Assembly (NCBI GenBank): GCA_019828565.1
Contig: JAHDYR010000053.1
Coordinates: forward strand, 34,114 to 98,113
DNA length: 64,000 nucleotides
Source: Carpediemonas membranifera BICM
Lineage: Eukaryota > Protista > Fornicata
Direction of reading: 5' to 3'
The position numbers were made by a program, and so were the translations under genes. Positions 1 through 64,000 of the stretch are shown piece by piece (within the stretch, counting starts at the first letter, position 1; every line of letters starts with the position of its first letter). The notes beneath the pieces were generated by a model. That model saw nothing but the letters and a program-made list of their open reading frames with translations, was not told the DNA's origin and ran no database searches.

Positions 1-2080
1 CTCCCACTTTGTGAGCGCACAATACTTCGCAATGATCAACGCAGGGGCAGTTGCCTCCGGCCCCTCCTTGGCCACCATCTCTCCGGCAGCGTTAAGGAGT
101 TGCATCACGCGACTGTTGACCTTGGCCAACTCACCCATCGCATGAGCAGCGGACCCAACCGGAACGCCCACGAGGTTTAGGCTGCGTCTTCTTGGGACGC
201 CTCCCGAGGTGTTGCCGTCGGTAACGTCTCTGTGCGCCACAACGCACTTCGACTTGTTGAGCCGCAGGCCGACTTCGAGGAACTTCTCCCTCGCGATCTC
301 GACAAGGTTGTTAGCCTCTCGGCCGACACCGGGCGTCTGCAAAGGCCGATCAGTCGTGGCGACTAGATCGTCTTGGTACGCTTGGAGGTGCCAACCCGGG
401 AACGCCTCGCGCAGAACGTCCAGAATGGGCTTGATGCCCAGGCTGAACAGAATAGGGGACAGGGGATCTCCTTGATGTATGCCCTCAGCTGACCTTATCA
501 CTCCTCCTGACGTGGAGAATAGGAGCCCTTGGCGATACATCGTAGACAGGTAGGGCATGAGAGCAGGCATGTAAGCGCGTACCACGTCGAACATGAACGC
601 CCTAGATAGGCATCCATAAGCGTTCGATAAGTCGAGGGAGACAACAGTCCCTCCCTCCTCGTAGACCCTGGTCACGCTGTCACTCAGCCTCTCCAGGCCG
701 CACTTCTCCCCCACCCCATACTGATCCTTGAGGGTCCGGTCGACGTCGACCAGGCGGGCCCTCACAGCCCAGGCGAGAGCCTTCGCCGCAACCCGCCGAA
801 GCGAGTCCCCGATGGCCACTCCTCGGATCTTCCCAGCCCCCTTGGGGACCGGGACAATGATGCAGTGGCTCAATACCGCGGTGTAGGTCTCGCCGTTCAG
901 GATGTCCTGTACGATCGGCATCAATGCGGCGATGAGGTCATGTCTGGCCACCTTCGCTGCTATTCTGATATGGAGGAAGGACAAGCCCGACGGCCCTGGG
1001 GCCGCCTCGGCCTTTAGAGCGTGTAGTACAGTCTTGAGGGTCCTAGCGGACACCTCAACTGACTGCAGTGGCTCTGCGGGGACGTCCTTAAACGGAACAT
1101 CTGGGCGCAGGCCACTGTAATCCTCCTGCAGTCTCTTCAGCTCTACATCCACCTCCTGTGGTGACAGGCCCGCATCCTCAGCTACCAGCGCAGTGGCTGC
1201 CTTGGACACGAACCCGTGGCGAACCAGTCGCATCACCTTACGCCACTTGGACGGGCGGCGCTTGGGGCCTTTCGATGCAACCGGCGGTGCGTACAGCGCC
1301 TTCGGGTACTCGAGTACCGTCCTCAGGGCCGCGCGCTTCTCGTCCTCGCTCTCCACGAGGGCCACCCGCTTGAGCTTCTCGATCAGGCCTCTGGCGAATT
1401 TCTCGCGTCCCCTCTTGGGGGGAGCGATCTTGCCAAGGAAGAGAGCCTGTCCCGGTGGTAGGAACACGTCGGGTCGATGGGCTGGGTGAGCGGGAGGGGG
1501 CAGTCGGGGGGCTTGCGGTGAAGCCCACCGCGGTGACGTGCGCTGCTGCGCTCGGCTGCGATGACAGCTGGCTACCAGGGGCGTGGACCTCTTCGACAGA
1601 TGGAAGGAGACTGGCAGGGTCGTTGTTGCCCATCACGTTTCTCCTGATCTCTCGGAAGAATTCGGCCGCCACCGACGGAGCTGTTTTGGCAGAACGCAGC
1701 GGTGTTGCTTTGGGAGTACTGCTAAGAGTAACACCCGCCGCGTCTAAGAGCCGCTTGAAGGAATCTACGATGTCCTTCAGTGCTCTCACCGTCAAACGCA
1801 CAATCTTCTTGTTGTTCACGTCCTTCATCAGCTCGACGATGGCCGCTTCGGAGCACAGCGTATCAAACACTGTCTCTACATTGCACCAACGTGCGTCAAT
1901 GAACTCAGCATTGACGAATTTCGCGTAGTCGGTACGAACAGTCTGCAGCAGAAGCTGTACGTCCCGAGCAAGCGCGTTTTCGCGCCAATCGGACGTTATG
2001 GAAACTCTCATCGCCATCTGGCCTCCAGGATCAGCCTGGGGCACAGAAAATGACGACATTTCCATTTCGGGAGGGAGCAT
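1..2080 (-). mobile_element. Non-LTR retrotransposon family A (CRE-like RT-RLE), 5' part; runs off the window start
   Basis: Near-identical to the A copy at 33374-36601. ATG at 2078-2080; RT motifs lie in 1-1400; one extra G in the run at about 1496-1500 shifts the frame. Confidence 0.9.
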
Positions 2081-2157
2081 CGTTTATTGCCTTTTGGACG
2101 AACTGTATTGCGAGCGGCGAGGCGCAGCCGAGCTTCGCGAGCCTGAGCGCAGCGAAG
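2014..2157 (-). promoter_or_regulatory. Two leader blocks shared by families A and B (2014-2079, about 66 nt; 2110-2157, 48 nt), both hairpin-forming
   Basis: Near-identical blocks recur at the 5' end of every A and B unit (only the 48-nt block is intact in the deleted B), while the flanking sequence is family-specific. Function is inferred. Confidence 0.6.
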
Positions 2158-2297
2158 ACGTCACTCTAGTGGTCAGTATGTCGGGTTTGAGGCACTGCTC
2201 GCTCCGAAATCTCCCTTTCGACTCTCCACTCAGTCACAACGAACGCGAACGCGAATAACGCGCAGATCACGCTCAAAGTACAGAAACAACATCAGTA

Positions 2298-5200
2298 TTA
2301 GTGGTTGAGGCCATTAGCCTCAGCTTGACGGTGCGCAGCATCCGCCTGGCGCATGAACGCATGGAACACATGAACTTGCTGCCGCATACAGGCCATCATG
2401 ACCGCGTCGGCAATCTGCCCAACAGTTTCGGCATCAAGGCCCAAAACGTCGCGCATCTCATCGGTCCATCCTCTCCCATGCACAGCACCAACACCACCAC
2501 TCTGGCGAACGACCACGGGAATAACCCGGACGTTCCAGTTGGCGTACTGCTCCTTCTTGCTCCGCATAGATGCAGACGCGTGATTGCTCACCACTACGTC
2601 AAGCACAACGGGTTCGGTATGGCCCGGTCTGGTCAAGAGGAGGTCCGCCCGCGCCTTGACCCGTTTGGTCCGGTCCACAGTCCACTCGCTGCCCCGTCCG
2701 AGCCAATGCTCAACTCTTACGCGCCAGGGGTGCCCGCGCAGCAGTTTGGCGAGCGTGTCGCGAATTTGGTCGTGCCGCTCCGATCCCAGCCCCTCCCTCA
2801 GGAAGGGACAGGTAAGAGAATGCTCGGCTGAGCAGGGGACAGACCGGTGGTTAACACTACGGGCCAGGCATAGCGGACAGACGTCGTGGCCTGTCTCAAA
2901 GGCAGGAAGGCCGACATGGTTGCGAAGCATCGGTGCAGCACCCTCGTCACAGGGGTTACGACCCATAGCGGCTGGATCAGCCGCGAGTAGAGACCTGATC
3001 ACGTTTGGCGAGTCGACTGAAACAGTCAGTTGGCTGGAAATGTTATCCTGCAGGAGGCGTACCAACTTCTTCTGCGTGCTCTCGAGTGAGAGCTTTCTGA
3101 CATCGCCATATGATGTCGGCCAATCCTTGGGCGTCGCGGCGAGAGCCGGGATGCATGGCAGTGCGTCTTGGATGAGAGCCTCGGGCCTTTCGACCTTCAG
3201 CTCTATGAGTTGTCGTGCGGCACCCAGATAGGCTGGGGCCCACACAACAGAGGGCATGGCCAATCCGAGCCCGCCTTGACTGACCGGCAGACAGAGCCTT
3301 GCGGCGAAGTCCTTGTCAGTCTCTGCGCTGGACTGGAGCAGCTTCAGGATGGCGGGGACCACCTTCTGCTGTTCGAAGTCCAGTTGCGACTCGAACATGT
3401 CACCCCCGCCCGGCGAAACATTGCGGAAGAAGTGCTCCCACTTGGTGAGGGCACACAGTTTCGTCACTAGGAGGGCAGGGGCGACGGCTTCCGCGCCAAT
3501 GTCAGAGACCATCGATGCAGCAGCGTCAAGCAGCTCCATAACCTTGCGGTTAGCAGAGCCTAGCTCCCGCATGATGTGCGTGGCGGAGCCGATTGGAACA
3601 CCAACCAGCTTGGTATCGCGTCTCCGTGGGACGCCACCAGTTGTGTTGCCGTCAACGACATCCTTATGGGCTAGCACGCACTTGGTACGGTTGAGGCGGA
3701 GGCCAACCTCGTTGAACTTCTGAGCGGCGAGTTCTGTGAGATTGTTGGCCTCACGGCCGACCCCAGGCGACTGTAGCGGGCGGGTAGTGGTGGCTACAAT
3801 GTCATCCTGGTAGGCACGGATGCACCACCCAGGGAAAGCCTCGCGCAAGACGTCCAGAATGGGCTTAACGCCTAAGCTGAAAAGAATTGGCGAGAGCGGG
3901 TCCCCTTGGTGAATGCCTTCAGCCGACCTCATGGTGATGCCGGAGGTAGAGAAAAGTAAGCCCCGTCGGTACATGGTCGACAGGTATGGGATGAGCGCCG
4001 GCATGTAGGCCGCCACCACCTTCATGGCGAAGGCCCTCGACAAGCATCCATAGGCGTTGGAAAGGTCGAGTGTGAGCACTGTACCGCCACTTCGGTAGAC
4101 TGCACTCACCTCCTCTCCCAACCTCTCCAAGCCGCACTTCTCACCTACTCCGAACTGGTCCTTCAGGGCACGATCGACGTCAACCAGCCGCTTACGGACG
4201 GACCAGGCGAGTGCCTTTGCCGCCACACGGCGAATAGAGTCGCCGATCGCGACCCCTCGGACCTTCCCTTCACCTTTCGGCACAGGGACGAGAATGCAAT
4301 GACTGAACACATCAGTGTAAGCTTCTCCGTTCAGGATGTCCTGAACCAGCGGGAGCAGAGCCTGGACTAGTTCGCGCCTTGATGTCTTGTAGGCGATCTT
4401 CAGGTGAAGGAACGATAGCCCGGAGGGCCCCGGGGCCGCCTCAGACTTGAGTGTGTTGAGGATGGTCTTCAGAGTCTTAGAGGAAACTTCGACACACTGC
4501 AGGGGGTTCTCGGGGACGTCTCGCATGGGGACGTCGGGACAAAGCCCGTTGAACCCAACCTGGAGGTCCCGCAGTTGAGCGTCGATTTCAGTCGGTGTCA
4601 GGTCAGTCTCATTGGCTACCATGGACGTGGCGGCCTTCGAGACAAACCCGTGGCGAATCAGGTTCAGCGTCCGACGCCACTTGCTCGCGCTAGCGCGTCG
4701 TCCGCCTCGGTCCGACGGCGGTGCGTACAGCGTCTTGGGGTAGTCTACAACCTTAAGAGCCTCAGCCCGCTTGGCGTCGTCACCTGTCGCGTTGTTCACC
4801 TCCCTCAATCGTTCAATAAGGCCTCGTGTGAACTTCTCGCGCCCGCGCTTGGGCGGAGCGATCTTTCCGAGGAACAAGGCCTGACCCGGGGGAAGGAAGA
4901 CATCGGGTCGATGAGCAGGGGTAGTGGGAGGTGCTGATGGCGGGGTTAGGGGGAAACCAACCGCCGAAACGTGAGCTGCCGTGTCTGCCTGGACCTCTTC
5001 GTCAACAGGCTGCGATGACAGACCCTCGTCGTCCGTCGCGATCTCTACTGCAGAGGGAGGGACATTTGCAGCGGTCTCTGGACGCATAGCGTTGTCTCGT
5101 ATCGTGCAGGCGATAATCGCAATGGACTTGGGGGCTGTGTTTGCAGAACGCAACGAAGTTGCCGTTGGCAGCGCCTGTGTGGTGATGCTGTGGGCCTTAA

Positions 5201-5519
5201 GGAGGTCCTTGAAGCTGTCAGCAATCGCCTTCAGGGCTTTCACGGTAAAGCGTACGATGTGTTTGTTCTGGACGTCGCGCATGAGCTCGACAACCGCAGT
5301 TTCAGAGCACAATGTGTTGAACACCGTGTCCGTATCACACCACAGTCTGTCAATTAGGCTTATGTCGACGAACTTCGCGTAGGTGCTATGAACTTCGGTA
5401 AGAAGAGCACGAACATCCTCGGCGAAGACGCTTTCGCGCCATACGAGTCTCGTACGTCGTCGAGTCACCATCTGGCCTCCAGGATCAGCCTGGGGCGCAG
5501 AAAATGACGACATTTCCAT
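2298..5519 (-). CDS. Family B retrotransposon polyprotein, intact, about 1073 aa: RT plus CCHC knuckle plus restriction-like endonuclease
   Basis: RT motifs APGPSG, KVRGVAIGDSIRR, QFGVG, LDLSNAY, GIHQGDPLSP and AYQDD. C-terminal motifs CPLC..H..C, RHD, RADL, LDV and KKEQY. Likely start is the ATG at 5517-5519. Confidence 0.93.
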   Translation of the reverse strand: MEMSSFSAPQADPGGQMVTRRRTRLVWRESVFAEDVRALLTEVHSTYAKFVDISLIDRLWCDTDTVFNTLCSETAVVELMRDVQNKHIVRFTVKALKAIADSFKDLLKAHSITTQALPTATSLRSANTAPKSIAIIACTIRDNAMRPETAANVPPSAVEIATDDEGLSSQPVDEEVQADTAAHVSAVGFPLTPPSAPPTTPAHRPDVFLPPGQALFLGKIAPPKRGREKFTRGLIERLREVNNATGDDAKRAEALKVVDYPKTLYAPPSDRGGRRASASKWRRTLNLIRHGFVSKAATSMVANETDLTPTEIDAQLRDLQVGFNGLCPDVPMRDVPENPLQCVEVSSKTLKTILNTLKSEAAPGPSGLSFLHLKIAYKTSRRELVQALLPLVQDILNGEAYTDVFSHCILVPVPKGEGKVRGVAIGDSIRRVAAKALAWSVRKRLVDVDRALKDQFGVGEKCGLERLGEEVSAVYRSGGTVLTLDLSNAYGCLSRAFAMKVVAAYMPALIPYLSTMYRRGLLFSTSGITMRSAEGIHQGDPLSPILFSLGVKPILDVLREAFPGWCIRAYQDDIVATTTRPLQSPGVGREANNLTELAAQKFNEVGLRLNRTKCVLAHKDVVDGNTTGGVPRRRDTKLVGVPIGSATHIMRELGSANRKVMELLDAAASMVSDIGAEAVAPALLVTKLCALTKWEHFFRNVSPGGGDMFESQLDFEQQKVVPAILKLLQSSAETDKDFAARLCLPVSQGGLGLAMPSVVWAPAYLGAARQLIELKVERPEALIQDALPCIPALAATPKDWPTSYGDVRKLSLESTQKKLVRLLQDNISSQLTVSVDSPNVIRSLLAADPAAMGRNPCDEGAAPMLRNHVGLPAFETGHDVCPLCLARSVNHRSVPCSAEHSLTCPFLREGLGSERHDQIRDTLAKLLRGHPWRVRVEHWLGRGSEWTVDRTKRVKARADLLLTRPGHTEPVVLDVVVSNHASASMRSKKEQYANWNVRVIPVVVRQSGGVGAVHGRGWTDEMRDVLGLDAETVGQIADAVMMACMRQQVHVFHAFMRQADAAHRQAEANGLNH

Positions 5520-5753
5520 TTTCGGGAGGGAGCAAACTTTTATGTAATCAACGACAAACAGTCTAGCGAGCGGCGAGGCGCAGCCGAGCTTCGCGAGCCT
5601 GAGCGCAGCGAAGCAGTTTGAGGCTATGGGGTGCGTCGGGGTCCTCCGTCGCTCCATCCAGTGAGTCGCTGGCGAGTCAACAAAACCAACAAGAACACTC
5701 TGAAGCGCTCTGCACGAGCCGATTGCTACACCAATATCAGAATTGAGTAACAA

Positions 5754-6126
5754 TTAGTGGGAGAGGCCCAAATCCTCTGCTGCAGCATGTGCTGCGTCGC
5801 ATTGCTTGATGAACGCTGCATATGTGTGCACTTGCCCTCTCATGCACAATCTTCTTGTTGTTCACGTCCTTCATCAGCTCGACGATGGCCGCTTCGGAGC
5901 ACAGCGTATCAAACACTGTCTCTACGTTGCACCAACGTGCGTCAATGAACTCAGCATTGACGAATTTCGCGTAGTCGGTACGAACAGTCTGCAGCAGAAG
6001 CTGTACGTCCCGAGCAAGCGCGTTTTCGCGCCAATCGGACGTTATGGAAACTCTCATCGCCATCTGGCCTCCAGGATCAGCCTGGGGCACAGAAAATGAC
6101 GACATTTCCATTTCGGGAGGGAGCAT
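5754..6126 (-). pseudogene. Internally deleted family A unit (mini-A, about 2.85 kb removed)
   Basis: The A 3' end is joined to the A 5' part at a 3-bp microhomology (gca, 5844-5846). The same junction occurs at 38949-38951. Confidence 0.92.
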
Positions 6127-6343
6127 CGTTTATTGCCTTTTGGACGAACTGTATTGCGAGCGGCGAGGCGCAGCCGAGCTTCGCGAGCCTGAGCGCAGCG
6201 AAGACGTCACTCTAGTGGTCAGTATGTCGGGTTTGAGGCACTGCTCGCTCCGAAATCTCCCTTTCGACTCTCCACTCAGTCACAACGAACGCGAACGCGA
6301 ATAACGCGCAGATCACGCTCAAAGTACAGAAACAACATCAGTA

Positions 6344-9005
6344 TTAGTGGTTGAGGCCATTAGCCTCAGCTTGACGGTGCGCAGCATCCGCCTGGCGCAT
6401 GAACGCATGGAACACATGAACTTGCTGCCGCATACAGGCCATCATGACCGCGTCGGCAATCTGCCCAACAGTTTCGGCATCAAGGCCCAAAACGTCGCGC
6501 ATCTCATCGGTACATCCTCTCCCATGCACAGCACCAACACCACCACTCTGGCGAACGACCACGGGAATAACCCGGACGTTCCAGTTGGCGTACTGCTCCT
6601 TCTTGCTCCGCATAGATGCAGACGCGTGATTGCTCACCACTACGTCAAGCACAACGGGTTCGGTATGGCCCGGTCTGGTCAAGAGGAGGTCCGCCCGCGC
6701 CTTGACCCGTTTGGTCCGGTCCACAGTCCACTCGCTGCCCCGTCCGAGCCAATGCTCAACTCTTACGCGCCAGGGGTGCCCGCGCAGCAGTTTGGCGAGC
6801 GTGTCGCGAATTTGGTCGTGCCGCTCCGATCCCAGCCCCTCCCTCAGGAAGGGACAGGTAAGAGAATGCTCGGCTGAGCAGGGGACAGACCGGTGGTTAA
6901 CACTACGGGCCAGGCATAGCGGACAGACGTCGTGGCCTGTCTCAAAGGCAGGAAGGCCGACATGGTTGCGAAGCATCGGTGCAGCACCCTCGTCACAGGG
7001 GTTACGACCCATAGCGGCTGCATCAGCCGCGAGTAGAGACCTGATCACGTTTGGCGAGTCGACTGAAACAGTCAGTTGGCTGGAAATGTTATCCTGCAGG
7101 AGGCGTACCAACTTCTTCTGCGTGCTCTCGAGTGAGAGCTTTCTGACATCGCCATATGATGTCGGCCAATCCTTGGGCGTCGCGGCGAGAGCCGGGATGC
7201 ATGGCAGTGCGTCTTGGATGAGAGCCTCGGGCCTTTCGACCTTCAGCTCTATGAGTTGTCGTGCGGCACCCAGATAGGCTGGGGCCCACACAACAGAGGG
7301 CATGGCCAATCCGAGCCCGCCTTGACTGACCGGCAGACAGAGCCTTGCGGCGAAGTCCTTGTCAGTCTCTGCGCTGGACTGGAGCAGCTTCAGGATGGCG
7401 GGGACCACCTTCTGCTGTTCGAAGTCCAGTTGCGACTCGAACATGTCACCCCCGCCCGGCGAAACATTGCGGAAGAAGTGCTCCCACTTGGTGAGGGCAC
7501 ACAGTTTCGTCACTAGGAGGGCAGGGGCGACGGCTTCCGCGCCAATGTCAGAGACCATCGATGCAGCAGCGTCAAGCAGCTCCATAACCTTGCGGTTAGC
7601 AGAGCCTAGCTCCCGCATGATGTGCGTGGCGGAGCCGATTGGAACACCAACCAGCTTGGTATCGCGTCTCCGTGGGACGCCACCAGTTGTGTTGCCGTCA
7701 ACGACATCCTTATGGGCTAGCACGCACTTGGCACGGTTGAGGCGGAGGCCAACCTCGTTGAACTTCTGAGCGGCGAGTTCTGTGAGATTGTTGGCCTCAC
7801 GGCCGACCCCAGGCGACTGTAGCGGGCGGGTAGTGGTGGCTACAATGTCATCCTGGTAGGCACGGATGCACCACCCAGGGAAAGCCTCGCGCAAGACGTC
7901 CAGAATGGGCTTAACGCCTAAGCTGAAAAGAATTGGCGAGAGCGGGTCCCCTTGGTGAATGCCTTCAGCCGACCTCATGGTGATGCCGGAGGTAGAGAAA
8001 AGTAAGCCCCGTCGGTACATGGTCGACAGGTATGGGATGAGCGCCGGCATGTAGGCCGCCACCACCTTCATGGCGAAGGCCCTCGACAAGCATCCATAGG
8101 CGTTGGAAAGGTCGAGTGTGAGCACTGTACCGCCACTTCGGTAGACTGCACTCACCTCCTCTCCCAACCTCTCCAAGCCGCACTTCTCACCTACTCCGAA
8201 CTGGTCCTTCAGGGCACGATCGACGTCAACCAGCCGCTTACGGACGGACCAGGCGAGTGCCTTTGCCGCCACACGGCGAATAGAGTCGCCGATCGCGACC
8301 CCTCGGACCTTCCCTTCACCTTTCGGCACAGGGACGAGAATGCAATGACTGAACACATCAGTGTAAGCTTCTCCGTTCAGGATGTCCTGAACCAGCGGGA
8401 GCAGAGCCTGGACTAGTTCGCGCCTTGATGTCTTGTAGGCGATCTTCAGGTGAAGGAACGATAGCCCGGAGGGCCCCGGGGCCGCCTCAGACTTGAGTGT
8501 GTTGAGGATGGTCTTCAGAGTCTTAGAGGAAACTTCGACACACTGCAGGGGGTTCTCGGGGACGTCTCGCATGGGGACGTCGGGACAAAGCCCGTTGAAC
8601 CCAACCTGGAGGTCCCGCAGTTGAGCGTCGATTTCAGTCGGTGTCAGGTCAGTCTCATTGGCTACCATGGACGTGGCGGCCTTCGAGACAAACCCGTGGC
8701 GAATCAGGTTCAGCGTCCGACGCCACTTGCTCGCGCTAGCGCGTCGTCCGCCTCGGTCCGACGGCGGTGCGTACAGCGTCTTGGGGTAGTCTACAACCTT
8801 AAGAGCCTCAGCCCGCTTGGCGTCGTCACCTGTCGCGTTGTTCACCTCCCTCAATCGTTCAATAAGGCCTCGTGTGAACTTCTCGCGCCCGCGCTTGGGC
8901 GGAGCGATCTTTCCGAGGAACAAGGCCTGACCCGGGGGAAGGAAGACATCGGGTCGATGAGCAGGGGTAGTGGGAGGTGCTGATGGCGGGGTTAGGGGGA
9001 AACCA
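6344..9005 (-). mobile_element. Family B unit, 3' part, interrupted by giant element 1
   Basis: Near-identical to the 3' part of the B copy at 2298; the sequence resumes exactly at 32579. Confidence 0.95.
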
Positions 9006-9079
9006 CATACTGTGAAAGTCGGCAGATAATCTACGATTTTTTCTAGATAATCTAGGGCCTAAAAACCCTAGATTATCTA
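9006..9079 (+). repeat. Left TIR of element 1
   Basis: CATACTGTGAAAGTCGG...GATTATCTA; contains three AGATWATCTA quasi-palindromes. Confidence 0.97.
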
Positions 9080-10082
9080 CGGTTGCAAGAAAAAATGAAC
9101 TCGACGATGAGCCGGAGCTGGATCTTCAAAGTGGTATGGTAGTACTTGGCTATACCTAAGCAATACGCATGCGCAGTATCAAACTTTAAATCCTGCTAGA
9201 AAAAAGTAACATAGGGACAAATTGGAATTGAGAGTTGAGACTCAAAAAACGGGCAGGGGGGAGGAAATGGTCCATAGGTACGCCTTATGGGTCGCTTCCT
9301 CCCCTCTGCCCCTTTTTTAATCGCAAAATCGATTTGCCGGATTTGACACACGTTTGATGTGATCAAAATGGATTTGATAGACATGGGTCCAGATCATGCA
9401 GTTGGCCATCCTGAAGCGCTAGGGCGGCCTGCAGACCGCAGCAATGCCTCTGCTGAATGCCCTTCATGCCTGACGGACAGGACGCGCGTTGACTATAAAG
9501 GACTGCATGTTTCGGCATCAGAAGAAGGTGTGGAATACAACGGAGTCATCGCCGAACCGCTCCGACCAAGTCGGTTATTAGGACATCGCGTTCAGACGCC
9601 CTCTGCAATTACCAAGTCAATAGATGGGAGTCGACCTGATCAGCACGTCATTTGGGGCCTCAGGTGACCCTATAGCTGAGTTTGGCTGGGCGCTGCTGCG
9701 GCCATGGGCCGCTAGTGCCCTTACTGGCTCGTTTCTCCTCGTATAGCGGCCGTAGAGGTCTGATCTGAGCCTCGTTATAATAGTCTGCCCGAGTAGAGTC
9801 CAGCCATACCATAAATGTCCCCCAATCTCCCCCTCCCGGTCGCTCATACCTCCAAAATGGCCTATATTCCCTGTAGGGAGATTAATAAGGGCGGATTTCC
9901 CATAAGTCGTGGCATAGAGGGAAGAGACTTTGTACACAGCCTCCAGATCGTGGGTTCAATTTTCACCGGGAGCAATATGCTCTTTTTGGCAGACAACGCC
10001 GCTCCGAGCTCTATCGCGCCCAGCGGTGCCTGCAGCGGCCAGAACAGAGCTAGAATTCGGGTGATTTTTAATCTCGATCGAA

Positions 10083-10745
10083 ATGCTGCTGAAGCACGCT
10101 CTAGAGGGACTGAAGCGCTCTACGAAGGAGCAATACAAGCAGACATATCAAAAACTGTGCGTTTACCTTGAGTGCGACGATGAGGATGCTGATGTTGTTA
10201 TTATCACAGAGATCCGACAAAATAGTGACGTATTCGAACAGTTTCTGGACTCTCTGTCCTTCTGTTGCCGTTTTGGACGGTACAAGTCCATCTCGATGCC
10301 TCAACAGGCTCTCGTTCGCCTTCTTCGCACTGCTGGTGCCGAAACCGACCTAATTTGCAGGATAAGGACTCACACGCTTCCGGCACGCCAGGTGCTGACT
10401 GAGGAAGAGTACGACAAGCTCACGGGTGCTCTGAAGTACGACATTGCCGAGTCCCACCGTCAGCTCGCCCTAGTCGTTGCTCTCTGCCGGCTGGGATCGT
10501 ATGTCGCAGACCTACGTGACTTAGACCTACCCGCGCTACAGGAGTTGATGCAAGAGGCTGCCGTGGATCACCCTGCCTTTGAGACCCTTATCTGGATGTC
10601 CAAGGACCTTGATTCGCTCTGGGGTAGTCCCCCCATGACAGTCAGGCACGCGAACCGTATCCTGCACGAAGCGGGGATGCAGAGTCTGAAAAGACCCATC
10701 TCCCTGTCCGATCTGGATACCCCTGACGACAGATGGAATGACTGA
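10083..10745 (+). CDS. Degenerate tyrosine-recombinase-like protein (220 aa)
   Basis: STKEQY..Y (core-binding-like), VLTEEEYDKL, LALVVALCRLGSYVADLRDL and ILHEAG..PISLSDL mimic YR boxes. Catalytic R, HxxR and Y are not evident. Confidence 0.45.
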   Translation: MLLKHALEGLKRSTKEQYKQTYQKLCVYLECDDEDADVVIITEIRQNSDVFEQFLDSLSFCCRFGRYKSISMPQQALVRLLRTAGAETDLICRIRTHTLPARQVLTEEEYDKLTGALKYDIAESHRQLALVVALCRLGSYVADLRDLDLPALQELMQEAAVDHPAFETLIWMSKDLDSLWGSPPMTVRHANRILHEAGMQSLKRPISLSDLDTPDDRWND

Positions 10746-10777
10746 AGCTGTAAACATATCCATTGACTCTGAATCTT

Positions 10778-11707
10778 TTATTTCTCCATCTGCGAGTTAA
10801 GCCAGGCCACTGCCTTTCCCGTCAAATATACCTTACGTGTGTCGTGCGCCTTCTTTGTTGCTCTTGCGGCTGAAGCATCAACAGTGGCCTGCTTCAACAA
10901 ATCTCGGCAGCTAGACTTCGGCGTCTTGGTGCCACGTCGCGTGCAGGCCCACTCTCTATCGTCCACGGACTCACCACACACAACGCATGACCCTGCGAAT
11001 ACGGTCGGTGGCTTCTCCTTCAGCTTCTGTCGAAGCAGATCGCACATCGCGGTCTTGACGACGCGTCGAGATAATTCATCCGTGCGCAGGGTACTAACAG
11101 GCTCAACCAAGAGCTCTGTCTGAGTAGACGCCTCCTCTAGGTCTCGCACAGTCTGAGTCTCTGCATGCTCACCCTGTGGCGAAAACTGCTGGCATTTTCC
11201 CACCATCCTCGGCTTATCAGGATCAGGACCCAGCGCAGTCATGTAAACAGGTACCTCAACCCGCTTCTCGACTATCTTGACAGGCTGGGAGCCCCTGCGG
11301 GAAGGGGCTTGCGGGTGAACTCGCGTCCTGGTCGGCCCCCCGTTCGCCTCGTTGTGCAGAGCCTCCATGAAGGCATTGAAGCCGTCATCACGGCCCACCT
11401 TCTGCGTCACAAACGACATGACGCATGTGACCGACATCTCAAAGGATGCAAAATCGGCAGCACTGGAAACATCGCGATTGTGGCAGATTGAGTTTCGAGC
11501 TGCCAACAGCTCGCGTATATGTCTCTTATCAGCGTGGTGAAGATCAGGAACACGATGTAGGATCGCTTGCAAAAGCATAGCCGGATCCATCTCGCCACCG
11601 TCACCACGGTACCTCGCGATGTACTCCTGCAGCTTCGGAATCATCCTCAGTAGCGCTTCAAACATCATGCTGGCGTATCCTGCTGAATCCTTCGCCCCAG
11701 AGCTCAT
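10778..11707 (-). CDS. Swt1-like HEPN protein with C-terminal Cys4 zinc finger (309 aa)
   Basis: RxxxxH motif in RELLAARNSICHN; CVVCG..WAC..CR; homologous to 55782-56795. Confidence 0.65.
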   Translation of the reverse strand: MSSGAKDSAGYASMMFEALLRMIPKLQEYIARYRGDGGEMDPAMLLQAILHRVPDLHHADKRHIRELLAARNSICHNRDVSSAADFASFEMSVTCVMSFVTQKVGRDDGFNAFMEALHNEANGGPTRTRVHPQAPSRRGSQPVKIVEKRVEVPVYMTALGPDPDKPRMVGKCQQFSPQGEHAETQTVRDLEEASTQTELLVEPVSTLRTDELSRRVVKTAMCDLLRQKLKEKPPTVFAGSCVVCGESVDDREWACTRRGTKTPKSSCRDLLKQATVDASAARATKKAHDTRKVYLTGKAVAWLNSQMEK

Positions 11708-11967
11708 ATCGGTTTCTTCAGAACGAAATTCTAAAGAAATGTTCGGTGGTAAGTGAGATCACTGCGCGTCTAGAGACAGCAGAAACGTAACCTACAGCCC
11801 ATATTGATGTGGGCTGGGCGTTGCTTCAACTGATAAATGCCACATTTCTCTGTTTACATGGTAAGGTAACACGTGAGTGCTTTGTACTGGCATACTTAAA
11901 GGCAAGGTAAGGTTGGCGGACGTAGTATCACCCGTGGCGCTTGACTATCACTCAATCAGACAGATAT

Positions 11968-12623
11968 TTATTTCTTCGTGGATACCTTGTCGAAGAACTG
12001 CAATGCCAAGGTCAACTTGCCTTCCTTCGTCATCTCTTTGTCGGTCAGCAGTGTCTCGAAGTCAGCGACAACGAGAGGCCGGCAAGCAAAGGGGTCAGCC
12101 CAATAGTCATCTTCGTAGGCGACCGAGAGGAACTCAAACGGACGAATGTCAACGCTTGCTTCATATACAATGACAGGCAAGACTGCATCCTCCACACAAA
12201 CATGGCACAGAAGAGCACTGACATTGTGGTACTAAATAATTGGGGGAGAGGCATGTTACAAACAGCAGAGTTGTCGTTCACCGTGTGGACTCCAAGCTTG
12301 CCCATCAGTGAAGACGCATCCATAGCGAACTTCGTCGTGCCAACGCGAGTGCAGTACGTGGGGTCATCCGGCTGGAAGTCGATCAGTCGGCCGCAGTACA
12401 GGCCGATGATGCTCTTCGCAGGGATTTCGGCACGAGACGCGATGCCCTTGCCAGCGGTGCCTCCATATAGCGTGCGCTGATCAGTCATGTACAGCTGTAC
12501 GCTCTTGGAGACACCGTTGGCCGCTATCGTGATGTCCCGGTCCAGGAACGAGCTACCCTCCTGCTTCCAGTCAATATCCTTCAAGTCTGCCGGTATTTTT
12601 GTCAAACAGCAGCTCATAGTCAT
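11968..12623 (-). CDS. SET-domain protein with one 32-nt intron (12232-12263)
   Basis: GKGIASRAEIPAKSIIGLYCG, MDA, VNDN and EFLSVAY. Removing GTTTGT..TTTAG fuses two ORFs in frame. Confidence 0.8.
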
Positions 12624-12967
12624 GACGAGACATGCTAGAACCCTCCGAGGGGATTACGATCGTTTCTTCCGACATCGTTCTCAGAATTCGACCCGTTTAT
12701 AAATCAATAATAAGCAAGCTAAGCTGCAGCTCAGGCACCCTCCATGCGCTCGTTCCCTGGCATCTTGGCCCGCGGCCTCTTCAGCGGCGTTTCGGCCCCT
12801 CTCGTAAATCGAGAGGTCTTCTTGATGTTGTTACTGTCTCTGTGCTCCCATTGCTTGCCAGTCTCATTGTAGTGTTAAGTTAGTGCCAAATGGTCTTTAT
12901 TGCTGTTCGCTCGCATTAATACGGAAGAGAAAGAATGATGATGTTGATTAGCTTGCGGGGAAAGGCA

Positions 12968-14280
12968 TTACCGGACATTTGACGCGCACAACCTGCTTAA
13001 TACTGCATAAAAGCATCGCTGATCGCTTTCTCTTCTGTTCTTCAACGCCCAAGGAGCGGCTTCCAGGTCGGCAACGGTTGCCGACCTGGACCCGTGCAGT
13101 TTATGCTTTTTCGGCCAACCGACGAAGTCAAGCTTGGCCAAGACACATACTGTGTACACGGACCCTGGCAGGCTAGTTACGCCGCTCAGCCTCTGCATCC
13201 AGTTGATAATCACTCGCCATTTACTTCTGGTGCTTTTCCTGCTCTCTCTTCTCCATCACGTCGTCATACTCGGCCCTCGTCAGCCTCACAGTTGTCATCC
13301 CGGCATCACGGATGTGCTCAAAGGCCTCAACGGGCAGCTTCGGCATCCCGTCCTCGCTGTCGCTGCTGCTGCCCAAGTCTGACTCGCTCTCGTGATAGCG
13401 GCGAAGGCGAATGCGTCTGCTGGGCTCCCTGGTCTTCATAGCGTCATAGAGCGGAGCGAGCCCACTTCCATTGGCCCCGCTACGGACACCCTCATCGGTA
13501 TCTCTCTCAGACATATCACACTCAACCTGTTGTGACTGAACAAATGACAGGTTGTCGACGAGGCTATCCTCGGCATCGCTGTCTGAACTCTCCTCATCCT
13601 CCCACTCTCCTTCCAGCATCTCCAACCCGGCCTCATCGTCAAACTCGCCCTCCACTGCGGTCTCCGGCATCTCTGCCTCGCCAGCTGTCTCGTCAAACAG
13701 CGCCTCATCGTCAGACTCACCCTCCCCCGTGTCGACCCCCATCGGGATTACGCTGGTCGTGGAGCTGGACCATCCTCATCCTGAGCTTTTTGTAAAGCCA
13801 CCAGGTCGGCAGAGCTTAAGGTAATCCTGGCGCCCTCATCCTGGCGCCTCATCCCTGGCGCCGTCATCCCTGGCGTCCTCTCCCTCATAAATCTGAATCA
13901 TCTTCTTGTCTTGCTCCCGATGTTGTCATTGCTGTTTTCGTGTCCACAAGCATTCCAGTCTCATTATAATGTTTATTCAGTACCAAATCATCCTTTAGTG
14001 ACGGGCATTCTCATCTGCATTGCCGAGAAAAAGAGTTGATGTTGATTAGATGGTGACGAATGCATTACCGGACATTTGACGCGCACAACCTGCTTAATAC
14101 TGCATAAAAGCATCGCTGATCGCTTTCTCTTCTGTTCTTCAACGCCCAAGGAGCGGCTTCCAGGTCGGCAACGGTTGCCGACCTGGACCCGTGCAGTTTA
14201 TGCTTTTTCGGCCAACCGACGAAGTCAAGCTTGGCCAAGACACATACTGTGTACACGGACCCTGGCAGGCTAGTTACGCT
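12968..14280. repeat. Internal repeat module: hairpin segment, acidic 3' gene fragment (13221-13742), ATCCTGGCGCC minisatellite (about 13823-13880), hairpin segment
   Basis: Direct copy at 19566-20802; inverted copies within 25150-27156. Confidence 0.9.
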
Positions 14281-14289
14281 GCTCAGACT

Positions 14290-15202
14290 ATGTCTAGAGA
14301 CGTTCGGCTGGGCTCTGCACGGATGGAAATGAACACTATCACGTCAAGCACCCAACAGCAAGAGACAACGGCTTTTAAGGAAGCTTTTGAGCTCTTTATG
14401 GACAAGTACTCGCTATTCACAATCAGTAGGCTTTAACGAGGGCGAGAATAACGGTAACACAGCCAAAATCAGGGCCGATGTCCGCAGCTCGTTCTTTTCC
14501 GCTTGGCTATGCACTCAGTGTGGCAGTAAGTGGATGATGGAGAGAACGAACAGCCTTCTTGTGTCGTTCTCGGGCTCTGTGGCAGTCGACATTCAGACGA
14601 CAGTCTTCGCAGGTTTCGGTGCTGGTGATCCGTCGTCAATGTCGATCGACACCACCCTCGCACTGCTCAAAGACGTGCAGGACTTGGTTGTTTGGTGTGA
14701 CATTGCTGCTAAGGTGAGGCGCATGAGACTACCGAGCGACAAGGTCAGGAAGGCGTGCATTACCATCGCACCGACGAGTGTGGCCAAGAGGGCTTACGCA
14801 ATCGTCAGCCATCCTACTGCTTTCACGGTCTGGTGGGAGCACTATGCCCTTCGCAAGATTTCTCCTGAAGTCTTCAAGGACTTTATTGACTGGGCCAACT
14901 TTACGAGCACAGCCGATCTCGTCACTGGAGAGGTGACTGCTGTTCAGCTCACTGACACTGTGATGCACTATGCCATAGACTCTATCTCCAAGTTTGAGTC
15001 CGGCTATCACCTCACCAAGTGGGAGGAGCCGTGGGTGACCAGAACTTGGCAGAAACCGTGCGAGGCGACTGCAGACGCCAAACAAAACAATCTGGTCGAA
15101 AACAAAACTACTCGCAGCTGGTATTGTCCGCAGCCTTCGCCTCAGGCTCGAAAGCTGTTGGAGCAGTTTACCCGTAGCTCCTTTACTCGGTTTGGTAAGT
15201 AA
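14290..15202 (+). CDS. Orphan cargo protein P, copy 1 (one extra A near 14435)
   Basis: Duplicate of 17041-17952. Confidence 0.6.
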
Positions 15203-15226
15203 CACTGATAAATCAATGGATATAGT

Positions 15227-16507
15227 TTACTCGTCAGGCTCTTCGACCTGAGGAACTGCCCCAGTTGAGACAACTTCCTCATCAGCTGTTCCAATCGCCT
15301 TATAAATGACAACTCTTCTGTCATCGCCCTCAAACTTCTTCTGGATGAGCGTGGTGAGGGACGAGTCATCCTCGGCAGGGGTGTCAAGCAAAAGATTCTT
15401 CAGACCAACATCCATGACAACGTTGGTGTAAGCGATGGTGTCAGGCAGACAGTGGCTCGAGAGCAGGTCCCAGAAGAGATTGGGGAAGAGAATCATGTAT
15501 CTCACCACGAGAATATAGTGTCGCGTGACGGTCCCAGGGTCGATGAACAACATCGTTGCCATGGAGTCACAAATCGACTTGACCATGCCGGCGTACGTCG
15601 CCCTGTAATTCCACACCTTCCGAGTTCCATCGATAAGTTCTCTGGTGGGTCGCATCAAGGCCTCGCTAACCCTAGCCTGCAGTACCTCCAGCTGCTCGGT
15701 CGGGACGATGCAGTCGTCGATGGCCACACCGTCATTCTCCAGCTCATTGTAGAGCTCCATCTGATATGCCACCCATGCGATGTTGCAGATGCGCTCGACA
15801 CTCTGGACCCTCTCATTCCGAATGACCGACTTCAGGTCCGACTTGGATATAAACTTCAGCTCCCTGGCGCCGGCTGCCTCAAGCTTGGTGGAACTAGCCC
15901 ACGAGCTTAGGAACTGCTCCACATCAATCTCACTGGTAAGGAAAGGAAGCTTGCGCTTCGGCGCCTTGGCGCGGGCAGTGGGAGTTATGGCGGATGCGGA
16001 TGCACCAGTGTCGGCGATGGCCACAGACGAGCTACCAACAGAGCCAGAAGAAGCTGCCTCGGCGAGGGACATGGAAGGGACAGCCGAGCGGGTGCCAGAG
16101 CACGGTTCATCGGCTGAAAGCTGTCTGGCAGCAGAACCGGTGGGAGATGGGCCGGCGAGGGATATAGCGGCGTCGCCAGCTGCGCGCCTGGCTGCGCGCA
16201 GGGCTCGGTCTGAAGGCTTGGCAGGAGAACTAGAATCGACTTGCTCTGCGCAATCGGCGGAGCGAAAGCGCTTTTCAGCAGGTTGCGGAGCTGCCTTGCG
16301 CACAATGGGCTCATCGCGTTCCTCTAACACGTTAGAATCTGGAACAAGCTCAAGAGCGGCGCGAAAGAGCTCCTCGGCACGTCCACGGGCGGAATCGTTG
16401 AAACGGTTGACAACGAGGACCGATTTCTCAGATAACTTGTCCCGTCGCATACGATAGGACGTACCAGTGAGGCAGTGAAGCTCCTGAAGCATGTAATTGC
16501 TTTCCAT
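15227..16507 (-). CDS. Orphan cargo protein Q, copy 1 (426 aa)
   Basis: Long ORF; IAWVAYQMELYNEL matches RAWIAYQLCLYDCL in 59114-60460. Confidence 0.75.
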   Translation of the reverse strand: MESNYMLQELHCLTGTSYRMRRDKLSEKSVLVVNRFNDSARGRAEELFRAALELVPDSNVLEERDEPIVRKAAPQPAEKRFRSADCAEQVDSSSPAKPSDRALRAARRAAGDAAISLAGPSPTGSAARQLSADEPCSGTRSAVPSMSLAEAASSGSVGSSSVAIADTGASASAITPTARAKAPKRKLPFLTSEIDVEQFLSSWASSTKLEAAGARELKFISKSDLKSVIRNERVQSVERICNIAWVAYQMELYNELENDGVAIDDCIVPTEQLEVLQARVSEALMRPTRELIDGTRKVWNYRATYAGMVKSICDSMATMLFIDPGTVTRHYILVVRYMILFPNLFWDLLSSHCLPDTIAYTNVVMDVGLKNLLLDTPAEDDSSLTTLIQKKFEGDDRRVVIYKAIGTADEEVVSTGAVPQVEEPDE

Positions 16508-17040
16508 GTCGATTCCAGCAATGCGCGAAGAACAAGAACCTTGGGAACAACCATGGGAGCACCAGACGTACTGTTTACGAAGGAAGATGGTAGGCCAGGG
16601 TCCCCGGTCGATTCACCATGGCCTCTTCAGCGTCCTCATAAATCTGAATCATCTTCTTGTCTTGCTCCCGATGTTGTCATTGCTGTTTTCGTGTCCACAA
16701 GCATTCCAGTCTCATTATAATGTTTATTCAGTACCAAATCATCCTTTAGTGACGGGCATTCTCATCTGCATTGCCGAGAAAAAGAGTTGATGTTGATTAG
16801 ATGGTGACGAATGCATTACCGGACATTTGACGCGCACAACCTGCTTAATACTGCATAAAAGCATCGCTGATCGCTTTCTCTTCTGTTCTTCAACGCCCAA
16901 GGAGCGGCTTCCAGGTCGGCAACGGTTGCCGACCTGGACCCGTGCAGTTTATGCTTTTTCGGCCAACCGACGAAGTCAAGCTTGGCCAAGACACATACTG
17001 TGTACACGGACCCTGGCAGGCTAGTTACGCTGCTCAGACT

Positions 17041-17952
17041 ATGTCTAGAGACGTTCGGCTGGGCTCTGCACGGATGGAAATGAACACTATCACGTCAAGC
17101 ACCCAACAGCAAGAGACAACGGCTTTTAAGGAAGCTTTTGAGCTCTTTATGGACAAGTACTCGCTATTCACAATCAGTAGGCTTTACGAGGGCGAGAATA
17201 ACGGTAACACAGCCAAAATCAGGGCCGATGTCCGCAGCTCGTTCTTTTCCGCTTGGCTATGCACTCAGTGTGGCAGTAAGTGGATGATGGAGAGAACGAA
17301 CAGCCTTCTTGTGTCGTTCTCGGGCTCTGTGGCAGTCGACATTCAGACGACAGTCTTCGCAGGTTTCGGTGCTGGTGATCCGTCGTCAATGTCGATCGAC
17401 ACCACCCTCGCACTGCTCAAAGACGTGCAGGACTTGGTTGTTTGGTGTGACATTGCTGCTAAGGTGAGGCGCATGAGACTACCGAGCGACAAGGTCAGGA
17501 AGGCGTGCATTACCATCGCACCGACGAGTGTGGCCAAGAGGGCTTACGCAATCGTCAGCCATCCTACTGCTTTCACGGTCTGGTGGGAGCACTATGCCCT
17601 TCGCAAGATTTCTCCTGAAGTCTTCAAGGACTTTATTGACTGGGCCAACTTTACGAGCACAGCCGATCTCGTCACTGGAGAGGTGACTGCTGTTCAGCTC
17701 ACTGACACTGTGATGCACTATGCCATAGACTCTATCTCCAAGTTTGAGTCCGGCTATCACCTCACCAAGTGGGAGGAGCCGTGGGTGACCAGAACTTGGC
17801 AGAAACCGTGCGAGGCGACTGCAGACGCCAAACAAAACAATCTGGTCGAAAACAAAACTACTCGCAGCTGGTATTGTCCGCAGCCTTCGCCTCAGGCTCG
17901 AAAGCTGTTGGAGCAGTTTACCCGTAGCTCCTTTACTCGGTTTGGTAAGTAA
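17041..17952 (+). CDS. Orphan cargo protein P, copy 2 (about 303 aa)
   Basis: Open frame; AFTVWWEH..KISPEVFKDFI resembles EFMVWYKA..KIDEEEFTYYI in 58017-58619. Confidence 0.7.
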   Translation: MSRDVRLGSARMEMNTITSSTQQQETTAFKEAFELFMDKYSLFTISRLYEGENNGNTAKIRADVRSSFFSAWLCTQCGSKWMMERTNSLLVSFSGSVAVDIQTTVFAGFGAGDPSSMSIDTTLALLKDVQDLVVWCDIAAKVRRMRLPSDKVRKACITIAPTSVAKRAYAIVSHPTAFTVWWEHYALRKISPEVFKDFIDWANFTSTADLVTGEVTAVQLTDTVMHYAIDSISKFESGYHLTKWEEPWVTRTWQKPCEATADAKQNNLVENKTTRSWYCPQPSPQARKLLEQFTRSSFTRFGK

Positions 17953-17976
17953 CACTGATAAATCAATGGATATAGT

Positions 17977-19257
17977 TTACTCGTCAGGCTCTTCGACCTG
18001 AGGAACTGCCCCAGTTGAGACAACTTCCTCATCAGCTGTTCCAATCGCCTTATAAATGACAACTCTTCTGTCATCGCCCTCAAACTTCTTCTGGATGAGC
18101 GTGGTGAGGGACGAGTCATCCTCGGCAGGGGTGTCAAGCAAAAGATTCTTCAGACCAACATCCATGACAACGTTGGTGTAAGCGATGGTGTCAGGCAGAC
18201 AGTGGCTCGAGAGCAGGTCCCAGAAGAGATTGGGGAAGAGAATCATGTATCTCACCACGAGAATATAGTGTCGCGTGACGGTCCCAGGGTCGATGAACAA
18301 CATCGTTGCCATGGAGTCACAAATCGACTTGACCATGCCGGCGTACGTCGCCCTGTAATTCCACACCTTCCGAGTTCCATCGATAAGTTCTCTGGTGGGT
18401 CGCATCAAGGCCTCGCTAACCCTAGCCTGCAGTACCTCCAGCTGCTCGGTCGGGACGATGCAGTCGTCGATGGCCACACCGTCATTCTCCAGCTCATTGT
18501 AGAGCTCCATCTGATATGCCACCCATGCGATGTTGCAGATGCGCTCGACACTCTGGACCCTCTCATTCCGAATGACCGACTTCAGGTCCGACTTGGATAT
18601 AAACTTCAGCTCCCTGGCGCCGGCTGCCTCAAGCTTGGTGGAACTAGCCCACGAGCTTAGGAACTGCTCCACATCAATCTCACTGGTAAGGAAAGGAAGC
18701 TTGCGCTTCGGCGCCTTGGCGCGGGCAGTGGGAGTTATGGCGGATGCGGATGCACCAGTGTCGGCGATGGCCACAGACGAGCTACCAACAGAGCCAGAAG
18801 AAGCTGCCTCGGCGAGGGACATGGAAGGGACAGCCGAGCGGGTGCCAGAGCACGGTTCATCGGCTGAAAGCTGTCTGGCAGCAGAACCGGTGGGAGATGG
18901 GTCGGCGAGGGATATAGCGGCGTCGCCAGCTGCGCGCCTGGCTGCGCGCAGGGCTCGGTCTGAAGGCTTGGCAGGAGAACTAGAATCGACTTGCTCTGCG
19001 CAATCGGCGGAGCGAAAGCGCTTTTCAGCAGGTTGCGGAGCTGCCTTGCGCACAATGGGCTCATCGCGTTCCTCTAACACGTTAGAATCTGGAACAAGCT
19101 CAAGAGCGGCGCGAAAGAGCTCCTCGGCACGTCCACGGGCGGAATCGTTGAAACGGTTGACAACGAGGACCGATTTCTCAGATAACTTGTCCCGTCGCAT
19201 ACGATAGGACGTACCAGTGAGGCAGTGAAGCTCCTGAAGCATGTAATTGCTTTCCAT
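17977..19257 (-). CDS. Orphan cargo protein Q, copy 2 (426 aa)
   Basis: One amino-acid difference from copy 1. Confidence 0.75.
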   Translation of the reverse strand: MESNYMLQELHCLTGTSYRMRRDKLSEKSVLVVNRFNDSARGRAEELFRAALELVPDSNVLEERDEPIVRKAAPQPAEKRFRSADCAEQVDSSSPAKPSDRALRAARRAAGDAAISLADPSPTGSAARQLSADEPCSGTRSAVPSMSLAEAASSGSVGSSSVAIADTGASASAITPTARAKAPKRKLPFLTSEIDVEQFLSSWASSTKLEAAGARELKFISKSDLKSVIRNERVQSVERICNIAWVAYQMELYNELENDGVAIDDCIVPTEQLEVLQARVSEALMRPTRELIDGTRKVWNYRATYAGMVKSICDSMATMLFIDPGTVTRHYILVVRYMILFPNLFWDLLSSHCLPDTIAYTNVVMDVGLKNLLLDTPAEDDSSLTTLIQKKFEGDDRRVVIYKAIGTADEEVVSTGAVPQVEEPDE

Positions 19258-19565
19258 GTCGATTCCAGCAATGCGCGAAGAACAAGAACCTTGGGAACAA
19301 CCATGGGAGCACCAGACGTACTGTTTACGAAGGCAGATGGTAGGCCAGGGTCCCCGGTCGATTCACCATGGCCTCTTCAGCGTCCTCATAAATCTGAATC
19401 ATCTTCTTGTCTTGCTCCCGATGTTGTCATTGCTGTTTTCGTGTCCACAAGCATTCCAGTCTCATTATAATGTTTATTCAGTACCAAATCATCCTTTAGT
19501 GACGGGCATTCTCATCTGCATTGCCGAGAAAAAGAGTTGATGTTGATTAGATGGTGACGAATGCA

Positions 19566-20802
19566 TTACCGGACATTTGACGCGCACAACCTGCTTAATA
19601 CTGCATAAAAGCATCGCTGATCGCTTTCTCTTCTGTTCTTCAACGCCCAAGGAGCGGCTTCCAGGTCGGCAACGGTTGCCGACCTGGACCCGTGCAGTTT
19701 ATGCTTTTTCGGCCAACCGACGAAGTCAAGCTTGGCCAAGACACATACTGTGTACAAGGACCCTGGCAGGCTAGTTACGCCGCTCAGCCTCTGCATCCAG
19801 TTGATAATCACTCGCCATTTACTTCTGGTGCTTTTCCTGCTCTCTCTTCTCCATCACGTCGTCATACTCGGCCCTCGTCAGCCTCACAGTTGTCATCCCG
19901 GCATCACGGATGTGCTCAAAGGCCTCAACGGGCAGCTTCGGCATCCCGTCCTCGCTGTCGCTGCTGCTGCCCAAGTCTGACTCGCTCTCGTGATAGCGGC
20001 GAAGGCGAATGCGTCTGCTGGGCACCCTGGTCTTCATAGCGTCATAGAGCGGAGCGAGCCCACTTCCATTGGCCCCGCTACGGACACCCTCATCGGTATC
20101 TCTCTCAGACATATCACACTCAACCTGTTGTGACTGAACAAATGACAGGTTGTCGACGAGGCTATCCTCGGCATCGCTGTCTGAACTCTCCTCATCCTCC
20201 CACTCTCCTTCCAGCATCTCCAACCCGGCCTCATCGTCAAACTCGCCCTCCACTGCGGTCTCCGGCATCTCTGCCTCGCCAGCTGTCTCGTCAAACAGCG
20301 CCTCATCGTCAGACTCACCCTCCCCGTGTCGACCCCCATCGGGATTACGCTGGTCGTGGAGCTGGACCATCCTCATCCTGAGCTTTTTGTAAAGCCACCA
20401 GGTCGGCAGAGCTTAAGGTAATCCTGGCGCCCTCATCCTGGCGCCTCATCCCTGGCGCCGTCATCCCTGGCGTCCTCTCCCTCATAAATCTGAATCATCT
20501 TCTTGTCTTGCTCCCCGATGTTGTCATTGCTGTTTTCGTGTCCACAAGCATTCCAGTCTCATTATAATGTTTATTCAGTACCAAATCATCCTTTAGTGAC
20601 GGGCATTCTCATCTGCATTGCCGAGAAAAAGAGTTGATGTTGATTAGATGGTGACGAATGCATTACCGGACATTTGACGCGCACAACCTGCTTAATACTG
20701 CATAAAAGCATCGCTGATCGCTTTCTCTTCTGTTCTTCAACGCCCAAGGAGCGGCTTCCAGGTCGGCAACGGTTGCCGACCTGGACCCGTGCAGTTTATG
20801 CT
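19566..20802. repeat. Second direct copy of the internal repeat module
   Basis: Matches 12968 to about 14204; ends just after GCAGTTTATG. Confidence 0.9.
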
Positions 20803-20985
20803 CGCAACCAAAGTTGGTCACAGTTTCAATGATACGTGTTAACAATGCAACATAGACGGGTAAACACTGGTGTGAACTAATATATCCTCGCTAATTCACG
20901 TGACGTGAGTGATGTTGCACTTGTGACTATGAACAGACTCCTAGTTAATAGTACCGATCAAATTACCGAATACTTCATGTCATAT

Positions 20986-23037
20986 TTAGTTCTTACGTCT
21001 CCTAATCTTCACCTGGGTCGGCTTTGAGACCTTCCGCAAAGTTGCATGTCGACCCATCAACTGTATCACGTAGTTGATGTCGAGCCTGGCGCACTCCGCC
21101 CTAAAACTCTCCAGCGCTCTACTCTGATCGCCATCGAAGGGACGCCGCACTGTCAATGCATTGCCCTTCTCGTTACGGTAAATGTGCGTGATCATCTTCT
21201 CATCAATGTTGACAAGCATGGTCGGCTTCCCTGTCATCGAAGTCCACACTCTGATTGCTTCAACGCATGCCCATCTCGTCACTGTCCCGTCACTATTGAC
21301 GTGCCCAGGAAACAGCTCATCCAGAAGCTCTATCTCTGTCATCTTTGAGAATACGGCCATGGTCCTTGCGTGGGCGAGGAGCGTCTGGCGGTAAGCTGTC
21401 GCCTCATCCTCAGCCTTGAGCTTCTGCGACAAGGGCAATTTGCGTCTGAACGCAGTAAATGTTCTCAGACCCGACATCATCATCAGGCAGTGAATGATGC
21501 AGTTCCCATAACCCAGGGTCGGATACGTAGGCCAACCTGAACTCGGAAGCCTTGTCGTGATGATCATGTCGAATGCCACAGTTCGGTTGTAGCGGGTTGG
21601 GTCAGACCTGGCGTTGACCACTCTTCCGCTCTCCTCGGTTTCACCCTCCTCCTCTGCCCCACCCTCCTCGTCTGACTCGGCCTTCTCTTCCTCCTGCTCC
21701 TCCTCTGACTTACTCTTGGCCGGAGAGTGCTGTGCGATGATATCCTTCATCTCAGGCGTAAAGTTGAGGTCTATGGGGTCTGCCAGGTCATTCGGAGCGG
21801 TTGCTTGTGCAGACGCTGAGCAAACATCCTCGTCGTCGCCGGAGTTGCCGCCCTCGAGGTCGCCAAAGTGCAGCTCCTCCATCAACTCATCCGCCACTGG
21901 CTCCTCTTCCTCCTCTGACTCGACCTCCTCCACTGGCTCCTCTTCCTCCTCTGACTCGACCTCCTCCACTGGCTCCTCTTCCTCCTCTGACTCCTCCTCC
22001 GAGTCCTCTGGCCTGGCCTTCTCGGGCTCGGTGGTGATGGCCTTGCGCTTCACAGACATGGCTGCCTGCGCCTCGTCCGTATCGCGTCGGGGGCAGGAAG
22101 TCCTGGAGAGCGTGCCAGACTGTGGCGGGATGGGGCTGGCGGCGAACGAAACATCGCAGGAAGCAAGGTACCCAACGTCATGCTCATGATGGATACGCCT
22201 GCACTCAAGAAAGTGGTCTCTTCTCTCGTCAGTCACCTGCTTCGTCAGCCGCTCGACCTGCTCCTTGAGAGATTGGATCTCCGTCTTCTGAGCAGAGATC
22301 AGACTGGCTGTCACGCGACGTACGACTCGAGCTTCAGCAGGGAGTCTCGTGGTCAAAGTCTTCTCGCCAGTAAGCGCCTGAGTATCGATCTGGTCGGCCC
22401 AGAGATAGCGCTGAAGCACGTGGTCGGCGTGATCCTCGCCGGGACAGGGGGCGTTATCCCTGCGGGCCCGCACACGACGAGTACCGCAGATCTCATCGTA
22501 CACTCGCTCCCATACCACGTCATACTTGGACTCGCGCGTGTATTCCATCTCCTTTTCCAACTCCTTTCGGTCTTCCTCATCGGCCAGCTTCATCATCTGA
22601 ACCCGAGTACAATCCCTGATGTCCTCGTCCTCCTCCTTCGCGAGTTCACACTCAAGCCTAGCGTTTGTCTTCATTCTAGCCTCACGAATGCTCTTCTTCA
22701 CCCGAATACGCGCGCTCTCCACCTCGCCGTCGTACAGGTGCGTGAAGGTATCCCCGCCGAGGACCTGCTTCAGTGTTTTCTTGTGTTCCCCTGTGACTCT
22801 TTCACCCTCATTCAATTTCATCGTCGCCATAAACTGCGCCTTAAGGTCCTTCTTCATATCTTCCGTCTCCTGGCGCGTGAGGCGGAAGAACGTGGCAATA
22901 CGCTTGAGATTAACACCTGTGTAAACAATTTCGCTCAGTAACGTACGTTCCTTGATCACAGTAGCGAGTAAATCGCGCCTAGGCAGCAAAAAGCGCGCGA
23001 AGGACGTCGCATTTGCCTTTAGCGCTTGCAGCTGCAT
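20986..23037 (-). CDS. Coiled-coil, acidic protein with C-terminal OTU-like cysteine-protease domain; probable in-frame 30-nt intron at 22917-22946
   Basis: LGYGNCIIHCL, WA and GRHA motifs; homologous to 48755-50129. True start is uncertain. Confidence 0.65.
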   Translation of the reverse strand: MQLQALKANATSFARFLLPRRDLLATVIKERTLLSEIVYTGVNLKRIATFFRLTRQETEDMKKDLKAQFMATMKLNEGERVTGEHKKTLKQVLGGDTFTHLYDGEVESARIRVKKSIREARMKTNARLECELAKEEDEDIRDCTRVQMMKLADEEDRKELEKEMEYTRESKYDVVWERVYDEICGTRRVRARRDNAPCPGEDHADHVLQRYLWADQIDTQALTGEKTLTTRLPAEARVVRRVTASLISAQKTEIQSLKEQVERLTKQVTDERRDHFLECRRIHHEHDVGYLASCDVSFAASPIPPQSGTLSRTSCPRRDTDEAQAAMSVKRKAITTEPEKARPEDSEEESEEEEEPVEEVESEEEEEPVEEVESEEEEEPVADELMEELHFGDLEGGNSGDDEDVCSASAQATAPNDLADPIDLNFTPEMKDIIAQHSPAKSKSEEEQEEEKAESDEEGGAEEEGETEESGRVVNARSDPTRYNRTVAFDMIITTRLPSSGWPTYPTLGYGNCIIHCLMMMSGLRTFTAFRRKLPLSQKLKAEDEATAYRQTLLAHARTMAVFSKMTEIELLDELFPGHVNSDGTVTRWACVEAIRVWTSMTGKPTMLVNIDEKMITHIYRNEKGNALTVRRPFDGDQSRALESFRAECARLDINYVIQLMGRHATLRKVSKPTQVKIRRRKN
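21894..21993. repeat. 36-nt coding tandem repeat (ESEEEEEPVEEV), about 2.7 units
   Basis: ccactggctcctcttcctcctctgactc is seen three times. Confidence 0.9.
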
Positions 23038-23519
23038 TGATCTTGGTCATTAGCTCCTTCTTCTCGAACTCAGTGGCTTCTTCCAGCCAAGTGAACAAGT
23101 CTAGCATCGTATATCGCCAAGAGACGTTAAATGGTTACTAAAAGTTTATGTATATCGCCTGCGGCTTGTAAGCACTCACACCGTGACTACCACCAGCCGT
23201 CATCACACCCCTAGCCCTACCCACACGTCCATTCTCGCCGATGCTGATTAAATCGTCCGGCCAGCGAGCCGGGGCCTTTCGCAAATTTAATATGGCCAAG
23301 AGACGTTATCTGCGGCTGAAAAGAGCCCCATATAACCCCCTATGACGTTATACGGAGAAATCATCGCCGATTTTCACGTTTCGGCGAGCTCCGGCCAAGG
23401 GGTCCAGGAGTCAGCTTTTGGGGGAAGGTCTGTGGTGCTATAACGTACCTCGGGACGCACTGTGGAGGCCCCTAGAGTACTCGGTCATGGCATGTCAGAC
23501 CAAGGGTGCCTCAAATCTG

Positions 23520-23878
23520 GCCCCATTCAGGATGCTCCCCCTAAATGTTCCGTTGCAAGCGTCTGACGGGCGTTCTCTGGATACCGACCAAGATGGAGGT
23601 CACGTGGATGAACGGACGATAATTACGGTATTCTGGCCATGCCTGGTACTCTCAAATCATCTGTACTGCTCTATGCTCCATTTATAGTTCATATCGTTTC
23701 GTCCTGATGGACTTTTGGTACTTGATGTTGTTTAGAGATAATTGTTGCTTTAATGATGCTCTGCGCCCGCATACTGATGTTTCTTAGTGATATGTGCATG
23801 CCTGTATCGTTAAAGCCGCCAGTATTCTTCCTATTCTTCAGTTCGTCATTTCGGTCTCGTTGCGAGCATAAAGTGCGC
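23520..23878. other. Conserved, probably non-coding block shared with element 2 (about 50455-50812)
   Basis: Core 23573-23638 matches 50510-50575 with 2 mismatches; further colinear motifs follow. Confidence 0.8.
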
Positions 23879-24002
23879 GAATGCGCGGGTCAGTTCACCC
23901 GTTTTCAGCGAAGCTGATGCGACAACACAGAGGCAAGCGAATCCTTTCACCTCAGGCGTTGCCAAGAGGCCGTTGTCTGCCAGGATCTATAAGCAGTGAT
24001 GA

Positions 24003-24332
24003 GATATACGGATTTCAGACTTTCTGCCTGCACGACCTCAAATGTTGACTCCCCTCGGCACCGAAAAGGCACCTATATCCATGAATACCCTCTACAGTGA
24101 TGTATCCACCCGATAAATGGATTTCAAATTTGTCGGGTCTCATGATAAATGGATTTCAGACTTTCGTACTGTTGGCCATCTGAGAATTTATGAACGACCT
24201 CTAGAATATTTTGAAATGCAAGAACGTGCCTATGGCACTCTTTTGTACCCCTGAACACGGTTTGACCACTGTTTTGGGCATTTGGAGAGATTCGAATTTT
24301 TGTGCATGACGAAAGTCTGAAATCCGTATATC
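24003..24332. promoter_or_regulatory. 22-bp perfect inverted repeat (24003-24024 and 24311-24332) ending just before an ATG
   Basis: GATATACGGATTTCAGACTTTC and its reverse complement; partial third copy near 24150. Confidence 0.7.
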
Positions 24333-24333
24333 G

Positions 24334-25721
24334 ATGGAAGGAAGCCCGCAGGAGATGGAAACAAGCATTCAAGACGTGAAGAATGCTTGGTTGTGCACCA
24401 TCAGCAAGAAATCTTCCCGGAAAGCGGCCGCAAACAACCTTTCGCGGTTCGTTCAATTCGTACAACGTGAGCGAGGGAGTACCGAGGACGAAGCGCTCTC
24501 CGTGATCCGATCCGAGGAGGTTAGATCGCTTGTGCCCGGTTTTGCTGCATCATTGAACAAGGCAACCGCTGCTGTCACTCTCAGTGCCGTCAACTCATTC
24601 CGAAACTCCGGCAGAGACAATGTCAAGCCGCTTGGGCAGTTTGAGCCTGTCGCATCGGAAGCTATTGTCCGACTAGTCTTCCCCTACAATGCGCTGGCTC
24701 TTATCATCAGCCACACGGGCATGACTGCCACATCAGCCCGCGATATTGATGTGAGCGAGCTCCAGATTCCCCCGGAACTCTCTGACTGGTTGCTATTCAC
24801 CGGGGCACCATCTGCGATGTCCGCTGTGATGCCTAGCACCTTCTCGCAGGCTCTCAAGTCGGTCGGGCTGAGTGTTAACCAGCTTCGCTATGCGCCCACT
24901 GTGCATGTCGATCTCAATCAGCTCAAGAAGCGGGTGATTGAGACACAAAGACGGACTGGCAGGCCCAGGGATCCGATCAAGGTTCGTAAGGTCATTAAGG
25001 ACAAGCGCATCAGCCTGACCGATGAGCAGTTCAGGCATCAGTTGGCGTCCAGTCACTTAACGACCACGCGGCGCCCAACGATCCTCGATCTCAACCCGGA
25101 GATCCGAAGCTCTGCTGACCTGGTGCCGCCGACGCTCGATGACTGGCTTTACAACAAGCTCAGGATTAGGATGGTCCAGCTCCACGACCAGCGTAAGCCC
25201 GAGGGGGTCGACACGGGGAGGGTGAGTCTGACGATGAGGCGCTGTTTGACGAGACAGCTGGCGAGGCAGAGATGCCGGAGACCGCAGTGGAGGGCGAGTT
25301 TGACGATGAGGCCGGGTTGGAGATGCTGGAAGGAGAGTGGGAGGATGAGGAGAGTTCAGACAGCGATGCCGAGGATAGCCTCGTCGACAACCTGTCATTT
25401 CTTCAGTCACAACAGGTTGAGTGTGATATGTCTGAGAGAGATACCGATGAGGGTGTCCGTAGCGGGGCCAATGGAAGTGGGCTCGCTCCGCTCTATGACG
25501 CTATGAAGACCAGGGAGCCCAGCAGACGCATTCGCCTTCGCCGCTATCACGAGAGCGAGTCAGACTTGGGCAGCAGCAGCGACAGCGAGGACGGGATGCC
25601 GAAGCTGCCCGTTGAGGCCTTTGAGCACATCCGTGATGCCGGGATGACAACTGTGAGGCTGACGAGGGCCGAGTATGACGACGTGATGGAGAAGAGAGAG
25701 CAGGAAAAGCACCAGAAGTAA
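24334..25721 (+). CDS. Degenerate tyrosine-recombinase-like protein with acidic tail (frameshift in the G run near 25215)
   Basis: NLSRFVQF, TLSAVNSF, LALIISHTGMT and GLSVNQLRY; homologous to 62639-63667. Confidence 0.55.
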
Positions 25722-27156
25722 ATGGCGAGTGATTATCAACTGGATGCAGAGGCTGAGCGGCGTAACTAGCCTGCCAGGGTCCGTGTACACAGTATGTGTC
25801 TTGGCCAAGCTTGACTTCGTCGGTTGGCCGAAAAAGCATAAACTGCACGGGTCCAGGTCGGCAACCGTTGCCGACCTGGAAGCCGCTCCTTGGGCGTTGA
25901 AGAACAGAAGAGAAAGCGATCAGCGATGCTTTTATGCAGTATTAAGCAGGTTGTGCGCGTCAAATGTCCGGTAATGCATTCGTCACCATCTAATCAACAT
26001 CAACTCTTTTTCTCGGCAATGCAGATGAGAATGCCCGTCACTAAAGGATGATTTGGTACTGAATAAACATTATAATGAGACTGGAATGCTTGTGGACACG
26101 AAAACAGCAATGACAACATCGGGAGCAAGACAAGAAGATGATTCAGATTTATGAGGGAGAGGACGCCAGGGATGACGGCGCCAGGGATGAGGCGCCAGGA
26201 TGAGGGCGCCAGGATTACCTTAAGCTCTGCCGACCTGGTGGCTTTACAAAAAGCTCAGGATGAGGATGGTCCAGCTCCACGACCAGCGTAATCCCGATGG
26301 GGTCGACACAGGGGAGGGTGAGTCTGACGATGAGGCGCTGTTTGACGAGACAGCTGGCGAGGCAGAGATGCCGGAGACCGCAGTGGAGGGCGAGTTTGAC
26401 GATGAGGCCGGGTTGGAGATGCTGGAAGGAGAGTGGGAGGATGAGGAGAGTTCAGACAGCGATGCCGAGGATAGCCTCGTCGACAACCTGTCATTTGTTC
26501 AGTCACAACAGGTTGAGTGTGATATGTCTGAGAGAGATACCGATGAGGGTGTCCGTAGCGGGGCCAATGGAAGTGGGCTCGCTCCGCTCTATGACGCTAT
26601 GAAGACCAGGGAGCCCAGCAGACGCATTCGCCTTCGCCGCTATCACGAGAGCGAGTCAGACTTGGGCAGCAGCAGCGACAGCGAGGACGGGATGCCGAAG
26701 CTGCCCGTTGAGGCCTTTGAGCACATCCGTGATGCCGGGATGACAACTGTGAGGCTGACGAGGGCCGAGTATGACGACGTGATGGAGAAGAGAGAGCAGG
26801 AAAAGCACCAGAAGTAAATGGCGAGTGATTATCAACTGGATGCAGAGGCTGAGCGGCGTAACTAGCCTGCCAGGGTCCGTGTACACAGTATGTGTCTTGG
26901 CTAAGCTTGACTTCGTCGGTTGGCCGAAAAAGCATAAACTGCACGGGTCCAGGTCGGCAACCGTTGCCGACCTGGAAGCCGCTCCTTGGGCGTTGAAGAA
27001 CAGAAGAGAAAGCGATCAGCGATGCTTTTATGCAGTATTAAGCAGGTTGTGCGCGTCAAATGTCCGGTAATGCATTCGTCACCATCTAATCAACATCAAC
27101 TCTTTTTCTCGGCAATGCAGAGGAGAATGCCCGTCACTAAAGGATGATTTGGTACT
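25150..27156. repeat. Two tandem units of about 1096 bp, inverted relative to 12968-14280 and 19480-20802
   Basis: ORF offset 25729 to 26825 is 1096; mirror ORFs are visible in the track. Confidence 0.9.
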
Positions 27157-27441
27157 AACAGGCTTTAATAAGCATGTCAAGCCTGTGATCACGATAACAG
27201 CCTTCAATAACTACATCAAGGCAATACATCAAGAAGATTGTTTAAAGAGACGGCGGGGAGCAAGATGCAGGGAGAGCGGCAGGGAAACGAAGGCATGGGG
27301 ACAGGAGCCCGAGAAGAGCGCCTGGAGAACGGTGAGGAAGAACGGCGGGGAAGAGCAGCCGGGCGCATGGTACACACATCTGTCATCATGTGGCATCAAC
27401 ATTGCCACAGTGGTCAACTCAATAACAAGCAATGTCTTCAT

Positions 27442-28725
27442 TTACTCACTGTTCTGGATCACCAATTCGTACGACGAGTAACAGTCGGGACAGAGCCGAA
27501 TCTTGGGAATCGACTTGCCACAGATGACAATCTTCAGCAGCTCCATCTGTACGCAGTTGGCAGAGTTACAGAACCAGTGCCCGCACTGCCTACAGTGCAC
27601 GGCTGAGTCGTTGCGTCGGCATGCGTAACACTTCTTCTCATTGAGGCAATAGCTACACGTGTATTTCCAGCGACCCTTAGTGGACTCGGCCCAGTTCTTG
27701 TTCTTTCCAGTCTTAGGCCGGGGAGGGACACAGCGTGAGTTGTCGTGGAAGTTCACTTTGCATTCCTGGCAAGTCACAAACTTTGACGTCACGCGATTGT
27801 CGATCCAGTCCAGACTGTGGCAATGGCCGCAACAGAAACAAAGCAGCCTATTCTGAATGTCGAGAATCGAGAAAGAATCATCACCGACCTCAGACACATC
27901 GTCATCGTTGTCCCCTTGGCTGGCCAGACGTGCCTCCACGGTGGCGAGCCTCTGATCGACACTCATCGCGACACGGTGAACATCGTGCAGCACAATCGAC
28001 TCGCGAGGCGCTTGAGGGGAAGCTGGAGAGGGAACCGAAGTGGGACCGGACGATGAGTGCAGGAAAGGCTCACTTTTCACGCAAAGCTCTTGCTTCACGT
28101 GTGTAAGGGCGGGGGTGGCAGGGTTGGGGATTTCAACTGTTCTGCACTTGCCCACAAATCTCTCCGGGTCATTGATATCGGGCACACAGAGATTAAAGTC
28201 TCGGGAGTCGAGATTATCTGGCACAGGAATATTGAGTCTCGACAGGACGGATCTGATCGCGCTGGTTAGCTCCGAACGGACTGGGCGAGGGAGCTCTTGC
28301 AGAGAGCATGGACAACCTTGGGTTTCCCGTCAGATATGGCCACAGTAACCCCCATCGTCTCAGCCCAATCTCGGACGTTCTTCGCAACAACCCTTCCCAT
28401 CGAGACGCCAGGTTTCAACTTCAGCTCATCGAGGAAGTCCGGTGTTTCGGAGCACGGCTGAAGAAACGACACGATGATGTGGTTGAACGCATTTCCGAGC
28501 TTTTTTGATGGACAGGCCAGTTGGGTCTGAGTCAAAGACGTCAAACGCAAACGTGAAGAAGGCCTTAAGCATGCCCATCATGAGAATTGACCGGCAAGTA
28601 CTCAAAGCGGTTGTGTTCCACTTCGTCATCGGTCTCGATCTCTTAGAAACAGCCTTAACTGCATGATCGTCCGCCATGTTCTCATTTACGGCCGCGCGCT
28701 TCGTTTCTAGCTCCGTTTCTGTCAT
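27442..28725 (-). CDS. PHD-like zinc-finger protein, split over three frames
   Basis: CFCC..CQECKVNFH..C..CSYC followed by CYAC..CRQCGHWFC..CPDC. N-terminus is homologous to the 45252 ORF. Confidence 0.7.
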
Positions 28726-28822
28726 TCCAGAGTAGATTTTCTACTAAAAATTGGCATTGTTACAACCAATCATTAACATTAATAGAGAAGGAGAATAAAG
28801 ACTCACCAGCCCGCGGCCAATC

Positions 28823-31432
28823 GTGACTCAGGTTCGCATCAGACGTCGACAGAGACGAGTTAAACATGAGGCTGGGCAATTGTCTTCTGAGCTAATCCTT
28901 AACCTTTCAAAGAGGATGCTAATACCGAAGTGGACGCTATTACACGGCACTATTTATGCTCCTCAAGAGGATACTGGCATCAACACCATTCTATGCAGCG
29001 TGTACCTTTCCATTGACTCAGATAACGTCAGCACACATCGGTTTCGTGTTTCCAAAGCTCCCCAACGCCGTGAGTTCGTCCAGGTTGTTCAAGAGTTGCT
29101 CAGTGCAGGATATATATGTCGCCAGGATGTTTCAAAGCAGCTGTACCCCTCTCCGACTGCCACATCTATCGCTGCGGAGAAGAGGAATCACACGACTTAC
29201 CCAAGAGCCTACGTGAAGCATACATCCGCAGTTGACACTCTCGCAGCCGAGAATGAGTGTCTACGGAAGCGTCTGGCCGACACGGAGCGCCTGATTCAAC
29301 TAACGAACCAGCTCAAGTCCATCACAAACGGATACAATGCCGTTAACGACGAGATCCGCATAATGAACTCTCTTGCAGGTAGGCTTAACCTTGATATTGT
29401 GCGGATATCTCCTGTTACCTCGAAGATCAAGTCTCTCGCGTGTAATATCCAGAATATGGAGGAGATAGAATCACTTCTCCAATCTGACACCGCTTGGAGG
29501 AGATTTATCCGCAGTCACGTTCCCGCCAACATTCAGCACAGGGTAACGGCGAGAAGGTCTGATCAGGCCAATCAGGAATATGAGCTCGACCTCATCACCC
29601 ATGTCGAAGCTCCTCTTGATGTTGTACGATCATCTATTCAGGGCGACTCGGCCCATGCAGAGCACGTTGCAGGAAAAATCGTCGTCTTCTATGACTCAGA
29701 GCAGGACCGTGAGACTCACTATAGCATCATGAAAGAGCAAGGCCTCACCCCTCGGATGCAGACGAGTACAAGATATACCCATGTATATCATGCATCATTT
29801 GATATCATGGAGTATTATCGCCAAGCGGTTGCATTCCCCGTATCGCTGGAGACGTCACGATCCGGGCGCAAGAGTGCAGCTCGGACATTAAGACGACAGA
29901 GTCATTCCGCTGAGACGGGGACGATCCCACTCGTGTTAGAGGTGTGGGTCGATGCGTGGAGAGGTCTGACAACCGCTGTTAAGATTCGTTTCCTCGACGA
30001 CTCCCACAAAGTCTTTCCGTCTGGTGCGACTCCTCCTTTCCGGATTCTTGAATACAACGGCCCAGAAAGTCTCATCACTGAGCACTTTGCCTTCATTGAA
30101 CAATCCATCGAGAGCACACACCGCGAGGTGCTGGAAGTCAGGAACACGGGTCTCCTCTGCCGAGTAACGCGTGTCTTTATTATCGCAGACCATCCAGCCA
30201 TGTCCAAGGTTTGCGGGGCACTCATTGGAGGCCCCTCGCCATTCAGTTCCGTTCATTCGAAGAACAAGGGCTGGAGTCCCTTTGGTCGCACCCCGCGCTG
30301 CTCCTTGGCAGATATCCTGCTGGCGAAGCATAAGTCACAGTTCGACACTGTTATGGACAGAGAGGCCAAATGGGGATCCTTCTATAACCATCAGAAGAAG
30401 TGCATCGCTCCCACTTTGTTTGAGACGTCGACTGCATCGCTGCCCAGAGACTGCGTCTTCTTATTCCCTCCGATCATGCATGTCAGTCATGACTTTGTGT
30501 CGTTGATTCATGCCATGTGCCGCATGTTCAAGCCAGAGCCAATTGACCCAGACAGCGACCCTCGTCAAATTAAGGAGGTGAAGGCAAGGAACGCGATGCT
30601 AGCGAATCTGGCGTCGTTTGAGCCACCCAGCCGTACGACGGGCTGCAACGAGCAAGTCAAGGGGAGAAAGATGATAGCATCGATTGGACTTAAGCTGCAT
30701 CGTGCGTTCCCGCCACCCGTGCAGTCATTATTCATACTCGCTGCATACCTCCAGGAGCACTACTATTCCCACGAGGATGTAACTGAGAACATGGTCGTGT
30801 GGCATCGCTTGACAGCACTTCTCGTGCACCTCTTCTCTGTGACCATGTGTCTTAGCACATCTAACACGGTTGCCCCAGACATTCCGATCCGTCAACCATC
30901 TGCGACTCCCGATACGGCGCCGTGTGTTGATACACTTCACGGATTGGCGCGTATTGCCGCGCTGCCGGAGATACAAGCGAAGACTCGGGCCTCCTTTGGT
31001 CGAGTCATCGAAGAGTGCTTTGAACGTGATTTCATTGGGAATCAGGAGAGTCGAGTGCGATTGCGTCAGAACCAGACGGTTCTTGAGAGCACTATTCTGA
31101 AGGAGCAGGTTGAGTTGCTGTTCAGATGCCTTCGTGGAGTGATTTCCTACGGAAGACGCGAAACAGATGTCCCACCCCAGTCACCCCTGAAACTTATGCG
31201 CATTCATAAGTGTTGTAAGGATGCCAATTGGTGGCTTCGTATCCGGAGTGTGCATTCTAAGACGCTGACAGCGACTGAGTGCCAAAAGCTGCACATGGTG
31301 TTTACGAAGGAAGTCAACGGCCTATGGCGCACTGTCTTGTCGAAAGCAGACTGTAGCTTTGACTCAGACTGGCTGGATGTTCCCATTCACGAGCAGGGAC
31401 ACACTCTTGATGTTTGCATATGCAAGAGATAG
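28823..31432 (+). CDS. DDE transposase, EnSpm/CMC-like (ORF 869 aa, start uncertain)
   Basis: VWVDAW (D1), IIADHPA (D2, DxPA), PPIMH and EECFER (E). It is the longest ORF in the TIR element, and the motifs are conserved in element 2. Confidence 0.75.
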   Translation: MTQVRIRRRQRRVKHEAGQLSSELILNLSKRMLIPKWTLLHGTIYAPQEDTGINTILCSVYLSIDSDNVSTHRFRVSKAPQRREFVQVVQELLSAGYICRQDVSKQLYPSPTATSIAAEKRNHTTYPRAYVKHTSAVDTLAAENECLRKRLADTERLIQLTNQLKSITNGYNAVNDEIRIMNSLAGRLNLDIVRISPVTSKIKSLACNIQNMEEIESLLQSDTAWRRFIRSHVPANIQHRVTARRSDQANQEYELDLITHVEAPLDVVRSSIQGDSAHAEHVAGKIVVFYDSEQDRETHYSIMKEQGLTPRMQTSTRYTHVYHASFDIMEYYRQAVAFPVSLETSRSGRKSAARTLRRQSHSAETGTIPLVLEVWVDAWRGLTTAVKIRFLDDSHKVFPSGATPPFRILEYNGPESLITEHFAFIEQSIESTHREVLEVRNTGLLCRVTRVFIIADHPAMSKVCGALIGGPSPFSSVHSKNKGWSPFGRTPRCSLADILLAKHKSQFDTVMDREAKWGSFYNHQKKCIAPTLFETSTASLPRDCVFLFPPIMHVSHDFVSLIHAMCRMFKPEPIDPDSDPRQIKEVKARNAMLANLASFEPPSRTTGCNEQVKGRKMIASIGLKLHRAFPPPVQSLFILAAYLQEHYYSHEDVTENMVVWHRLTALLVHLFSVTMCLSTSNTVAPDIPIRQPSATPDTAPCVDTLHGLARIAALPEIQAKTRASFGRVIEECFERDFIGNQESRVRLRQNQTVLESTILKEQVELLFRCLRGVISYGRRETDVPPQSPLKLMRIHKCCKDANWWLRIRSVHSKTLTATECQKLHMVFTKEVNGLWRTVLSKADCSFDSDWLDVPIHEQGHTLDVCICKR

Positions 31433-32504
31433 TAAAGATCGGATTTAGTCTCGCGGTCAATCTCACGTGGCCCAGAGCAGCGTGCTCCTGGAATCAACAG
31501 GGCATAAAACACCCTGCGTATTCCGGTAGCACACCGTTCTGACTCACGTCCGTCTCTGGTTGTCGTACAGGTCTATTTACGTGTTTGGCGATGGCGCTCC
31601 TGACATAAGCTTAATGGCGTGTCGTGGCTGTCAGTATGCTGCAAATGTCGCAGCGAGAAAGGAGTCACCAATCGCGTTCAGCTTACTTGTTTCTCGCCTG
31701 ATACTGCTCGTAATATCGTTCAAGCGTGAATCTATGAAGTAATGGGACTGAATGGCCTCTATTGCGTCAATTTCCTGCGTAATCGTTGTTGAATGGTCTA
31801 GAATAGATGTTGCAGCTACTTCCAGCTCATGTTGCATGCTAAATGCTGTGTTTTGGACAATTGGTCGTGTTCAGGCAGAATTTTTTCGTGCAAAGTGCAG
31901 GCTAATACCCGTCCTTAAACTGTGGGATCAGCCGCTGGGTAAATATACTGAGAAAAAACCATATAGCTGAGTTCACTGTCTTGTGCTGAATACGGTGGCG
32001 CCATTTATTTCTCTGAATCGTCAAGTTTTGTCAGCGTTGACCGCGCAAGACCGGTCGTCCTTACGCGATGTCACCAACACCATCATATTCTTCCCCCTGA
32101 CATTCTACGTGTCCCCCAGTCTGGATTCGTGGTCTGCAATATTCACAGAGATATTCGCCTTCTCTTTCGCGAATTTGACTCTGATCAAGTCGAAAAACGA
32201 AAAAACGACCATATCTCGAAATCTACACGTTGGAATCGGTACCAGAGTGATTTTGCGCATATGTACATCCCGTCAGCAGTCTGCAAAATCACTCTCGTAC
32301 CGATTCCAACGTGTCAATTTTGAGATATTGCTCGTTTCATCCTTTTGCCTTAACCTGCGTCGCAAAGAAGTCGAAATCAGTGGTTAGACCGCACTGGACC
32401 TCTTGCAGGCTCTCTGCATACGCGCTTTAGTATGCAATGAAGGTATTCATTTTCCCGTAAATTGTTTAAATTCAATGAATACTTCATTTTCGGTCCGGAA
32501 GAAA

Positions 32505-32578
32505 TAGATAATCTAGGGTTTTTAGGCCCTAGATTATCTAGAAAAAATCGTAGATTATCTGCCGACTTTCACAGTATG
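32505..32578 (-). repeat. Right TIR of element 1
   Basis: Exact reverse complement of 9006-9079. Confidence 0.97.
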
Positions 32579-33140
32579 CAACCGCCGAAACGTGAGCTGC
32601 CGTGTCTGCCTGGACCTCTTCGTCAACAGGCTGCGATGACAGACCCTCGTCGTCCGTCGCGATCTCTACTACAGAGGGAGGGACATTTGCAGCGGTCTCT
32701 GGACGCATAGCGTTGTCTCGTATCGTGCAGGCGATAATCGCAATGGACTTGGGGGCTGTGTTTGCAGAACGCAACGAAGTTGCCGTTGGCAGCGCCTGTG
32801 TGGTGATGCTGTGGGCCTTAAGGAGGTCCTTGAAGCTGTCAGCAATCGCCTTCAGGGCTTTCACGGTAAAGCGTACGATGTGTTTGTTCTGGACGTCGCG
32901 CATGAGCTCGACAACCGCAGTTTCAGAGCACAATGTGTTGAACACCGTGTCCGTATCACACCACAGTCTGTCAATTAGGCTTATGTCGACGAACTTCGCG
33001 TAGGTGCTATGAACTTCGGTAAGAAGAGCACGAACATCCTCGGCGAAGACGCTTTCGCGCCATACGAGTCTCGTACGTCGTCGAGTCACCATCTGGCCTC
33101 CAGGATCAGCCTGGGGCACAGAAAATGACGACATTTCCAT
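32579..33140 (-). mobile_element. Family B unit, 5' part (continuation of 6344-9005)
   Basis: Matches the 5' part of the intact B copy (about 4958-5519). Confidence 0.95.
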
Positions 33141-33373
33141 TTCGGGAGGGAGCAAACTTTTATGTAATCAACGACAAACTGTCTAGCGAGCGGCGAGGCG
33201 CAGCCGAGCTTCGCGAGCCTGAGCGCAGCGAAGCAGTTTGAGGCTATGGGGTGCGTCGGGGTCCTCCGTCGCTCCATCCAGTGAGTCGCTGGCGAGTCAA
33301 CAAAACCAACAAGAACACTCTGAAGCGCTCTGCACGAGCCGATTGCTACACCAATATCAGAATTGAGTAACAA

Positions 33374-36300
33374 TTAGTGGGAGAGGCCCAAATCCTCTGC
33401 TGCAGCATGTGCTGCGTCGCATTGCTTGATAAACGCTGCATATGTGTGCACTTGCCCTCTCATGCATGCCAAGAAAGCGTTATCAGCCATCTCGCGGACC
33501 TGCTCAGCCTTAAGACCAAGTTCATCGCGCAAATCGTCCGTCCAGCCCCCTTCCGTGCACTCTTCCAACGTCACCGTTGTGAAGCGTCACCGCGGGTATG
33601 AGCTTGACGTCCCAGTTGGAGTACTGGGCGCGCTTGCTCGTCATGGCCTGAGACACGTGGTTGCTGACGACGTTGTCAATGACGATTGCCTTCACGCCAG
33701 GTTTCGTGAGGAGGATGTCCGCCCGCGCCTTCATAGGCTTGGTCCGGTCAATGGTCCACTCACTGGCCTTGTTCAACCACACCTCGGACTGGACTCTCCA
33801 GTCATAACCCTTCAGGTCTCTCACCAGCCCGTCCTTGATAGCGTTGTGACGCTCGTCGTCCAGGCCTCCACGGAGGCATGGGCAGCACAGGGTGTGAGTA
33901 GCGTTGCACACAACGGACTGGTGGTTCACGGTGCGTGCCCTGCAGAGAGGGCAGACGTCAAATCCGGGCGTGAATGCGGGGAGGCCCAGGTGATTGCGGA
34001 AGATGGGGGCAACAGCGGCATCGGTTACCGAGCGCCCAAGAGAGGTCGGGTCGACCATCATGAACGACCGAACGACGTTGGGCGAGACGGCGGCACTCAC
34101 AGAGAGCTTGGTGGCAATAGATTCCTCAACGAGGCGAACCAAGTTCTTCTGCGTGTGGTCGGCGTCAAGAGCCCTCACATCGTCCAAGCCACTAGGCCAG
34201 TTCGACGGCGTGTTGAGCTGGGGCGGGAGACACTTGATGGCACCCGTCACGCTGTCAGGTGAGCGTGTAACACCCAGCCCTGCCAGTTGTCTCGTGGCCG
34301 CGAGGAACGCGGGAGCCCACACGACTGATGGCATTGCCAGCGCAAGCCCGCGTCTTTCGACCGGCATACTCAGGCGGAGAGCAAAGTCGTCATCGACCTC
34401 AGCCTCGCTCGACAGGATTCGGAGGATGGCCGGGACCGCCTCTTTCTTCTCAAATCCGAGCTCAGCCTCGTAGAGACCGTTGCCGACTCCACCCGTTGCG
34501 GGGGGAACGTTACGGAAGAAGTGCTCCCACTTTGTGAGCGCACAATACTTCGCAATGATCAACGCAGGGGCAGTTGCCTCCGGCCCCTCCTTGGCCACCA
34601 TCTCTCCGGCAGCGTTAAGGAGTTGCATCACGCGACTGTTGACCTTGGCCAACTCACCCATCGCATGAGCAGCGGACCCAACCGGAACGCCCACGAGGTT
34701 TAGGCTGCGTCTTCTTGGGACGCCTCCCGAGGTGTTGCCGTCGGTAACGTCTCTGTGCGCCACAACGCACTTCGACTTGTTGAGCCGCAGGCCGACTTCG
34801 AGGAACTTCTCCCTCGCGATCTCGACAAGGTTGTTAGCCTCTCGGCCGACACCGGGCGTCTGCAAAGGCCGATCAGTCGTGGCGACTAGATCGTCTTGGT
34901 ACGCTTGGAGGTGCCAACCCGGGAACGCCTCGCGCAGAACGTCCAGAATGGGCTTGATGCCCAGGCTGAACAGAATAGGGGACAGGGGATCTCCTTGATG
35001 TATGCCCTCAGCTGACCTCATCACTCCTCCTGACGTGGAGAATAGGAGCCCTTGGCGATACATCGTAGACAGGTAGGGCATGAGAGCAGGCATGTAAGCG
35101 CGTACCACGTCGAACATGAACGCCCTAGATAGGCATCCATAAGCGTTCGATAAGTCGAGGGAGACAACAGTTCCTCCCTCCTCGTAGACCCTGGTCACGC
35201 TGTCACTCAGCCTCTCCAGGCCGCACTTCTCCCCCACCCCATACTGATCCTTGAGGGTCCGGTCGACGTCGACCAGGCGGGCCCTCACAGCCCAGGCGAG
35301 AGCCTTCGCCGCAACCCGCCGAAGCGAGTCCCCGATGGCCACTCCTCGGATCTTCCCAGCCCCCTTGGGGACCGGGACAATGATGCAGTGGCTCAATACC
35401 GCGGTGTAGGTCTCGCCGTTCAGGATGTCCTGTACGATCGGCATCAATGCGGCGATGAGGTCATGTCTGGCCACCTTCGCTGCTATTCTGATATGGAGGA
35501 AGGACAAGCCCGACGGCCCTGGGGCCGCCTCGGCCTTTAGAGCGTGTAGTACAGTCTTGAGGGTCCTAGCGGACACCTCAACTGACTGCAGTGGCTCTGC
35601 GGGGACGTCCTTAAACGGAACATCTGGGCGCAGGCCACTGTAATCCTCCTGCAGTCTCTTCAGCTCTACATCCACCTCCTGTGGTGACAGGCCCGCATCC
35701 TCAGCTACCAGCGCAGTGGCTGCCTTGGACACGAACCCGTGGCGAACCAGTCGCATCACCTTACGCCACTTGGACGGGCGGCGCTTGGGGCCTTTCGATG
35801 CAACCGGCGGTGCGTACAGCGCCTTCGGGTACTCGAGTACCGTCCTCAGGGCCGCGCGCTTCTCGTCCTCGCTCTCCACGAGGGCCACCCGCTTGAGCTT
35901 CTCGATCAGGCCTCTGGCGAATTTCTCGCGTCCCCTCTTGGGGGAGCGATCTTGCCAAGGAAGAGAGCCTGTCCCGGTGGTAGGAACACGTCGGGTCGAT
36001 GGGCTGGGTGAGCGGGAGGGGCAGTCGGGGGGCTTGCGGTGAAGCCCACCGCGGTGACGTGCGCTGCTGCGCTCGGCTGCGATGACAGCTGGCTACCAGG
36101 GGCGTGGACCTCTTCGACAGATGGAAGGAGACTGGCAGGGTCGTTGTTGCCCATCACGTTTCTCCTGATCTCTCGGAAGAATTCGGCCGCCACCGACGGA
36201 GCTGTTTTGGCAGAACGCAGCGGTGTTGCTTTGGGAGTACTGCTAAGAGTAACACCCGCCGCGTCTAAGAGCCGCTTGAAGGAATCTACGATGTCCTTCA

Positions 36301-36601
36301 GTGCTCTCACCGTCAAACGCACAATCTTCTTGTTGTTCACGTCCTTCATCAGCTCGACGATGGCCGCTTCGGAGCACAGCGTATCAAACACTGTCTCTAC
36401 GTTGCACCAACGTGCGTCAATGAACTCAGCATTGACGAATTTCGCGTAGTCGGTACGAACAGTCTGCAGCAGAAGCTGTACGTCCCGAGCAAGCGCGTTT
36501 TCGCGCCAATCGGACGTTATGGAAACTCTCATCGCCATCTGGCCTCCAGGATCAGCCTGGGGCACAGAAAATGACGACATTTCCATTTCGGGAGGGAGCA
36601 T
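33374..36601 (-). mobile_element. Family A retrotransposon, full length (consensus ORF about 1075 aa); homopolymer frameshifts near 33550 and 35942
   Basis: AYQDD, GIHQGDPLSP, CPLC..H..C, RHN, RADI, IDNV and KRAQY. Confidence 0.92.
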
Positions 36602-36818
36602 CGTTTATTGCCTTTTGGACGAACTGTATTGCGAGCGGCGAGGCGCAGCCGAGCTTCGCGAGCCTGAGCGCAGCGAAGACGTCACTCTAGTGGTCAGTAT
36701 GTCGGGTTTGAGGCACTGCTCGCTCCGAAATCTCCCTTTCGACTCTCCACTCAGTCACAACGAACGCGAACGCGAATAACGCGCAGATCACGCTCAAAGT
36801 ACAGAAACAACATCAGTA

Positions 36819-38640
36819 TTAGTGGTTGAGGCCATTAGCCTCAGCTTGACGGTGCGCAGCATCCGCCTGGCGCATGAACGCATGGAACACATGAACTTGC
36901 TGCCGCATACAGGCCATCATGACCGCGTCGGCAATCTGCCCAACAGTTTCGGCATCAAGGCCCAAAACGTCGCGCATCTCATCGGTCCATCCTCTCCCAT
37001 GCACAGCACCAACACCACCACTCTGGCGAACGACCACGGGAATAACCCGGACGTTCCAGTTGGCGTACTGCTCCTTCTTGCTCCGCATAGATGCAGACGC
37101 GTGATTGCTCACCACTACGTCAAGCACAACGGGTTCGGTATGGCCCGGTCTGGTCAAGAGGAGGTCCGCCCGCGCCTTGACCCGTTTGGTCCGGTCCACA
37201 GTCCACTCGCTGCCCCGTCCGAGCCAATGCTCAACTCTTACGCGCCAGGGGTGCCCGCGCAGCAGTTTGGCGAGCGTGTCGCGAATTTGGTCGTGCCGCT
37301 CCGATCCCAGCCCCTCCCTCAGGAAGGGACAGGTAAGAGAATGCTCGGCTGAGCAGGGGACAGACCGGTGGTTAACACTACGGGCCAGGCATAGCGGACA
37401 GACGTCGTGGCCTGTCTCAAAGGCAGGAAGGCCGACATGGTTGCGAAGCATCGGTGCAGCACCCTCGTCACAGGGGTTACGACCCATAGCGGCTGCATCA
37501 GCCGCGAGTAGAGACCTGATCACGTTTGGCGAGTCGACTGAAACAGTCAGTTGGCTGGAAATGTTATCCTGCAGGAGGCGTACCAACTTCTTCTGCGTGC
37601 TCTCGAGTGAGAGCTTTCTGACATCGCCATATGATGTCGGCCAATCCTTGGGCGTCGCGGCGAGAGCCGGGATGCATGGCAGTGCGTCTTGGATGAGAGC
37701 CTCGGGCCTTTCGACCTTCAGCTCTATGAGTTGTCGTGCGGCACCCAGATAGGCTGGGGCCCACACAACAGAGGGCATGGCCAATCCGAGCCCGCCTTGA
37801 CTGACCGGCAGACAGAGCCTTGCGGCGAAGTCCTTGTCAGTCTCTGCGCTGGACTGGAGCAGCTTCAGGATGGCGGGGACCACCTTCTGCTGTTCGAAGT
37901 CCAGTTGCGACTCGAACATGTCACCCCCGCCCGGCGAAACATTGCGGAAGAAGTGCTCCCACTTGGTGAGGGCACACAGTTTCGTCACTAGGAGGGCAGG
38001 GGCGACGGCTTCCGCGCCAATGTCAGAGACCATCGATGCAGCAGCGTCAAGCAGCTCCATAACCTTGCGGTTAGCAGAGCCTAGCTCCCGCATGATGTGC
38101 GTGGCGGAGCCGATTGGAACACCAACCAGCTTGGTATCGCGTCTCCGTGGGACGCCACCAGTTGTGTTGCCGTCAACGACATCCTTATGGGCTAGCACGC
38201 ACTTGGCACGGTTGAGGCGGAGGCCAACCTCGTTGAACTTCTGAGCGGCGAGTTCTGTGAGATTGTTGGCCTCACGGCCGACCCCAGGCGACTGTAGCGG
38301 GCGGGTAGTGGTGGCTACAATGTCATCCTGGTAGGCACGGATGCACCACCCAGGGAAAGCCTCGCGCAAGACGTCCAGAATGGGCTTAACGCCTAAGCTG
38401 AAAAGAATTGGCGAGAGCGGGTCCCCTTGGTGAATGCCTTCGGCCGACCTCATGGTGATGCCGGAGGTAGAGAAAAGTAAGCCCCGTCGGTACATGGTCG
38501 ACAGGTATGGGATGAGCGCCGGCATGTAGGCCGCCACCACCTTCATGGCGAAGGCCCTCGACAAGCATCCATAGGCGTTGGAAAGGTCGAGTGTGAGCAC
38601 TGTACCGCCACTTCGGTAGACTGCACTCGGGAGGGAGCAA
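36819..38640 (-). pseudogene. Family B unit with about 1.4 kb internal 5' deletion
   Basis: Junction ctgcac-tc-gggaggg at 38627-38628 removes the start codon and the N-terminal part of the RT. Confidence 0.9.
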
Positions 38641-38858
38641 ACTTTTATGTAATCAACGACAAACTGTCTAGCGAGCGGCGAGGCGCAGCCGAGCTTCGCG
38701 AGCCTGAGCGCAGCGAAGCAGTTTGAGGCTATGGGGTGCGTCGGGGTCCTCCGTCGCTCCATCCAGTGAGTCGCTGGCGAGTCAACAAAACCAACAAGAA
38801 CACTCTGAAGCGCTCTGCACGAGCCGATTGCTACACCAATATCAGAATTGAGTAACAA

Positions 38859-39231
38859 TTAGTGGGAGAGGCCCAAATCCTCTGCTGCAGCATGTGCTGC
38901 GTCGCATTGCTTGATGAACGCTGCATATGTGTGCACTTGCCCTCTCATGCACAATCTTCTTGTTGTTCACGTCCTTCATCAGCTCGACGATGGCCGCTTC
39001 GGAGCACAGCGTATCAAACACTGTCTCTACATTGCACCAACGTGCGTCAATGAACTCAGCATTGACGAATTTCGCGTAGTCGGTACGAACAGTCTGCAGC
39101 AGAAGCTGTACGTCCCGAGCAAGCGCGTTTTCGCGCCAATCGGACGTTATGGAAACTCTCATCGCCATCTGGCCTCCAGGATCAGCCTGGGGCACAGAAA
39201 ATGACGACATTTCCATTTCGGGAGGGAGCAT
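38859..39231 (-). pseudogene. Mini-A unit, second copy
   Basis: Same deletion junction as 5754-6126. Confidence 0.92.
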
Positions 39232-39448
39232 CGTTTATTGCCTTTTGGACGAACTGTATTGCGAGCGGCGAGGCGCAGCCGAGCTTCGCGAGCCTGAGCG
39301 CAGCGAAGACGTCACTCTAGTGGTCAGTATGTCGGGTTTGAGGCACTGCTCGCTCCGAAATCTCCCTTTCGACTCTCCACTCAGTCACAACGAACGCGAA
39401 CGCGAATAACGCGCAGATCACGCTCAAAGTACAGAAACAACATCAGTA

Positions 39449-42400
39449 TTAGTGGTTGAGGCCATTAGCCTCAGCTTGACGGTGCGCAGCATCCGCCTGG
39501 CGCATGAACGCATGGAACACATGAACTTGCTGCCGCATACAGGCCATCATGACCGCGTCGGCAATCTGCCCAACAGTTTCGGCATCAAGGCCCAAAACGT
39601 CGCGCATCTCATCGGTACATCCTCTCCCATGCACAGCACCAACACCACCACTCTGGCGAACGACCACGGGAATAACCCGGACGTTCCAGTTGGCGTACTG
39701 CTCCTTCTTGCTCCGCATAGATGCATACGCGTGATTGCTCACCACTACGTCAAGCACAACGGGTTCGGTATGGCCCGGTCTGGTCAAGAGGAGGTCCGCC
39801 CGCGCCTTGACCCGTTTGGTCCGGTCCACAGTCCACTCGCTGCCCCGTCCGAGCCAATGCTCAACTCTTACGCGCCAGGGGTGCCCGCGCAGCAGTTTGG
39901 CGAGCGTGTCGCGAATTTGGTCGTGCCGCTCCGATCCCAGCCCCTCCCTCAGGAAGGGACAGGTAAGAGAATGCTCGGCTGAGCAGGGGACAGACCGGTG
40001 GTTAACACTACGGGCCAGGCATAGCGGACAGACGTCGTGGCCTGTCTCAAAGGCAGGAAGGCCGACATGGTTGCGAAGCATCGGTGCAGCACCCTCGTCA
40101 CAGGGGTTACGACCCATAGCGGCTGCATCAGCCGCGAGTAGAGACCTGATCACGTTTGGCGAGTCGACTGAAACAGTCAGTTGGCTGGAAATGTTATCCT
40201 GCAGGAGGCGTACCAACTTCTTCTGCGTGCTCTCGAGTGAGAGCTTTCTGACATCGCCATATGATGTCGGCCAATCCTTGGGCGTCGCGGCGAGAGCCGG
40301 GATGCATGGCAGTGCGTCTTGGATGAGAGCCTCGGGCCTTTCGACCTTCAGCTCTATGAGTTGTCGTGCGGCACCCAGATAGGCTGGGGCCCACACAACA
40401 GAGGGCATGGCCAATCCGAGCCCGCCTTGACTGACCGGCAGACAGAGCCTTGCGGCGAAGTCCTTGTCAGTCTCTGCGCTGGACTGGAGCAGCTTCAGGA
40501 TGGCGGGGACCACCTTCTGCTGTTCGAAGTCCAGTTGCGACTCGAACATGTCACCCCCGCCCGGCGAAACATTGCGGAAGAAGTGCTCCCACTTGGTGAG
40601 GGCACACAGTTTCGTCACTAGGAGGGCAGGGGCGACGGCTTCCGCGCCAATGTCAGAGACCATCGATGCAGCAGCGTCAAGCAGCTCCATAACCTTGCGG
40701 TTAGCAGAGCCTAGCTCCCGCATGATGTGCGTGGCGGAGCCGATTGGAACACCAACCAGCTTGGTATCGCGTCTCCGTGGGACGCCACCAGTTGTGTTGC
40801 CGTCAACGACATCCTTATGGGCTAGCACGCACTTGGCACGGTTGAGGCGGAGGCCAACCTCGTTGAACTTCTGAGCGGCGAGTTCTGTGAGATTGTTGGC
40901 CTCACGGCCGACCCCAGGCGACTGTAGCGGGCGGGTAGTGGTGGCTACAATGTCATCCTGGTAGGCACGGATGCACCACCCAGGGAAAGCCTCGCGCAAG
41001 ACGTCCAGAATGGGCTTAACGCCTAAGCTGAAAAGAATTGGCGAGAGCGGGTCCCCTTGGTGAATGCCTTCGGCCGACCTCATGGTGATGCCGGAGGTAG
41101 AGAAAAAGTAAGCCCCGTCGGTACATGGTCGACAGGTATGGGATGAGCGCCGGCATGTAGGCCGCCACCACCTTCATGGCGAAGGCCCTCGACAAGCATC
41201 CATAGGCGTTGGAAAGGTCGAGTGTGAGCACTGTACCGCCACTTCGGTAGACTGCACTCACCTCCTCTCCCAACCTCTCCAAGCCGCACTTCTCACCTAC
41301 TCCGAACTGGTCCTTCAGGGCACGATCGACGTCAACCAGCCGCTTACGGACGGACCAGGCGAGTGCCTTTGCCGCCACACGGCGAATAGAGTCGCCGATC
41401 GCGACCCCTCGGACCTTCCCTTCACCTTTCGGCACAGGGACGAGAATGCAATGACTGAACACATCAGTGTAAGCTTCTCCGTTCAGGATGTCCTGAACCA
41501 GCGGGAGCAGAGCCTGGACTAGTTCGCGCCTTGATGTCTTGTAGGCGATCTTCAGGTGAAGGAACGATAGCCCGGAGGGCCCCGGGGCCGCCTCAGACTT
41601 GAGTGTGTTGAGGATGGTCTTCAGAGTCTTAGAGGAAACTTCGACACACTGCAGGGGGTTCTCGGGGACGTCTCGCATGGGGACGTCGGGACAAAGCCCG
41701 TTGAACCCAACCTGGAGGTCCCGCAGTTGAGCGTCGATTTCAGTCGGTGTCAGGTCAGTCTCATTGGCTACCATGGACGTGGCGGCCTTCGAGACAAACC
41801 CGTGGCGAATCAGGTTCAGCGTCCGACGCCACTTGCTCGCGCTAGCGCGTCGTCCGCCTCGGTCCGACGGCGGTGCGTACAGCGTCTTGGGGTAGTCTAC
41901 AACCTTAAGAGCCTCAGCCCGCTTGGCGTCGTCACCTGTCGCGTTGTTCACCTCCCTCAATCGTTCAATAAGGCCTCGTGTGAACTTCTCGCGCCCGCGC
42001 TTGGGCGGAGCGATCTTTCCGAGGAACAAGGCCTGACCCGGGGGAAGGAAGACATCGGGTCGATGAGCAGGGGTAGTGGGAGGTGCTGATGGCGGGGTTA
42101 GGGGGAAACCAACCGCCGAAACGTGAGCTGCCGTGTCTGCCTGGACCTCTTCGTCAACAGGCTGCGATGACAGACCCTCGTCGTCCGTCGCGATCTCTAC
42201 TACAGAGGGAGGGACATTTGCAGCGGTCTCTGGACGCATAGCGTTGTCTCGTATCGTGCAGGCGATAATCGCAATGGACTTGGGGGCTGTGTTTGCAGAA
42301 CGCAACGAAGTTGCCGTTGGCAGCGCCTGTGTGGTGATGCTGTGGGCCTTAAGGAGGTCCTTGAAGCTGTCAGCAATCGCCTTCAGGGCTTTCACGGTAA

Positions 42401-42671
42401 AGCGTACGATGTGTTTGTTCTGGACGTCGCGCATGAGCTCGACAACCGCAGTTTCAGAGCACAATGTGTTGAACACCGTGTCCGTATCACACCACAGTCT
42501 GTCAATTAGGCTTATGTCGACGAACTTCGCGTAGGTGCTATGAACTTCGGTAAGAAGAGCACGAACATCCTCGGCGAAGACGCTTTCGCGCCATACGAGT
42601 CTCGTACGTCGTCGAGTCACCATCTGGCCTCCAGGATCAGCCTGGGGCACAGAAAATGACGACATTTCCAT
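39449..42671 (-). mobile_element. Family B unit, full length, one frameshift in the A run near 41105
   Basis: gaaaaagt here versus gaaaagt in the other copies. Confidence 0.93.
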
Positions 42672-42904
42672 TTCGGGAGGGAGCAAACTTTTATGTAATC
42701 AACGACAAACAGTCTAGCGAGCGGCGAGGCGCAGCCGAGCTTCGCGAGCCTGAGCGCAGCGAAGCAGTTTGAGGCTATGGGGTGCGTCGGGGTCCTCCGT
42801 CGCTCCATCCAGTGAGTCGCTGGCGAGTCAACAAAACCAACAAGAACACTCTGAAGCGCTCTGCACGAGCCGATTGCTACACCAATATCAGAATTGAGTA
42901 ACAA

Positions 42905-44788
42905 TTAGTGGGAGAGGCCCAAATCCTCTGCTGCAGCATGTGCTGCGTCGCATTGCTTGATGAACGCTGCATATGTGTGCACTTGCCCTCTCATGCATGC
43001 CAAGAAAGCGTTATCAGCCATCTCGCGGACCTGCTCAGCCTTAAGACCAAGTTCATCGCGCAAATCGTCCGTCCAGCCCCTTCCGTGCACTCTTCCAACG
43101 TCACCGTTGTGAAGCGTCACCGCGGGTATGAGCTTGACGTCCCAGTTGGAGTACTGGGCGCGCTTGCTCGTCATGGCCTGAGACACGTGGTTGCTGACGA
43201 CGTTGTCAATGACGATTGCCTTCACGCCAGGTTTCGTGAGGAGGATGTCCGCCCGCGCCTTCATAGGCTTGGTCCGGTCAATGGTCCACTCACTGGCCTT
43301 GTTCAACCACACCTCGGACTGGACTCTCCAGCCATAACCCTTCAGGTCTCTCACCAGCCCGTCCTTGATAGCGTTGTGACGCTCGTCGTCCAGGCCTCCA
43401 CGTAGGCATGGGCAGCACAGGGTGTGAGTAGCGTTGCACACAACGGACTGGTGGTTCACGGTGCGTGCCCTGCAGAGAGGGCAGACGTCAAATCCGGGCG
43501 TGAATGCGGGGAGGCCCAGGTGATTGCGGAAGATGGGGGCAACAGCGGCATCGGTTACCGAGCGCCCAAGAGAGGTCGGGTCGACCATCATGAACGACCG
43601 AACGACGTTGGGCGAGACGGCGGCACTCACAGAGAGCTTGGTGGCAATAGATTCCTCAACGAGGCGAACCAAGTTCTTCTGCGTGTGGTCGGCGTCAAGA
43701 GCCCTCACATCGTCCAAGCCACTAGGCCAGTTCGATGGCGTGTTGAGCTGGGGCGGGAGACACTTGATGGCACCCGTCACGCTGTCAGGTGAGCGTGTAA
43801 CACCCAGCCCTGCCAGTTGTCTCGTGGCCGCGAGGAACGCGGGAGCCCACACGACTGATGGCATTGCCAGCGCAAGCCCGCGTCTTTCTACCGGCATACT
43901 CAGGCGGAGAGCAAAGTCGTCATCGACCTCAGCCTCGCTCGACAGGATTCGGAGGATGGCCGGGACCGCCTCTTTCTTCTCAAATCCGAGCTCAGCCTCG
44001 TAGAGACCGTTGCCGACTCCACCCGTTGCGGGGGGAACGTTACGGAAGAAGTGCTCCCACTTTGTGAGCGCACAATACTTCGCAATGATCAACGCAGGGG
44101 CAGTTGCCTCCGGCCCCTCCTTGGCCACCATCTCTCCGGCAGCGTTAAGGAGTTGCATCACGCGACTGTTGACCTTGGCCAACTCACCCATCGCATGAGC
44201 AGCGGACCCAACCGGAACGCCCACGAGGTTTAGGCTGCGTCTTCTTGGGACGCCTCCCGAGGTGTTGCCGTCGGTAACGTCTCTGTGCGCCACAACGCAC
44301 TTCGACTTGTTGAGCCGCAGGCCGACTTCGAGGAACTTCTCCCTCGCGATCTCGACAAGGTTGTTAGCCTCTCGGCCGACACCGGGCGTCTGCAAAGGCC
44401 GATCAGTCGTGGCGACTAGATCGTCTTGGTACGCTTGGAGGTGCCAACCCGGGAACGCCTCGCGCAGAACGTCCAGAATGGGCTTGATGCCCAGGCTGAA
44501 CAGAATAGGGGACAGGGGATCTCCTTGATGTATGCCCTCAGCTGACCTCATCACTCCTCCTGACGTGGAGAATAGGAGCCCTTGGCGATACATCGTAGAC
44601 AGGTAGGGCATGAGAGCAGGCATGTAAGCGCGTACCACGTCGAACATGAACGCCCTAGATAGGCATCCATAAGCGTTCGATAAGTCGAGGGAGACAACAG
44701 TTCCTCCCTCCTCGTAGACCCTGGTCACGCTGTCACTCAGCCTCTCCAGGCCGCACTTCTCCCCCACCCCATACTGATCCTTGAGGGT
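42905..44788 (-). mobile_element. Family A unit, 3' part, interrupted by giant element 2
   Basis: Identity to A stops at ttgagggt (44788). Confidence 0.93.
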
Positions 44789-45251
44789 CATACTGTAAGA
44801 ATGGCTAGAGTCTCCCGGGAGATACCCTGGAGATACTCCAAAAAGTGCAAGAAAAAATGAGATTCACTAGAATCTGTTTCACATTTCACATATTTCACAA
44901 GAATATGTGAAATGAGAAGCAAAGCTAGTGAATGTCATTTTTACTTGTCCCTCATCGTCTGTATGGCATCTATAAACAAATCGCGTATCTCTTGCAGCAG
45001 AAACTCTGTGTCATTCACCCTTTTGTTGATTTCTTCTTCCTTTCGCAAGCCCTGAGCAGTTTTTCGGATTATTTTGTAAGAATCTTGTACTTTGGCAACT
45101 TCCACGAGCCCTGACGTTACCGTTTCTACCTTTTGGTGGCTAGTTGCTCGAATCATGATCGACAAATGTCGCAGTTTTAGGTATTGTCAATGCCAGGAGT
45201 CTACGTAAATAGACAAATGTAACAACGTAAACAGCTTGGATAGAAATTCTC

Positions 45252-46476
45252 ATGAATTCAGAAGTGTCTGTACCAGAACCTATTGCTGCTACGCCCCCCA
45301 TCAGACAGTATGGCAACAGTAAGCTCGCAAATCTCCGTCGTTCATTTGTTACAGCCGTTGTTTCTTCAGTATTTGAGGACGACGAGGCAACTGACCTCGG
45401 CTTGAGTGCACGCGACATCCATAAGGTACTTCTGGAGGTCCAGCGCAGGGTCGCCGCCGAATGCCCTGGGTTCAAGTCAATTGAACTCCGGGAACAGGTC
45501 AGGCGGACGACTGTTGTCGGCGTTACTACGTTTATAACAGCAGTTAGACCCTCTGCGGAGTACAATGGCTCTGTCATGCAGCACATTGCTGTCCGTAGTC
45601 AGCCCTGCCATGCCGAGTTCCGCCAGATGCTCTCAGAAGTTCTCTCAGATGCTGGACTGAACGATGTTTCCGACTCAATCAGCCTTGAGAACTTGCCTGT
45701 GATCAACCGGGTGAGATATAAGCCTGTCAAGCAAAAAGGCAACGGTCAAATCGACCCCGACTACGATGATCAAGGCAGAGATCCCACCGATACGGTCGAC
45801 TACGCAACTGTCTTCACTTGGTGTTGGTGATGAAGCAGACACACCTCAGTCAACGACAGATCGATCGGTGCCGGTTCGGAAGAAGATCGTCTTTGACGAC
45901 GAGGAAGCCAAGCGACCCAGGCTTGGTGACGACGATCTGCAGCAGGTGTCTAACAACGTGTCCGATGCTGTTGTTGACCGTATTAAGGTCCTGATCAACG
46001 ACGTTGTCTCAGAGACCCGTGTGAGAGACCCGCCTACCGAACCCGAGACATGTAAGACGACTTTCCTTAGCCTTCATCAGCGCAAAATGCTATTTGGATG
46101 TCTTGTGTGTGGTACCCCCGAGTGGTTCTTCAATCCAGACGGCACTACGTTCAGGAGATGCTGTGCTTGCAAAGGTTTCCTGCACGAGCAATGTGTCAGG
46201 ACGAAGGGCAAGAAGGACTACTGTCCCGCGTGCTATATTACCGGCTCTAGCAACAAGTGCCAGGCGTGCAAAAAGGGCCTAAGATCCAAGAACACGAAGA
46301 AAGCAGAAGAACAGGCTTCTACTCTTCTTTGCTGCCGAGGCTGTCACTGGTGGTACTGTGAGCATTGCTCTGAGGAAGTGCAGTACACCATTGATGGCAA
46401 GTTGTACATCGTTCCCCTCTGCAGCAAATGTAAGGTTGTCTATAAGCGAGTAGAGGGCATGAGACCGATTGTTTAG
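45252..46476 (+). CDS. PHD-like zinc-finger protein (two frames)
   Basis: CLVC..CCACKGFLHEQC..CPAC plus a second Cys cluster; homolog of 27442-28725. Confidence 0.7.
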
Positions 46477-46519
46477 TGTTTAGTGAGAGATGATCATAAA
46501 TTGTATATATATCTGTTTA

Positions 46520-47524
46520 CTACACGTCTCTCTCAAGCGCACGGGTCATCATGCTTATGTATCGATCATTCATAAGTCTTCTCTGGTCGGTTCTTAACGG
46601 GTCATACTCGTTGACATCAGAAACGATGTCTTGCATTTCAGGAAGAGGAATGGGCCGGGCATAGCTAGTCTCAGACATGATGACCCTGGCCTCGTTGGGA
46701 AATGACAAGGAACCATTGGCTATAATCCGTCTTCCTGCTGAGCCAGGCGCGAAACGATAGCCAGAGAAGTACTTCGTCAGAAAGAAAAGAGGATTGTCGA
46801 GGCATGTCACGCGGTAGAGCCAATAGGCGTCCTGGAGAACAAGCTCATGCGCCAGAACCTTCTCAGGAGTGAGGATAATGCATGTGTTCTTGTACTTGGC
46901 TGTCGAAATAGCACTGCACAGCTGAGACTCCTCAGATCTGTCGAGTCCGGAGCAGGTGGCAAAGTAAATCAGACGCACACGCGTCGATCTCACCAAGGAA
47001 GGGCTCTCGAATGACCTGAGGATGAGCTGGACCAGATCATGGTGATACAGAAACTCGTTCGTAGACGTATCAATGATCATACGCGACGTTTCTGTATCAG
47101 AATGACCCGATATCACCCAGTAAGTGTCGAAGTTAGAGTACTGCGACGCCAACTCCTCAAGTACCTCGGCCAGATGGGACGTAGACTTAAAGGTGCGGGC
47201 AACGGCAGTCAGCCACTCATCATCAACGAGCTCTAGAGCCGTCTTGAGCTTGAAATGATAGCCAGATGAGTTGGCAAGACTTTCCACGCGGAAGACGGGG
47301 TAGGGCTGAGTCGGGGTCTCGAAACCATGCAGCGGCTCGATGGTGATTAGCACCCGTCGGTTAATCAACTTCTCTGTTGTAAAAGGACACTCGTGAGAGG
47401 AAGAAGACTTGAAACCGATCCCGCGATGTCCACGCCTGAGCTGAACCTTACCACAGACACATTCAAAGACTTCTTGGTCCTTACTGATGCGTCGCGTGCC
47501 GAATTCTCCGTATTTCTCGTCCAT
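46520..47524 (-). CDS. Putative caspase-fold (clan CD-like) cysteine protease
   Basis: WVISGHS and LIYFATCSG suggest a His/Cys dyad, each residue following a hydrophobic strand. Confidence 0.5.
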   Translation of the reverse strand: MDEKYGEFGTRRISKDQEVFECVCGKVQLRRGHRGIGFKSSSSHECPFTTEKLINRRVLITIEPLHGFETPTQPYPVFRVESLANSSGYHFKLKTALELVDDEWLTAVARTFKSTSHLAEVLEELASQYSNFDTYWVISGHSDTETSRMIIDTSTNEFLYHHDLVQLILRSFESPSLVRSTRVRLIYFATCSGLDRSEESQLCSAISTAKYKNTCIILTPEKVLAHELVLQDAYWLYRVTCLDNPLFFLTKYFSGYRFAPGSAGRRIIANGSLSFPNEARVIMSETSYARPIPLPEMQDIVSDVNEYDPLRTDQRRLMNDRYISMMTRALERDV

Positions 47525-47719
47525 TTGCAATGTGCCATTTTTTTTTCATGAATGGCACATTTTGATTTGAAGCAAAGGACAAGCTTTTTGATCCAAGTAA
47601 AGAGGTATACCTTCATTGCTACACTATTTATGCATGCTACTGCAGTATTGTTCGGATCTGATCAGCGATGCGCCTGTTCTTCGGATCGGGAGTTGCGAGA
47701 AAAAAAAGAGAACGAAGAT

Positions 47720-48720
47720 ATGGCGAGAAGAAAGATGCCCGCAAGGAAGCAGCAACCGGTAGGTAAGAGAAGGACTCAAAATCCACCCAACAAGACTTTT
47801 TGAGTCATCTGCTTCTCCGCAGGATCAACGTCCTGCGGAAACGACTGTAACGGCAGCATCACCTCCTCCTCCGCCTCCCGAGTCGCCCGAGGATGGTAAG
47901 GAGCAAGATTCTCCTCCTCCTCCGCCTCCCGAGTCGCCTTCCCATTCATCCAGCTCGTCTGAAGCCGAGGAGGACTCCGTCGAGGGGTCCGTCATGCACG
48001 TCCACCCTAGGTGGACGCATGTTCTACCCGGGTTCAGACCTGCAGGACGTCAAGCGGCTGATTTCGGATGAGATAAGCCTTCAGGCCATTCCTGCTCCGG
48101 CCTGGATCTCATCCGAGACCCGTTGCGACCCCCGTCTGACCCAGGAGCCCGACCATCCGGCCCTCAATCGGACGCAGAGCGTCGGCCGAGGCATGATTGC
48201 CACTGAGGATATCTCAGCTGGCACATGTCTCGGCATATACCTCGGGAAGCTGATTCCCGATGCTGAGACGGCCAGCAACAACGGCCAGATGGTGTTTGTT
48301 TCGCATATTCCATTACCATTACACAGCATGTCATTCGCTGACAGTCAGGTCGCCGTCGATGCCATGTCGGCCGCAGCGGGTGTCCACCTGATTAACCACA
48401 GCCCTGACGATGTCAACTGTGAGTTCGTGGACGTCTTGGTGGATGGCCTGCCAGTGATATCGGTCAGGGCCACTGCCAACATCGTTCGCGGCGAGTTCTT
48501 GCGCATCGATTATGGCGAGACCTACTTTGAGGCCGATGAAGAGGAGCACCCGGTTGCTCGCTTCAAGAGTCTCGCCATAGATGACCCTCACTACCTCGCT
48601 CGAAAGGTGGAGCAGTTCAAAATACTGCAGGTCAAGCCGCAGCCCCGCAAGCGGAAGACCAAGTCCAACCCCGCCCGTAAGCGCTTCCACAGCTGCGCGC
48701 ATGACTCAAGGCAAGAGTGA
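47720..48720 (+). CDS. SET-domain lysine methyltransferase; probable 33-nt intron at 48294-48326; N-terminus frameshifted
   Basis: GRGMIATEDISAGTCLGIYLG, HLINHS and EFLRIDYG. Confidence 0.85.
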
Positions 48721-48754
48721 ATAAACTTGAAGAGATATCAATTCAATCAATCAT

Positions 48755-50129
48755 TTATGAGCGGGTGACATCCTCCGGACGAGTAGCACGCTTCTCGGGC
48801 TCTGCGGCAGCTGCCTTGCGCTTGCGGTCCGGAAGACTGTAGACACAGGCATGACGATTCTCGATGACGATGAACTGAGTGAGCTTCATGCTCTCACAAA
48901 GACCTAAGATCTTGTCCAGCGTCGCATCCTGGATGGGCAAGAACTCTGAATCTTCCCAACCTTTGTGGACCCAGAGGCAGGTAAGATCCTCGTCGATCTG
49001 GGTGATGATTACCGGAGTGTGACTCAGCTCTACACTGGCCTGGATGGCCTCATGGTCTGCCCAGGGGAAAGGGGAGCCAGGCATCTCAGAGAACGGGTCG
49101 CCCTCGAACCCCTTGCCCTCACAGAAGGATCGGATGTCCTCGTACAGCTGAAGCTTCTCACCAACAGTAGGCTGGGACCCAGTCCTGATGAGATGCATGG
49201 CGCTGAGAATGCATGAGCCATCCCCAGGCACCTCAGACCGCTTCAGAGAGCTTGTATCGTTCTTAAACTTCTTAGCGGTCTTCTCCATGATGGTCTGGAC
49301 GTCATCTTTGGGGTCTGCGGCCACCAAAGCCTCCCGATCCAGGTCTATGACCTCAGCCTCCTTCTTCAAGGGCACAAGCTTCTCCGTCTCGAGCTTTTCA
49401 ATCTTGGCCCGGGCTCGCCAAAGCTCCCTCTTCAAATCACGGATCGCACCGTTGTGTTCCACGGCAAGATGGCGGCGCAGGAGGCGCGATGTGCCACTCA
49501 GGGTACTTCTGTGGACGGGAGAGTCCATCAGAAGCGCGTCCAGGTGCCTTATCCGGTCGAACTGCACGTCGACCGGGTCCGACAGCTCAGGCTCGGCGTT
49601 GTTCTTGAACGAACGGACGACCCCCGACCTTCCTGGCTTCACCTTGCGCATTATGCGCTCACGGAGCAGCGAAAGGACTGAATAAGCAGGAGTTATTTGG
49701 AGTACTTACCTCCAACGTCGTGCTCGTGATCCGAAGACACTTCTCGGCGGACCTTCTGGACAAGGCTGTCGTAGGCATGATCTCCCATGACCTTCTTCAG
49801 CTCAGCCGATGTCGTGATCAGCTCAAGCTGAGCCTCGGCAGTTTCTCTTAGGTGCAGGATAAGGTGAGGCGACCTGAAGAGCTTGCGAAGCGTTTTCCAG
49901 CCAATATCTGTGTAAAAAGGTATGGGGAAAGTACTTACGATCACGAAGAAGGGCGGTGAGGATCTTGTCATCGGGCAGAAGGAACTTACGAAGAAGTGAG
50001 CACTTGATCATCTCCCTGCGCGTTTGATGAGGCCTGACTGATCTCAGCGCTGTCATAGAAGATAAAGAACTGCTTACCAAACGTTTTCGAACGCTTCAAG
50101 AGCATGTAGAAGTCGAAAACCGATTGCAT
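48755..50129 (-). CDS. OTU-like protein, 427 aa after splicing three introns (50050-50077, 49908-49938, 49678-49709)
   Basis: VPGDGSCILSA, WA and NRHA. Exons of 52, 111, 198 and 923 nt give one open frame. Confidence 0.8.
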
Positions 50130-50133
50130 GATT

Positions 50134-50299
50134 ATAAGGCTCTCAGGACCTAATGAAAAAAATTCATAAGGCTCTGAGAGCCTAATAAACCATGCGGAAA
50201 AATGACCAGTATCAGTAGGCAACGGCGCGGGAGATTCATTAGGCTCTGAGAGCCTTATACACGATTTCGAATTGGTGTATAAGGCTCTGAGAGCCTTAT
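50134..50299. promoter_or_regulatory. Cluster of palindromes ATAAGGCTCT-G-AGAGCCTTAT
   Basis: Copies near 50166, 50238 and 50279, plus a degenerate one at 50134, just upstream of the OTU start. Confidence 0.6.
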
Positions 50300-50828
50300 G
50301 AACTCAGAGGAGGTCCTCGGGGCACTTCGGTGCAGAATTTTGATTGGGCATCTGATTGGACCATGGGGCGGATGCTCAGAGGGATGAATGCGAGCTCAAT
50401 GGAGACCATTGGACATGTCAGAGATGGCATGTCCAGGTGAAGGTCCATCATGGAAGGAGCCATTCACGATAAGTCTTCTAAATGTTGTGTTGCGAGCGTC
50501 TGAAGGGCTTTCTCTGGATACCGACCAAGATGGAGGTCACGTGGATCAACGGACGATAATTGCGGTATTCTGGCCTTGTATGCCACTCTTAAATCCATTG
50601 TTTGATCCATTCCCGCGTTTATAGTTCATCTCAACGCTTCCTCGACGAGTTACAATTGTTGATGTTGTTTAGGTTCTATTACAGGCCATTCGAGGCCACA
50701 GAGCTCTCATGATGTTGTTTTAGTGATATACACATGCTTGCCAGCGTTTGAGGATCGATACTCTTCTCCTTTCTTCGTTTGGTTTTCTAATTTCGTTGCG
50801 AGCATAAAGTGCACCTTGAAGAAACGTT

Positions 50829-51515
50829 ATGCCTCCGAAACGGAGTAATACTGCTAAGAGCAAGGGCAGAAAGCGTCTAAACGCTGTGGAAATGATTTCT
50901 ACTTACTTAGAGAAGGAGCACGCTGCTGGAAGCATCTCCGCTGCCGATGTCGCCACCGGAAACCGCATTTGCAATGAGGTGGTTGACAGACGCCCCAATG
51001 ACCTCCCCACATTCGTTCCGGAGGATCTTAGGGATGAAGCGGAGTTCCGTTCTCTCGATAGCATTGAGCAGATCATGGCGCAGTACAAGGGCGAGTCTTC
51101 TGAGGCCAAGGAGAAGCGCTTCAGGGCCCTCATCAGCCTGGACGCCGAAGGAGATGAGGTCGACCATGGCAGCCCTCTCTTGGCAACTGTCCGTGAGTAC
51201 CGCGAGCTGTTCCACGGCATCCCTCAGTCGGTCCGCCCCCGCGCTTACGCCTTCGTCGCCCAGAGGCTTGGTATCTCTGTCGACAAGGTCAGAGAGGTCC
51301 TTCTGGAGAGTGTGTGCCGCAAGGACTCTAAGCTCATCTTCGAGCGTCCGCAGCTTGTCCTCAAGAAGCACTCGAAGACCTTCAAGGACCTCGCCGCTGT
51401 GATTGAGAAGAGGAACGCTGCCCGTGCCGCTGCAGAGGCTCGTGATGTTCTGCGTATACCCGTTTACGCGAGCCTCCTGCTCTTCCACGCAGCTAACGTC
51501 AACTCAAATGAGTAA
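50829..51515 (+). CDS. Hypothetical protein with basic NLS-like N-terminus (228 aa)
   Basis: Clean ATG ORF ending TAATAAA. Confidence 0.65.
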   Translation: MPPKRSNTAKSKGRKRLNAVEMISTYLEKEHAAGSISAADVATGNRICNEVVDRRPNDLPTFVPEDLRDEAEFRSLDSIEQIMAQYKGESSEAKEKRFRALISLDAEGDEVDHGSPLLATVREYRELFHGIPQSVRPRAYAFVAQRLGISVDKVREVLLESVCRKDSKLIFERPQLVLKKHSKTFKDLAAVIEKRNAARAAAEARDVLRIPVYASLLLFHAANVNSNE

Positions 51516-51638
51516 TAAATCGACTGCTTCTTCATTTAATCTTCATTCTCTTCCTCATCTTCCTTCTCAGACAGCAGATGGTACCACTCTTCCTCGAAAT
51601 AGTTCTCTTTCTGGTAATCCTTACGCATCTTTGATCTC

Positions 51639-52391
51639 TTATCCACGATCTTTTTGGACCAAATCCCTTCGGTTGCTGTCGTAAAGGGCGATGATTATCT
51701 CACGTTGCTTCTTGCGCGTCGGGTGCGGGGTAACACTCTTCCTCAGACGCTTAATGTAGCGGTTGAGCTTGTCCGAGGGCTTGGTGGGCAGGGTGGGTTG
51801 GGTGGCTTGGGTTCTCTTTGGGGGAGGCTGGACCTGGTCCACAGAAGTGAAAGCCGTACCGTAGTCGACGGACGGGGGAGCCCTCCAGGACTTCATGGCA
51901 TATCCATGGCAAGCAACGAGACTCTCACCGAGCTTCGTCCACTTGTTCGGGCCGTATGTTGCCTCCATGGTCACCAGTTTCGCATCATCCAGGTACTCCA
52001 TCGTGGACTTTTGCTTGGAGATGGACATCCCCATACGCTGGTAGGCTGGCACAAGAGAACTTACACACTGCAGGCGGATCCTCTGTCCGGCAGAGGCAAC
52101 CGAAAGAAGAATCGTGGCGAGACCATTGCCCCTGGCATAGAATGCCGTGCGAATAACCACAACATATAAGTCCTGGCGCAGCTCGGAAGGGGTTTCATCA
52201 GTAGCTTCGGTGTTGTATGACTCCTTCGTGAGCAACAAGGCCGAAATGATGGAATCAGTCTTGCAGTCACGAATCGCAACCAATCTGGGTAAATACCTGG
52301 GCAACACTGGGTGAACAAACATGAAGAAGCGATGATCGATGTCATCAACTCCTCTCGTGGCAACGTCCTGCTTAAAAAAACGTACGGACAC
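51639..52391 (-). CDS. GNAT-family acetyltransferase-like protein (start uncertain)
   Basis: Motif A-like ARGNGLATILL and motif B-like LVPAYQRMGM. Confidence 0.65.
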   Translation of the reverse strand: MSVRFFKQDVATRGVDDIDHRFFMFVHPVLPRYLPRLVAIRDCKTDSIISALLLTKESYNTEATDETPSELRQDLYVVVIRTAFYARGNGLATILLSVASAGQRIRLQCVSSLVPAYQRMGMSISKQKSTMEYLDDAKLVTMEATYGPNKWTKLGESLVACHGYAMKSWRAPPSVDYGTAFTSVDQVQPPPKRTQATQPTLPTKPSDKLNRYIKRLRKSVTPHPTRKKQREIIIALYDSNRRDLVQKDRG

Positions 52392-52622
52392 TGGGGATGA
52401 TGTCTGACTTATCAGAAAGTCTTACGTACTGTATATAAGCCTTATGGGCTGCAAGAGTATCCTCTGTCCAAGATTCTTTTCCCCGTTTGGTTCATTTTCA
52501 CAAACTTTTTGTGAAACCTGCGAAATGTGAAATGTGCCATTCATGAAAAAAAGTGGCACATATGAAAAATGAATGAATTTATCACGGAACCATCTTACAT
52601 CACTTTATATCACGCGGATGCC

Positions 52623-54968
52623 TCAATTCTGTCTGCTACACTCTCCACACAGGCAGCAAACTAACTCTATGCCATGGTCCGCCAGACTGCATGACATCGT
52701 GCCCTCCTCACCCCACGTCAGCGTCGTATGCTCTTCTACAAACTCCCACACTTCATCAACAGTCTCCTGAAAGGTCTGGATCATCTCACGAGTTGGCTCG
52801 AAGGTCACGGTGGTCAGTGTGCGGACACCAAACCAATGCTTCGCATCCTTACAGCAGTCGTGAACTCGCACACACTTGAGTCGCTGGAGCTGGGGGACAG
52901 AGTAGTCCTGCCGACCAAAAAGAACGCATGCCCGTCAGGAAGGAACACGCGAGAGTTGTCTGCTCGATCAAGCAAATGCCCTCAAGGACTGCCTTCCTGT
53001 GCAACTTGGCTGCTACCTCCTGGTTCTTGATGAACTCTCGCTCAAAGTACTCCTCTAGGATATAGAACAGCGGCACCTTGAGATGCTTGTGGCACAGGGG
53101 CTGCGTCGTGAGTCTGCTGATGCTGTAGAGGTTCTCAGCGCACGGTTTCTCCTTCGTCTTCGCTTCGCTGCTTGATAGCAGGGATATGGAAGTCTTATCC
53201 TTGTTAGGAATGAACGCAATCGTGACGTGAATGAGGTGGGCCACTGCGGCAGCCATGAAGTGAAACGCGACAGCCGCGTCAGTCACAGGTTCGGACGAGT
53301 AGTACATGGCCTGGAGGTAGCCAATGAGCCGAATGATATCTTGAATGCACTCAGGGAGAGCAACGTAGTCCTCTTGGTCGTGGCAGCCATCCTTACACGT
53401 GCGGACGACTGCTCGTTACAACCTACGGTCCTATCGATGCTTCGCATGGACGACATACGGCCAAGCTTGAGGTTGAGGAGCTTATTCTGGATGATCTCCT
53501 CGCGGGACCCGCGGGTGGTGGGATGCTTCTTGAAAGAACCACAGATATGGGCAACCTGCTCGAGTAAACGGTGCGAGTCGTGCATGAATGGAGGGCATAT
53601 GACGATCTTCTCAAGAGGGATGACACTACAATTCTCGAACACCATGCGTTCATTGGTGAAATCGCCATAGATTGCAAGTACATCTTGAACTCGGTTCGGG
53701 TCGTCGACTTCAGCCTGGTATGCTGTCTTATCGTCCAGGTTGTCCTTGATGGTGAGACGATGGCGGCCTGCTATCGGGTGGAGCGCCTTACTTTTGTGGT
53801 AAATCGTGTTGCAAGGGTGTGGATAGTTGGGCCGGCCCGACTTTCTGGACAGCATGTGGCGGAGGGCGGCATGATCGCCCATGACGATGACATGGTCGAA
53901 GATTGTGACCTCACCAGTGTCTCTGATGGGTATCTGACTCGTGTATAGGCGCTCAATCTCCTTCTCGACGCGAGAAAGAGACTCTTCCATCAACAAATCA
54001 CCCTCGCTACCCATATACTCGACTATACGGAAAGGTGGAGTAATCTTGTTGGGGAATGTGAAGCCTGTGGGGTCGTAGATGCGGAGCTTGAAGGCAGCAG
54101 AACCCCCTTTCCACCCGTCAAGCCATAGTAGGATCTTCATGGGGCTAAACGTGACTCCAACCCTGTTGCCAAGGGCGTTCTTGCATCGAACGTAGTTGGG
54201 CTGGTCCGACTCGAGCCATTCCGGGTGGCGAACAGCTTGCTTGAGGTAACGAACGGCATCAAACCAGACTCGATCAACCTTGTCCCATGTGGAGCTGTTG
54301 AGCCGCTTGCCGAGGGTGACTCCCTGGGTCTGCTTGAGCTCAGGGCGATGACTTGTGGCCTCATCGCTCGTCTCGTAGTGAAGATCAAGCATTGGCTTCT
54401 CCCACTTGAAGTCAATGACGTTCTCCGCGTCCGTCAGGGGCTGGATATCGACACCCTCGTCCACCGTTAGGCGATTGGTGCACTCGAGTCTCGACTTTGT
54501 GCCATTTCTGCCCCACCGCCAGGTCGTGTTGACTGTGACAGACTCCACAGGGACGAGATGACCCAAGAAAGCAACCTCTGGTCTAGTCAGCGCTGCAACC
54601 AGGCCGTTGATCTTGGTGATATTGACCTGCAACTGCTTCACGAAGATATCAGCAGCCTTGCTGGAGATGATTGGCATATGAAGTCGCGCAGAAAGACTAC
54701 GGATGAGCTTAAAGAGCTCATGGGTTGCGTTACAACCCGACTTGATGTACATCAGGATAGAAACAAGCTCCAAAATCTGCTTGTAGTTGTCAGTTTCCTC
54801 AGTTGAGACCTCGTGCTGTCTCCGCAAGCGTTCGTGGGTGACAGCAATACGCGCGTGGTCACGTACGAAGACATCGAAGGTCGGGGCGACTCCTCTATGG
54901 GAACGTACTGCACGCAAGAAGGGTCGAGAGTCGTGCGGGTCGGCGAAAAATCTCGGATCGACCTCCAT
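52623..54968 (-). CDS. Transposase of element 2; frameshifts near 53375 and 52900
   Basis: LWLDGW, PPFRIVEY, VMGDHAA, PPFMHD, GCNEQ, EEYFEREFI and CCKDA are all colinear with 28823-31432. Confidence 0.8.
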
Positions 54969-55467
54969 GCAGTGCCAACAATGCGAGAGGTACTTCCATT
55001 ATAGCTGTGTCAGTGGCTACTTGGAGGAGCGAATGGCATACCCGGCATCTAACAGGGCCGATAAGCAGAAGATATCCATCTGCGATGACTGTAAGGCAAT
55101 CAATGGTAACGACGAGTGCTTTCATCGTACACCTCCAACCGAGACCACCCAAGCAGCGGACTGTGGTAGAAGTATTAAGGATGGACCCAGCATGCTCTGC
55201 TACTTTTGTTCCAACTGGTTCTGTCCGGATCATATCGCGGACACCGTTTTTGACACTGGAACTGACATGTTGAAGCGTCCTTCTCGTCGTGTTCCGGTGT
55301 GCGTGAATTGCTTTCCTCGCATTCAGAGAGGCCAGCGACAGTTCAACGGTGAGTATACCAACGCTGCCCGCGCTATTACAGAGCCATTGACACTCGCGGA
55401 TGACGAGGCTCGTGATGATGTCAGTATCCGCGAGGAGGTGAGTGATGAGGAGGATGACCAAGAGTGA
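54787..55467 (+). CDS. Second PHD-like zinc-finger protein (start uncertain; ATG at 54967)
   Basis: MQCQQCERYFHYSC..CDDC and CYFCSNWFCPDH..CVNC. Confidence 0.65.
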   Translation: MSVSSVETSCCLRKRSWVTAIRAWSRTKTSKVGATPLWERTARKKGRESCGSAKNLGSTSMQCQQCERYFHYSCVSGYLEERMAYPASNRADKQKISICDDCKAINGNDECFHRTPPTETTQAADCGRSIKDGPSMLCYFCSNWFCPDHIADTVFDTGTDMLKRPSRRVPVCVNCFPRIQRGQRQFNGEYTNAARAITEPLTLADDEARDDVSIREEVSDEEDDQE

Positions 55468-55781
55468 TAAGTGGAATAAAATGAACGAATGACTGATGCG
55501 GCACATTCTGTTTACGCTATACGACGATTTTAGAGAGCGCCAGAGAGGTGCTGCAGGGAGAGAGCTTGTGCTTGCGTATCCTGAGGGATGCGGGATGGGA
55601 GGGGCCGACGTAATTGGCCAATCCACGTTTGTGGATCACCTGGTGTCGTCCATACCGGGCGTCTCTCCGCCACAGGCTGTGTTGCTGCGCATGGAAAGCA
55701 GTGTTAACTGTGTTCTATTGCACGATAGCACGGGGTTATTGACTGATGCGGCACCTACCTTAAATTGCTCGTCATCCACAG

Positions 55782-56795
55782 TTGTGGATGGACCGATATC
55801 GCGCTAAGCATCGCCAAGCACCTCTCAAAGGGCAATCATCCGCTCGACAAGATCATCACCTGTTCATTTCACCATGGAACGATGAGCAGCTCCGCATCCT
55901 TGGCGATAATGCGCGAGTTCTTCAGCTGCTCGCCATGATGGTCCCTTGGATGCGGAAGATCTTGGCCTCGCCTGCATTTAACCCCGGGTGCAAGCCCAAT
56001 AGCACCGAGAAGGACCTCCTCGGCAAAGAGCTCGAACAGGACGTGGATTCATCAAGAATCCTTCGTGAGATGTCCAATCGAGCGGCGTACAACAAAGCCC
56101 ATGCCAAGATCATTCGTGATCTCGTTGAGTACCGGAACCGCGCAGCTCACAATGAGCTTGAGCCCGACACCCTGCCCAAGGTCCTGGAGCTGGTCGAGAG
56201 CTTGGCCCAGGCCTTCTCGGTTCCATTGCACGATAACGTCAGGGCGTTCATCGCGCTGCTTAAGTCGCCAGTGTCGCTCGTTGCGACAAGTGAACATCAT
56301 GCTCTGACGAAGAAGGTCAGCATTCTTGAGGATGAGATTGAGAGGCTGCGTAGCGGCGGCCGTAAGACCATGCTCAGGCTGCCAGGTGTCAGGTCTCAGC
56401 CGGAGCCCACCACTTTGGAGCAGGCAACGATGACGACTTCGGACGTCGGAGACCTGGATGAGCCGAGGCCCAGGCCCGAAGACACGGGCAAGACGCGCGG
56501 TACGCTCATGTCCCGCACACTGACTGCTAGCCAGGTGGACCAGCTAGCTATGGCCAGAACGCATGACCCCCCGCTTGTCCTGTCAGGACGTTGCATCGTG
56601 TGCGGGGGCTCATGCGAGACCTCAGAGTGGGCTTGCCGTCGTACCTCAACGACGACACCCAAAGATCCTTGCCGAACGTTGATTCGGAAGGTTAGGACTG
56701 GGAATACTCGCGACGTCTCTGTCTACCTCACAGATGAGGCATTTGAGTGGGTCAAACGTCGCGATCAGACAGGCAAGAGAGCGAGACAGGAATAA
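55782..56795 (+). CDS. Swt1-like HEPN plus Cys4 finger protein
   Basis: RDLVEYRNRAAHN and CIVCG..WAC..CR; homolog of 10778-11707. Confidence 0.7.
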   Translation: MWMDRYRAKHRQAPLKGQSSARQDHHLFISPWNDEQLRILGDNARVLQLLAMMVPWMRKILASPAFNPGCKPNSTEKDLLGKELEQDVDSSRILREMSNRAAYNKAHAKIIRDLVEYRNRAAHNELEPDTLPKVLELVESLAQAFSVPLHDNVRAFIALLKSPVSLVATSEHHALTKKVSILEDEIERLRSGGRKTMLRLPGVRSQPEPTTLEQATMTTSDVGDLDEPRPRPEDTGKTRGTLMSRTLTASQVDQLAMARTHDPPLVLSGRCIVCGGSCETSEWACRRTSTTTPKDPCRTLIRKVRTGNTRDVSVYLTDEAFEWVKRRDQTGKRARQE

Positions 56796-57232
56796 ATGAA
56801 TGTATATGTGCATGTCTGGGCCTCAGCGCTGTCGTTCAGGCCAATCCACGTTTGTGGATCCGTGCAGTTTATGGCTTATCGACCGGACATCTCCTGAACT
56901 GAGCGCCAGGGGGGCGGAGGTGGCGTTGGCGTGGGGCGTGGAGGCGCTGGGGGCGGGGGTGGCGTTGATATTGGGCAATTACATAAAGTGCACGGTGCTT
57001 GGAATTTCATTCCAACCTCAAAATGGCGGGAAAGCATTATTGGAAGGAACTAGTGGCAGCTATGCGGTTCTTTATACTGCAAAAGCAACCAGCTGTCGTC
57101 AAAAAGCGCGCCATCTACCATCAATAACCAACATCTGCGTTTCACTCCACTGTTCTCGGTCGTTAATGCACAAAAATCACTAAACAACATCAGAAAGGAA
57201 CAAAAAGATAGATACTATAGACGTCCGTTTAC

Positions 57233-57962
57233 CTATTCAGCCAGGCGCAGGTACTGACGCGCCGTCTCTCGGGCAGAAGATATACCATGGAGGGATGCGT
57301 TCTGGGCAAGGCGCTTGAACGACACAACGAACAGCGGAAGTCGCTCCCACTCTCCTTGGGCCCAGTAGTGATGGTCGTACTCGAGTGATAAATATTCGTA
57401 GGGGTGAATTGTTCGAACGCACACGAAGAAGAGAAGCGGGAGCAGTTTCGTCTCATCAGCAGCAACACGAACAAGAACGTGACCAATGTGGCACTGCACA
57501 TTGGTCACGACCGGGTTGTCGTTGATGCGATGGACACCGATTGTTTCAGGGTTGGCGCTGACGCAAAAACTGGGTTCCATCGATGAGGTAGTCGTAGTTA
57601 CCATTTGACTGGCGCTCATGGATGACCTCACCAGCATAGACACCGACCAGAGAACCGACGTCGATTCGGTGCGACGAGATGACCCCTTGGCCAACATCGG
57701 TGCCCATGAGGGACTTCTGTGGCTCAAGAAGGATCCCATCTGCGGTCTTAGCGATGCCGTTCTCAAGTAGTTCTTCGCCTGCATGCTCAGAGTCCGCCTT
57801 CTTGCCACCTGCACCGAGGAACTGCTCTCTATCCTCCTTAGAGAGCTTTTTCAGAGACATCAATTTCTCGTAATCATCTAAAGACATTGTAATGTTCTCC
57901 TCTTCCTCTGATCCATCTGTAGCAACATGCGGGATCATGATAGTGTGCATTCCTGTTGTCAC
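57233..57962 (-). CDS. SET-domain protein (frameshift in the A run near 57567), counterpart of 11968-12623
   Basis: GQGVISSHRIDVGSLVGVYAG, GVHRINDN and EYLSLEYDHHYW. Confidence 0.75.
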
Positions 57963-58016
57963 TCACAATTGCGAAACTCGCTCTCTGTTCCATAACCTGC
58001 ACATCGGATTTGAACG

Positions 58017-58619
58017 ATGACGACAGACAGCCAACAGTGGATCGCATTTGAGCATCTTGCGGCTCTATACACCACTATAAAGCGTGGTAAGATAGAGACC
58101 GCAAGTCAATGCATCAACATGATCGAGGATTCCTGTGTGGAACGATTTGTGATGTTCTGGCTAACTACAGAGAACGCGGCGACGATTTACAACGAGAAAA
58201 CGGCTGCTCTGCAGGAGAGCTATGGAGACGGAGTTGTGCGGTGCTCGGGTACGGACAGCATCACGAGAACAATATCATCTTCCTCTCGTGGTGTCGAGCA
58301 TGTATCGAGCATTGAGCGAGCATCAAGCGTCATGCAGCGTCACTTGGAGTTCCTGCATTGGGGCAAGATCGCCCTTTCCTGTAGCGGCAGGACGCTAGCT
58401 GACTTTGCGACTCAGCACTTCCCCTTCCGTGTCTCTGATATTGAACGCAAGATTGTCTTCGTGATGGTCACCGTTCCCAATGAGTTCATGGTTTGGTATA
58501 AGGCGCTTGTTGACGAGAAGATCGATGAAGAAGAGTTTACCTACTACATCATTTATCGTCTTAACTCCAGCGCGAAGGATCACATGGTTGTTAATGCCCT
58601 AACCTTCAAATATGAATGA
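58017..58619 (+). CDS. Orphan cargo protein P homolog (200 aa)
   Basis: Clean ORF; weak C-terminal similarity to 17041-17952. Confidence 0.6.
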   Translation: MTTDSQQWIAFEHLAALYTTIKRGKIETASQCINMIEDSCVERFVMFWLTTENAATIYNEKTAALQESYGDGVVRCSGTDSITRTISSSSRGVEHVSSIERASSVMQRHLEFLHWGKIALSCSGRTLADFATQHFPFRVSDIERKIVFVMVTVPNEFMVWYKALVDEKIDEEEFTYYIIYRLNSSAKDHMVVNALTFKYE

Positions 58620-59113
58620 TCAGAGAGAGTGATGTGGTTAAAATGGATTGCAAATGAGTCTTTTTAATGTCTCACCACCTGTTTGGGCCTCAGCGCTGTC
58701 GTTCAGGCCAATCCACGTTTGTGGATCCGTGCAGTTTATGGCTTATCGACCGGACATCTCCTGAACTGAGCGCCAGGGGGCGGAGGTGGCGTTGGCGTGG
58801 GGCGTGGAGGCGCTGGGGGCGGGGGTGGCGTTGATATTGGGCAATTACATAAAAGTGCACGGTGCTTGGAATTTCATTCCAACCTCAAAATGGCGGGAAA
58901 GCATTATTGGAAGGAACTAGTGGCAGCTATGCGGTTCTTTATACTGCAAAAGCAACCAGCTGTCGTCAAAAAGCGCGCCATCTACCATCAATAACCAACA
59001 TCTGCGTTGCACTCCACTGTTCTCGGTCGTTACTGCACAAAAATCACTAAACAACATCAAAAAGGACTGTTCATACGTTATTAAACATTGCTTGCTACTT
59101 CTGTTTCATCTTA

Positions 59114-60460
59114 TTGTCGTTTACAGCTGTGTTGTCCTCAACAAATGCCAAGACAGATCAACGAGGCGTTCGCGGCTTCCCGTTGAAGACTTGCCATTGC
59201 CAGAGAGAGTGCCATGCCTGGCACGTCTCTCTTCTTGTCTGCCGCGTGAAGGAATCGACCAGGCTGGATTCATGTGCAGCTTATGCAGCAATGGACACTC
59301 TGGAGTCAGAACTGCATTTGCAGCAGCTTATTGCTGCTATTGAGCTTACTTGTGGCCCTGTCCCATCAGAAAGAAACAACAGACAGGCTCGAAAGATCGC
59401 CGCGGTCATTTCTGGTGAGTTTGACAGAGCATTCGACCGTTTCTTGCGCGATCTCTTCGCCGACAGCCCGTCTATCATGAAAGAGCTAGATCTCCTGGCG
59501 GAGATTCCCCAAGAGCCCATTGAAGATGTGCCTGTCGCGGTAGGAGAAACCGCCAAGCCTGCATCCAAGCTTCAGCCCAAGACCACCAAGTCTGCGAAGA
59601 AGAAGGTGCAGACAAAGAAGCTGAGACAGCTGGCGCCGCGACGCGCTGGTACGCCTGCCCCGACACAACAGCAGGTCATCGTACCACTCAAGAACCTCAG
59701 CCGCCAGGAAGAGACAAGCCTTGAAACGTGGATTCGCAGCGTGCCGAAAAACTGTGCCATTACCATCGATATCTCTGGGATGGATGGTTTCAACGCCAGT
59801 GAGTCGACCCTTCACGAGCTGGAACACTCATTCCAGGAGAACAACGTCCGAGTTATTCGGGCCTGGATTGCTTACCAGCTTTGTCTCTACGACTGTTTGT
59901 CAAGCCAGAAGATTAAGTATAACGAAAACGTGGCCCCCAGCGACGCCCCTGCTCTCAGTGGCTCTTCAGCAGCAGAGGATCTTTGTCCAGGCGAACAAGC
60001 AAGGTGCACTTTCCACACGCCTTAACATAACGAAGACCCCTTCTACAACAACGTTGTGGAGCGTCTGAAACTGATGGGTGAGACAGAAAGCATGATGTCA
60101 AAGTTCCACAACATCATTGGTGTCATCATCATCCACTTCGCCGACTTCACTTCCTTGCTGAAGAACCGAATGATCCCGAAGGATAACGATACAGTCAGGG
60201 GCTTGAGCACCCTCATTGTTCACAGTCATCTGTGCATGGTTTACTCAACGGCGAAAGATATCCGTCCTGAGATCTACAATGCTCTGACGACAAGCAGTAC
60301 ATTCCCGCCAGACCTTATGGCGTTTGCAAGAATGGCATTTGGTCTCGGACAAACCGCGGCGGTGACCCATGAGTCGCCCGAAAAGCAGAAGCATGCGGAC
60401 AACACAATAGAGGATGATTCAGAGATCGAGACAAGTGGTAAGAGGGTGAGGACTGAGTAA
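59114..60460 (+). CDS. Orphan cargo protein Q homolog, split frames
   Basis: AWIAYQLCLYD motif shared with 15227-16507. Confidence 0.6.
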
Positions 60461-61181
60461 ATGGATTGCAAATGAGTCTTTTTAATGTCTCACCACCTGT
60501 TTGGGCCTCAGCGCTGTCGTTCAGGCCAATCCACGTTTGTGGATCCGTGCAGTTTATGGCTTATCGACCGGACATCTCCTGAACTGAGCGCCAGGGGGCG
60601 GGGGGTGGCGTTGATATTGGGCAATTACATAAAAGTGCACGGTGCTTGGAATTTCATTCCAACCTCAAAATGGCGGGAAAGCATTATTGGAAGGAACTAG
60701 TGGCAGCTATGCGGTTCTTTATACTGCAAAAAGCAACCAGCTGTCGTCAAAAGCGCGCCATCTACCATCAATAACCAACATCTGCGTTGCACTCCACTGT
60801 TCTCGGTCGTTAATGCACAAAATCACTAAACAACATCAAAAGGACTGTTCATACGTTATTAAACATTGCTTGCTACTTCTGTTACATCTCCTTAGGACAT
60901 TTACTTCTGATTCTGTTTCTGCTCTCTCTTCTCCAGCACCTCTGCCATCTCGAGACCTGTCAGCAGCATTGATCTCATTCCTGCATCACAGAAAGTATCA
61001 ATCTCTTTTCGTCCGCTCAATCATTGCAATAAACTGCCTGTGCAGTCTTCCGCGCACACCTTTTGCGCACTTATTGGTGCTCACCTGCCTGTATCCCTTG
61101 TGGCATGTGTCACAGCTGACGTTCTCGCGTCCATGAAGGTCTCTACCACACACTATGCAGCGCCGATAGAAGACTTGACCC

Positions 61182-62303
61182 TCAAACCCTCGCTGACAGC
61201 AGTCGGTCAGTCTCTTTCGCTGAGCTGCAGACAGGAGTGACCTCTTCTGTATCATCTAACAGAAGCGGACTCGGCTTGGCGACGCATTCATGCACGCGCA
61301 TGATGACCTTGAGCTTGTCAAGACATTCGGCAGCAGTGGGACGCTTCGCAGGGTCGAAGTGGAGCATCTGCATTGCCAGGTCGTACAGGCTGAGACAAGT
61401 AGGTGGCGTGGTGCCGCGAATCGGGAGCTCAGAGTTCACGTTGACACACTCGAGGCAATCTTTGAAATGTGTCTGTGCCTGAGGGTGACAACTGCAACTG
61501 CCCACCATAGAATTGGCACCAGTTCAGCAAGCTACCAAGCTTCAGCATCTTCTTCTTCTTCTTGTTGTCGATCTGCGCCATGTTTGCACCCATGTCAGTC
61601 ACCTTCGCGGCAAAGGGGGACTTAGAGAGACCGTTAACGAGCATCATAATGACAATACCGCAAGAGTAAATGTCCGATGCAGGTGTCACGACATAAGAAG
61701 TGACGGAAAGAGCCCCTACCGTCATGCGCGCGAGCTTGGAGGTGTCGCGTGCAGCAGGAATCACTGAGCGCGAGACAAGGTACTCGTAGAAAAGCTCTGG
61801 GGGCAAATATCCATGGGTGCCGCGATACTCGGATGCGAATCTCAGTTGTATGGCCCACCTGTCGTCGCCATTAGCCGGCTTCCTCATTGCAGACCCAAAA
61901 TCAATGAGGTATCCCTTCTGACTCTTGCTGAAGAGGAAGTTGTCTGGCTTAATATCGCAATGGACAACCCCGTGGTCATGCATGTAGCATACTGCCTGCA
62001 GCAGATGCGAAACATAGCGGAACTGCACGCTGGAGTGAGCCTTGCAGATGCCAGCGAAGGGGTACAGTTGACCAAAGGAGCCATGAAGGCTGGATCACGG
62101 TCGACAAAACCTGTATCGACGACAGGGAGGACATGCGGACTGTCCTTGAGCGCTAGCAGAGTGGGAACCTCCATACCATAATGCTCATCAACTTTGATCA
62201 CGACCTGCAGCTTTTCAGGTTCAAAGTTGTGCAGATATTGTCTACTATTACCAGGTAAGGAAGTAAGTCGCTCCAGCTTGTCGCTATCTAGCTCGAACAC
62301 CAT
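61182..62303 (-). CDS. Ser/Thr protein kinase, frameshifted; possible Cys-rich tail to about 60998
   Basis: VVIK, VHCDIKPDN, DFG, GTHGYLPPE, SDIYSCG and DPAKRPTAAECL. Confidence 0.88.
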
Positions 62304-62638
62304 GCACAGGTAGCTGTGTGAAATTCGGTCTTAAAAGTGCATTTCGCGACAGCTAGCTGTGCGTCACAACGAGAGAAGTAGCAGTGGAAAACAAGCCAGG
62401 ACTGGCTTATGAATGGTGTTTATGGACATCAGCTATGCTCCAATCATAAACTCTTCCTCTTTACAATGTCAGATGAAGGAAAAGACGATACTGTCGGCAG
62501 TATCGCTCTCTGAGCGCTCCTCATCAATCACATTCTCTTGAATCTCCCCCATCACCATCTCTGCCCGCCACCTCCCCGCCATGCTCGTCGTGGTCGATCT
62601 TTGGTTCCTCATCGGCACTCTTGCATAAGTCCACCTCC

Positions 62639-63667
62639 TCACCAAAGGCGCCCTCCTCGCTCTCCCTCGCGAGCTGGCACCTCGTAGTGCATCCACTCTG
62701 CCTGGTAAGCTGGCTCGTCGGACACCGCCTCCTCGTCAGTATCGCCCTCTCTCTCGCCCTCTGGCATCTCTGTCTCGCGAGTCAGCGAGCCGAACTCCGC
62801 CTCCTTGTCAGCCTCGCTCTGCCTCTCTTTCTTCTTAGTATCGTGAAGCTCGATCATTCTGGCCTTGAGCCTGTTGTAAAGCCAGCCATCGAGCATCGGC
62901 GGCACCAGGTCGGCAGAGCTTCGGATCTCCGGGTTGAGATCAAAGATCGTCGGGCGCCGCGTGGTCGTTAAGTGACTGGACGCCAACTGGTGCCTGAACT
63001 GCTCATCGGTCAGGCTGATGCGCTTGTCCTTAATGACCTTCTGAGGCTTCTCCTGCGGTCTGCCGCGGCGCTCTAGCGTGCCGATAGACTGCATCCTATC
63101 GGTGGACACGTCGATCCGCTGCGCAAAGCGAAGCATGCGAACCGTCAACCCCTGAACCTTGAGCGCCTCCGATACAGCACTGGCCTGCGGGAATCCCGAT
63201 TTGAGCGTGCCAAAGCCCATCCAGCTCGGGCACGAGGTAAGGTCTATCGCATCGGGGAGATTACCTTGGAGATACGAATACTCCCAGCCCGTCTGGTTGA
63301 GCAGAATGGCAATGGCGCCATACGGGCTGGGGAGACTCTCAACTGATGCAGGGGACACCTCTTCCTCCTCTTTCCAGGACAACGGCTTCGCAGGGTGTGG
63401 CAAGTCGAAGTTCCGGAAAGACTGAACAGCCGAAACGATCCTCTTAGCCATAGCAGGCGTCTTTGTAGCGAAATAATGCGCCAAATAAGTCGTAACGTTG
63501 TCGCTTCGGACAATCTCGATGCCCTTCTGCATTTCAGCGCCTGTTTCCTGGCAAATGCTGGCCAAAACGTCCTCCAGGTGCTTCTTGTACACACTACGCG
63601 TCTTCACTGAAACTCTATCAGACCAGCGCTTAACAATATCGTCGTTATTTGCAGCTAGAACCTCCAT
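62639..63667 (-). CDS. Degenerate tyrosine-recombinase-like protein, homolog of 24334
   Basis: SVKTRSVYKKHL, IVSAVQSF, ILLNQTGW and GLTVRMLRF. Confidence 0.6.
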   Translation of the reverse strand: MEVLAANNDDIVKRWSDRVSVKTRSVYKKHLEDVLASICQETGAEMQKGIEIVRSDNVTTYLAHYFATKTPAMAKRIVSAVQSFRNFDLPHPAKPLSWKEEEEVSPASVESLPSPYGAIAILLNQTGWEYSYLQGNLPDAIDLTSCPSWMGFGTLKSGFPQASAVSEALKVQGLTVRMLRFAQRIDVSTDRMQSIGTLERRGRPQEKPQKVIKDKRISLTDEQFRHQLASSHLTTTRRPTIFDLNPEIRSSADLVPPMLDGWLYNRLKARMIELHDTKKKERQSEADKEAEFGSLTRETEMPEGEREGDTDEEAVSDEPAYQAEWMHYEVPAREGERGGRLW

Positions 63668-63681
63668 AACACGAGTTTTTC

Positions 63682-63882
63682 TGTTGGTATTGCAATTTCA
63701 GAATTTCGTACATACAAAATTATCAAATACTTGGATTCGACCTAAACTTGGCTCAGATCCGCAATCCTGAGGCTGGAGTGGAGTTCATGGGAACTTTTAA
63801 AAATTTTTAAAGTAGTCATGAACATCCAAATTCTAAGACAATCTCCGGTACTGGAAGTAATTCTGAAATTGCAATACCAACA
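63682..63882. promoter_or_regulatory. 24-bp perfect inverted repeat (63682-63705 and 63859-63882) upstream of the YR-like gene
   Basis: TGTTGGTATTGCAATTTCAGAATT and its reverse complement. Confidence 0.7.
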
Positions 63883-64000
63883 CAAGTTATATTTCTGAAA
63901 ACCGAATACACGGTGATACTGTTATCTATTAGCTCCAGTAGGGACCCAGGCCGGAGTTTTTGTACACCCCTACCCGCTTGCCTCGGAATTCGGACATGCC

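Follow-up and report, generated by a model that had tools for sequence, protein, structure and literature searches.

A giant TIR transposon of 23.6 kb occupies positions 9006-32578 of the stretch of Carpediemonas membranifera DNA analysed here, which is 64,000 nucleotides in length and is referred to below as the window. In our view it is probably a DNA transposon of the cut-and-paste type, autonomous and recently active, that carries a cargo of accessory genes and represents a lineage outside the libraries and literature searched, placed in or beside the CMCT clade. A preliminary description of the window had proposed that the TIR transposon is complete, carries cargo, has been active recently, has CATACTG ends, which are atypical, and is flanked by a target-site duplication (TSD) of 2 bp, and the analysis supports this description. 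The positions of the features are given in Table 1.

Table 1. Features of the transposon and its insertion site (positions in the window)
Feature	Position	Strand	Remarks
Left TSD copy (CA)	9004-9005		Single CA in empty paralogous sites
Left TIR, 74 bp	9006-9079	+	Starts CATACTGTG; 100% complementary to right TIR
Left subterminal hairpin	9245-9318		Palindrome; sub-threshold miRNA-like matches only
220-aa ORF	10083-10745	+	No family match
HEPN-like protein, 309 aa	10778-11707	-	C-terminal CxxC...C...C; weak HEPN Pfam matches
SET-like gene	11968-12623	-	Exon 1 12264-12623; exon 2 11968-12231
R repeat array, left, 1097-bp unit	12927-14292	+	Further copies 16634-17043, 19384-20802
Tandem duplication, 2750-bp unit	13883-19787		Holds 426-aa ORF twice
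426-aa ORF, two tandem copies	15227-16507 and 17977-19257	-	In duplicated 2750-bp unit
271- or 336-aa ORF	Within 2750-bp unit	Opposite to 426-aa ORF	
683-aa protein	20986-23037	-	Acidic or coiled N-terminal part; predicted OTU domain aa 490-683 (20989-21570)
152-bp non-coding block	23541-23692		Between divergent OTU and 390-aa genes
390-aa ORF	24334-25506	+	Very large family; first 289 aa conserved
R repeat array, right, ~1.85 units	25144-27156	-	Inverted relative to left arrays
Zinc-finger protein, 260 aa	27442-28224	-	Cysteine-rich, PHD/FYVE-like; divergent from transposase gene
Transposase ORF	28823-31432	+	869 aa open; 838 aa from first ATG at 28916
Right subterminal hairpin	32194-32337		46-nt arms
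Right TIR, 74 bp	32505-32578	-	100% complementary to left TIR
Right TSD copy (CA)	32579-32580		Compared with empty paralogous sites

Insertion site, repeats and genomic copies

The transposon is inserted in a retroelement, the interrupted copy of which holds an RVT_1 reverse-transcriptase ORF at 6344-8923. Two paralogous copies of this retroelement within the window carry the empty site GGGGGAAACCAACCGCC at 4950-4966 and 42102-42118, with a single CA at 4958-4959 and 42110-42111, respectively. At the filled site, the letters read ...AAACCA, then CATACTG...CAGTATG, then CAACCGCC. Since both empty paralogues read GGGGGAAACCAACCGCC uninterrupted, just two bases besides the element have been gained at the filled site, a duplication of CA; a 4-bp duplication of AACC was ruled out, because the filled site is only two bases longer than both empty sites. 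An intact paralogue of the retroelement contains a 1151-aa ORF (2298-5753, minus strand) that crosses the empty site, and over the 300 nt that adjoin the insert on its right, all three retroelement copies have 100% identity. The earlier claims that a retrotransposon ORF is split by the insert, and that perfect 74-bp TIRs, a CA duplication and the empty allele in paralogues of the window are present, were thus all borne out, the last of them by two empty sites.

Each TIR contains the 10-mer AGATAATCTA three times, and in the left TIR two of the copies are direct (9024-9033 and 9045-9054) and one is inverted (9069-9078). All 6 occurrences of the 10-mer in the window, where 0.01 would be expected, fall within the two TIRs. 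Inside the element, internal repeat makes up about 7 kb. Every R unit holds an internal CATACTGTG, and the octamer CATACTGT is found in the R repeats as well as at the termini. The internal CATACTGTG sites were considered as the ends of a nested foreign family, which was rejected because the 60 nt upstream are kept in 40 of the 40 scored genomic matches, inside copies of the family.

Rfam and tRNA scans of the element gave sub-threshold hairpins only, and the left subterminal hairpin was rejected as a known RNA, its miRNA-like matches being below threshold. The 152-bp non-coding block is 85% identical to its counterpart in a sister element that begins at position 44789 of the window, whereas the proteins there are only 25-43% identical. 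At least 40 scored copies of this block (129 candidates) with 96-100% identity are present in the genome, and an RNA-folding signal is absent on both of its strands.

In the C. membranifera genome (24 Mb), there are 36 matches to the TIR of the element and 8 full-length copies of the transposase with 99-100% identity, besides truncated ones. A search of the genome for paired TIRs with different 2-bp TSDs, which had been suggested in the preliminary description, detected end pairs with their own duplications of TC (contig C67, 693227/715887) and AA (C67, 130642/153306), and a third duplication, GC, flanking a 753-bp derivative on C56. Two apparently paired large copies, C68 100289/130718 and C6 178016/198429, have unequal flanking dinucleotides. 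The interpretation of two 'MITE-like' elements of about 750 bp as left-plus-right deletion derivatives was rejected, since each of them consists of two inverted right ends. In the assembly of another organism (GCA_002919055.1), the L065 element is 11.6 kb in length and has CATACTGC ends, 74-bp TIRs and a GC duplication, and removal of this duplication restores the reading frame of a gypsy RNase H. A 2-bp TSD was therefore observed in five independent cases, namely this element, the three further pairs and the L065 element.

The transposase and its fold

The AlphaFold model of the transposase (pLDDT 85, pTM 0.75), a prediction that had been suggested earlier for this ORF, gave a RAG1/Transib-like fold with a DDE triad formed by D377, D456 and E734. 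These catalytic candidates are invariant in 18 family sequences with 20-60% identity, and distant relatives from metagenomes keep the triad as well (hhalign probability 98.9% and 97.3%). In the model, strand 366-379 contains D377, strand 444-455 is followed by D456, and helix 731-747 holds E734, and this placement matches that of the acidic triad in DDE/RNase H-fold cut-and-paste transposases (strand 1, after strand 4 and downstream helix, respectively). The DxPA, MH and FER motifs noticed in the preliminary description are present and conserved across the family as D456-H-P-A, M552-H553 and F733-E734-R735. A cluster of the form H795-x-C797 ... C865-x-C867 follows E734 in the C-terminal part.

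The best 46 Foldseek matches of the model in the PDB were all RAG1 or HzTransib, with E values of 1e-7 to RAG1 and 5e-4 to HzTransib. By VIA-align, the Z score was 14.2 over 438 residues with RAG1 (model 153-776 against RAG1 459-1007) and 13.9 over 397 residues with HzTransib, while the best unrelated fold reached 7.6, and the RAG1 and HzTransib matches cover the span from DDBD to CTD. RAG1 Pfam-domain clusters were also the nearest language-model neighbours of the transposase (0.94). A shape search of the ESM Atlas detected a DUF1280 cluster (TM 0.59 over 432 residues) and a Transposase_21 (tnp2) cluster (TM 0.52 over 196 residues).

At the sequence level, the transposase had no match in Pfam, and 0 of the 18 family members matched Transposase_21, RAG1, EnSpm-linked models at E values up to 1, or indeed another Pfam model. 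When the family profile was searched against PDB chains, RAG1 and HzTransib included, no RAG1 or Transib match was obtained. A profile search of 1.84 billion representatives yielded only 32 nameless matches, and Pfam on the weak distant ones was empty. A genome-wide search with PF02992 (Transposase_21) gave no match, yet its controls were equally silent. In the 18-sequence alignment, neither C(2)C nor H(3-4)H is conserved as a zinc motif, and a conserved CxxC was not found; the conserved His and Cys residues are H553 and C608 (18/18 each), H556 and H669 (14/18 each) and H661 (13/18), and between D456 and E734 only H553, with H556 in 14/18, and C608 were scored as conserved.

The preliminary description had considered that these motifs and the short TSD fit the EnSpm/CMC superfamily, and it is conceivable, although unlikely, that the element is a true EnSpm/CACTA (CMC) member with unusual termini and many captured genes. 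EnSpm elements have CACTA/CACTG termini and CMC elements have TSDs of 2-3 bp; the 2-bp TSD of our element falls within this range, but its termini are CATACTG. The D-x-P-A, M-H and F-E-R motifs, which we take to be like those of EnSpm and plant CACTA transposases, are conserved, but not one of the 18 members matches Transposase_21 or an EnSpm-linked Pfam model even at E 1. The Atlas shape matches with Transposase_21 and DUF1280 given above also speak for this reading, the one with Transposase_21 (TM 0.52) being a structural lead and the sole link to that family. As with EnSpm/CACTA elements, for which a large size is possible, there are subterminal repeats and proteins beyond the transposase, but no TnpA homologue or TnpA-like second protein was recognised among the latter. 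The fold matches in the PDB do not discriminate EnSpm/CMC from Transib, because no CMC transposase is among them, and a CMC enzyme might thus match RAG1/Transib first. Our transposase, however, lacks the C(2)C and H(3-4)H motifs that EnSpm, Mirage, Chapaev, Transib and RAG1 are listed as having (Kojima 2025, PMC12730594). Given the missing Transposase_21 match, the absent zinc motifs and the ends, membership of EnSpm/CMC proper was not borne out, and it is safest, in our judgement, to place the element in a lineage of its own, either within the broad CMCT clade or next to it. The idea that the element is possibly undescribed holds so far, as the lineage is apparently absent from Pfam, the PDB sequences and the literature searched.

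Cargo genes and their recurrence

In Pfam searches, none of the larger ORFs of the element had a match above threshold, and the cargo was characterised by weaker matches, predicted structures and comparison with the sister element. The HEPN-like protein matches three Pfam HEPN families weakly (E 0.013-0.1), as does its homologue in the sister element, and both proteins keep R71-N72-x3-H76-N77 and the C-terminal cysteines. The two exons of the SET-like gene are separated by a 32-nt GT..AG gap (12232-12263), a candidate tiny intron or frameshift. Each exon aligns collinearly (E 3e-4 and 8e-5) with a sister-element protein at 47893-48720 in which Pfam confirmed a SET domain, NDN stands in place of the NHS motif, and no Pfam match was obtained on either exon when they were searched one by one. 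The 260-aa zinc-finger protein has weak FYVE and PHD matches and shares its Cys/His pattern with the sister ORF 45766-46476, in which a Rubicon-homology zinc domain was detected (E 6.5e-4).

The AlphaFold model of the C-terminal domain of the 683-aa protein (pLDDT 84) has OTU deubiquitinases as all of its best 47 Foldseek matches in the PDB, with OTUD3 at the top (E 4e-4), and the family profile searched against the PDB matches viral and bacterial OTUs. The G-x-C, W and H-A of this domain, including G22, C24 and H175 (domain numbering), are invariant in the family. We concluded from the model that the 683-aa protein carries an OTU-fold cysteine protease domain, with predicted activity. For the 390-aa ORF, which is 43% identical to the sister-element ORF 62639-63667, there are more than 113 genome matches, and the near-identical copies are mostly open frames of 470 aa versus 398 aa here; the language-model lead for this ORF, to tyrosine-recombinase N-terminal and integrase clusters, is below the trusted feature count. 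The 426-aa ORF is confined to the family of this element, with 12 genome matches of 97-100% identity.

Four transposase-bearing families, i.e. this element, the sister element and two families designated 39% and 28%, have the terminal CATACTGT in common, and the CATACTG terminus recurs in the L065 element. The sister families of this genome encode homologous transposases at 25-61% identity and share the SET-like, zinc-finger, HEPN-like, OTU and 390-aa genes. The present family is the largest (about 20-30 kb versus about 11-12 kb), and the 426-aa gene and the inverted 1.1-kb repeat arrays belong to it, whereas BLAST did not find in it the GNAT and 334-aa genes that the sister element has. SET-like and zinc-finger homologues are also present in elements of GCA_002919055.1, the L065 element having genes of both types.

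The content of the sibling copies is variable. The cargo might be no functional kit at all, the element being a small core of ends and transposase bloated by nested or recombined sibling pieces and partial gene duplicates. We regard this as improbable, although parts of the element do have such a make-up. The 683-aa ORF is chimeric, with sibling copies resembled by its residues 244-683 (89%) and about 20 other loci by its residues 1-380 (90-95%), but the catalytic-type residues of its OTU domain are conserved, as is the HEPN motif. The R units duplicate, in part, the 3' end of the 390-aa gene and have TIR-like CATACTGTG sites, and the tail of the 390-aa ORF is frameshifted relative to the R-unit copies; long open frames, on the other hand, are kept in most copies. 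Judged from match coordinates, siblings hold 0-2 copies of the 426-aa gene and may have an inverted centre, and composite and nested arrangements of the family occur on C26, but the SET-like, zinc-finger, HEPN-like, OTU and 390-aa types recur together with the transposase in families that are 25-60% identical, and the SET-like and zinc-finger genes do so in another organism. We concluded that the cargo is real but mosaic. The 'own multi-gene cargo' of the preliminary description therefore stands with respect to these five recurring gene types, but it is rearranged between copies; likewise, its 'about nine genes' is roughly right as a count of ORF families, although the 426-aa ORF is duplicated in tandem, the 390-aa ORF has a frameshift in its tail and the SET-like gene is split.

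Proposed transposition, meaning and comparison with known systems

For a cargo-carrying cut-and-paste transposon of this kind, we propose that the transposase would bind the 74-bp TIRs via the three AGATAATCTA 10-mers, cleave at the conserved CATACTG terminus and reinsert the element with a 2-bp stagger, which would account for the duplication of 2 bp. Excision may use hairpins on the flanking DNA, as an analogy with Transib and RAG suggests, and the canonical zinc ligands would have been either lost from the lineage or never present in it. The OTU-fold protease, the SET-like (methyltransferase-like), HEPN-like and multi-zinc-finger proteins, the abundant 390/470-aa protein and family-specific orphans travel with the element. 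These cargo proteins probably target ubiquitin, chromatin or RNA pathways of the host, or the element's own DNA, and might in this way favour its expression and movement. The inverted internal repeat arrays presumably drive changes in copy number and inversion of the central segment, so that the copies differ in length (about 20-30 kb).

We also put forward, more tentatively and with some doubt, that the CATACTG-ended elements with 2-bp TSDs of Carpediemonas and environmental eukaryotes could be a lineage of superfamily rank with a RAG1/Transib fold and no canonical zinc site, which stably co-transmits a toolkit of OTU, SET, GNAT, zinc-finger reader and HEPN proteins, directed at ubiquitin, chromatin and RNA, to manage its own silencing. 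If this is true, the RAG1-type recombinase architecture would extend to deep-branching protists, and a tractable system for transposon-encoded chromatin control would be at hand. RAG1 builds antibody genes and descended from Transib-type transposases, and to our knowledge solved structures of the RAG1/Transib architecture are only from animals and an insect transposon. The element is a young, intact, multi-copy instance of this architecture in a free-living metamonad, and its 2-bp stagger, CAT tip and absent zinc ligands help to tell ancestral features of the RAG1 fold from dispensable ones. The resemblance of the cargo to enzymes acting on ubiquitin, histones and RNA offers a way to test transposon editing of the host silencing machinery, and a transposition assay is feasible, given eight open transposase genes with 99-100% identity and 74-bp ends that are defined.

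The CMCT clade includes EnSpm/CACTA, Mirage, Chapaev, Transib, Plavaka, ESTA as well as Lanisha (Kojima 2025, PMC12730594), with 5'-CA..TG-3' termini and TSDs of 2-5 bp (PMC12730594). Our element resembles this clade in its CA..TG termini (CATACTG...CAGTATG) and in its 2-bp TSD, which lies inside the range. It differs in that no sequence similarity to the named members was detected, in its CATACTG(T) terminus and in a multi-gene cargo set of a different kind; because C(2)C and H(3-4)H are not conserved, its membership of the clade rests on features of the fold, the ends and the TSD.

Along about 400-440 residues (Z about 14), the transposase has the fold and the order of domains of Transib (HzTransib; PDB 6pqx, 6pqn) and of the RAG1 core (PDB 6xnz and 4wwx, among others), with the DDE positions on equivalent secondary-structure elements, and the elements have in common long TIRs with a conserved terminal heptamer-like motif and internal repeats. 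It is longer than they are, by about 150 residues at the N-terminus and about 80 at the C-terminus, and lacks the ZnC2/ZnH2 ligands, and no RAG2-like partner was seen in the element. The defining traits of Transib are a 5-bp TSD and a CAC that makes up positions 1-3 of a CACAATG heptamer (PMC1131882). A divergent Transib-superfamily element, its stagger shifted from 5 bp to 2 bp, would account for the top structural matches being all RAG1 and HzTransib from DDBD to CTD, for the nearest language-model neighbours and for ends made of a heptamer-like terminus followed by repeated 10-mers, but it is very improbable in view of the 2-bp TSD in all five independent cases, the T as third base (CAT versus CAC), the lack of HMMER-level similarity to the RAG1/Transib PDB chains, the missing zinc ligands, and the 23.6 kb and many genes here versus 3-4 kb and one gene.

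Cargo of a chromatin-related kind is also carried by other DNA transposons. Some fungal CMCT members carry TET/JBP chromatin-related cargo (PMC12730594), and these, as well as the HarbingerS and MuDR elements with SET genes of Phytophthora (cited in PMC12730594), are likewise DNA transposons that co-transmit a gene of the histone-methyltransferase-like or another epigenetic type. Unlike them, our element belongs to another transposase lineage and carries OTU, SET-like, HEPN-like and zinc-finger genes together, with GNAT in its relatives.

Insertion site, genomic copies and related elements

The preliminary description had the 23.6-kb element (9006-32578) cleanly splitting a retrotransposon ORF, with perfect 74-bp TIRs, a CA duplication and an empty allele in sibling copies within the window, and this picture proved correct. 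At the left junction GGGGGAAACCA is followed by CATACTGTG, and at the right junction CACAGTATG is followed by CAACCGCC, whereas the empty site GGGGGAAACCAACCGCC is present with no insert in two sibling retroelement units (4950-4966 and 42102-42118). An intact ORF runs across the empty site, and an RVT_1-positive ORF is found in the interrupted copy; in all three retroelement units the 300 nt that follow the insertion on its right are 100% identical. Since, besides the insert, the filled site has exactly two bases more than the empty one, and the TIR boundary is symmetric, we concluded that CA is the target-site duplication (TSD); the two extra bases also rule out a 4-bp AACC duplication. The 10-mer AGATAATCTA occurs three times in each TIR, twice in direct orientation 21 bp apart and once inverted, and these six copies, the only ones in the 64 kb (0.01 expected), are obvious candidates for transposase binding sites.

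The flanks (1-9005 and 32579-44788) consist of two related elements with reverse transcriptases, arrayed in tandem at periods of about 3.4-4.0 kb; a super-unit of about 9.5 kb is repeated (1-300 = 34524-34823 = 44054-44353). Each end of the transposon has a subterminal hairpin about 240-380 bp further in (9245-9318 and 32194-32337, the right one with 46-nt arms); the Rfam matches of these hairpins were miRNA-like and sub-threshold only. ARAGORN called no tRNA in the window.

Protein searches identified the host as Carpediemonas membranifera. In its genome assembly (G000; 24.2 Mb, 69 contigs, the window being C39:34114-98113) the 74-bp TIR has 36 matches, and 33 of the 36 are full-length, with a match of at least 97%. 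Eight copies of the 869-aa ORF are full-length and uninterrupted, with 99-100% identity, and several more are truncated or broken; open frames of about 850 aa also occur in other transposase families, at about 61%, 54%, 39%, 35% and 30% identity. The dinucleotides adjoining 30 TIR ends were read, and they match at four of six end pairs, the window's CA included (chance expectation 1/16). Thus the anticipated pairs of TIRs with different 2-bp duplications exist (TC, AA and GC), but two pairs have non-matching flanks, which we attribute to putative recombination between copies. The insertion sites have no target consensus. One unit of a complex cluster at C26:1032686-1071066 has two right-type ends and two inversely oriented transposase genes; the end of this unit at 1051804 adjoins the truncated 426-aa gene of a further copy, which ends at 1070993, and this suggests self-nesting.

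The terminal octamer CATACTGT is common to the element's family, the sister element starting at 44789, the 39% family (L060) and a 28% family (L063), and is also found inside the element's own internal repeats, R; unlike the octamer, the subterminal sequence is family-specific. A transposase from another organism (P0010, assembly GCA_002919055.1, 24% identity) lies in an element at locus L065 that is flanked by a GC duplication, removal of which restores the gypsy RNase H frame KEAYAILYCMKK. Because the same type of tip and a 2-bp duplication occur there in another assembly, the CATACTG tip and the 2-bp stagger are traits of the lineage and not quirks of the window copy. The host of this insertion (L065 677-2206 and 13748-15128) is the RNase H region of a Ty3/gypsy pol gene, which parallels the element's insertion into a retroelement ORF. 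The left end of the sister element, with CATACTGTAAG, is at 44789, and the window contains no right end to match it; genome-wide, the sister's TIR is matched 40 times, with pairs at 11.3 kb. The transposase homologue of the sister element (52849-54968, minus strand, 25-30% identical) reads as two overlapping ORFs (53283-54968 and 52849-53307) and is therefore probably frameshifted.

Coordinates of the features of the element, its derivatives and relatives (window positions unless a contig, C, or locus, L, is given)
Feature	Position	Strand	Size	Remarks
TIR arms	9006-9079, 32505-32578		74 nt each	100% complementary
CA duplication	9004-9005, 32579-32580			single CA in empty units at 4958-4959 and 42110-42111
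Intact retroelement paralogue ORF	2298-5753	minus	1151 aa	spans empty site
Interrupted retroelement copy ORF	6344-8923			RVT_1-positive
Transposase ORF	28823-31432		869 codons open	first ATG 28916
Unassigned ORF	10083-10745		220 aa	function unassigned
HEPN-like protein	10778-11707	minus	309 aa	weak matches to three HEPN families
SET-like gene	12264-12623 + 11968-12231	minus		parts separated by 32-nt GT..AG gap
426-aa ORF			426 aa	two tandem copies; family-specific
683-aa protein	20986-23037	minus	683 aa	C-terminal 194 residues: OTU-fold cysteine protease domain
390-aa ORF			390 aa	family with >113 genomic matches; acidic tail frameshifted in window copy
Multi-zinc-finger protein			260 aa	divergent from transposase gene
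Tandem duplicate			2750 bp	inside element
R unit			1097 bp	partial copy of 390-aa gene 3' end plus downstream sequence
R copies	12927-14292, 16634-17043, 19384-20802	plus
R copies	25144-27156	minus
CATACTGTG sites in R	13146, 14243, 16994, 19744	plus
CATACTGTG sites in R	25796, 26892	minus
End pair	C67 693227/715887		22.7 kb	duplication TC
End pair	C67 130642/153306		22.7 kb	duplication AA
End pair	C68 100289/130718			flanking dinucleotides non-matching
End pair	C6 178016/198429			flanking dinucleotides non-matching
Derivative L006 (end pair)	C56:71615-72367		753 bp	two inverted right ends; duplication GC
Derivative L023	C13:68039-68781		743 bp	two inverted right ends, inside longer 30-bp-flank palindrome
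Derivative L007	C55:47266-47377		112 bp	two overlapping TIRs
P0010 element	L065 2171-13799		11.6 kb	74-bp TIRs, 93% complementary, start CATACTGC

The transposase

The 869-aa transposase ORF has no Pfam match even at an E value of 10. A search of 1.84 billion representative proteins with a profile of seven Carpediemonas transposase families gave only 32 matches; a Pfam scan of the 10 weakest-scoring gave no family, and among the cluster names for 10 of the 32 the sole informative one was Carpediemonas membranifera, the others having none or 'hypothetical protein'. Profiles of 7 and 18 transposase sequences found no RAG1 or Transib chain among the PDB sequences.

An AlphaFold model was built from the 18-sequence alignment (mean pLDDT 85, pTM 0.75). 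The 46 best Foldseek matches in the PDB were all RAG1 (E about 1e-7, TM by target 0.44-0.52) or HzTransib (E 5e-4). By VIA-align, residues 153-776 of the model lie on RAG1 459-1007 (Z 14.2, 438 residues), a span from the dimerisation/DNA-binding domain through the C-terminal domain; the values were Z 13.9 and 397 of 480 residues for HzTransib, and Z 7.6 for the best unrelated fold, an IS transposase. RAG1 clusters also ranked first (0.94) in an independent protein-language-model search, and an Atlas shape search with the model returned a DUF1280-containing cluster (TM 0.59) and a Transposase_21 cluster (TM 0.52 over 196 residues). The model and its RAG1 and HzTransib matches confirm the RNase H fold with an insertion domain that had been expected.

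The catalytic candidates D377, D456 and E734 are invariant across the 18 sequences, which are only 20-60% identical, and occupy DDE-type positions in the model: D377 on strand 366-379, D456 just past strand 444-455 and E734 in helix 731-747. Two far more distant metagenomic proteins (hhalign probability 98.9% and 97.3%) retain W-x-D, D-H, P-P-x-M-H and E-E-x-F-E. We concluded from this invariance and retention that the three motifs named in the preliminary description (DxPA, MH and FER) are real and conserved. The 18-sequence alignment has no conserved CxxC after D456, and the only conserved Cys or His residues between D456 and E734 are H553 and C608 (each 18/18), H556 (14/18), H661 and H669. 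A cluster, H795-x-C797 ... C865-x-C867, lies past E734, beyond the RAG1-aligned region.

Internal repeats and accessory genes

Internal repeats make up about 7 kb of the element. In each R unit CATACTGTG precedes a TIR-like GGCAG...ACG pattern, and these sites face inward, as true ends do. That they are the ends of a nested foreign element is ruled out, because the upstream 60 nt are always co-duplicated; all matches of a 160-nt probe spanning the internal site are full length and confined to copies of the element's family. In these copies, R is arranged in tandem steps of 1096-1097 bp, plus on the left and minus on the right, and its copy number varies per element, which gives element lengths of about 20 to 30 kb. 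According to match coordinates, the plus strand carries the OTU and 426-aa genes in the copy C67:693227-715960, and their order is the reverse of that in the window copy; both copies have valid 2-bp TSDs. This putative inversion of the central segment fits recombination between the inverted R arrays, which would produce exactly this change of strand and order. In the chimeric 683-aa gene, residues 244-683 match sibling copies at 89% identity, and residues 1-380 match about 20 loci elsewhere, with 581-aa frames, at 90-95%. The window's OTU gene is a recombinant.

In the OTU domain G-x-C, W and H-A are invariant; a search against PDB sequences gave three weak matches, all OTU domains, and the top 47 Foldseek matches of its model (pLDDT 84) were all OTU deubiquitinases. 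The HEPN-like protein has a homologue in the sister element that likewise matches HEPN families weakly, and the two have a common R-N-x3-H-N motif and C-terminal cysteine cluster. Each part of the SET-like gene, searched singly, is collinear with the sister element's Pfam-positive SET protein and the gene has NDN in place of NHS; its 32-nt gap is either a candidate tiny intron or a frameshift. Most near-identical copies of the 390-aa family have 470-aa open frames. For the 390-aa ORF the language model gave a sub-threshold lead to tyrosine-recombinase N-terminal and integrase clusters, with no catalytic residues evident.

Homologues of these genes lie beside other transposases: SET-like, zinc-finger, HEPN-like and 390-aa homologues in the sister element (transposase 25-30% identical), OTU-family and 390-aa-family genes adjoining 61%-family transposases elsewhere in the genome, and, in the other organism, SET-like and zinc-finger homologues at L065 and SET-like genes with a GNAT gene at the further locus L066. 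A recurring accessory gene set thus exists, the role of which we can only infer.

The divergently oriented OTU and 390-aa genes are separated by a non-coding block of 152 bp (23541-23692; sister, 50478-50629), which contains CACGTG and gave no RNA-folding signal. The two elements share 85% identity over this block, against only 25-43% in their proteins. At least 40 scored genome copies (129 candidates) are 96-100% identical, usually 0.5-0.8 kb upstream of OTU-family genes. The block may serve as a common bidirectional promoter, or it may be a hotspot of gene conversion.

Comparison with known transposons

The CMCT clade (EnSpm/CACTA, Mirage, Chapaev, Transib and relatives) is characterised by CA..TG termini, 2-5 bp TSDs and C(2)C plus H(3-4)H motifs (Kojima 2025, PMC12730594); the element's family has the first two traits but not the third, the zinc motifs. 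In our reading the family forms a lineage of its own, in or beside CMCT. The preliminary assignment to EnSpm/CMC is live but unproven. The PDB fold matches included no CMC (EnSpm/Mirage/Chapaev) transposase, so the top rank of RAG1 and Transib cannot separate 'Transib-like' from 'CMC-like'. EnSpm has CACTA or CACTG ends and a Pfam transposase model, neither of which is found in the element's family. The two defining traits of Transib, 5-bp TSDs and an invariant CAC tipping the CACAATG heptamer (PMC1131882), are both contradicted here. In a maximum-likelihood tree from a quick search with a midpoint root, seven of the eight Carpediemonas transposases included form one clade (SH-aLRT 99), outside which are relatives from other sources and one further Carpediemonas protein, P0009.

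Large CACTA elements are known. SET genes are carried by HarbingerS and MuDR transposons in Phytophthora, and TET/JBP genes by several fungal transposon lineages, CMCT members included (PMC12730594). A literature search on Carpediemonas transposons and related terms found no description of the element. What is new is a transposase family of RAG1/Transib fold that is invisible to Pfam and has no canonical zinc ligands, the combination of a CATACTG tip with a 2-bp stagger, and a multi-gene accessory set, all occurring as young, intact copies in a metamonad.

Follow-up and report, generated by a model that had tools for sequence, protein, structure and literature searches.

Most eukaryotic cut-and-paste transposons code for one or two proteins. 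Among larger elements, the giant Plavaka of the red alga Bostrychia (17.4–19.1 kb; bioRxiv 10.1101/2025.02.11.637652) is the closest described system to the locus analysed here, being an EnSpm-related DDE transposon with separate accessory genes, one of them with a SET domain, that has been proposed to modify its own chromatin; in the available part of that source it carries three accessory genes (one of unknown function, an adenine methylase-SET gene and a ParB-oxygenase gene), and no OTU, GNAT, kinase, PHD or HEPN domain is named. Plavaka belongs to the CMCT clade together with EnSpm/CACTA, Mirage, Chapaev, Transib, ESTA, Lanisha and RAG1 (PMC12730594); the accessible sections of this second source describe transposon-encoded epigenetic writers or regulators in HarbingerS, oomycete MuDR elements with SET, fungal TET/JBP transposons and VANDAL/VANC, all of other transposase superfamilies and usually with one accessory activity, and among these parallels countering of silencing is shown there only for VANC (PMC12730594). 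The sections available of a third source report an enlarged EnSpm of Chondrus (16–20 kb, 4–5 ORFs), likewise a large multi-ORF element, and OTU-like protease cargo in Helentrons, where the OTU domain is fused to the rolling-circle protein, whereas the OTU gene described below is a separate, intron-containing gene in an element with terminal inverted repeats (PMC6431247).

We analysed a 64,000-nucleotide window from the genome of the free-living protist Carpediemonas membranifera (the whole stretch of DNA, to which all positions refer) that holds two giant elements, which encode ten or more separate genes. Because precedents exist, namely Plavaka with its SET gene and HarbingerS, we regard these elements as a variant with an apparently new transposase lineage and a broader kit. 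Our preferred reading is that elements 1 and 2 are two subfamilies within a single lineage of giant cut-and-paste transposons whose transposase is a RAG1-like DDE enzyme, and that their conserved accessory genes form a self-protection kit that would keep element chromatin open against host silencing; for these two propositions taken jointly we put the chances at about even.

Two giant elements and their RAG1-like transposases

Element 1 (9006–32578, 23.6 kb) is a complete DNA transposon with perfect inverted ends (74/74 bp; 9006–9079 and 32505–32578) and, by comparison with two empty-site copies, a 2-bp target duplication (CA at 9004–9005 and 32579–32580); internally it is rearranged by duplications and inversions. 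Element 2, of at least 19.2 kb, begins at 44789 with CATACTG, matching element 1, and interrupts a retrotransposon copy that has intact twins at 706 and 35229. No inverted end matching its left end lies within the window, its right end being beyond 64000, and the extent originally predicted for it (45252–62303) was too narrow. The termini (CATACTG..CAGTATG) are of the 5'-CA..TG-3' type, and in this, in the 2-bp target duplication (2–5 bp in the clade) and in the RAG1-like DDE fold the elements resemble the CMCT clade as the available sections describe it (PMC12730594). A non-coding block 5' of the OTU gene (50460–50672) has a counterpart in element 1 (23523–23735) with 77.6% identity over 214 bases, and is likely regulatory.

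The element-1 transposase (28916–31432, forward strand) is an open frame of 838 aa with DDE residues present and a RAG1-like ESM score of 0.94. Its structure model (pLDDT 83, pTM 0.86) matched RAG1 by Foldseek (E 4e-8) and, by VIA, the P element (Z 16.6) and RAG1 (Z 16.3), with Transib also matched; on these models the transposases are predicted to be RAG1/Transib/P-like DDE enzymes. The element-2 transposase (52623–54968, reverse strand), recognized by homology to the element-1 type (about 27% identity, range 26–38%), has two frameshifts and lacks its first 68 codons here, so that element 2 is present in the window as a defective copy; copy P0037 is open across both breaks, and the missing start is present in P0049. 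In the transposase alignment two Asp are invariant (18/18 rows) and an EExFER motif occurs in 12 of 14 strong rows, and the acidic triad of an RNase H-fold transposase is present, with the catalytic Glu a candidate choice.

In the sections of PMC12730594 available, the CMCT clade has a C(2)C and an H(3-4)H motif, but neither was found in the 14 strong rows: C(2)C after the second Asp occurred in 0/14 (and in two of the four weak matches), and at the site of H(3-4)H before the last Glu, placed by RAG1 numbering in an alignment without RAG1, strong rows had at most one His. The Plavaka, EnSpm, Chapaev and Transib Pfam profiles gave no match up to E 1 in any of 11 transposase family members (in which the elements differ from Plavaka), no other Pfam transposase profile matched either, and a sequence-profile search of PDB with the transposase returned nothing. 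In a quick tree built without reference families, Carpediemonas and environmental rows were intermixed. The transposases appear to be a new lineage, and the predicted kit is broader than in the precedents. A RAG1-fold enzyme without the usual zinc motifs would be a useful comparison for RAG/Transib evolution.

Predicted chromatin-related genes

The original prediction had named seven cargo domains in element 2, and our searches supported all of them with unequal strength: in HMM searches the first SET gene and the kinase scored above cut-off, the PHD-like genes below it, and OTU, GNAT and the halves of the second SET gene had no match. The SET, PHD and OTU genes that it had also placed in element 1 were recovered as homologues by alignment.

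The first SET gene (47720–48720, forward strand; PDB SET matches, and Pfam SET E 1.7e-11 for the ORF at 47893) has an acidic, proline-rich start and a break near 48021, the longer copy P0033 mapping from 47720. Among solved structures it comes closest to SET effectors of bacteria (E 9e-8), followed by SETD8 (5e-6), and no histone-methyltransferase subfamily was a clear fit in the PDB search. NHS is the usual SET cofactor-binding motif; as profile, NHS motif and the terminal Tyr of a DYG..Y end are all kept, the product is predicted to be a lysine methyltransferase. The second SET gene (57233–57950, reverse strand), aligned to the other SETs, is split by a single frameshift that falls in a T5 run near 57567, and its separate halves had no Pfam match; read through with X, it aligned with z scores of 16.7 against the first SET and 36 against that of element 1 (0/300 shuffles as high). 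That element-1 gene (11968–12623, reverse strand) gives 207 aa without a stop once a candidate 32-base intron (12232–12263) is removed. Both have ND in place of NH, the His being lost, and despite the missing NHS motif their SET homology is supported by these alignments.

The gene at 45252–46476 (forward strand; frameshift near 45735, with 407-aa read-through copies P0004 and P0007) encodes a putative double zinc finger, PHD (C4HC3) plus FYVE-like, and aligned to its element-1 homologue with z 7.4. A second such gene (54967–55467, forward strand; Pfam PHD E 0.0064, FYVE E 0.0023), for which pairwise alignment support is weak (z about 3), has lost its 5' part at the same junction that removed the transposase start; the element-1 gene (27442–27966, reverse strand) was found by alignment. 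Every Pfam match of these genes was below cut-off. A three-sequence profile led from the first finger to MLL PHD3 (E 0.009) and from the second to FYVE domains (E 0.012); the first finger is a candidate PHD, and the second is, by its profile, FYVE-like rather than PHD. The C4HC3 ligand pattern is complete in gene 45252 and partial in the others. H3K4me3-reading PHD fingers have a Trp at a position where these hold Phe, Tyr or Asn.

RAG2 is a chromatin-reading partner of RAG1, and the kit might correspondingly serve mainly to steer or license transposition, with the PHD-FYVE-like protein as a chromatin-reading transposase partner and insertions directed into repeat-rich chromatin opened by the enzymes. 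In keeping with this, each element has a PHD-like gene and the transposase gene in head-to-head arrangement, both insertions here (2/2) are in a non-LTR retrotransposon array, and named transposase copies are concentrated on few contigs (five on one), one copy being fused to element-2 sequence, which points to nesting. Two sites are too few, however, clustering in repeats is also expected from selection against genic insertions in a compact genome, and the kelch-like domain of RAG2 was not seen in family scans; we consider this explanation unlikely. A predicted complex of transposase and PHD-like protein, computed without alignments, scored 0.00, a value that counts neither for nor against such a partnership.

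Other predicted enzymes and genes without an assigned family

The OTU gene (48755–50105, reverse strand), for a predicted cysteine protease of OTU fold, has short introns, one confirmed (49678–49709) and two candidate (49908–49938 and 50050–50077). Its ORF at 48794–49300 had no Pfam match, and a sequence-profile search of PDB returned nothing; the structure model matched OTUD3 (Foldseek E 3.8e-4), and by VIA the top 24 rows were all OTU-family chains (best Z 9.4, rmsd 4.5, 129 aligned). Neighbours of the model were OTUD1, OTUD3 and bacterial and viral OTUs, none of them known to be histone-specific. The usual third residue of the OTU triad is Asp or Asn; here Cys, Trp and His are kept across three subfamilies, and the third triad position is Cys or Thr. 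The cluster has seven members, some called OTU by UniRef, and the C-terminal domain of an OTU-like gene in element 1 (20986–23037, reverse strand) aligned with z 6.2. With the modelled OTU fold and its Cys and His, the product is predicted to be a deubiquitinase.

The gene at 51639–52421 (reverse strand) had no Pfam or HMM match; in ESM Atlas (0.94) its ten best family matches were all GNAT, with 155 shared features against 170 typical of same-family matches, and the nearest GNAT clusters were viral, bacterial and archaeal. It carries RGNGLA, which we take to be a motif of the acetyl-CoA-binding type, and is a predicted acetyltransferase. A Ser/Thr-type protein kinase gene (61182–62303, reverse strand, in three frames; Pfam Pkinase E 1.2e-15 at 61432–61983) keeps VIK, HCDIKPDN and DFG, a glycine loop not being evident. 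No subfamily and no chromatin-specific relative stood out in the PDB search; a Cdc7-like reading was dropped, Cdc7 being well down the list. The gene at 55788–56795 (forward strand) has a HEPN-like domain (Pfam HEPN E 0.004–0.03, below cut-off) and a C-terminal cysteine cluster, as does its element-1 homologue (10778–11707, reverse strand; HEPN_Swt1 E 0.015); the two aligned with z 24.7 overall and 3.0 in the HEPN part, with the R-x4-H motif kept in both.

Viral OTU, kinase and GNAT genes act on non-chromatin host proteins, and the enzymes might likewise act in trans on host proteins other than histones (RNA-silencing, DNA-repair or cell-cycle) or on transposase stability. The viral and prokaryotic GNAT neighbours, the viral and bacterial enzymes among the OTU matches, the kinase search in which no chromatin-specific relative stood out and the R-x4-H retained in both elements are in line with such a role. 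Against it, two SET types and PHD-like fingers jointly point to chromatin, and the SET cargo of other transposons has been interpreted as histone-directed; we hold action in trans to be unlikely.

SET and PHD-like families have established roles in chromatin. Under the self-protection reading, zinc-finger and other putative DNA-binding products would bring the enzymes encoded by the SET, GNAT, OTU and kinase genes to the element, the recruited enzymes would add activating lysine marks or remove ubiquitin from histones or silencing factors, and the HEPN-like product may cleave silencing RNA. Chromatin remodelling to escape silencing or to target repeats, as first proposed, is plausible, with parallels in the literature (PMC12730594; bioRxiv 10.1101/2025.02.11.637652). 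The host has strongly reduced chromatin and replication machinery; a far-reaching version, which we think improbable, is a previously undescribed lineage of RAG1-like giant transposons running its own chromatin system, in which a PHD reader that partners the transposase as RAG2 does RAG1, together with two methyltransferases, a deubiquitinase, an acetyltransferase, a kinase and an RNase, would impose on the element and on the repeats that it targets an active state of their own. Should the enzymes act on chromatin, the counter-silencing kit would be broader than in Plavaka, HarbingerS, MuDR or VANDAL as the available parts of the sources describe them, and its targets would show the repeat-silencing marks of a metamonad without detectable E(z), a protein that a study of metamonads did not find in those it covered (bioRxiv 10.1101/2021.07.16.452543).

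The remaining genes of element 2 are of no assigned family. That at 46520–47524 (reverse strand, 334 aa, multi-copy, in a cluster of five members) had no match in family scans, and searches did not confirm a caspase/CHAT-like His-Cys resemblance; that at 50829–51515 (forward strand, 228 aa) belongs to a cluster of three. Genes 58017–58619 and 59291–60025 (both forward strand) are homologous to element-1 genes 16951 (z 7.0) and 17977 (z 7.7), which form a pair (16951–19257, forward and reverse) duplicated at 14300–16507. Gene 62639–63667 (reverse strand, 342 aa), without a family match, is 43% identical to element-1 gene 24334–25200 (forward strand). Genes 62639, 24334 and 10083 were suspected of resembling tyrosine recombinases, but searches did not confirm this, and 10083 did not align to the other two above chance. 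An Rfam search gave no match.

Conservation, copies and transcription

Seven non-transposase genes are common to both elements, each scoring above all shuffles: an old core kit of ND-type SET, OTU, PHD-FYVE-like finger, HEPN-like gene and three of unassigned family. Searches of element 1 yielded no homologue of the GNAT or kinase gene, and the first SET gene, GNAT and kinase appear to be extras of subfamily 2. Fourfold-site identity was 8–9% in the ND-SET halves (12 and 11 sites), 19% in the HEPN gene (37 sites) and 32% in the transposase (56 sites), site numbers being small for OTU (8) and PHD (7); amino-acid identity in this comparison was 27–37%, against 1–9% expected without selection. Where site numbers suffice, silent sites are saturated while the proteins are still alignable; the pair 58017/16951 showed no excess over neutral in the codon test. 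Since seven genes have been kept across subfamilies with transposases about 27% identical, the cargo belongs to the element's biology.

Near-identical cargo genes occur on many C. membranifera contigs (clusters at 90% identity of 6, 5, 7, 3, 4 and 4 members, for six of ten ORFs), and consecutive accessions on three other contigs link transposase-OTU-SET, OTU-SET and SET-unknown-PHD. Scans of viral contigs and JGI metagenomes yielded no related loci. That the toolkit is transposon-borne, as proposed at the outset, is borne out by the inverted ends, target duplication, DDE fold, multi-copy linked cargo and long-term cargo conservation.

Many broken ORFs and the deleted transposase start in this copy would suit cargo that is passively captured host sequence, now decaying. 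The breaks, however, are mostly in homopolymer runs (four of six examined within runs of 4–5 identical bases, vs 7% of 11-base windows), other copies read through, and indel columns between retrotransposon copies were all (6/6) in runs of at least three; most element-2 frameshifts are likely assembly errors. A search of 462 candidates for a host SET paralogue ended in two proteins, both element copies, so that no close host paralogue was found; moreover, seven genes are shared between the distant subfamilies, silent sites are saturated and catalytic residues are kept. Passive capture is very improbable overall, and for the shared core it is largely refuted.

Contigs from runs X1 and X3, presumed to be RNA, have depths of only 2–13, and as the X2 contigs are identical to those of X1 the two are not independent. 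None lay on the domain of the first SET gene, on the kinase or transposase genes or on the coding parts of the PHD genes, and element-1 genes had none beyond repeat-like stretches, blanks that are not evidence. An X3 contig covers the 5' part of the second SET gene, X1 and X3 contigs lie on gene 50829 and an X1 contig on gene 58017. An X1 contig is spliced at the confirmed OTU intron (32 bases, GT-AG), and the OTU gene appears to be transcribed and spliced at a low level, from some copy.

Array, termini and transposase of the two elements

In approximately 21 kb of the window, two non-LTR retrotransposon families alternate head to tail (1-9005 and 32579-44788, including truncated and recombined units); two large insertions, elements 1 and 2, interrupt this array. 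Both families matched Pfam RVT_1 (E 2e-13 and 2e-14), with copies 99.3–99.9% identical and 65% amino-acid identity between families; we take their products to be a reverse transcriptase plus a C-terminal cysteine/endonuclease-like region. Named database proteins matching window ORFs at 96–100% identity were those of Carpediemonas membranifera, a free-living metamonad and the likely host. The inverted ends of element 1 (9006-32578) match at 74 of 74 positions and start with CATACTG, and comparison with two intact target copies shows a 2-bp duplication (CA). Element 2 interrupts a retrotransposon ORF, its CATACTG end starting at 44789; as no matching inverted end was found within the window, it must be at least 19.2 kb long.

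The element-1 transposase (ORF 28916-31432) had no Pfam match, and ESM Atlas features pointed to RAG1 (0.94, 172 shared). A model of residues 289-735 (pLDDT 83, pTM 0.86) matched RAG1 (E 4e-8) and Transib (3e-4) by Foldseek, while in the VIA comparison the P-element transposase (Z 16.6, rmsd 3.8, 288 aligned) and RAG1 (Z 16.3, rmsd 4.8, 369 aligned) were tied, followed by Transib (Z 12.2) and a next row at 7.6. When 1.84 billion representatives were searched with a profile, 23 proteins were retrieved, 16 of them with E < 1e-30. Nine of the 17 we checked were named C. membranifera proteins, ten with P0001 (P0001, P0034-P0037, P0039, P0047-P0049, P0051); the others were unnamed or hypothetical records on contigs of 3–16 kb, and because of these the lineage is not restricted to one assembly. 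Two Asp residues were invariant in all 18 alignment rows. Of the 14 strong rows, 12 carry an EExFER motif and none a C(2)C motif, and an H(3-4)H pair was likewise not seen. The latter two motifs are defining for the CMCT clade, which includes Transib and RAG1, in the available text of PMC12730594. Because the termini and 2-bp duplication agree with this clade but both zinc motifs are missing, the transposase would appear to work like that of a CMCT transposon, and we do not assign it as a clade member.

Cargo domains and their possible role

The original prediction gave element 2 a toolkit for writing, reading and erasing chromatin and ubiquitin marks, and all seven named domains found support, some stronger than others. 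SET1 (ORF 47893) scored E 1.7e-11 in Pfam and retains NHS and the terminal Tyr; its nearest solved structures were bacterial SET effectors, then SETD8, and only two of 462 candidates were homologues, both from C. membranifera. SET2 (57233-57950) and the element-1 SET, the latter open across a candidate 32-base intron, were likewise upheld as SET genes (z 36 to each other, 16–17 to SET1), and constitute a second type with ND in place of NH. The kinase (61182-62303) was confirmed (Pfam E 1.2e-15), with no subfamily assignable from its relatives, and the predicted OTU-like fold (48755-50105) was likewise confirmed, its Cys, Trp and His being conserved in three subfamilies. The proposed GNAT (51639-52421) is a candidate, matched in ESM Atlas but by no Pfam profile. 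The two genes proposed as PHD-like (45252 and 54967) have a PHD-like first finger, but the second is FYVE-like and all Pfam scores were sub-threshold. That the cargo targets insertion through a RAG2-like reader we consider rather unlikely.

Beyond the original prediction, each element carries a HEPN-like gene that retains R-x4-H, and four further genes have no recognised family. The 46520-47524 protein has His and Cys in what we take to be caspase/CHAT-like spacing, a reading with no support in database searches; it could be a putative second protease. Close to the left terminus of element 1, a 220-aa ORF (10083-10745) has what we regard as a faint tyrosine-recombinase look, which likewise had no support in the searches made.

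We lean, on evenly balanced grounds, to the cargo being a kit for self-protection that works on the chromatin of the element itself; that histones are the substrates of these domains is inferred throughout. Action of the enzymes on non-histone host proteins is unlikely. Chromatin cargo on giant transposons is already a known kind, because the available text of published accounts describes a Bostrychia giant Plavaka with three accessory genes, one a SET (bioRxiv 10.1101/2025.02.11.637652), SET cargo in HarbingerS and oomycete MuDR and an anti-silencing factor in VANDAL (PMC12730594), and OTU cargo in Helentrons (PMC6431247). Neither the lineage nor its gene set was found described in the literature searched, although a Repbase or supplement entry is possible, and the main text of the C. 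membranifera genome paper contains no word starting 'transpos'.

Condition, conservation and expression of the cargo

The element-2 transposase (54968 to 52623, minus strand; 26–38% identical to the element-1 type) has two frameshifts, across both of which its relative P0037 is open, and is missing 68 N-terminal residues present in another relative, P0049. The second PHD-like gene begins at the transposase-start junction on the opposite strand, without its first cysteine pair; as both genes are truncated at the same junction, their 5' ends were likely lost in one internal deletion. Of six frameshifts examined, four lay within runs of 4–5 identical bases, a feature of 7% of 11-base windows. All six indel columns between retrotransposon copies lay within runs of ≥3 bases. 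Contigs from sequencing runs X1 and X4 differed from the window by 1–3 base indels at eight places, and the published assembly of this species used MinION R9.4 reads (PMC8516963, available text); for these reasons most breaks are likely assembly errors. Some may be real, because the SET1 break recurs in the database protein P0032 and the second kinase break lacks exact placement.

Seven non-transposase genes were common to both elements (ND-SET, OTU, PHD-FYVE-like, HEPN-like, 62639/24334, 58017/16951 and 59291/17977), each scoring above all shuffles (300; 100 for the last two), as was a 214-base non-coding block upstream of OTU. For ND-SET, HEPN and transposase, fourfold sites were saturated or nearly so, and amino-acid identity was 27–37% versus 1–9% expected without selection, the observed identity being inflated by protein-guided local alignment; OTU and PHD had <10 fourfold sites each, and 58017/16951 showed no excess over that expectation. 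The protein collection held exact matches to six of ten element-2 ORFs, in clusters of 3–7 members on different contigs, and consecutive accessions indicated linkage elsewhere (transposase-OTU-SET, OTU-SET, SET-unknown-PHD). Passive decay of the cargo is very improbable.

An X1 contig skips the 32-base GT-AG intron of OTU (49678-49709), which shows that a spliced transcript exists from some copy, the RNA label of the X1 and X3 runs being a guess. Other contigs from these runs, at depth 2–13, lie on genes 50829 and 58017 and on a 5' portion of SET2.

Internal repeats

Element 1 contains internal duplications and inversions (12858-20802 and 25144-27239); at junctions of the duplications lie short arrays of a 14-base unit (13826-13885, 20423-20482, 26154-26213). 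This unit is very deep in X1, the transposase relative P0036 appears to read into it, and it is possibly a telomere-like or satellite repeat. In element 2, an intergenic segment of 390–470 bases occurs three times (56813-57199, 58641-59111, 60459-60889), and a hairpin-like 16-base motif is found four times, including at 55621; these are possible binding sites or terminators. A different, 29-base palindrome lies in the seven duplicated segments of element 1. A 27-base inverted repeat (63679-63885), in a non-coding stretch near the window end, may belong to the subterminal region of element 2. Finally, the first 31 residues of the protein P0059 are identical to window 60137-60229 and are followed by a transposase of another subfamily, which suggests that these elements nest in each other elsewhere.
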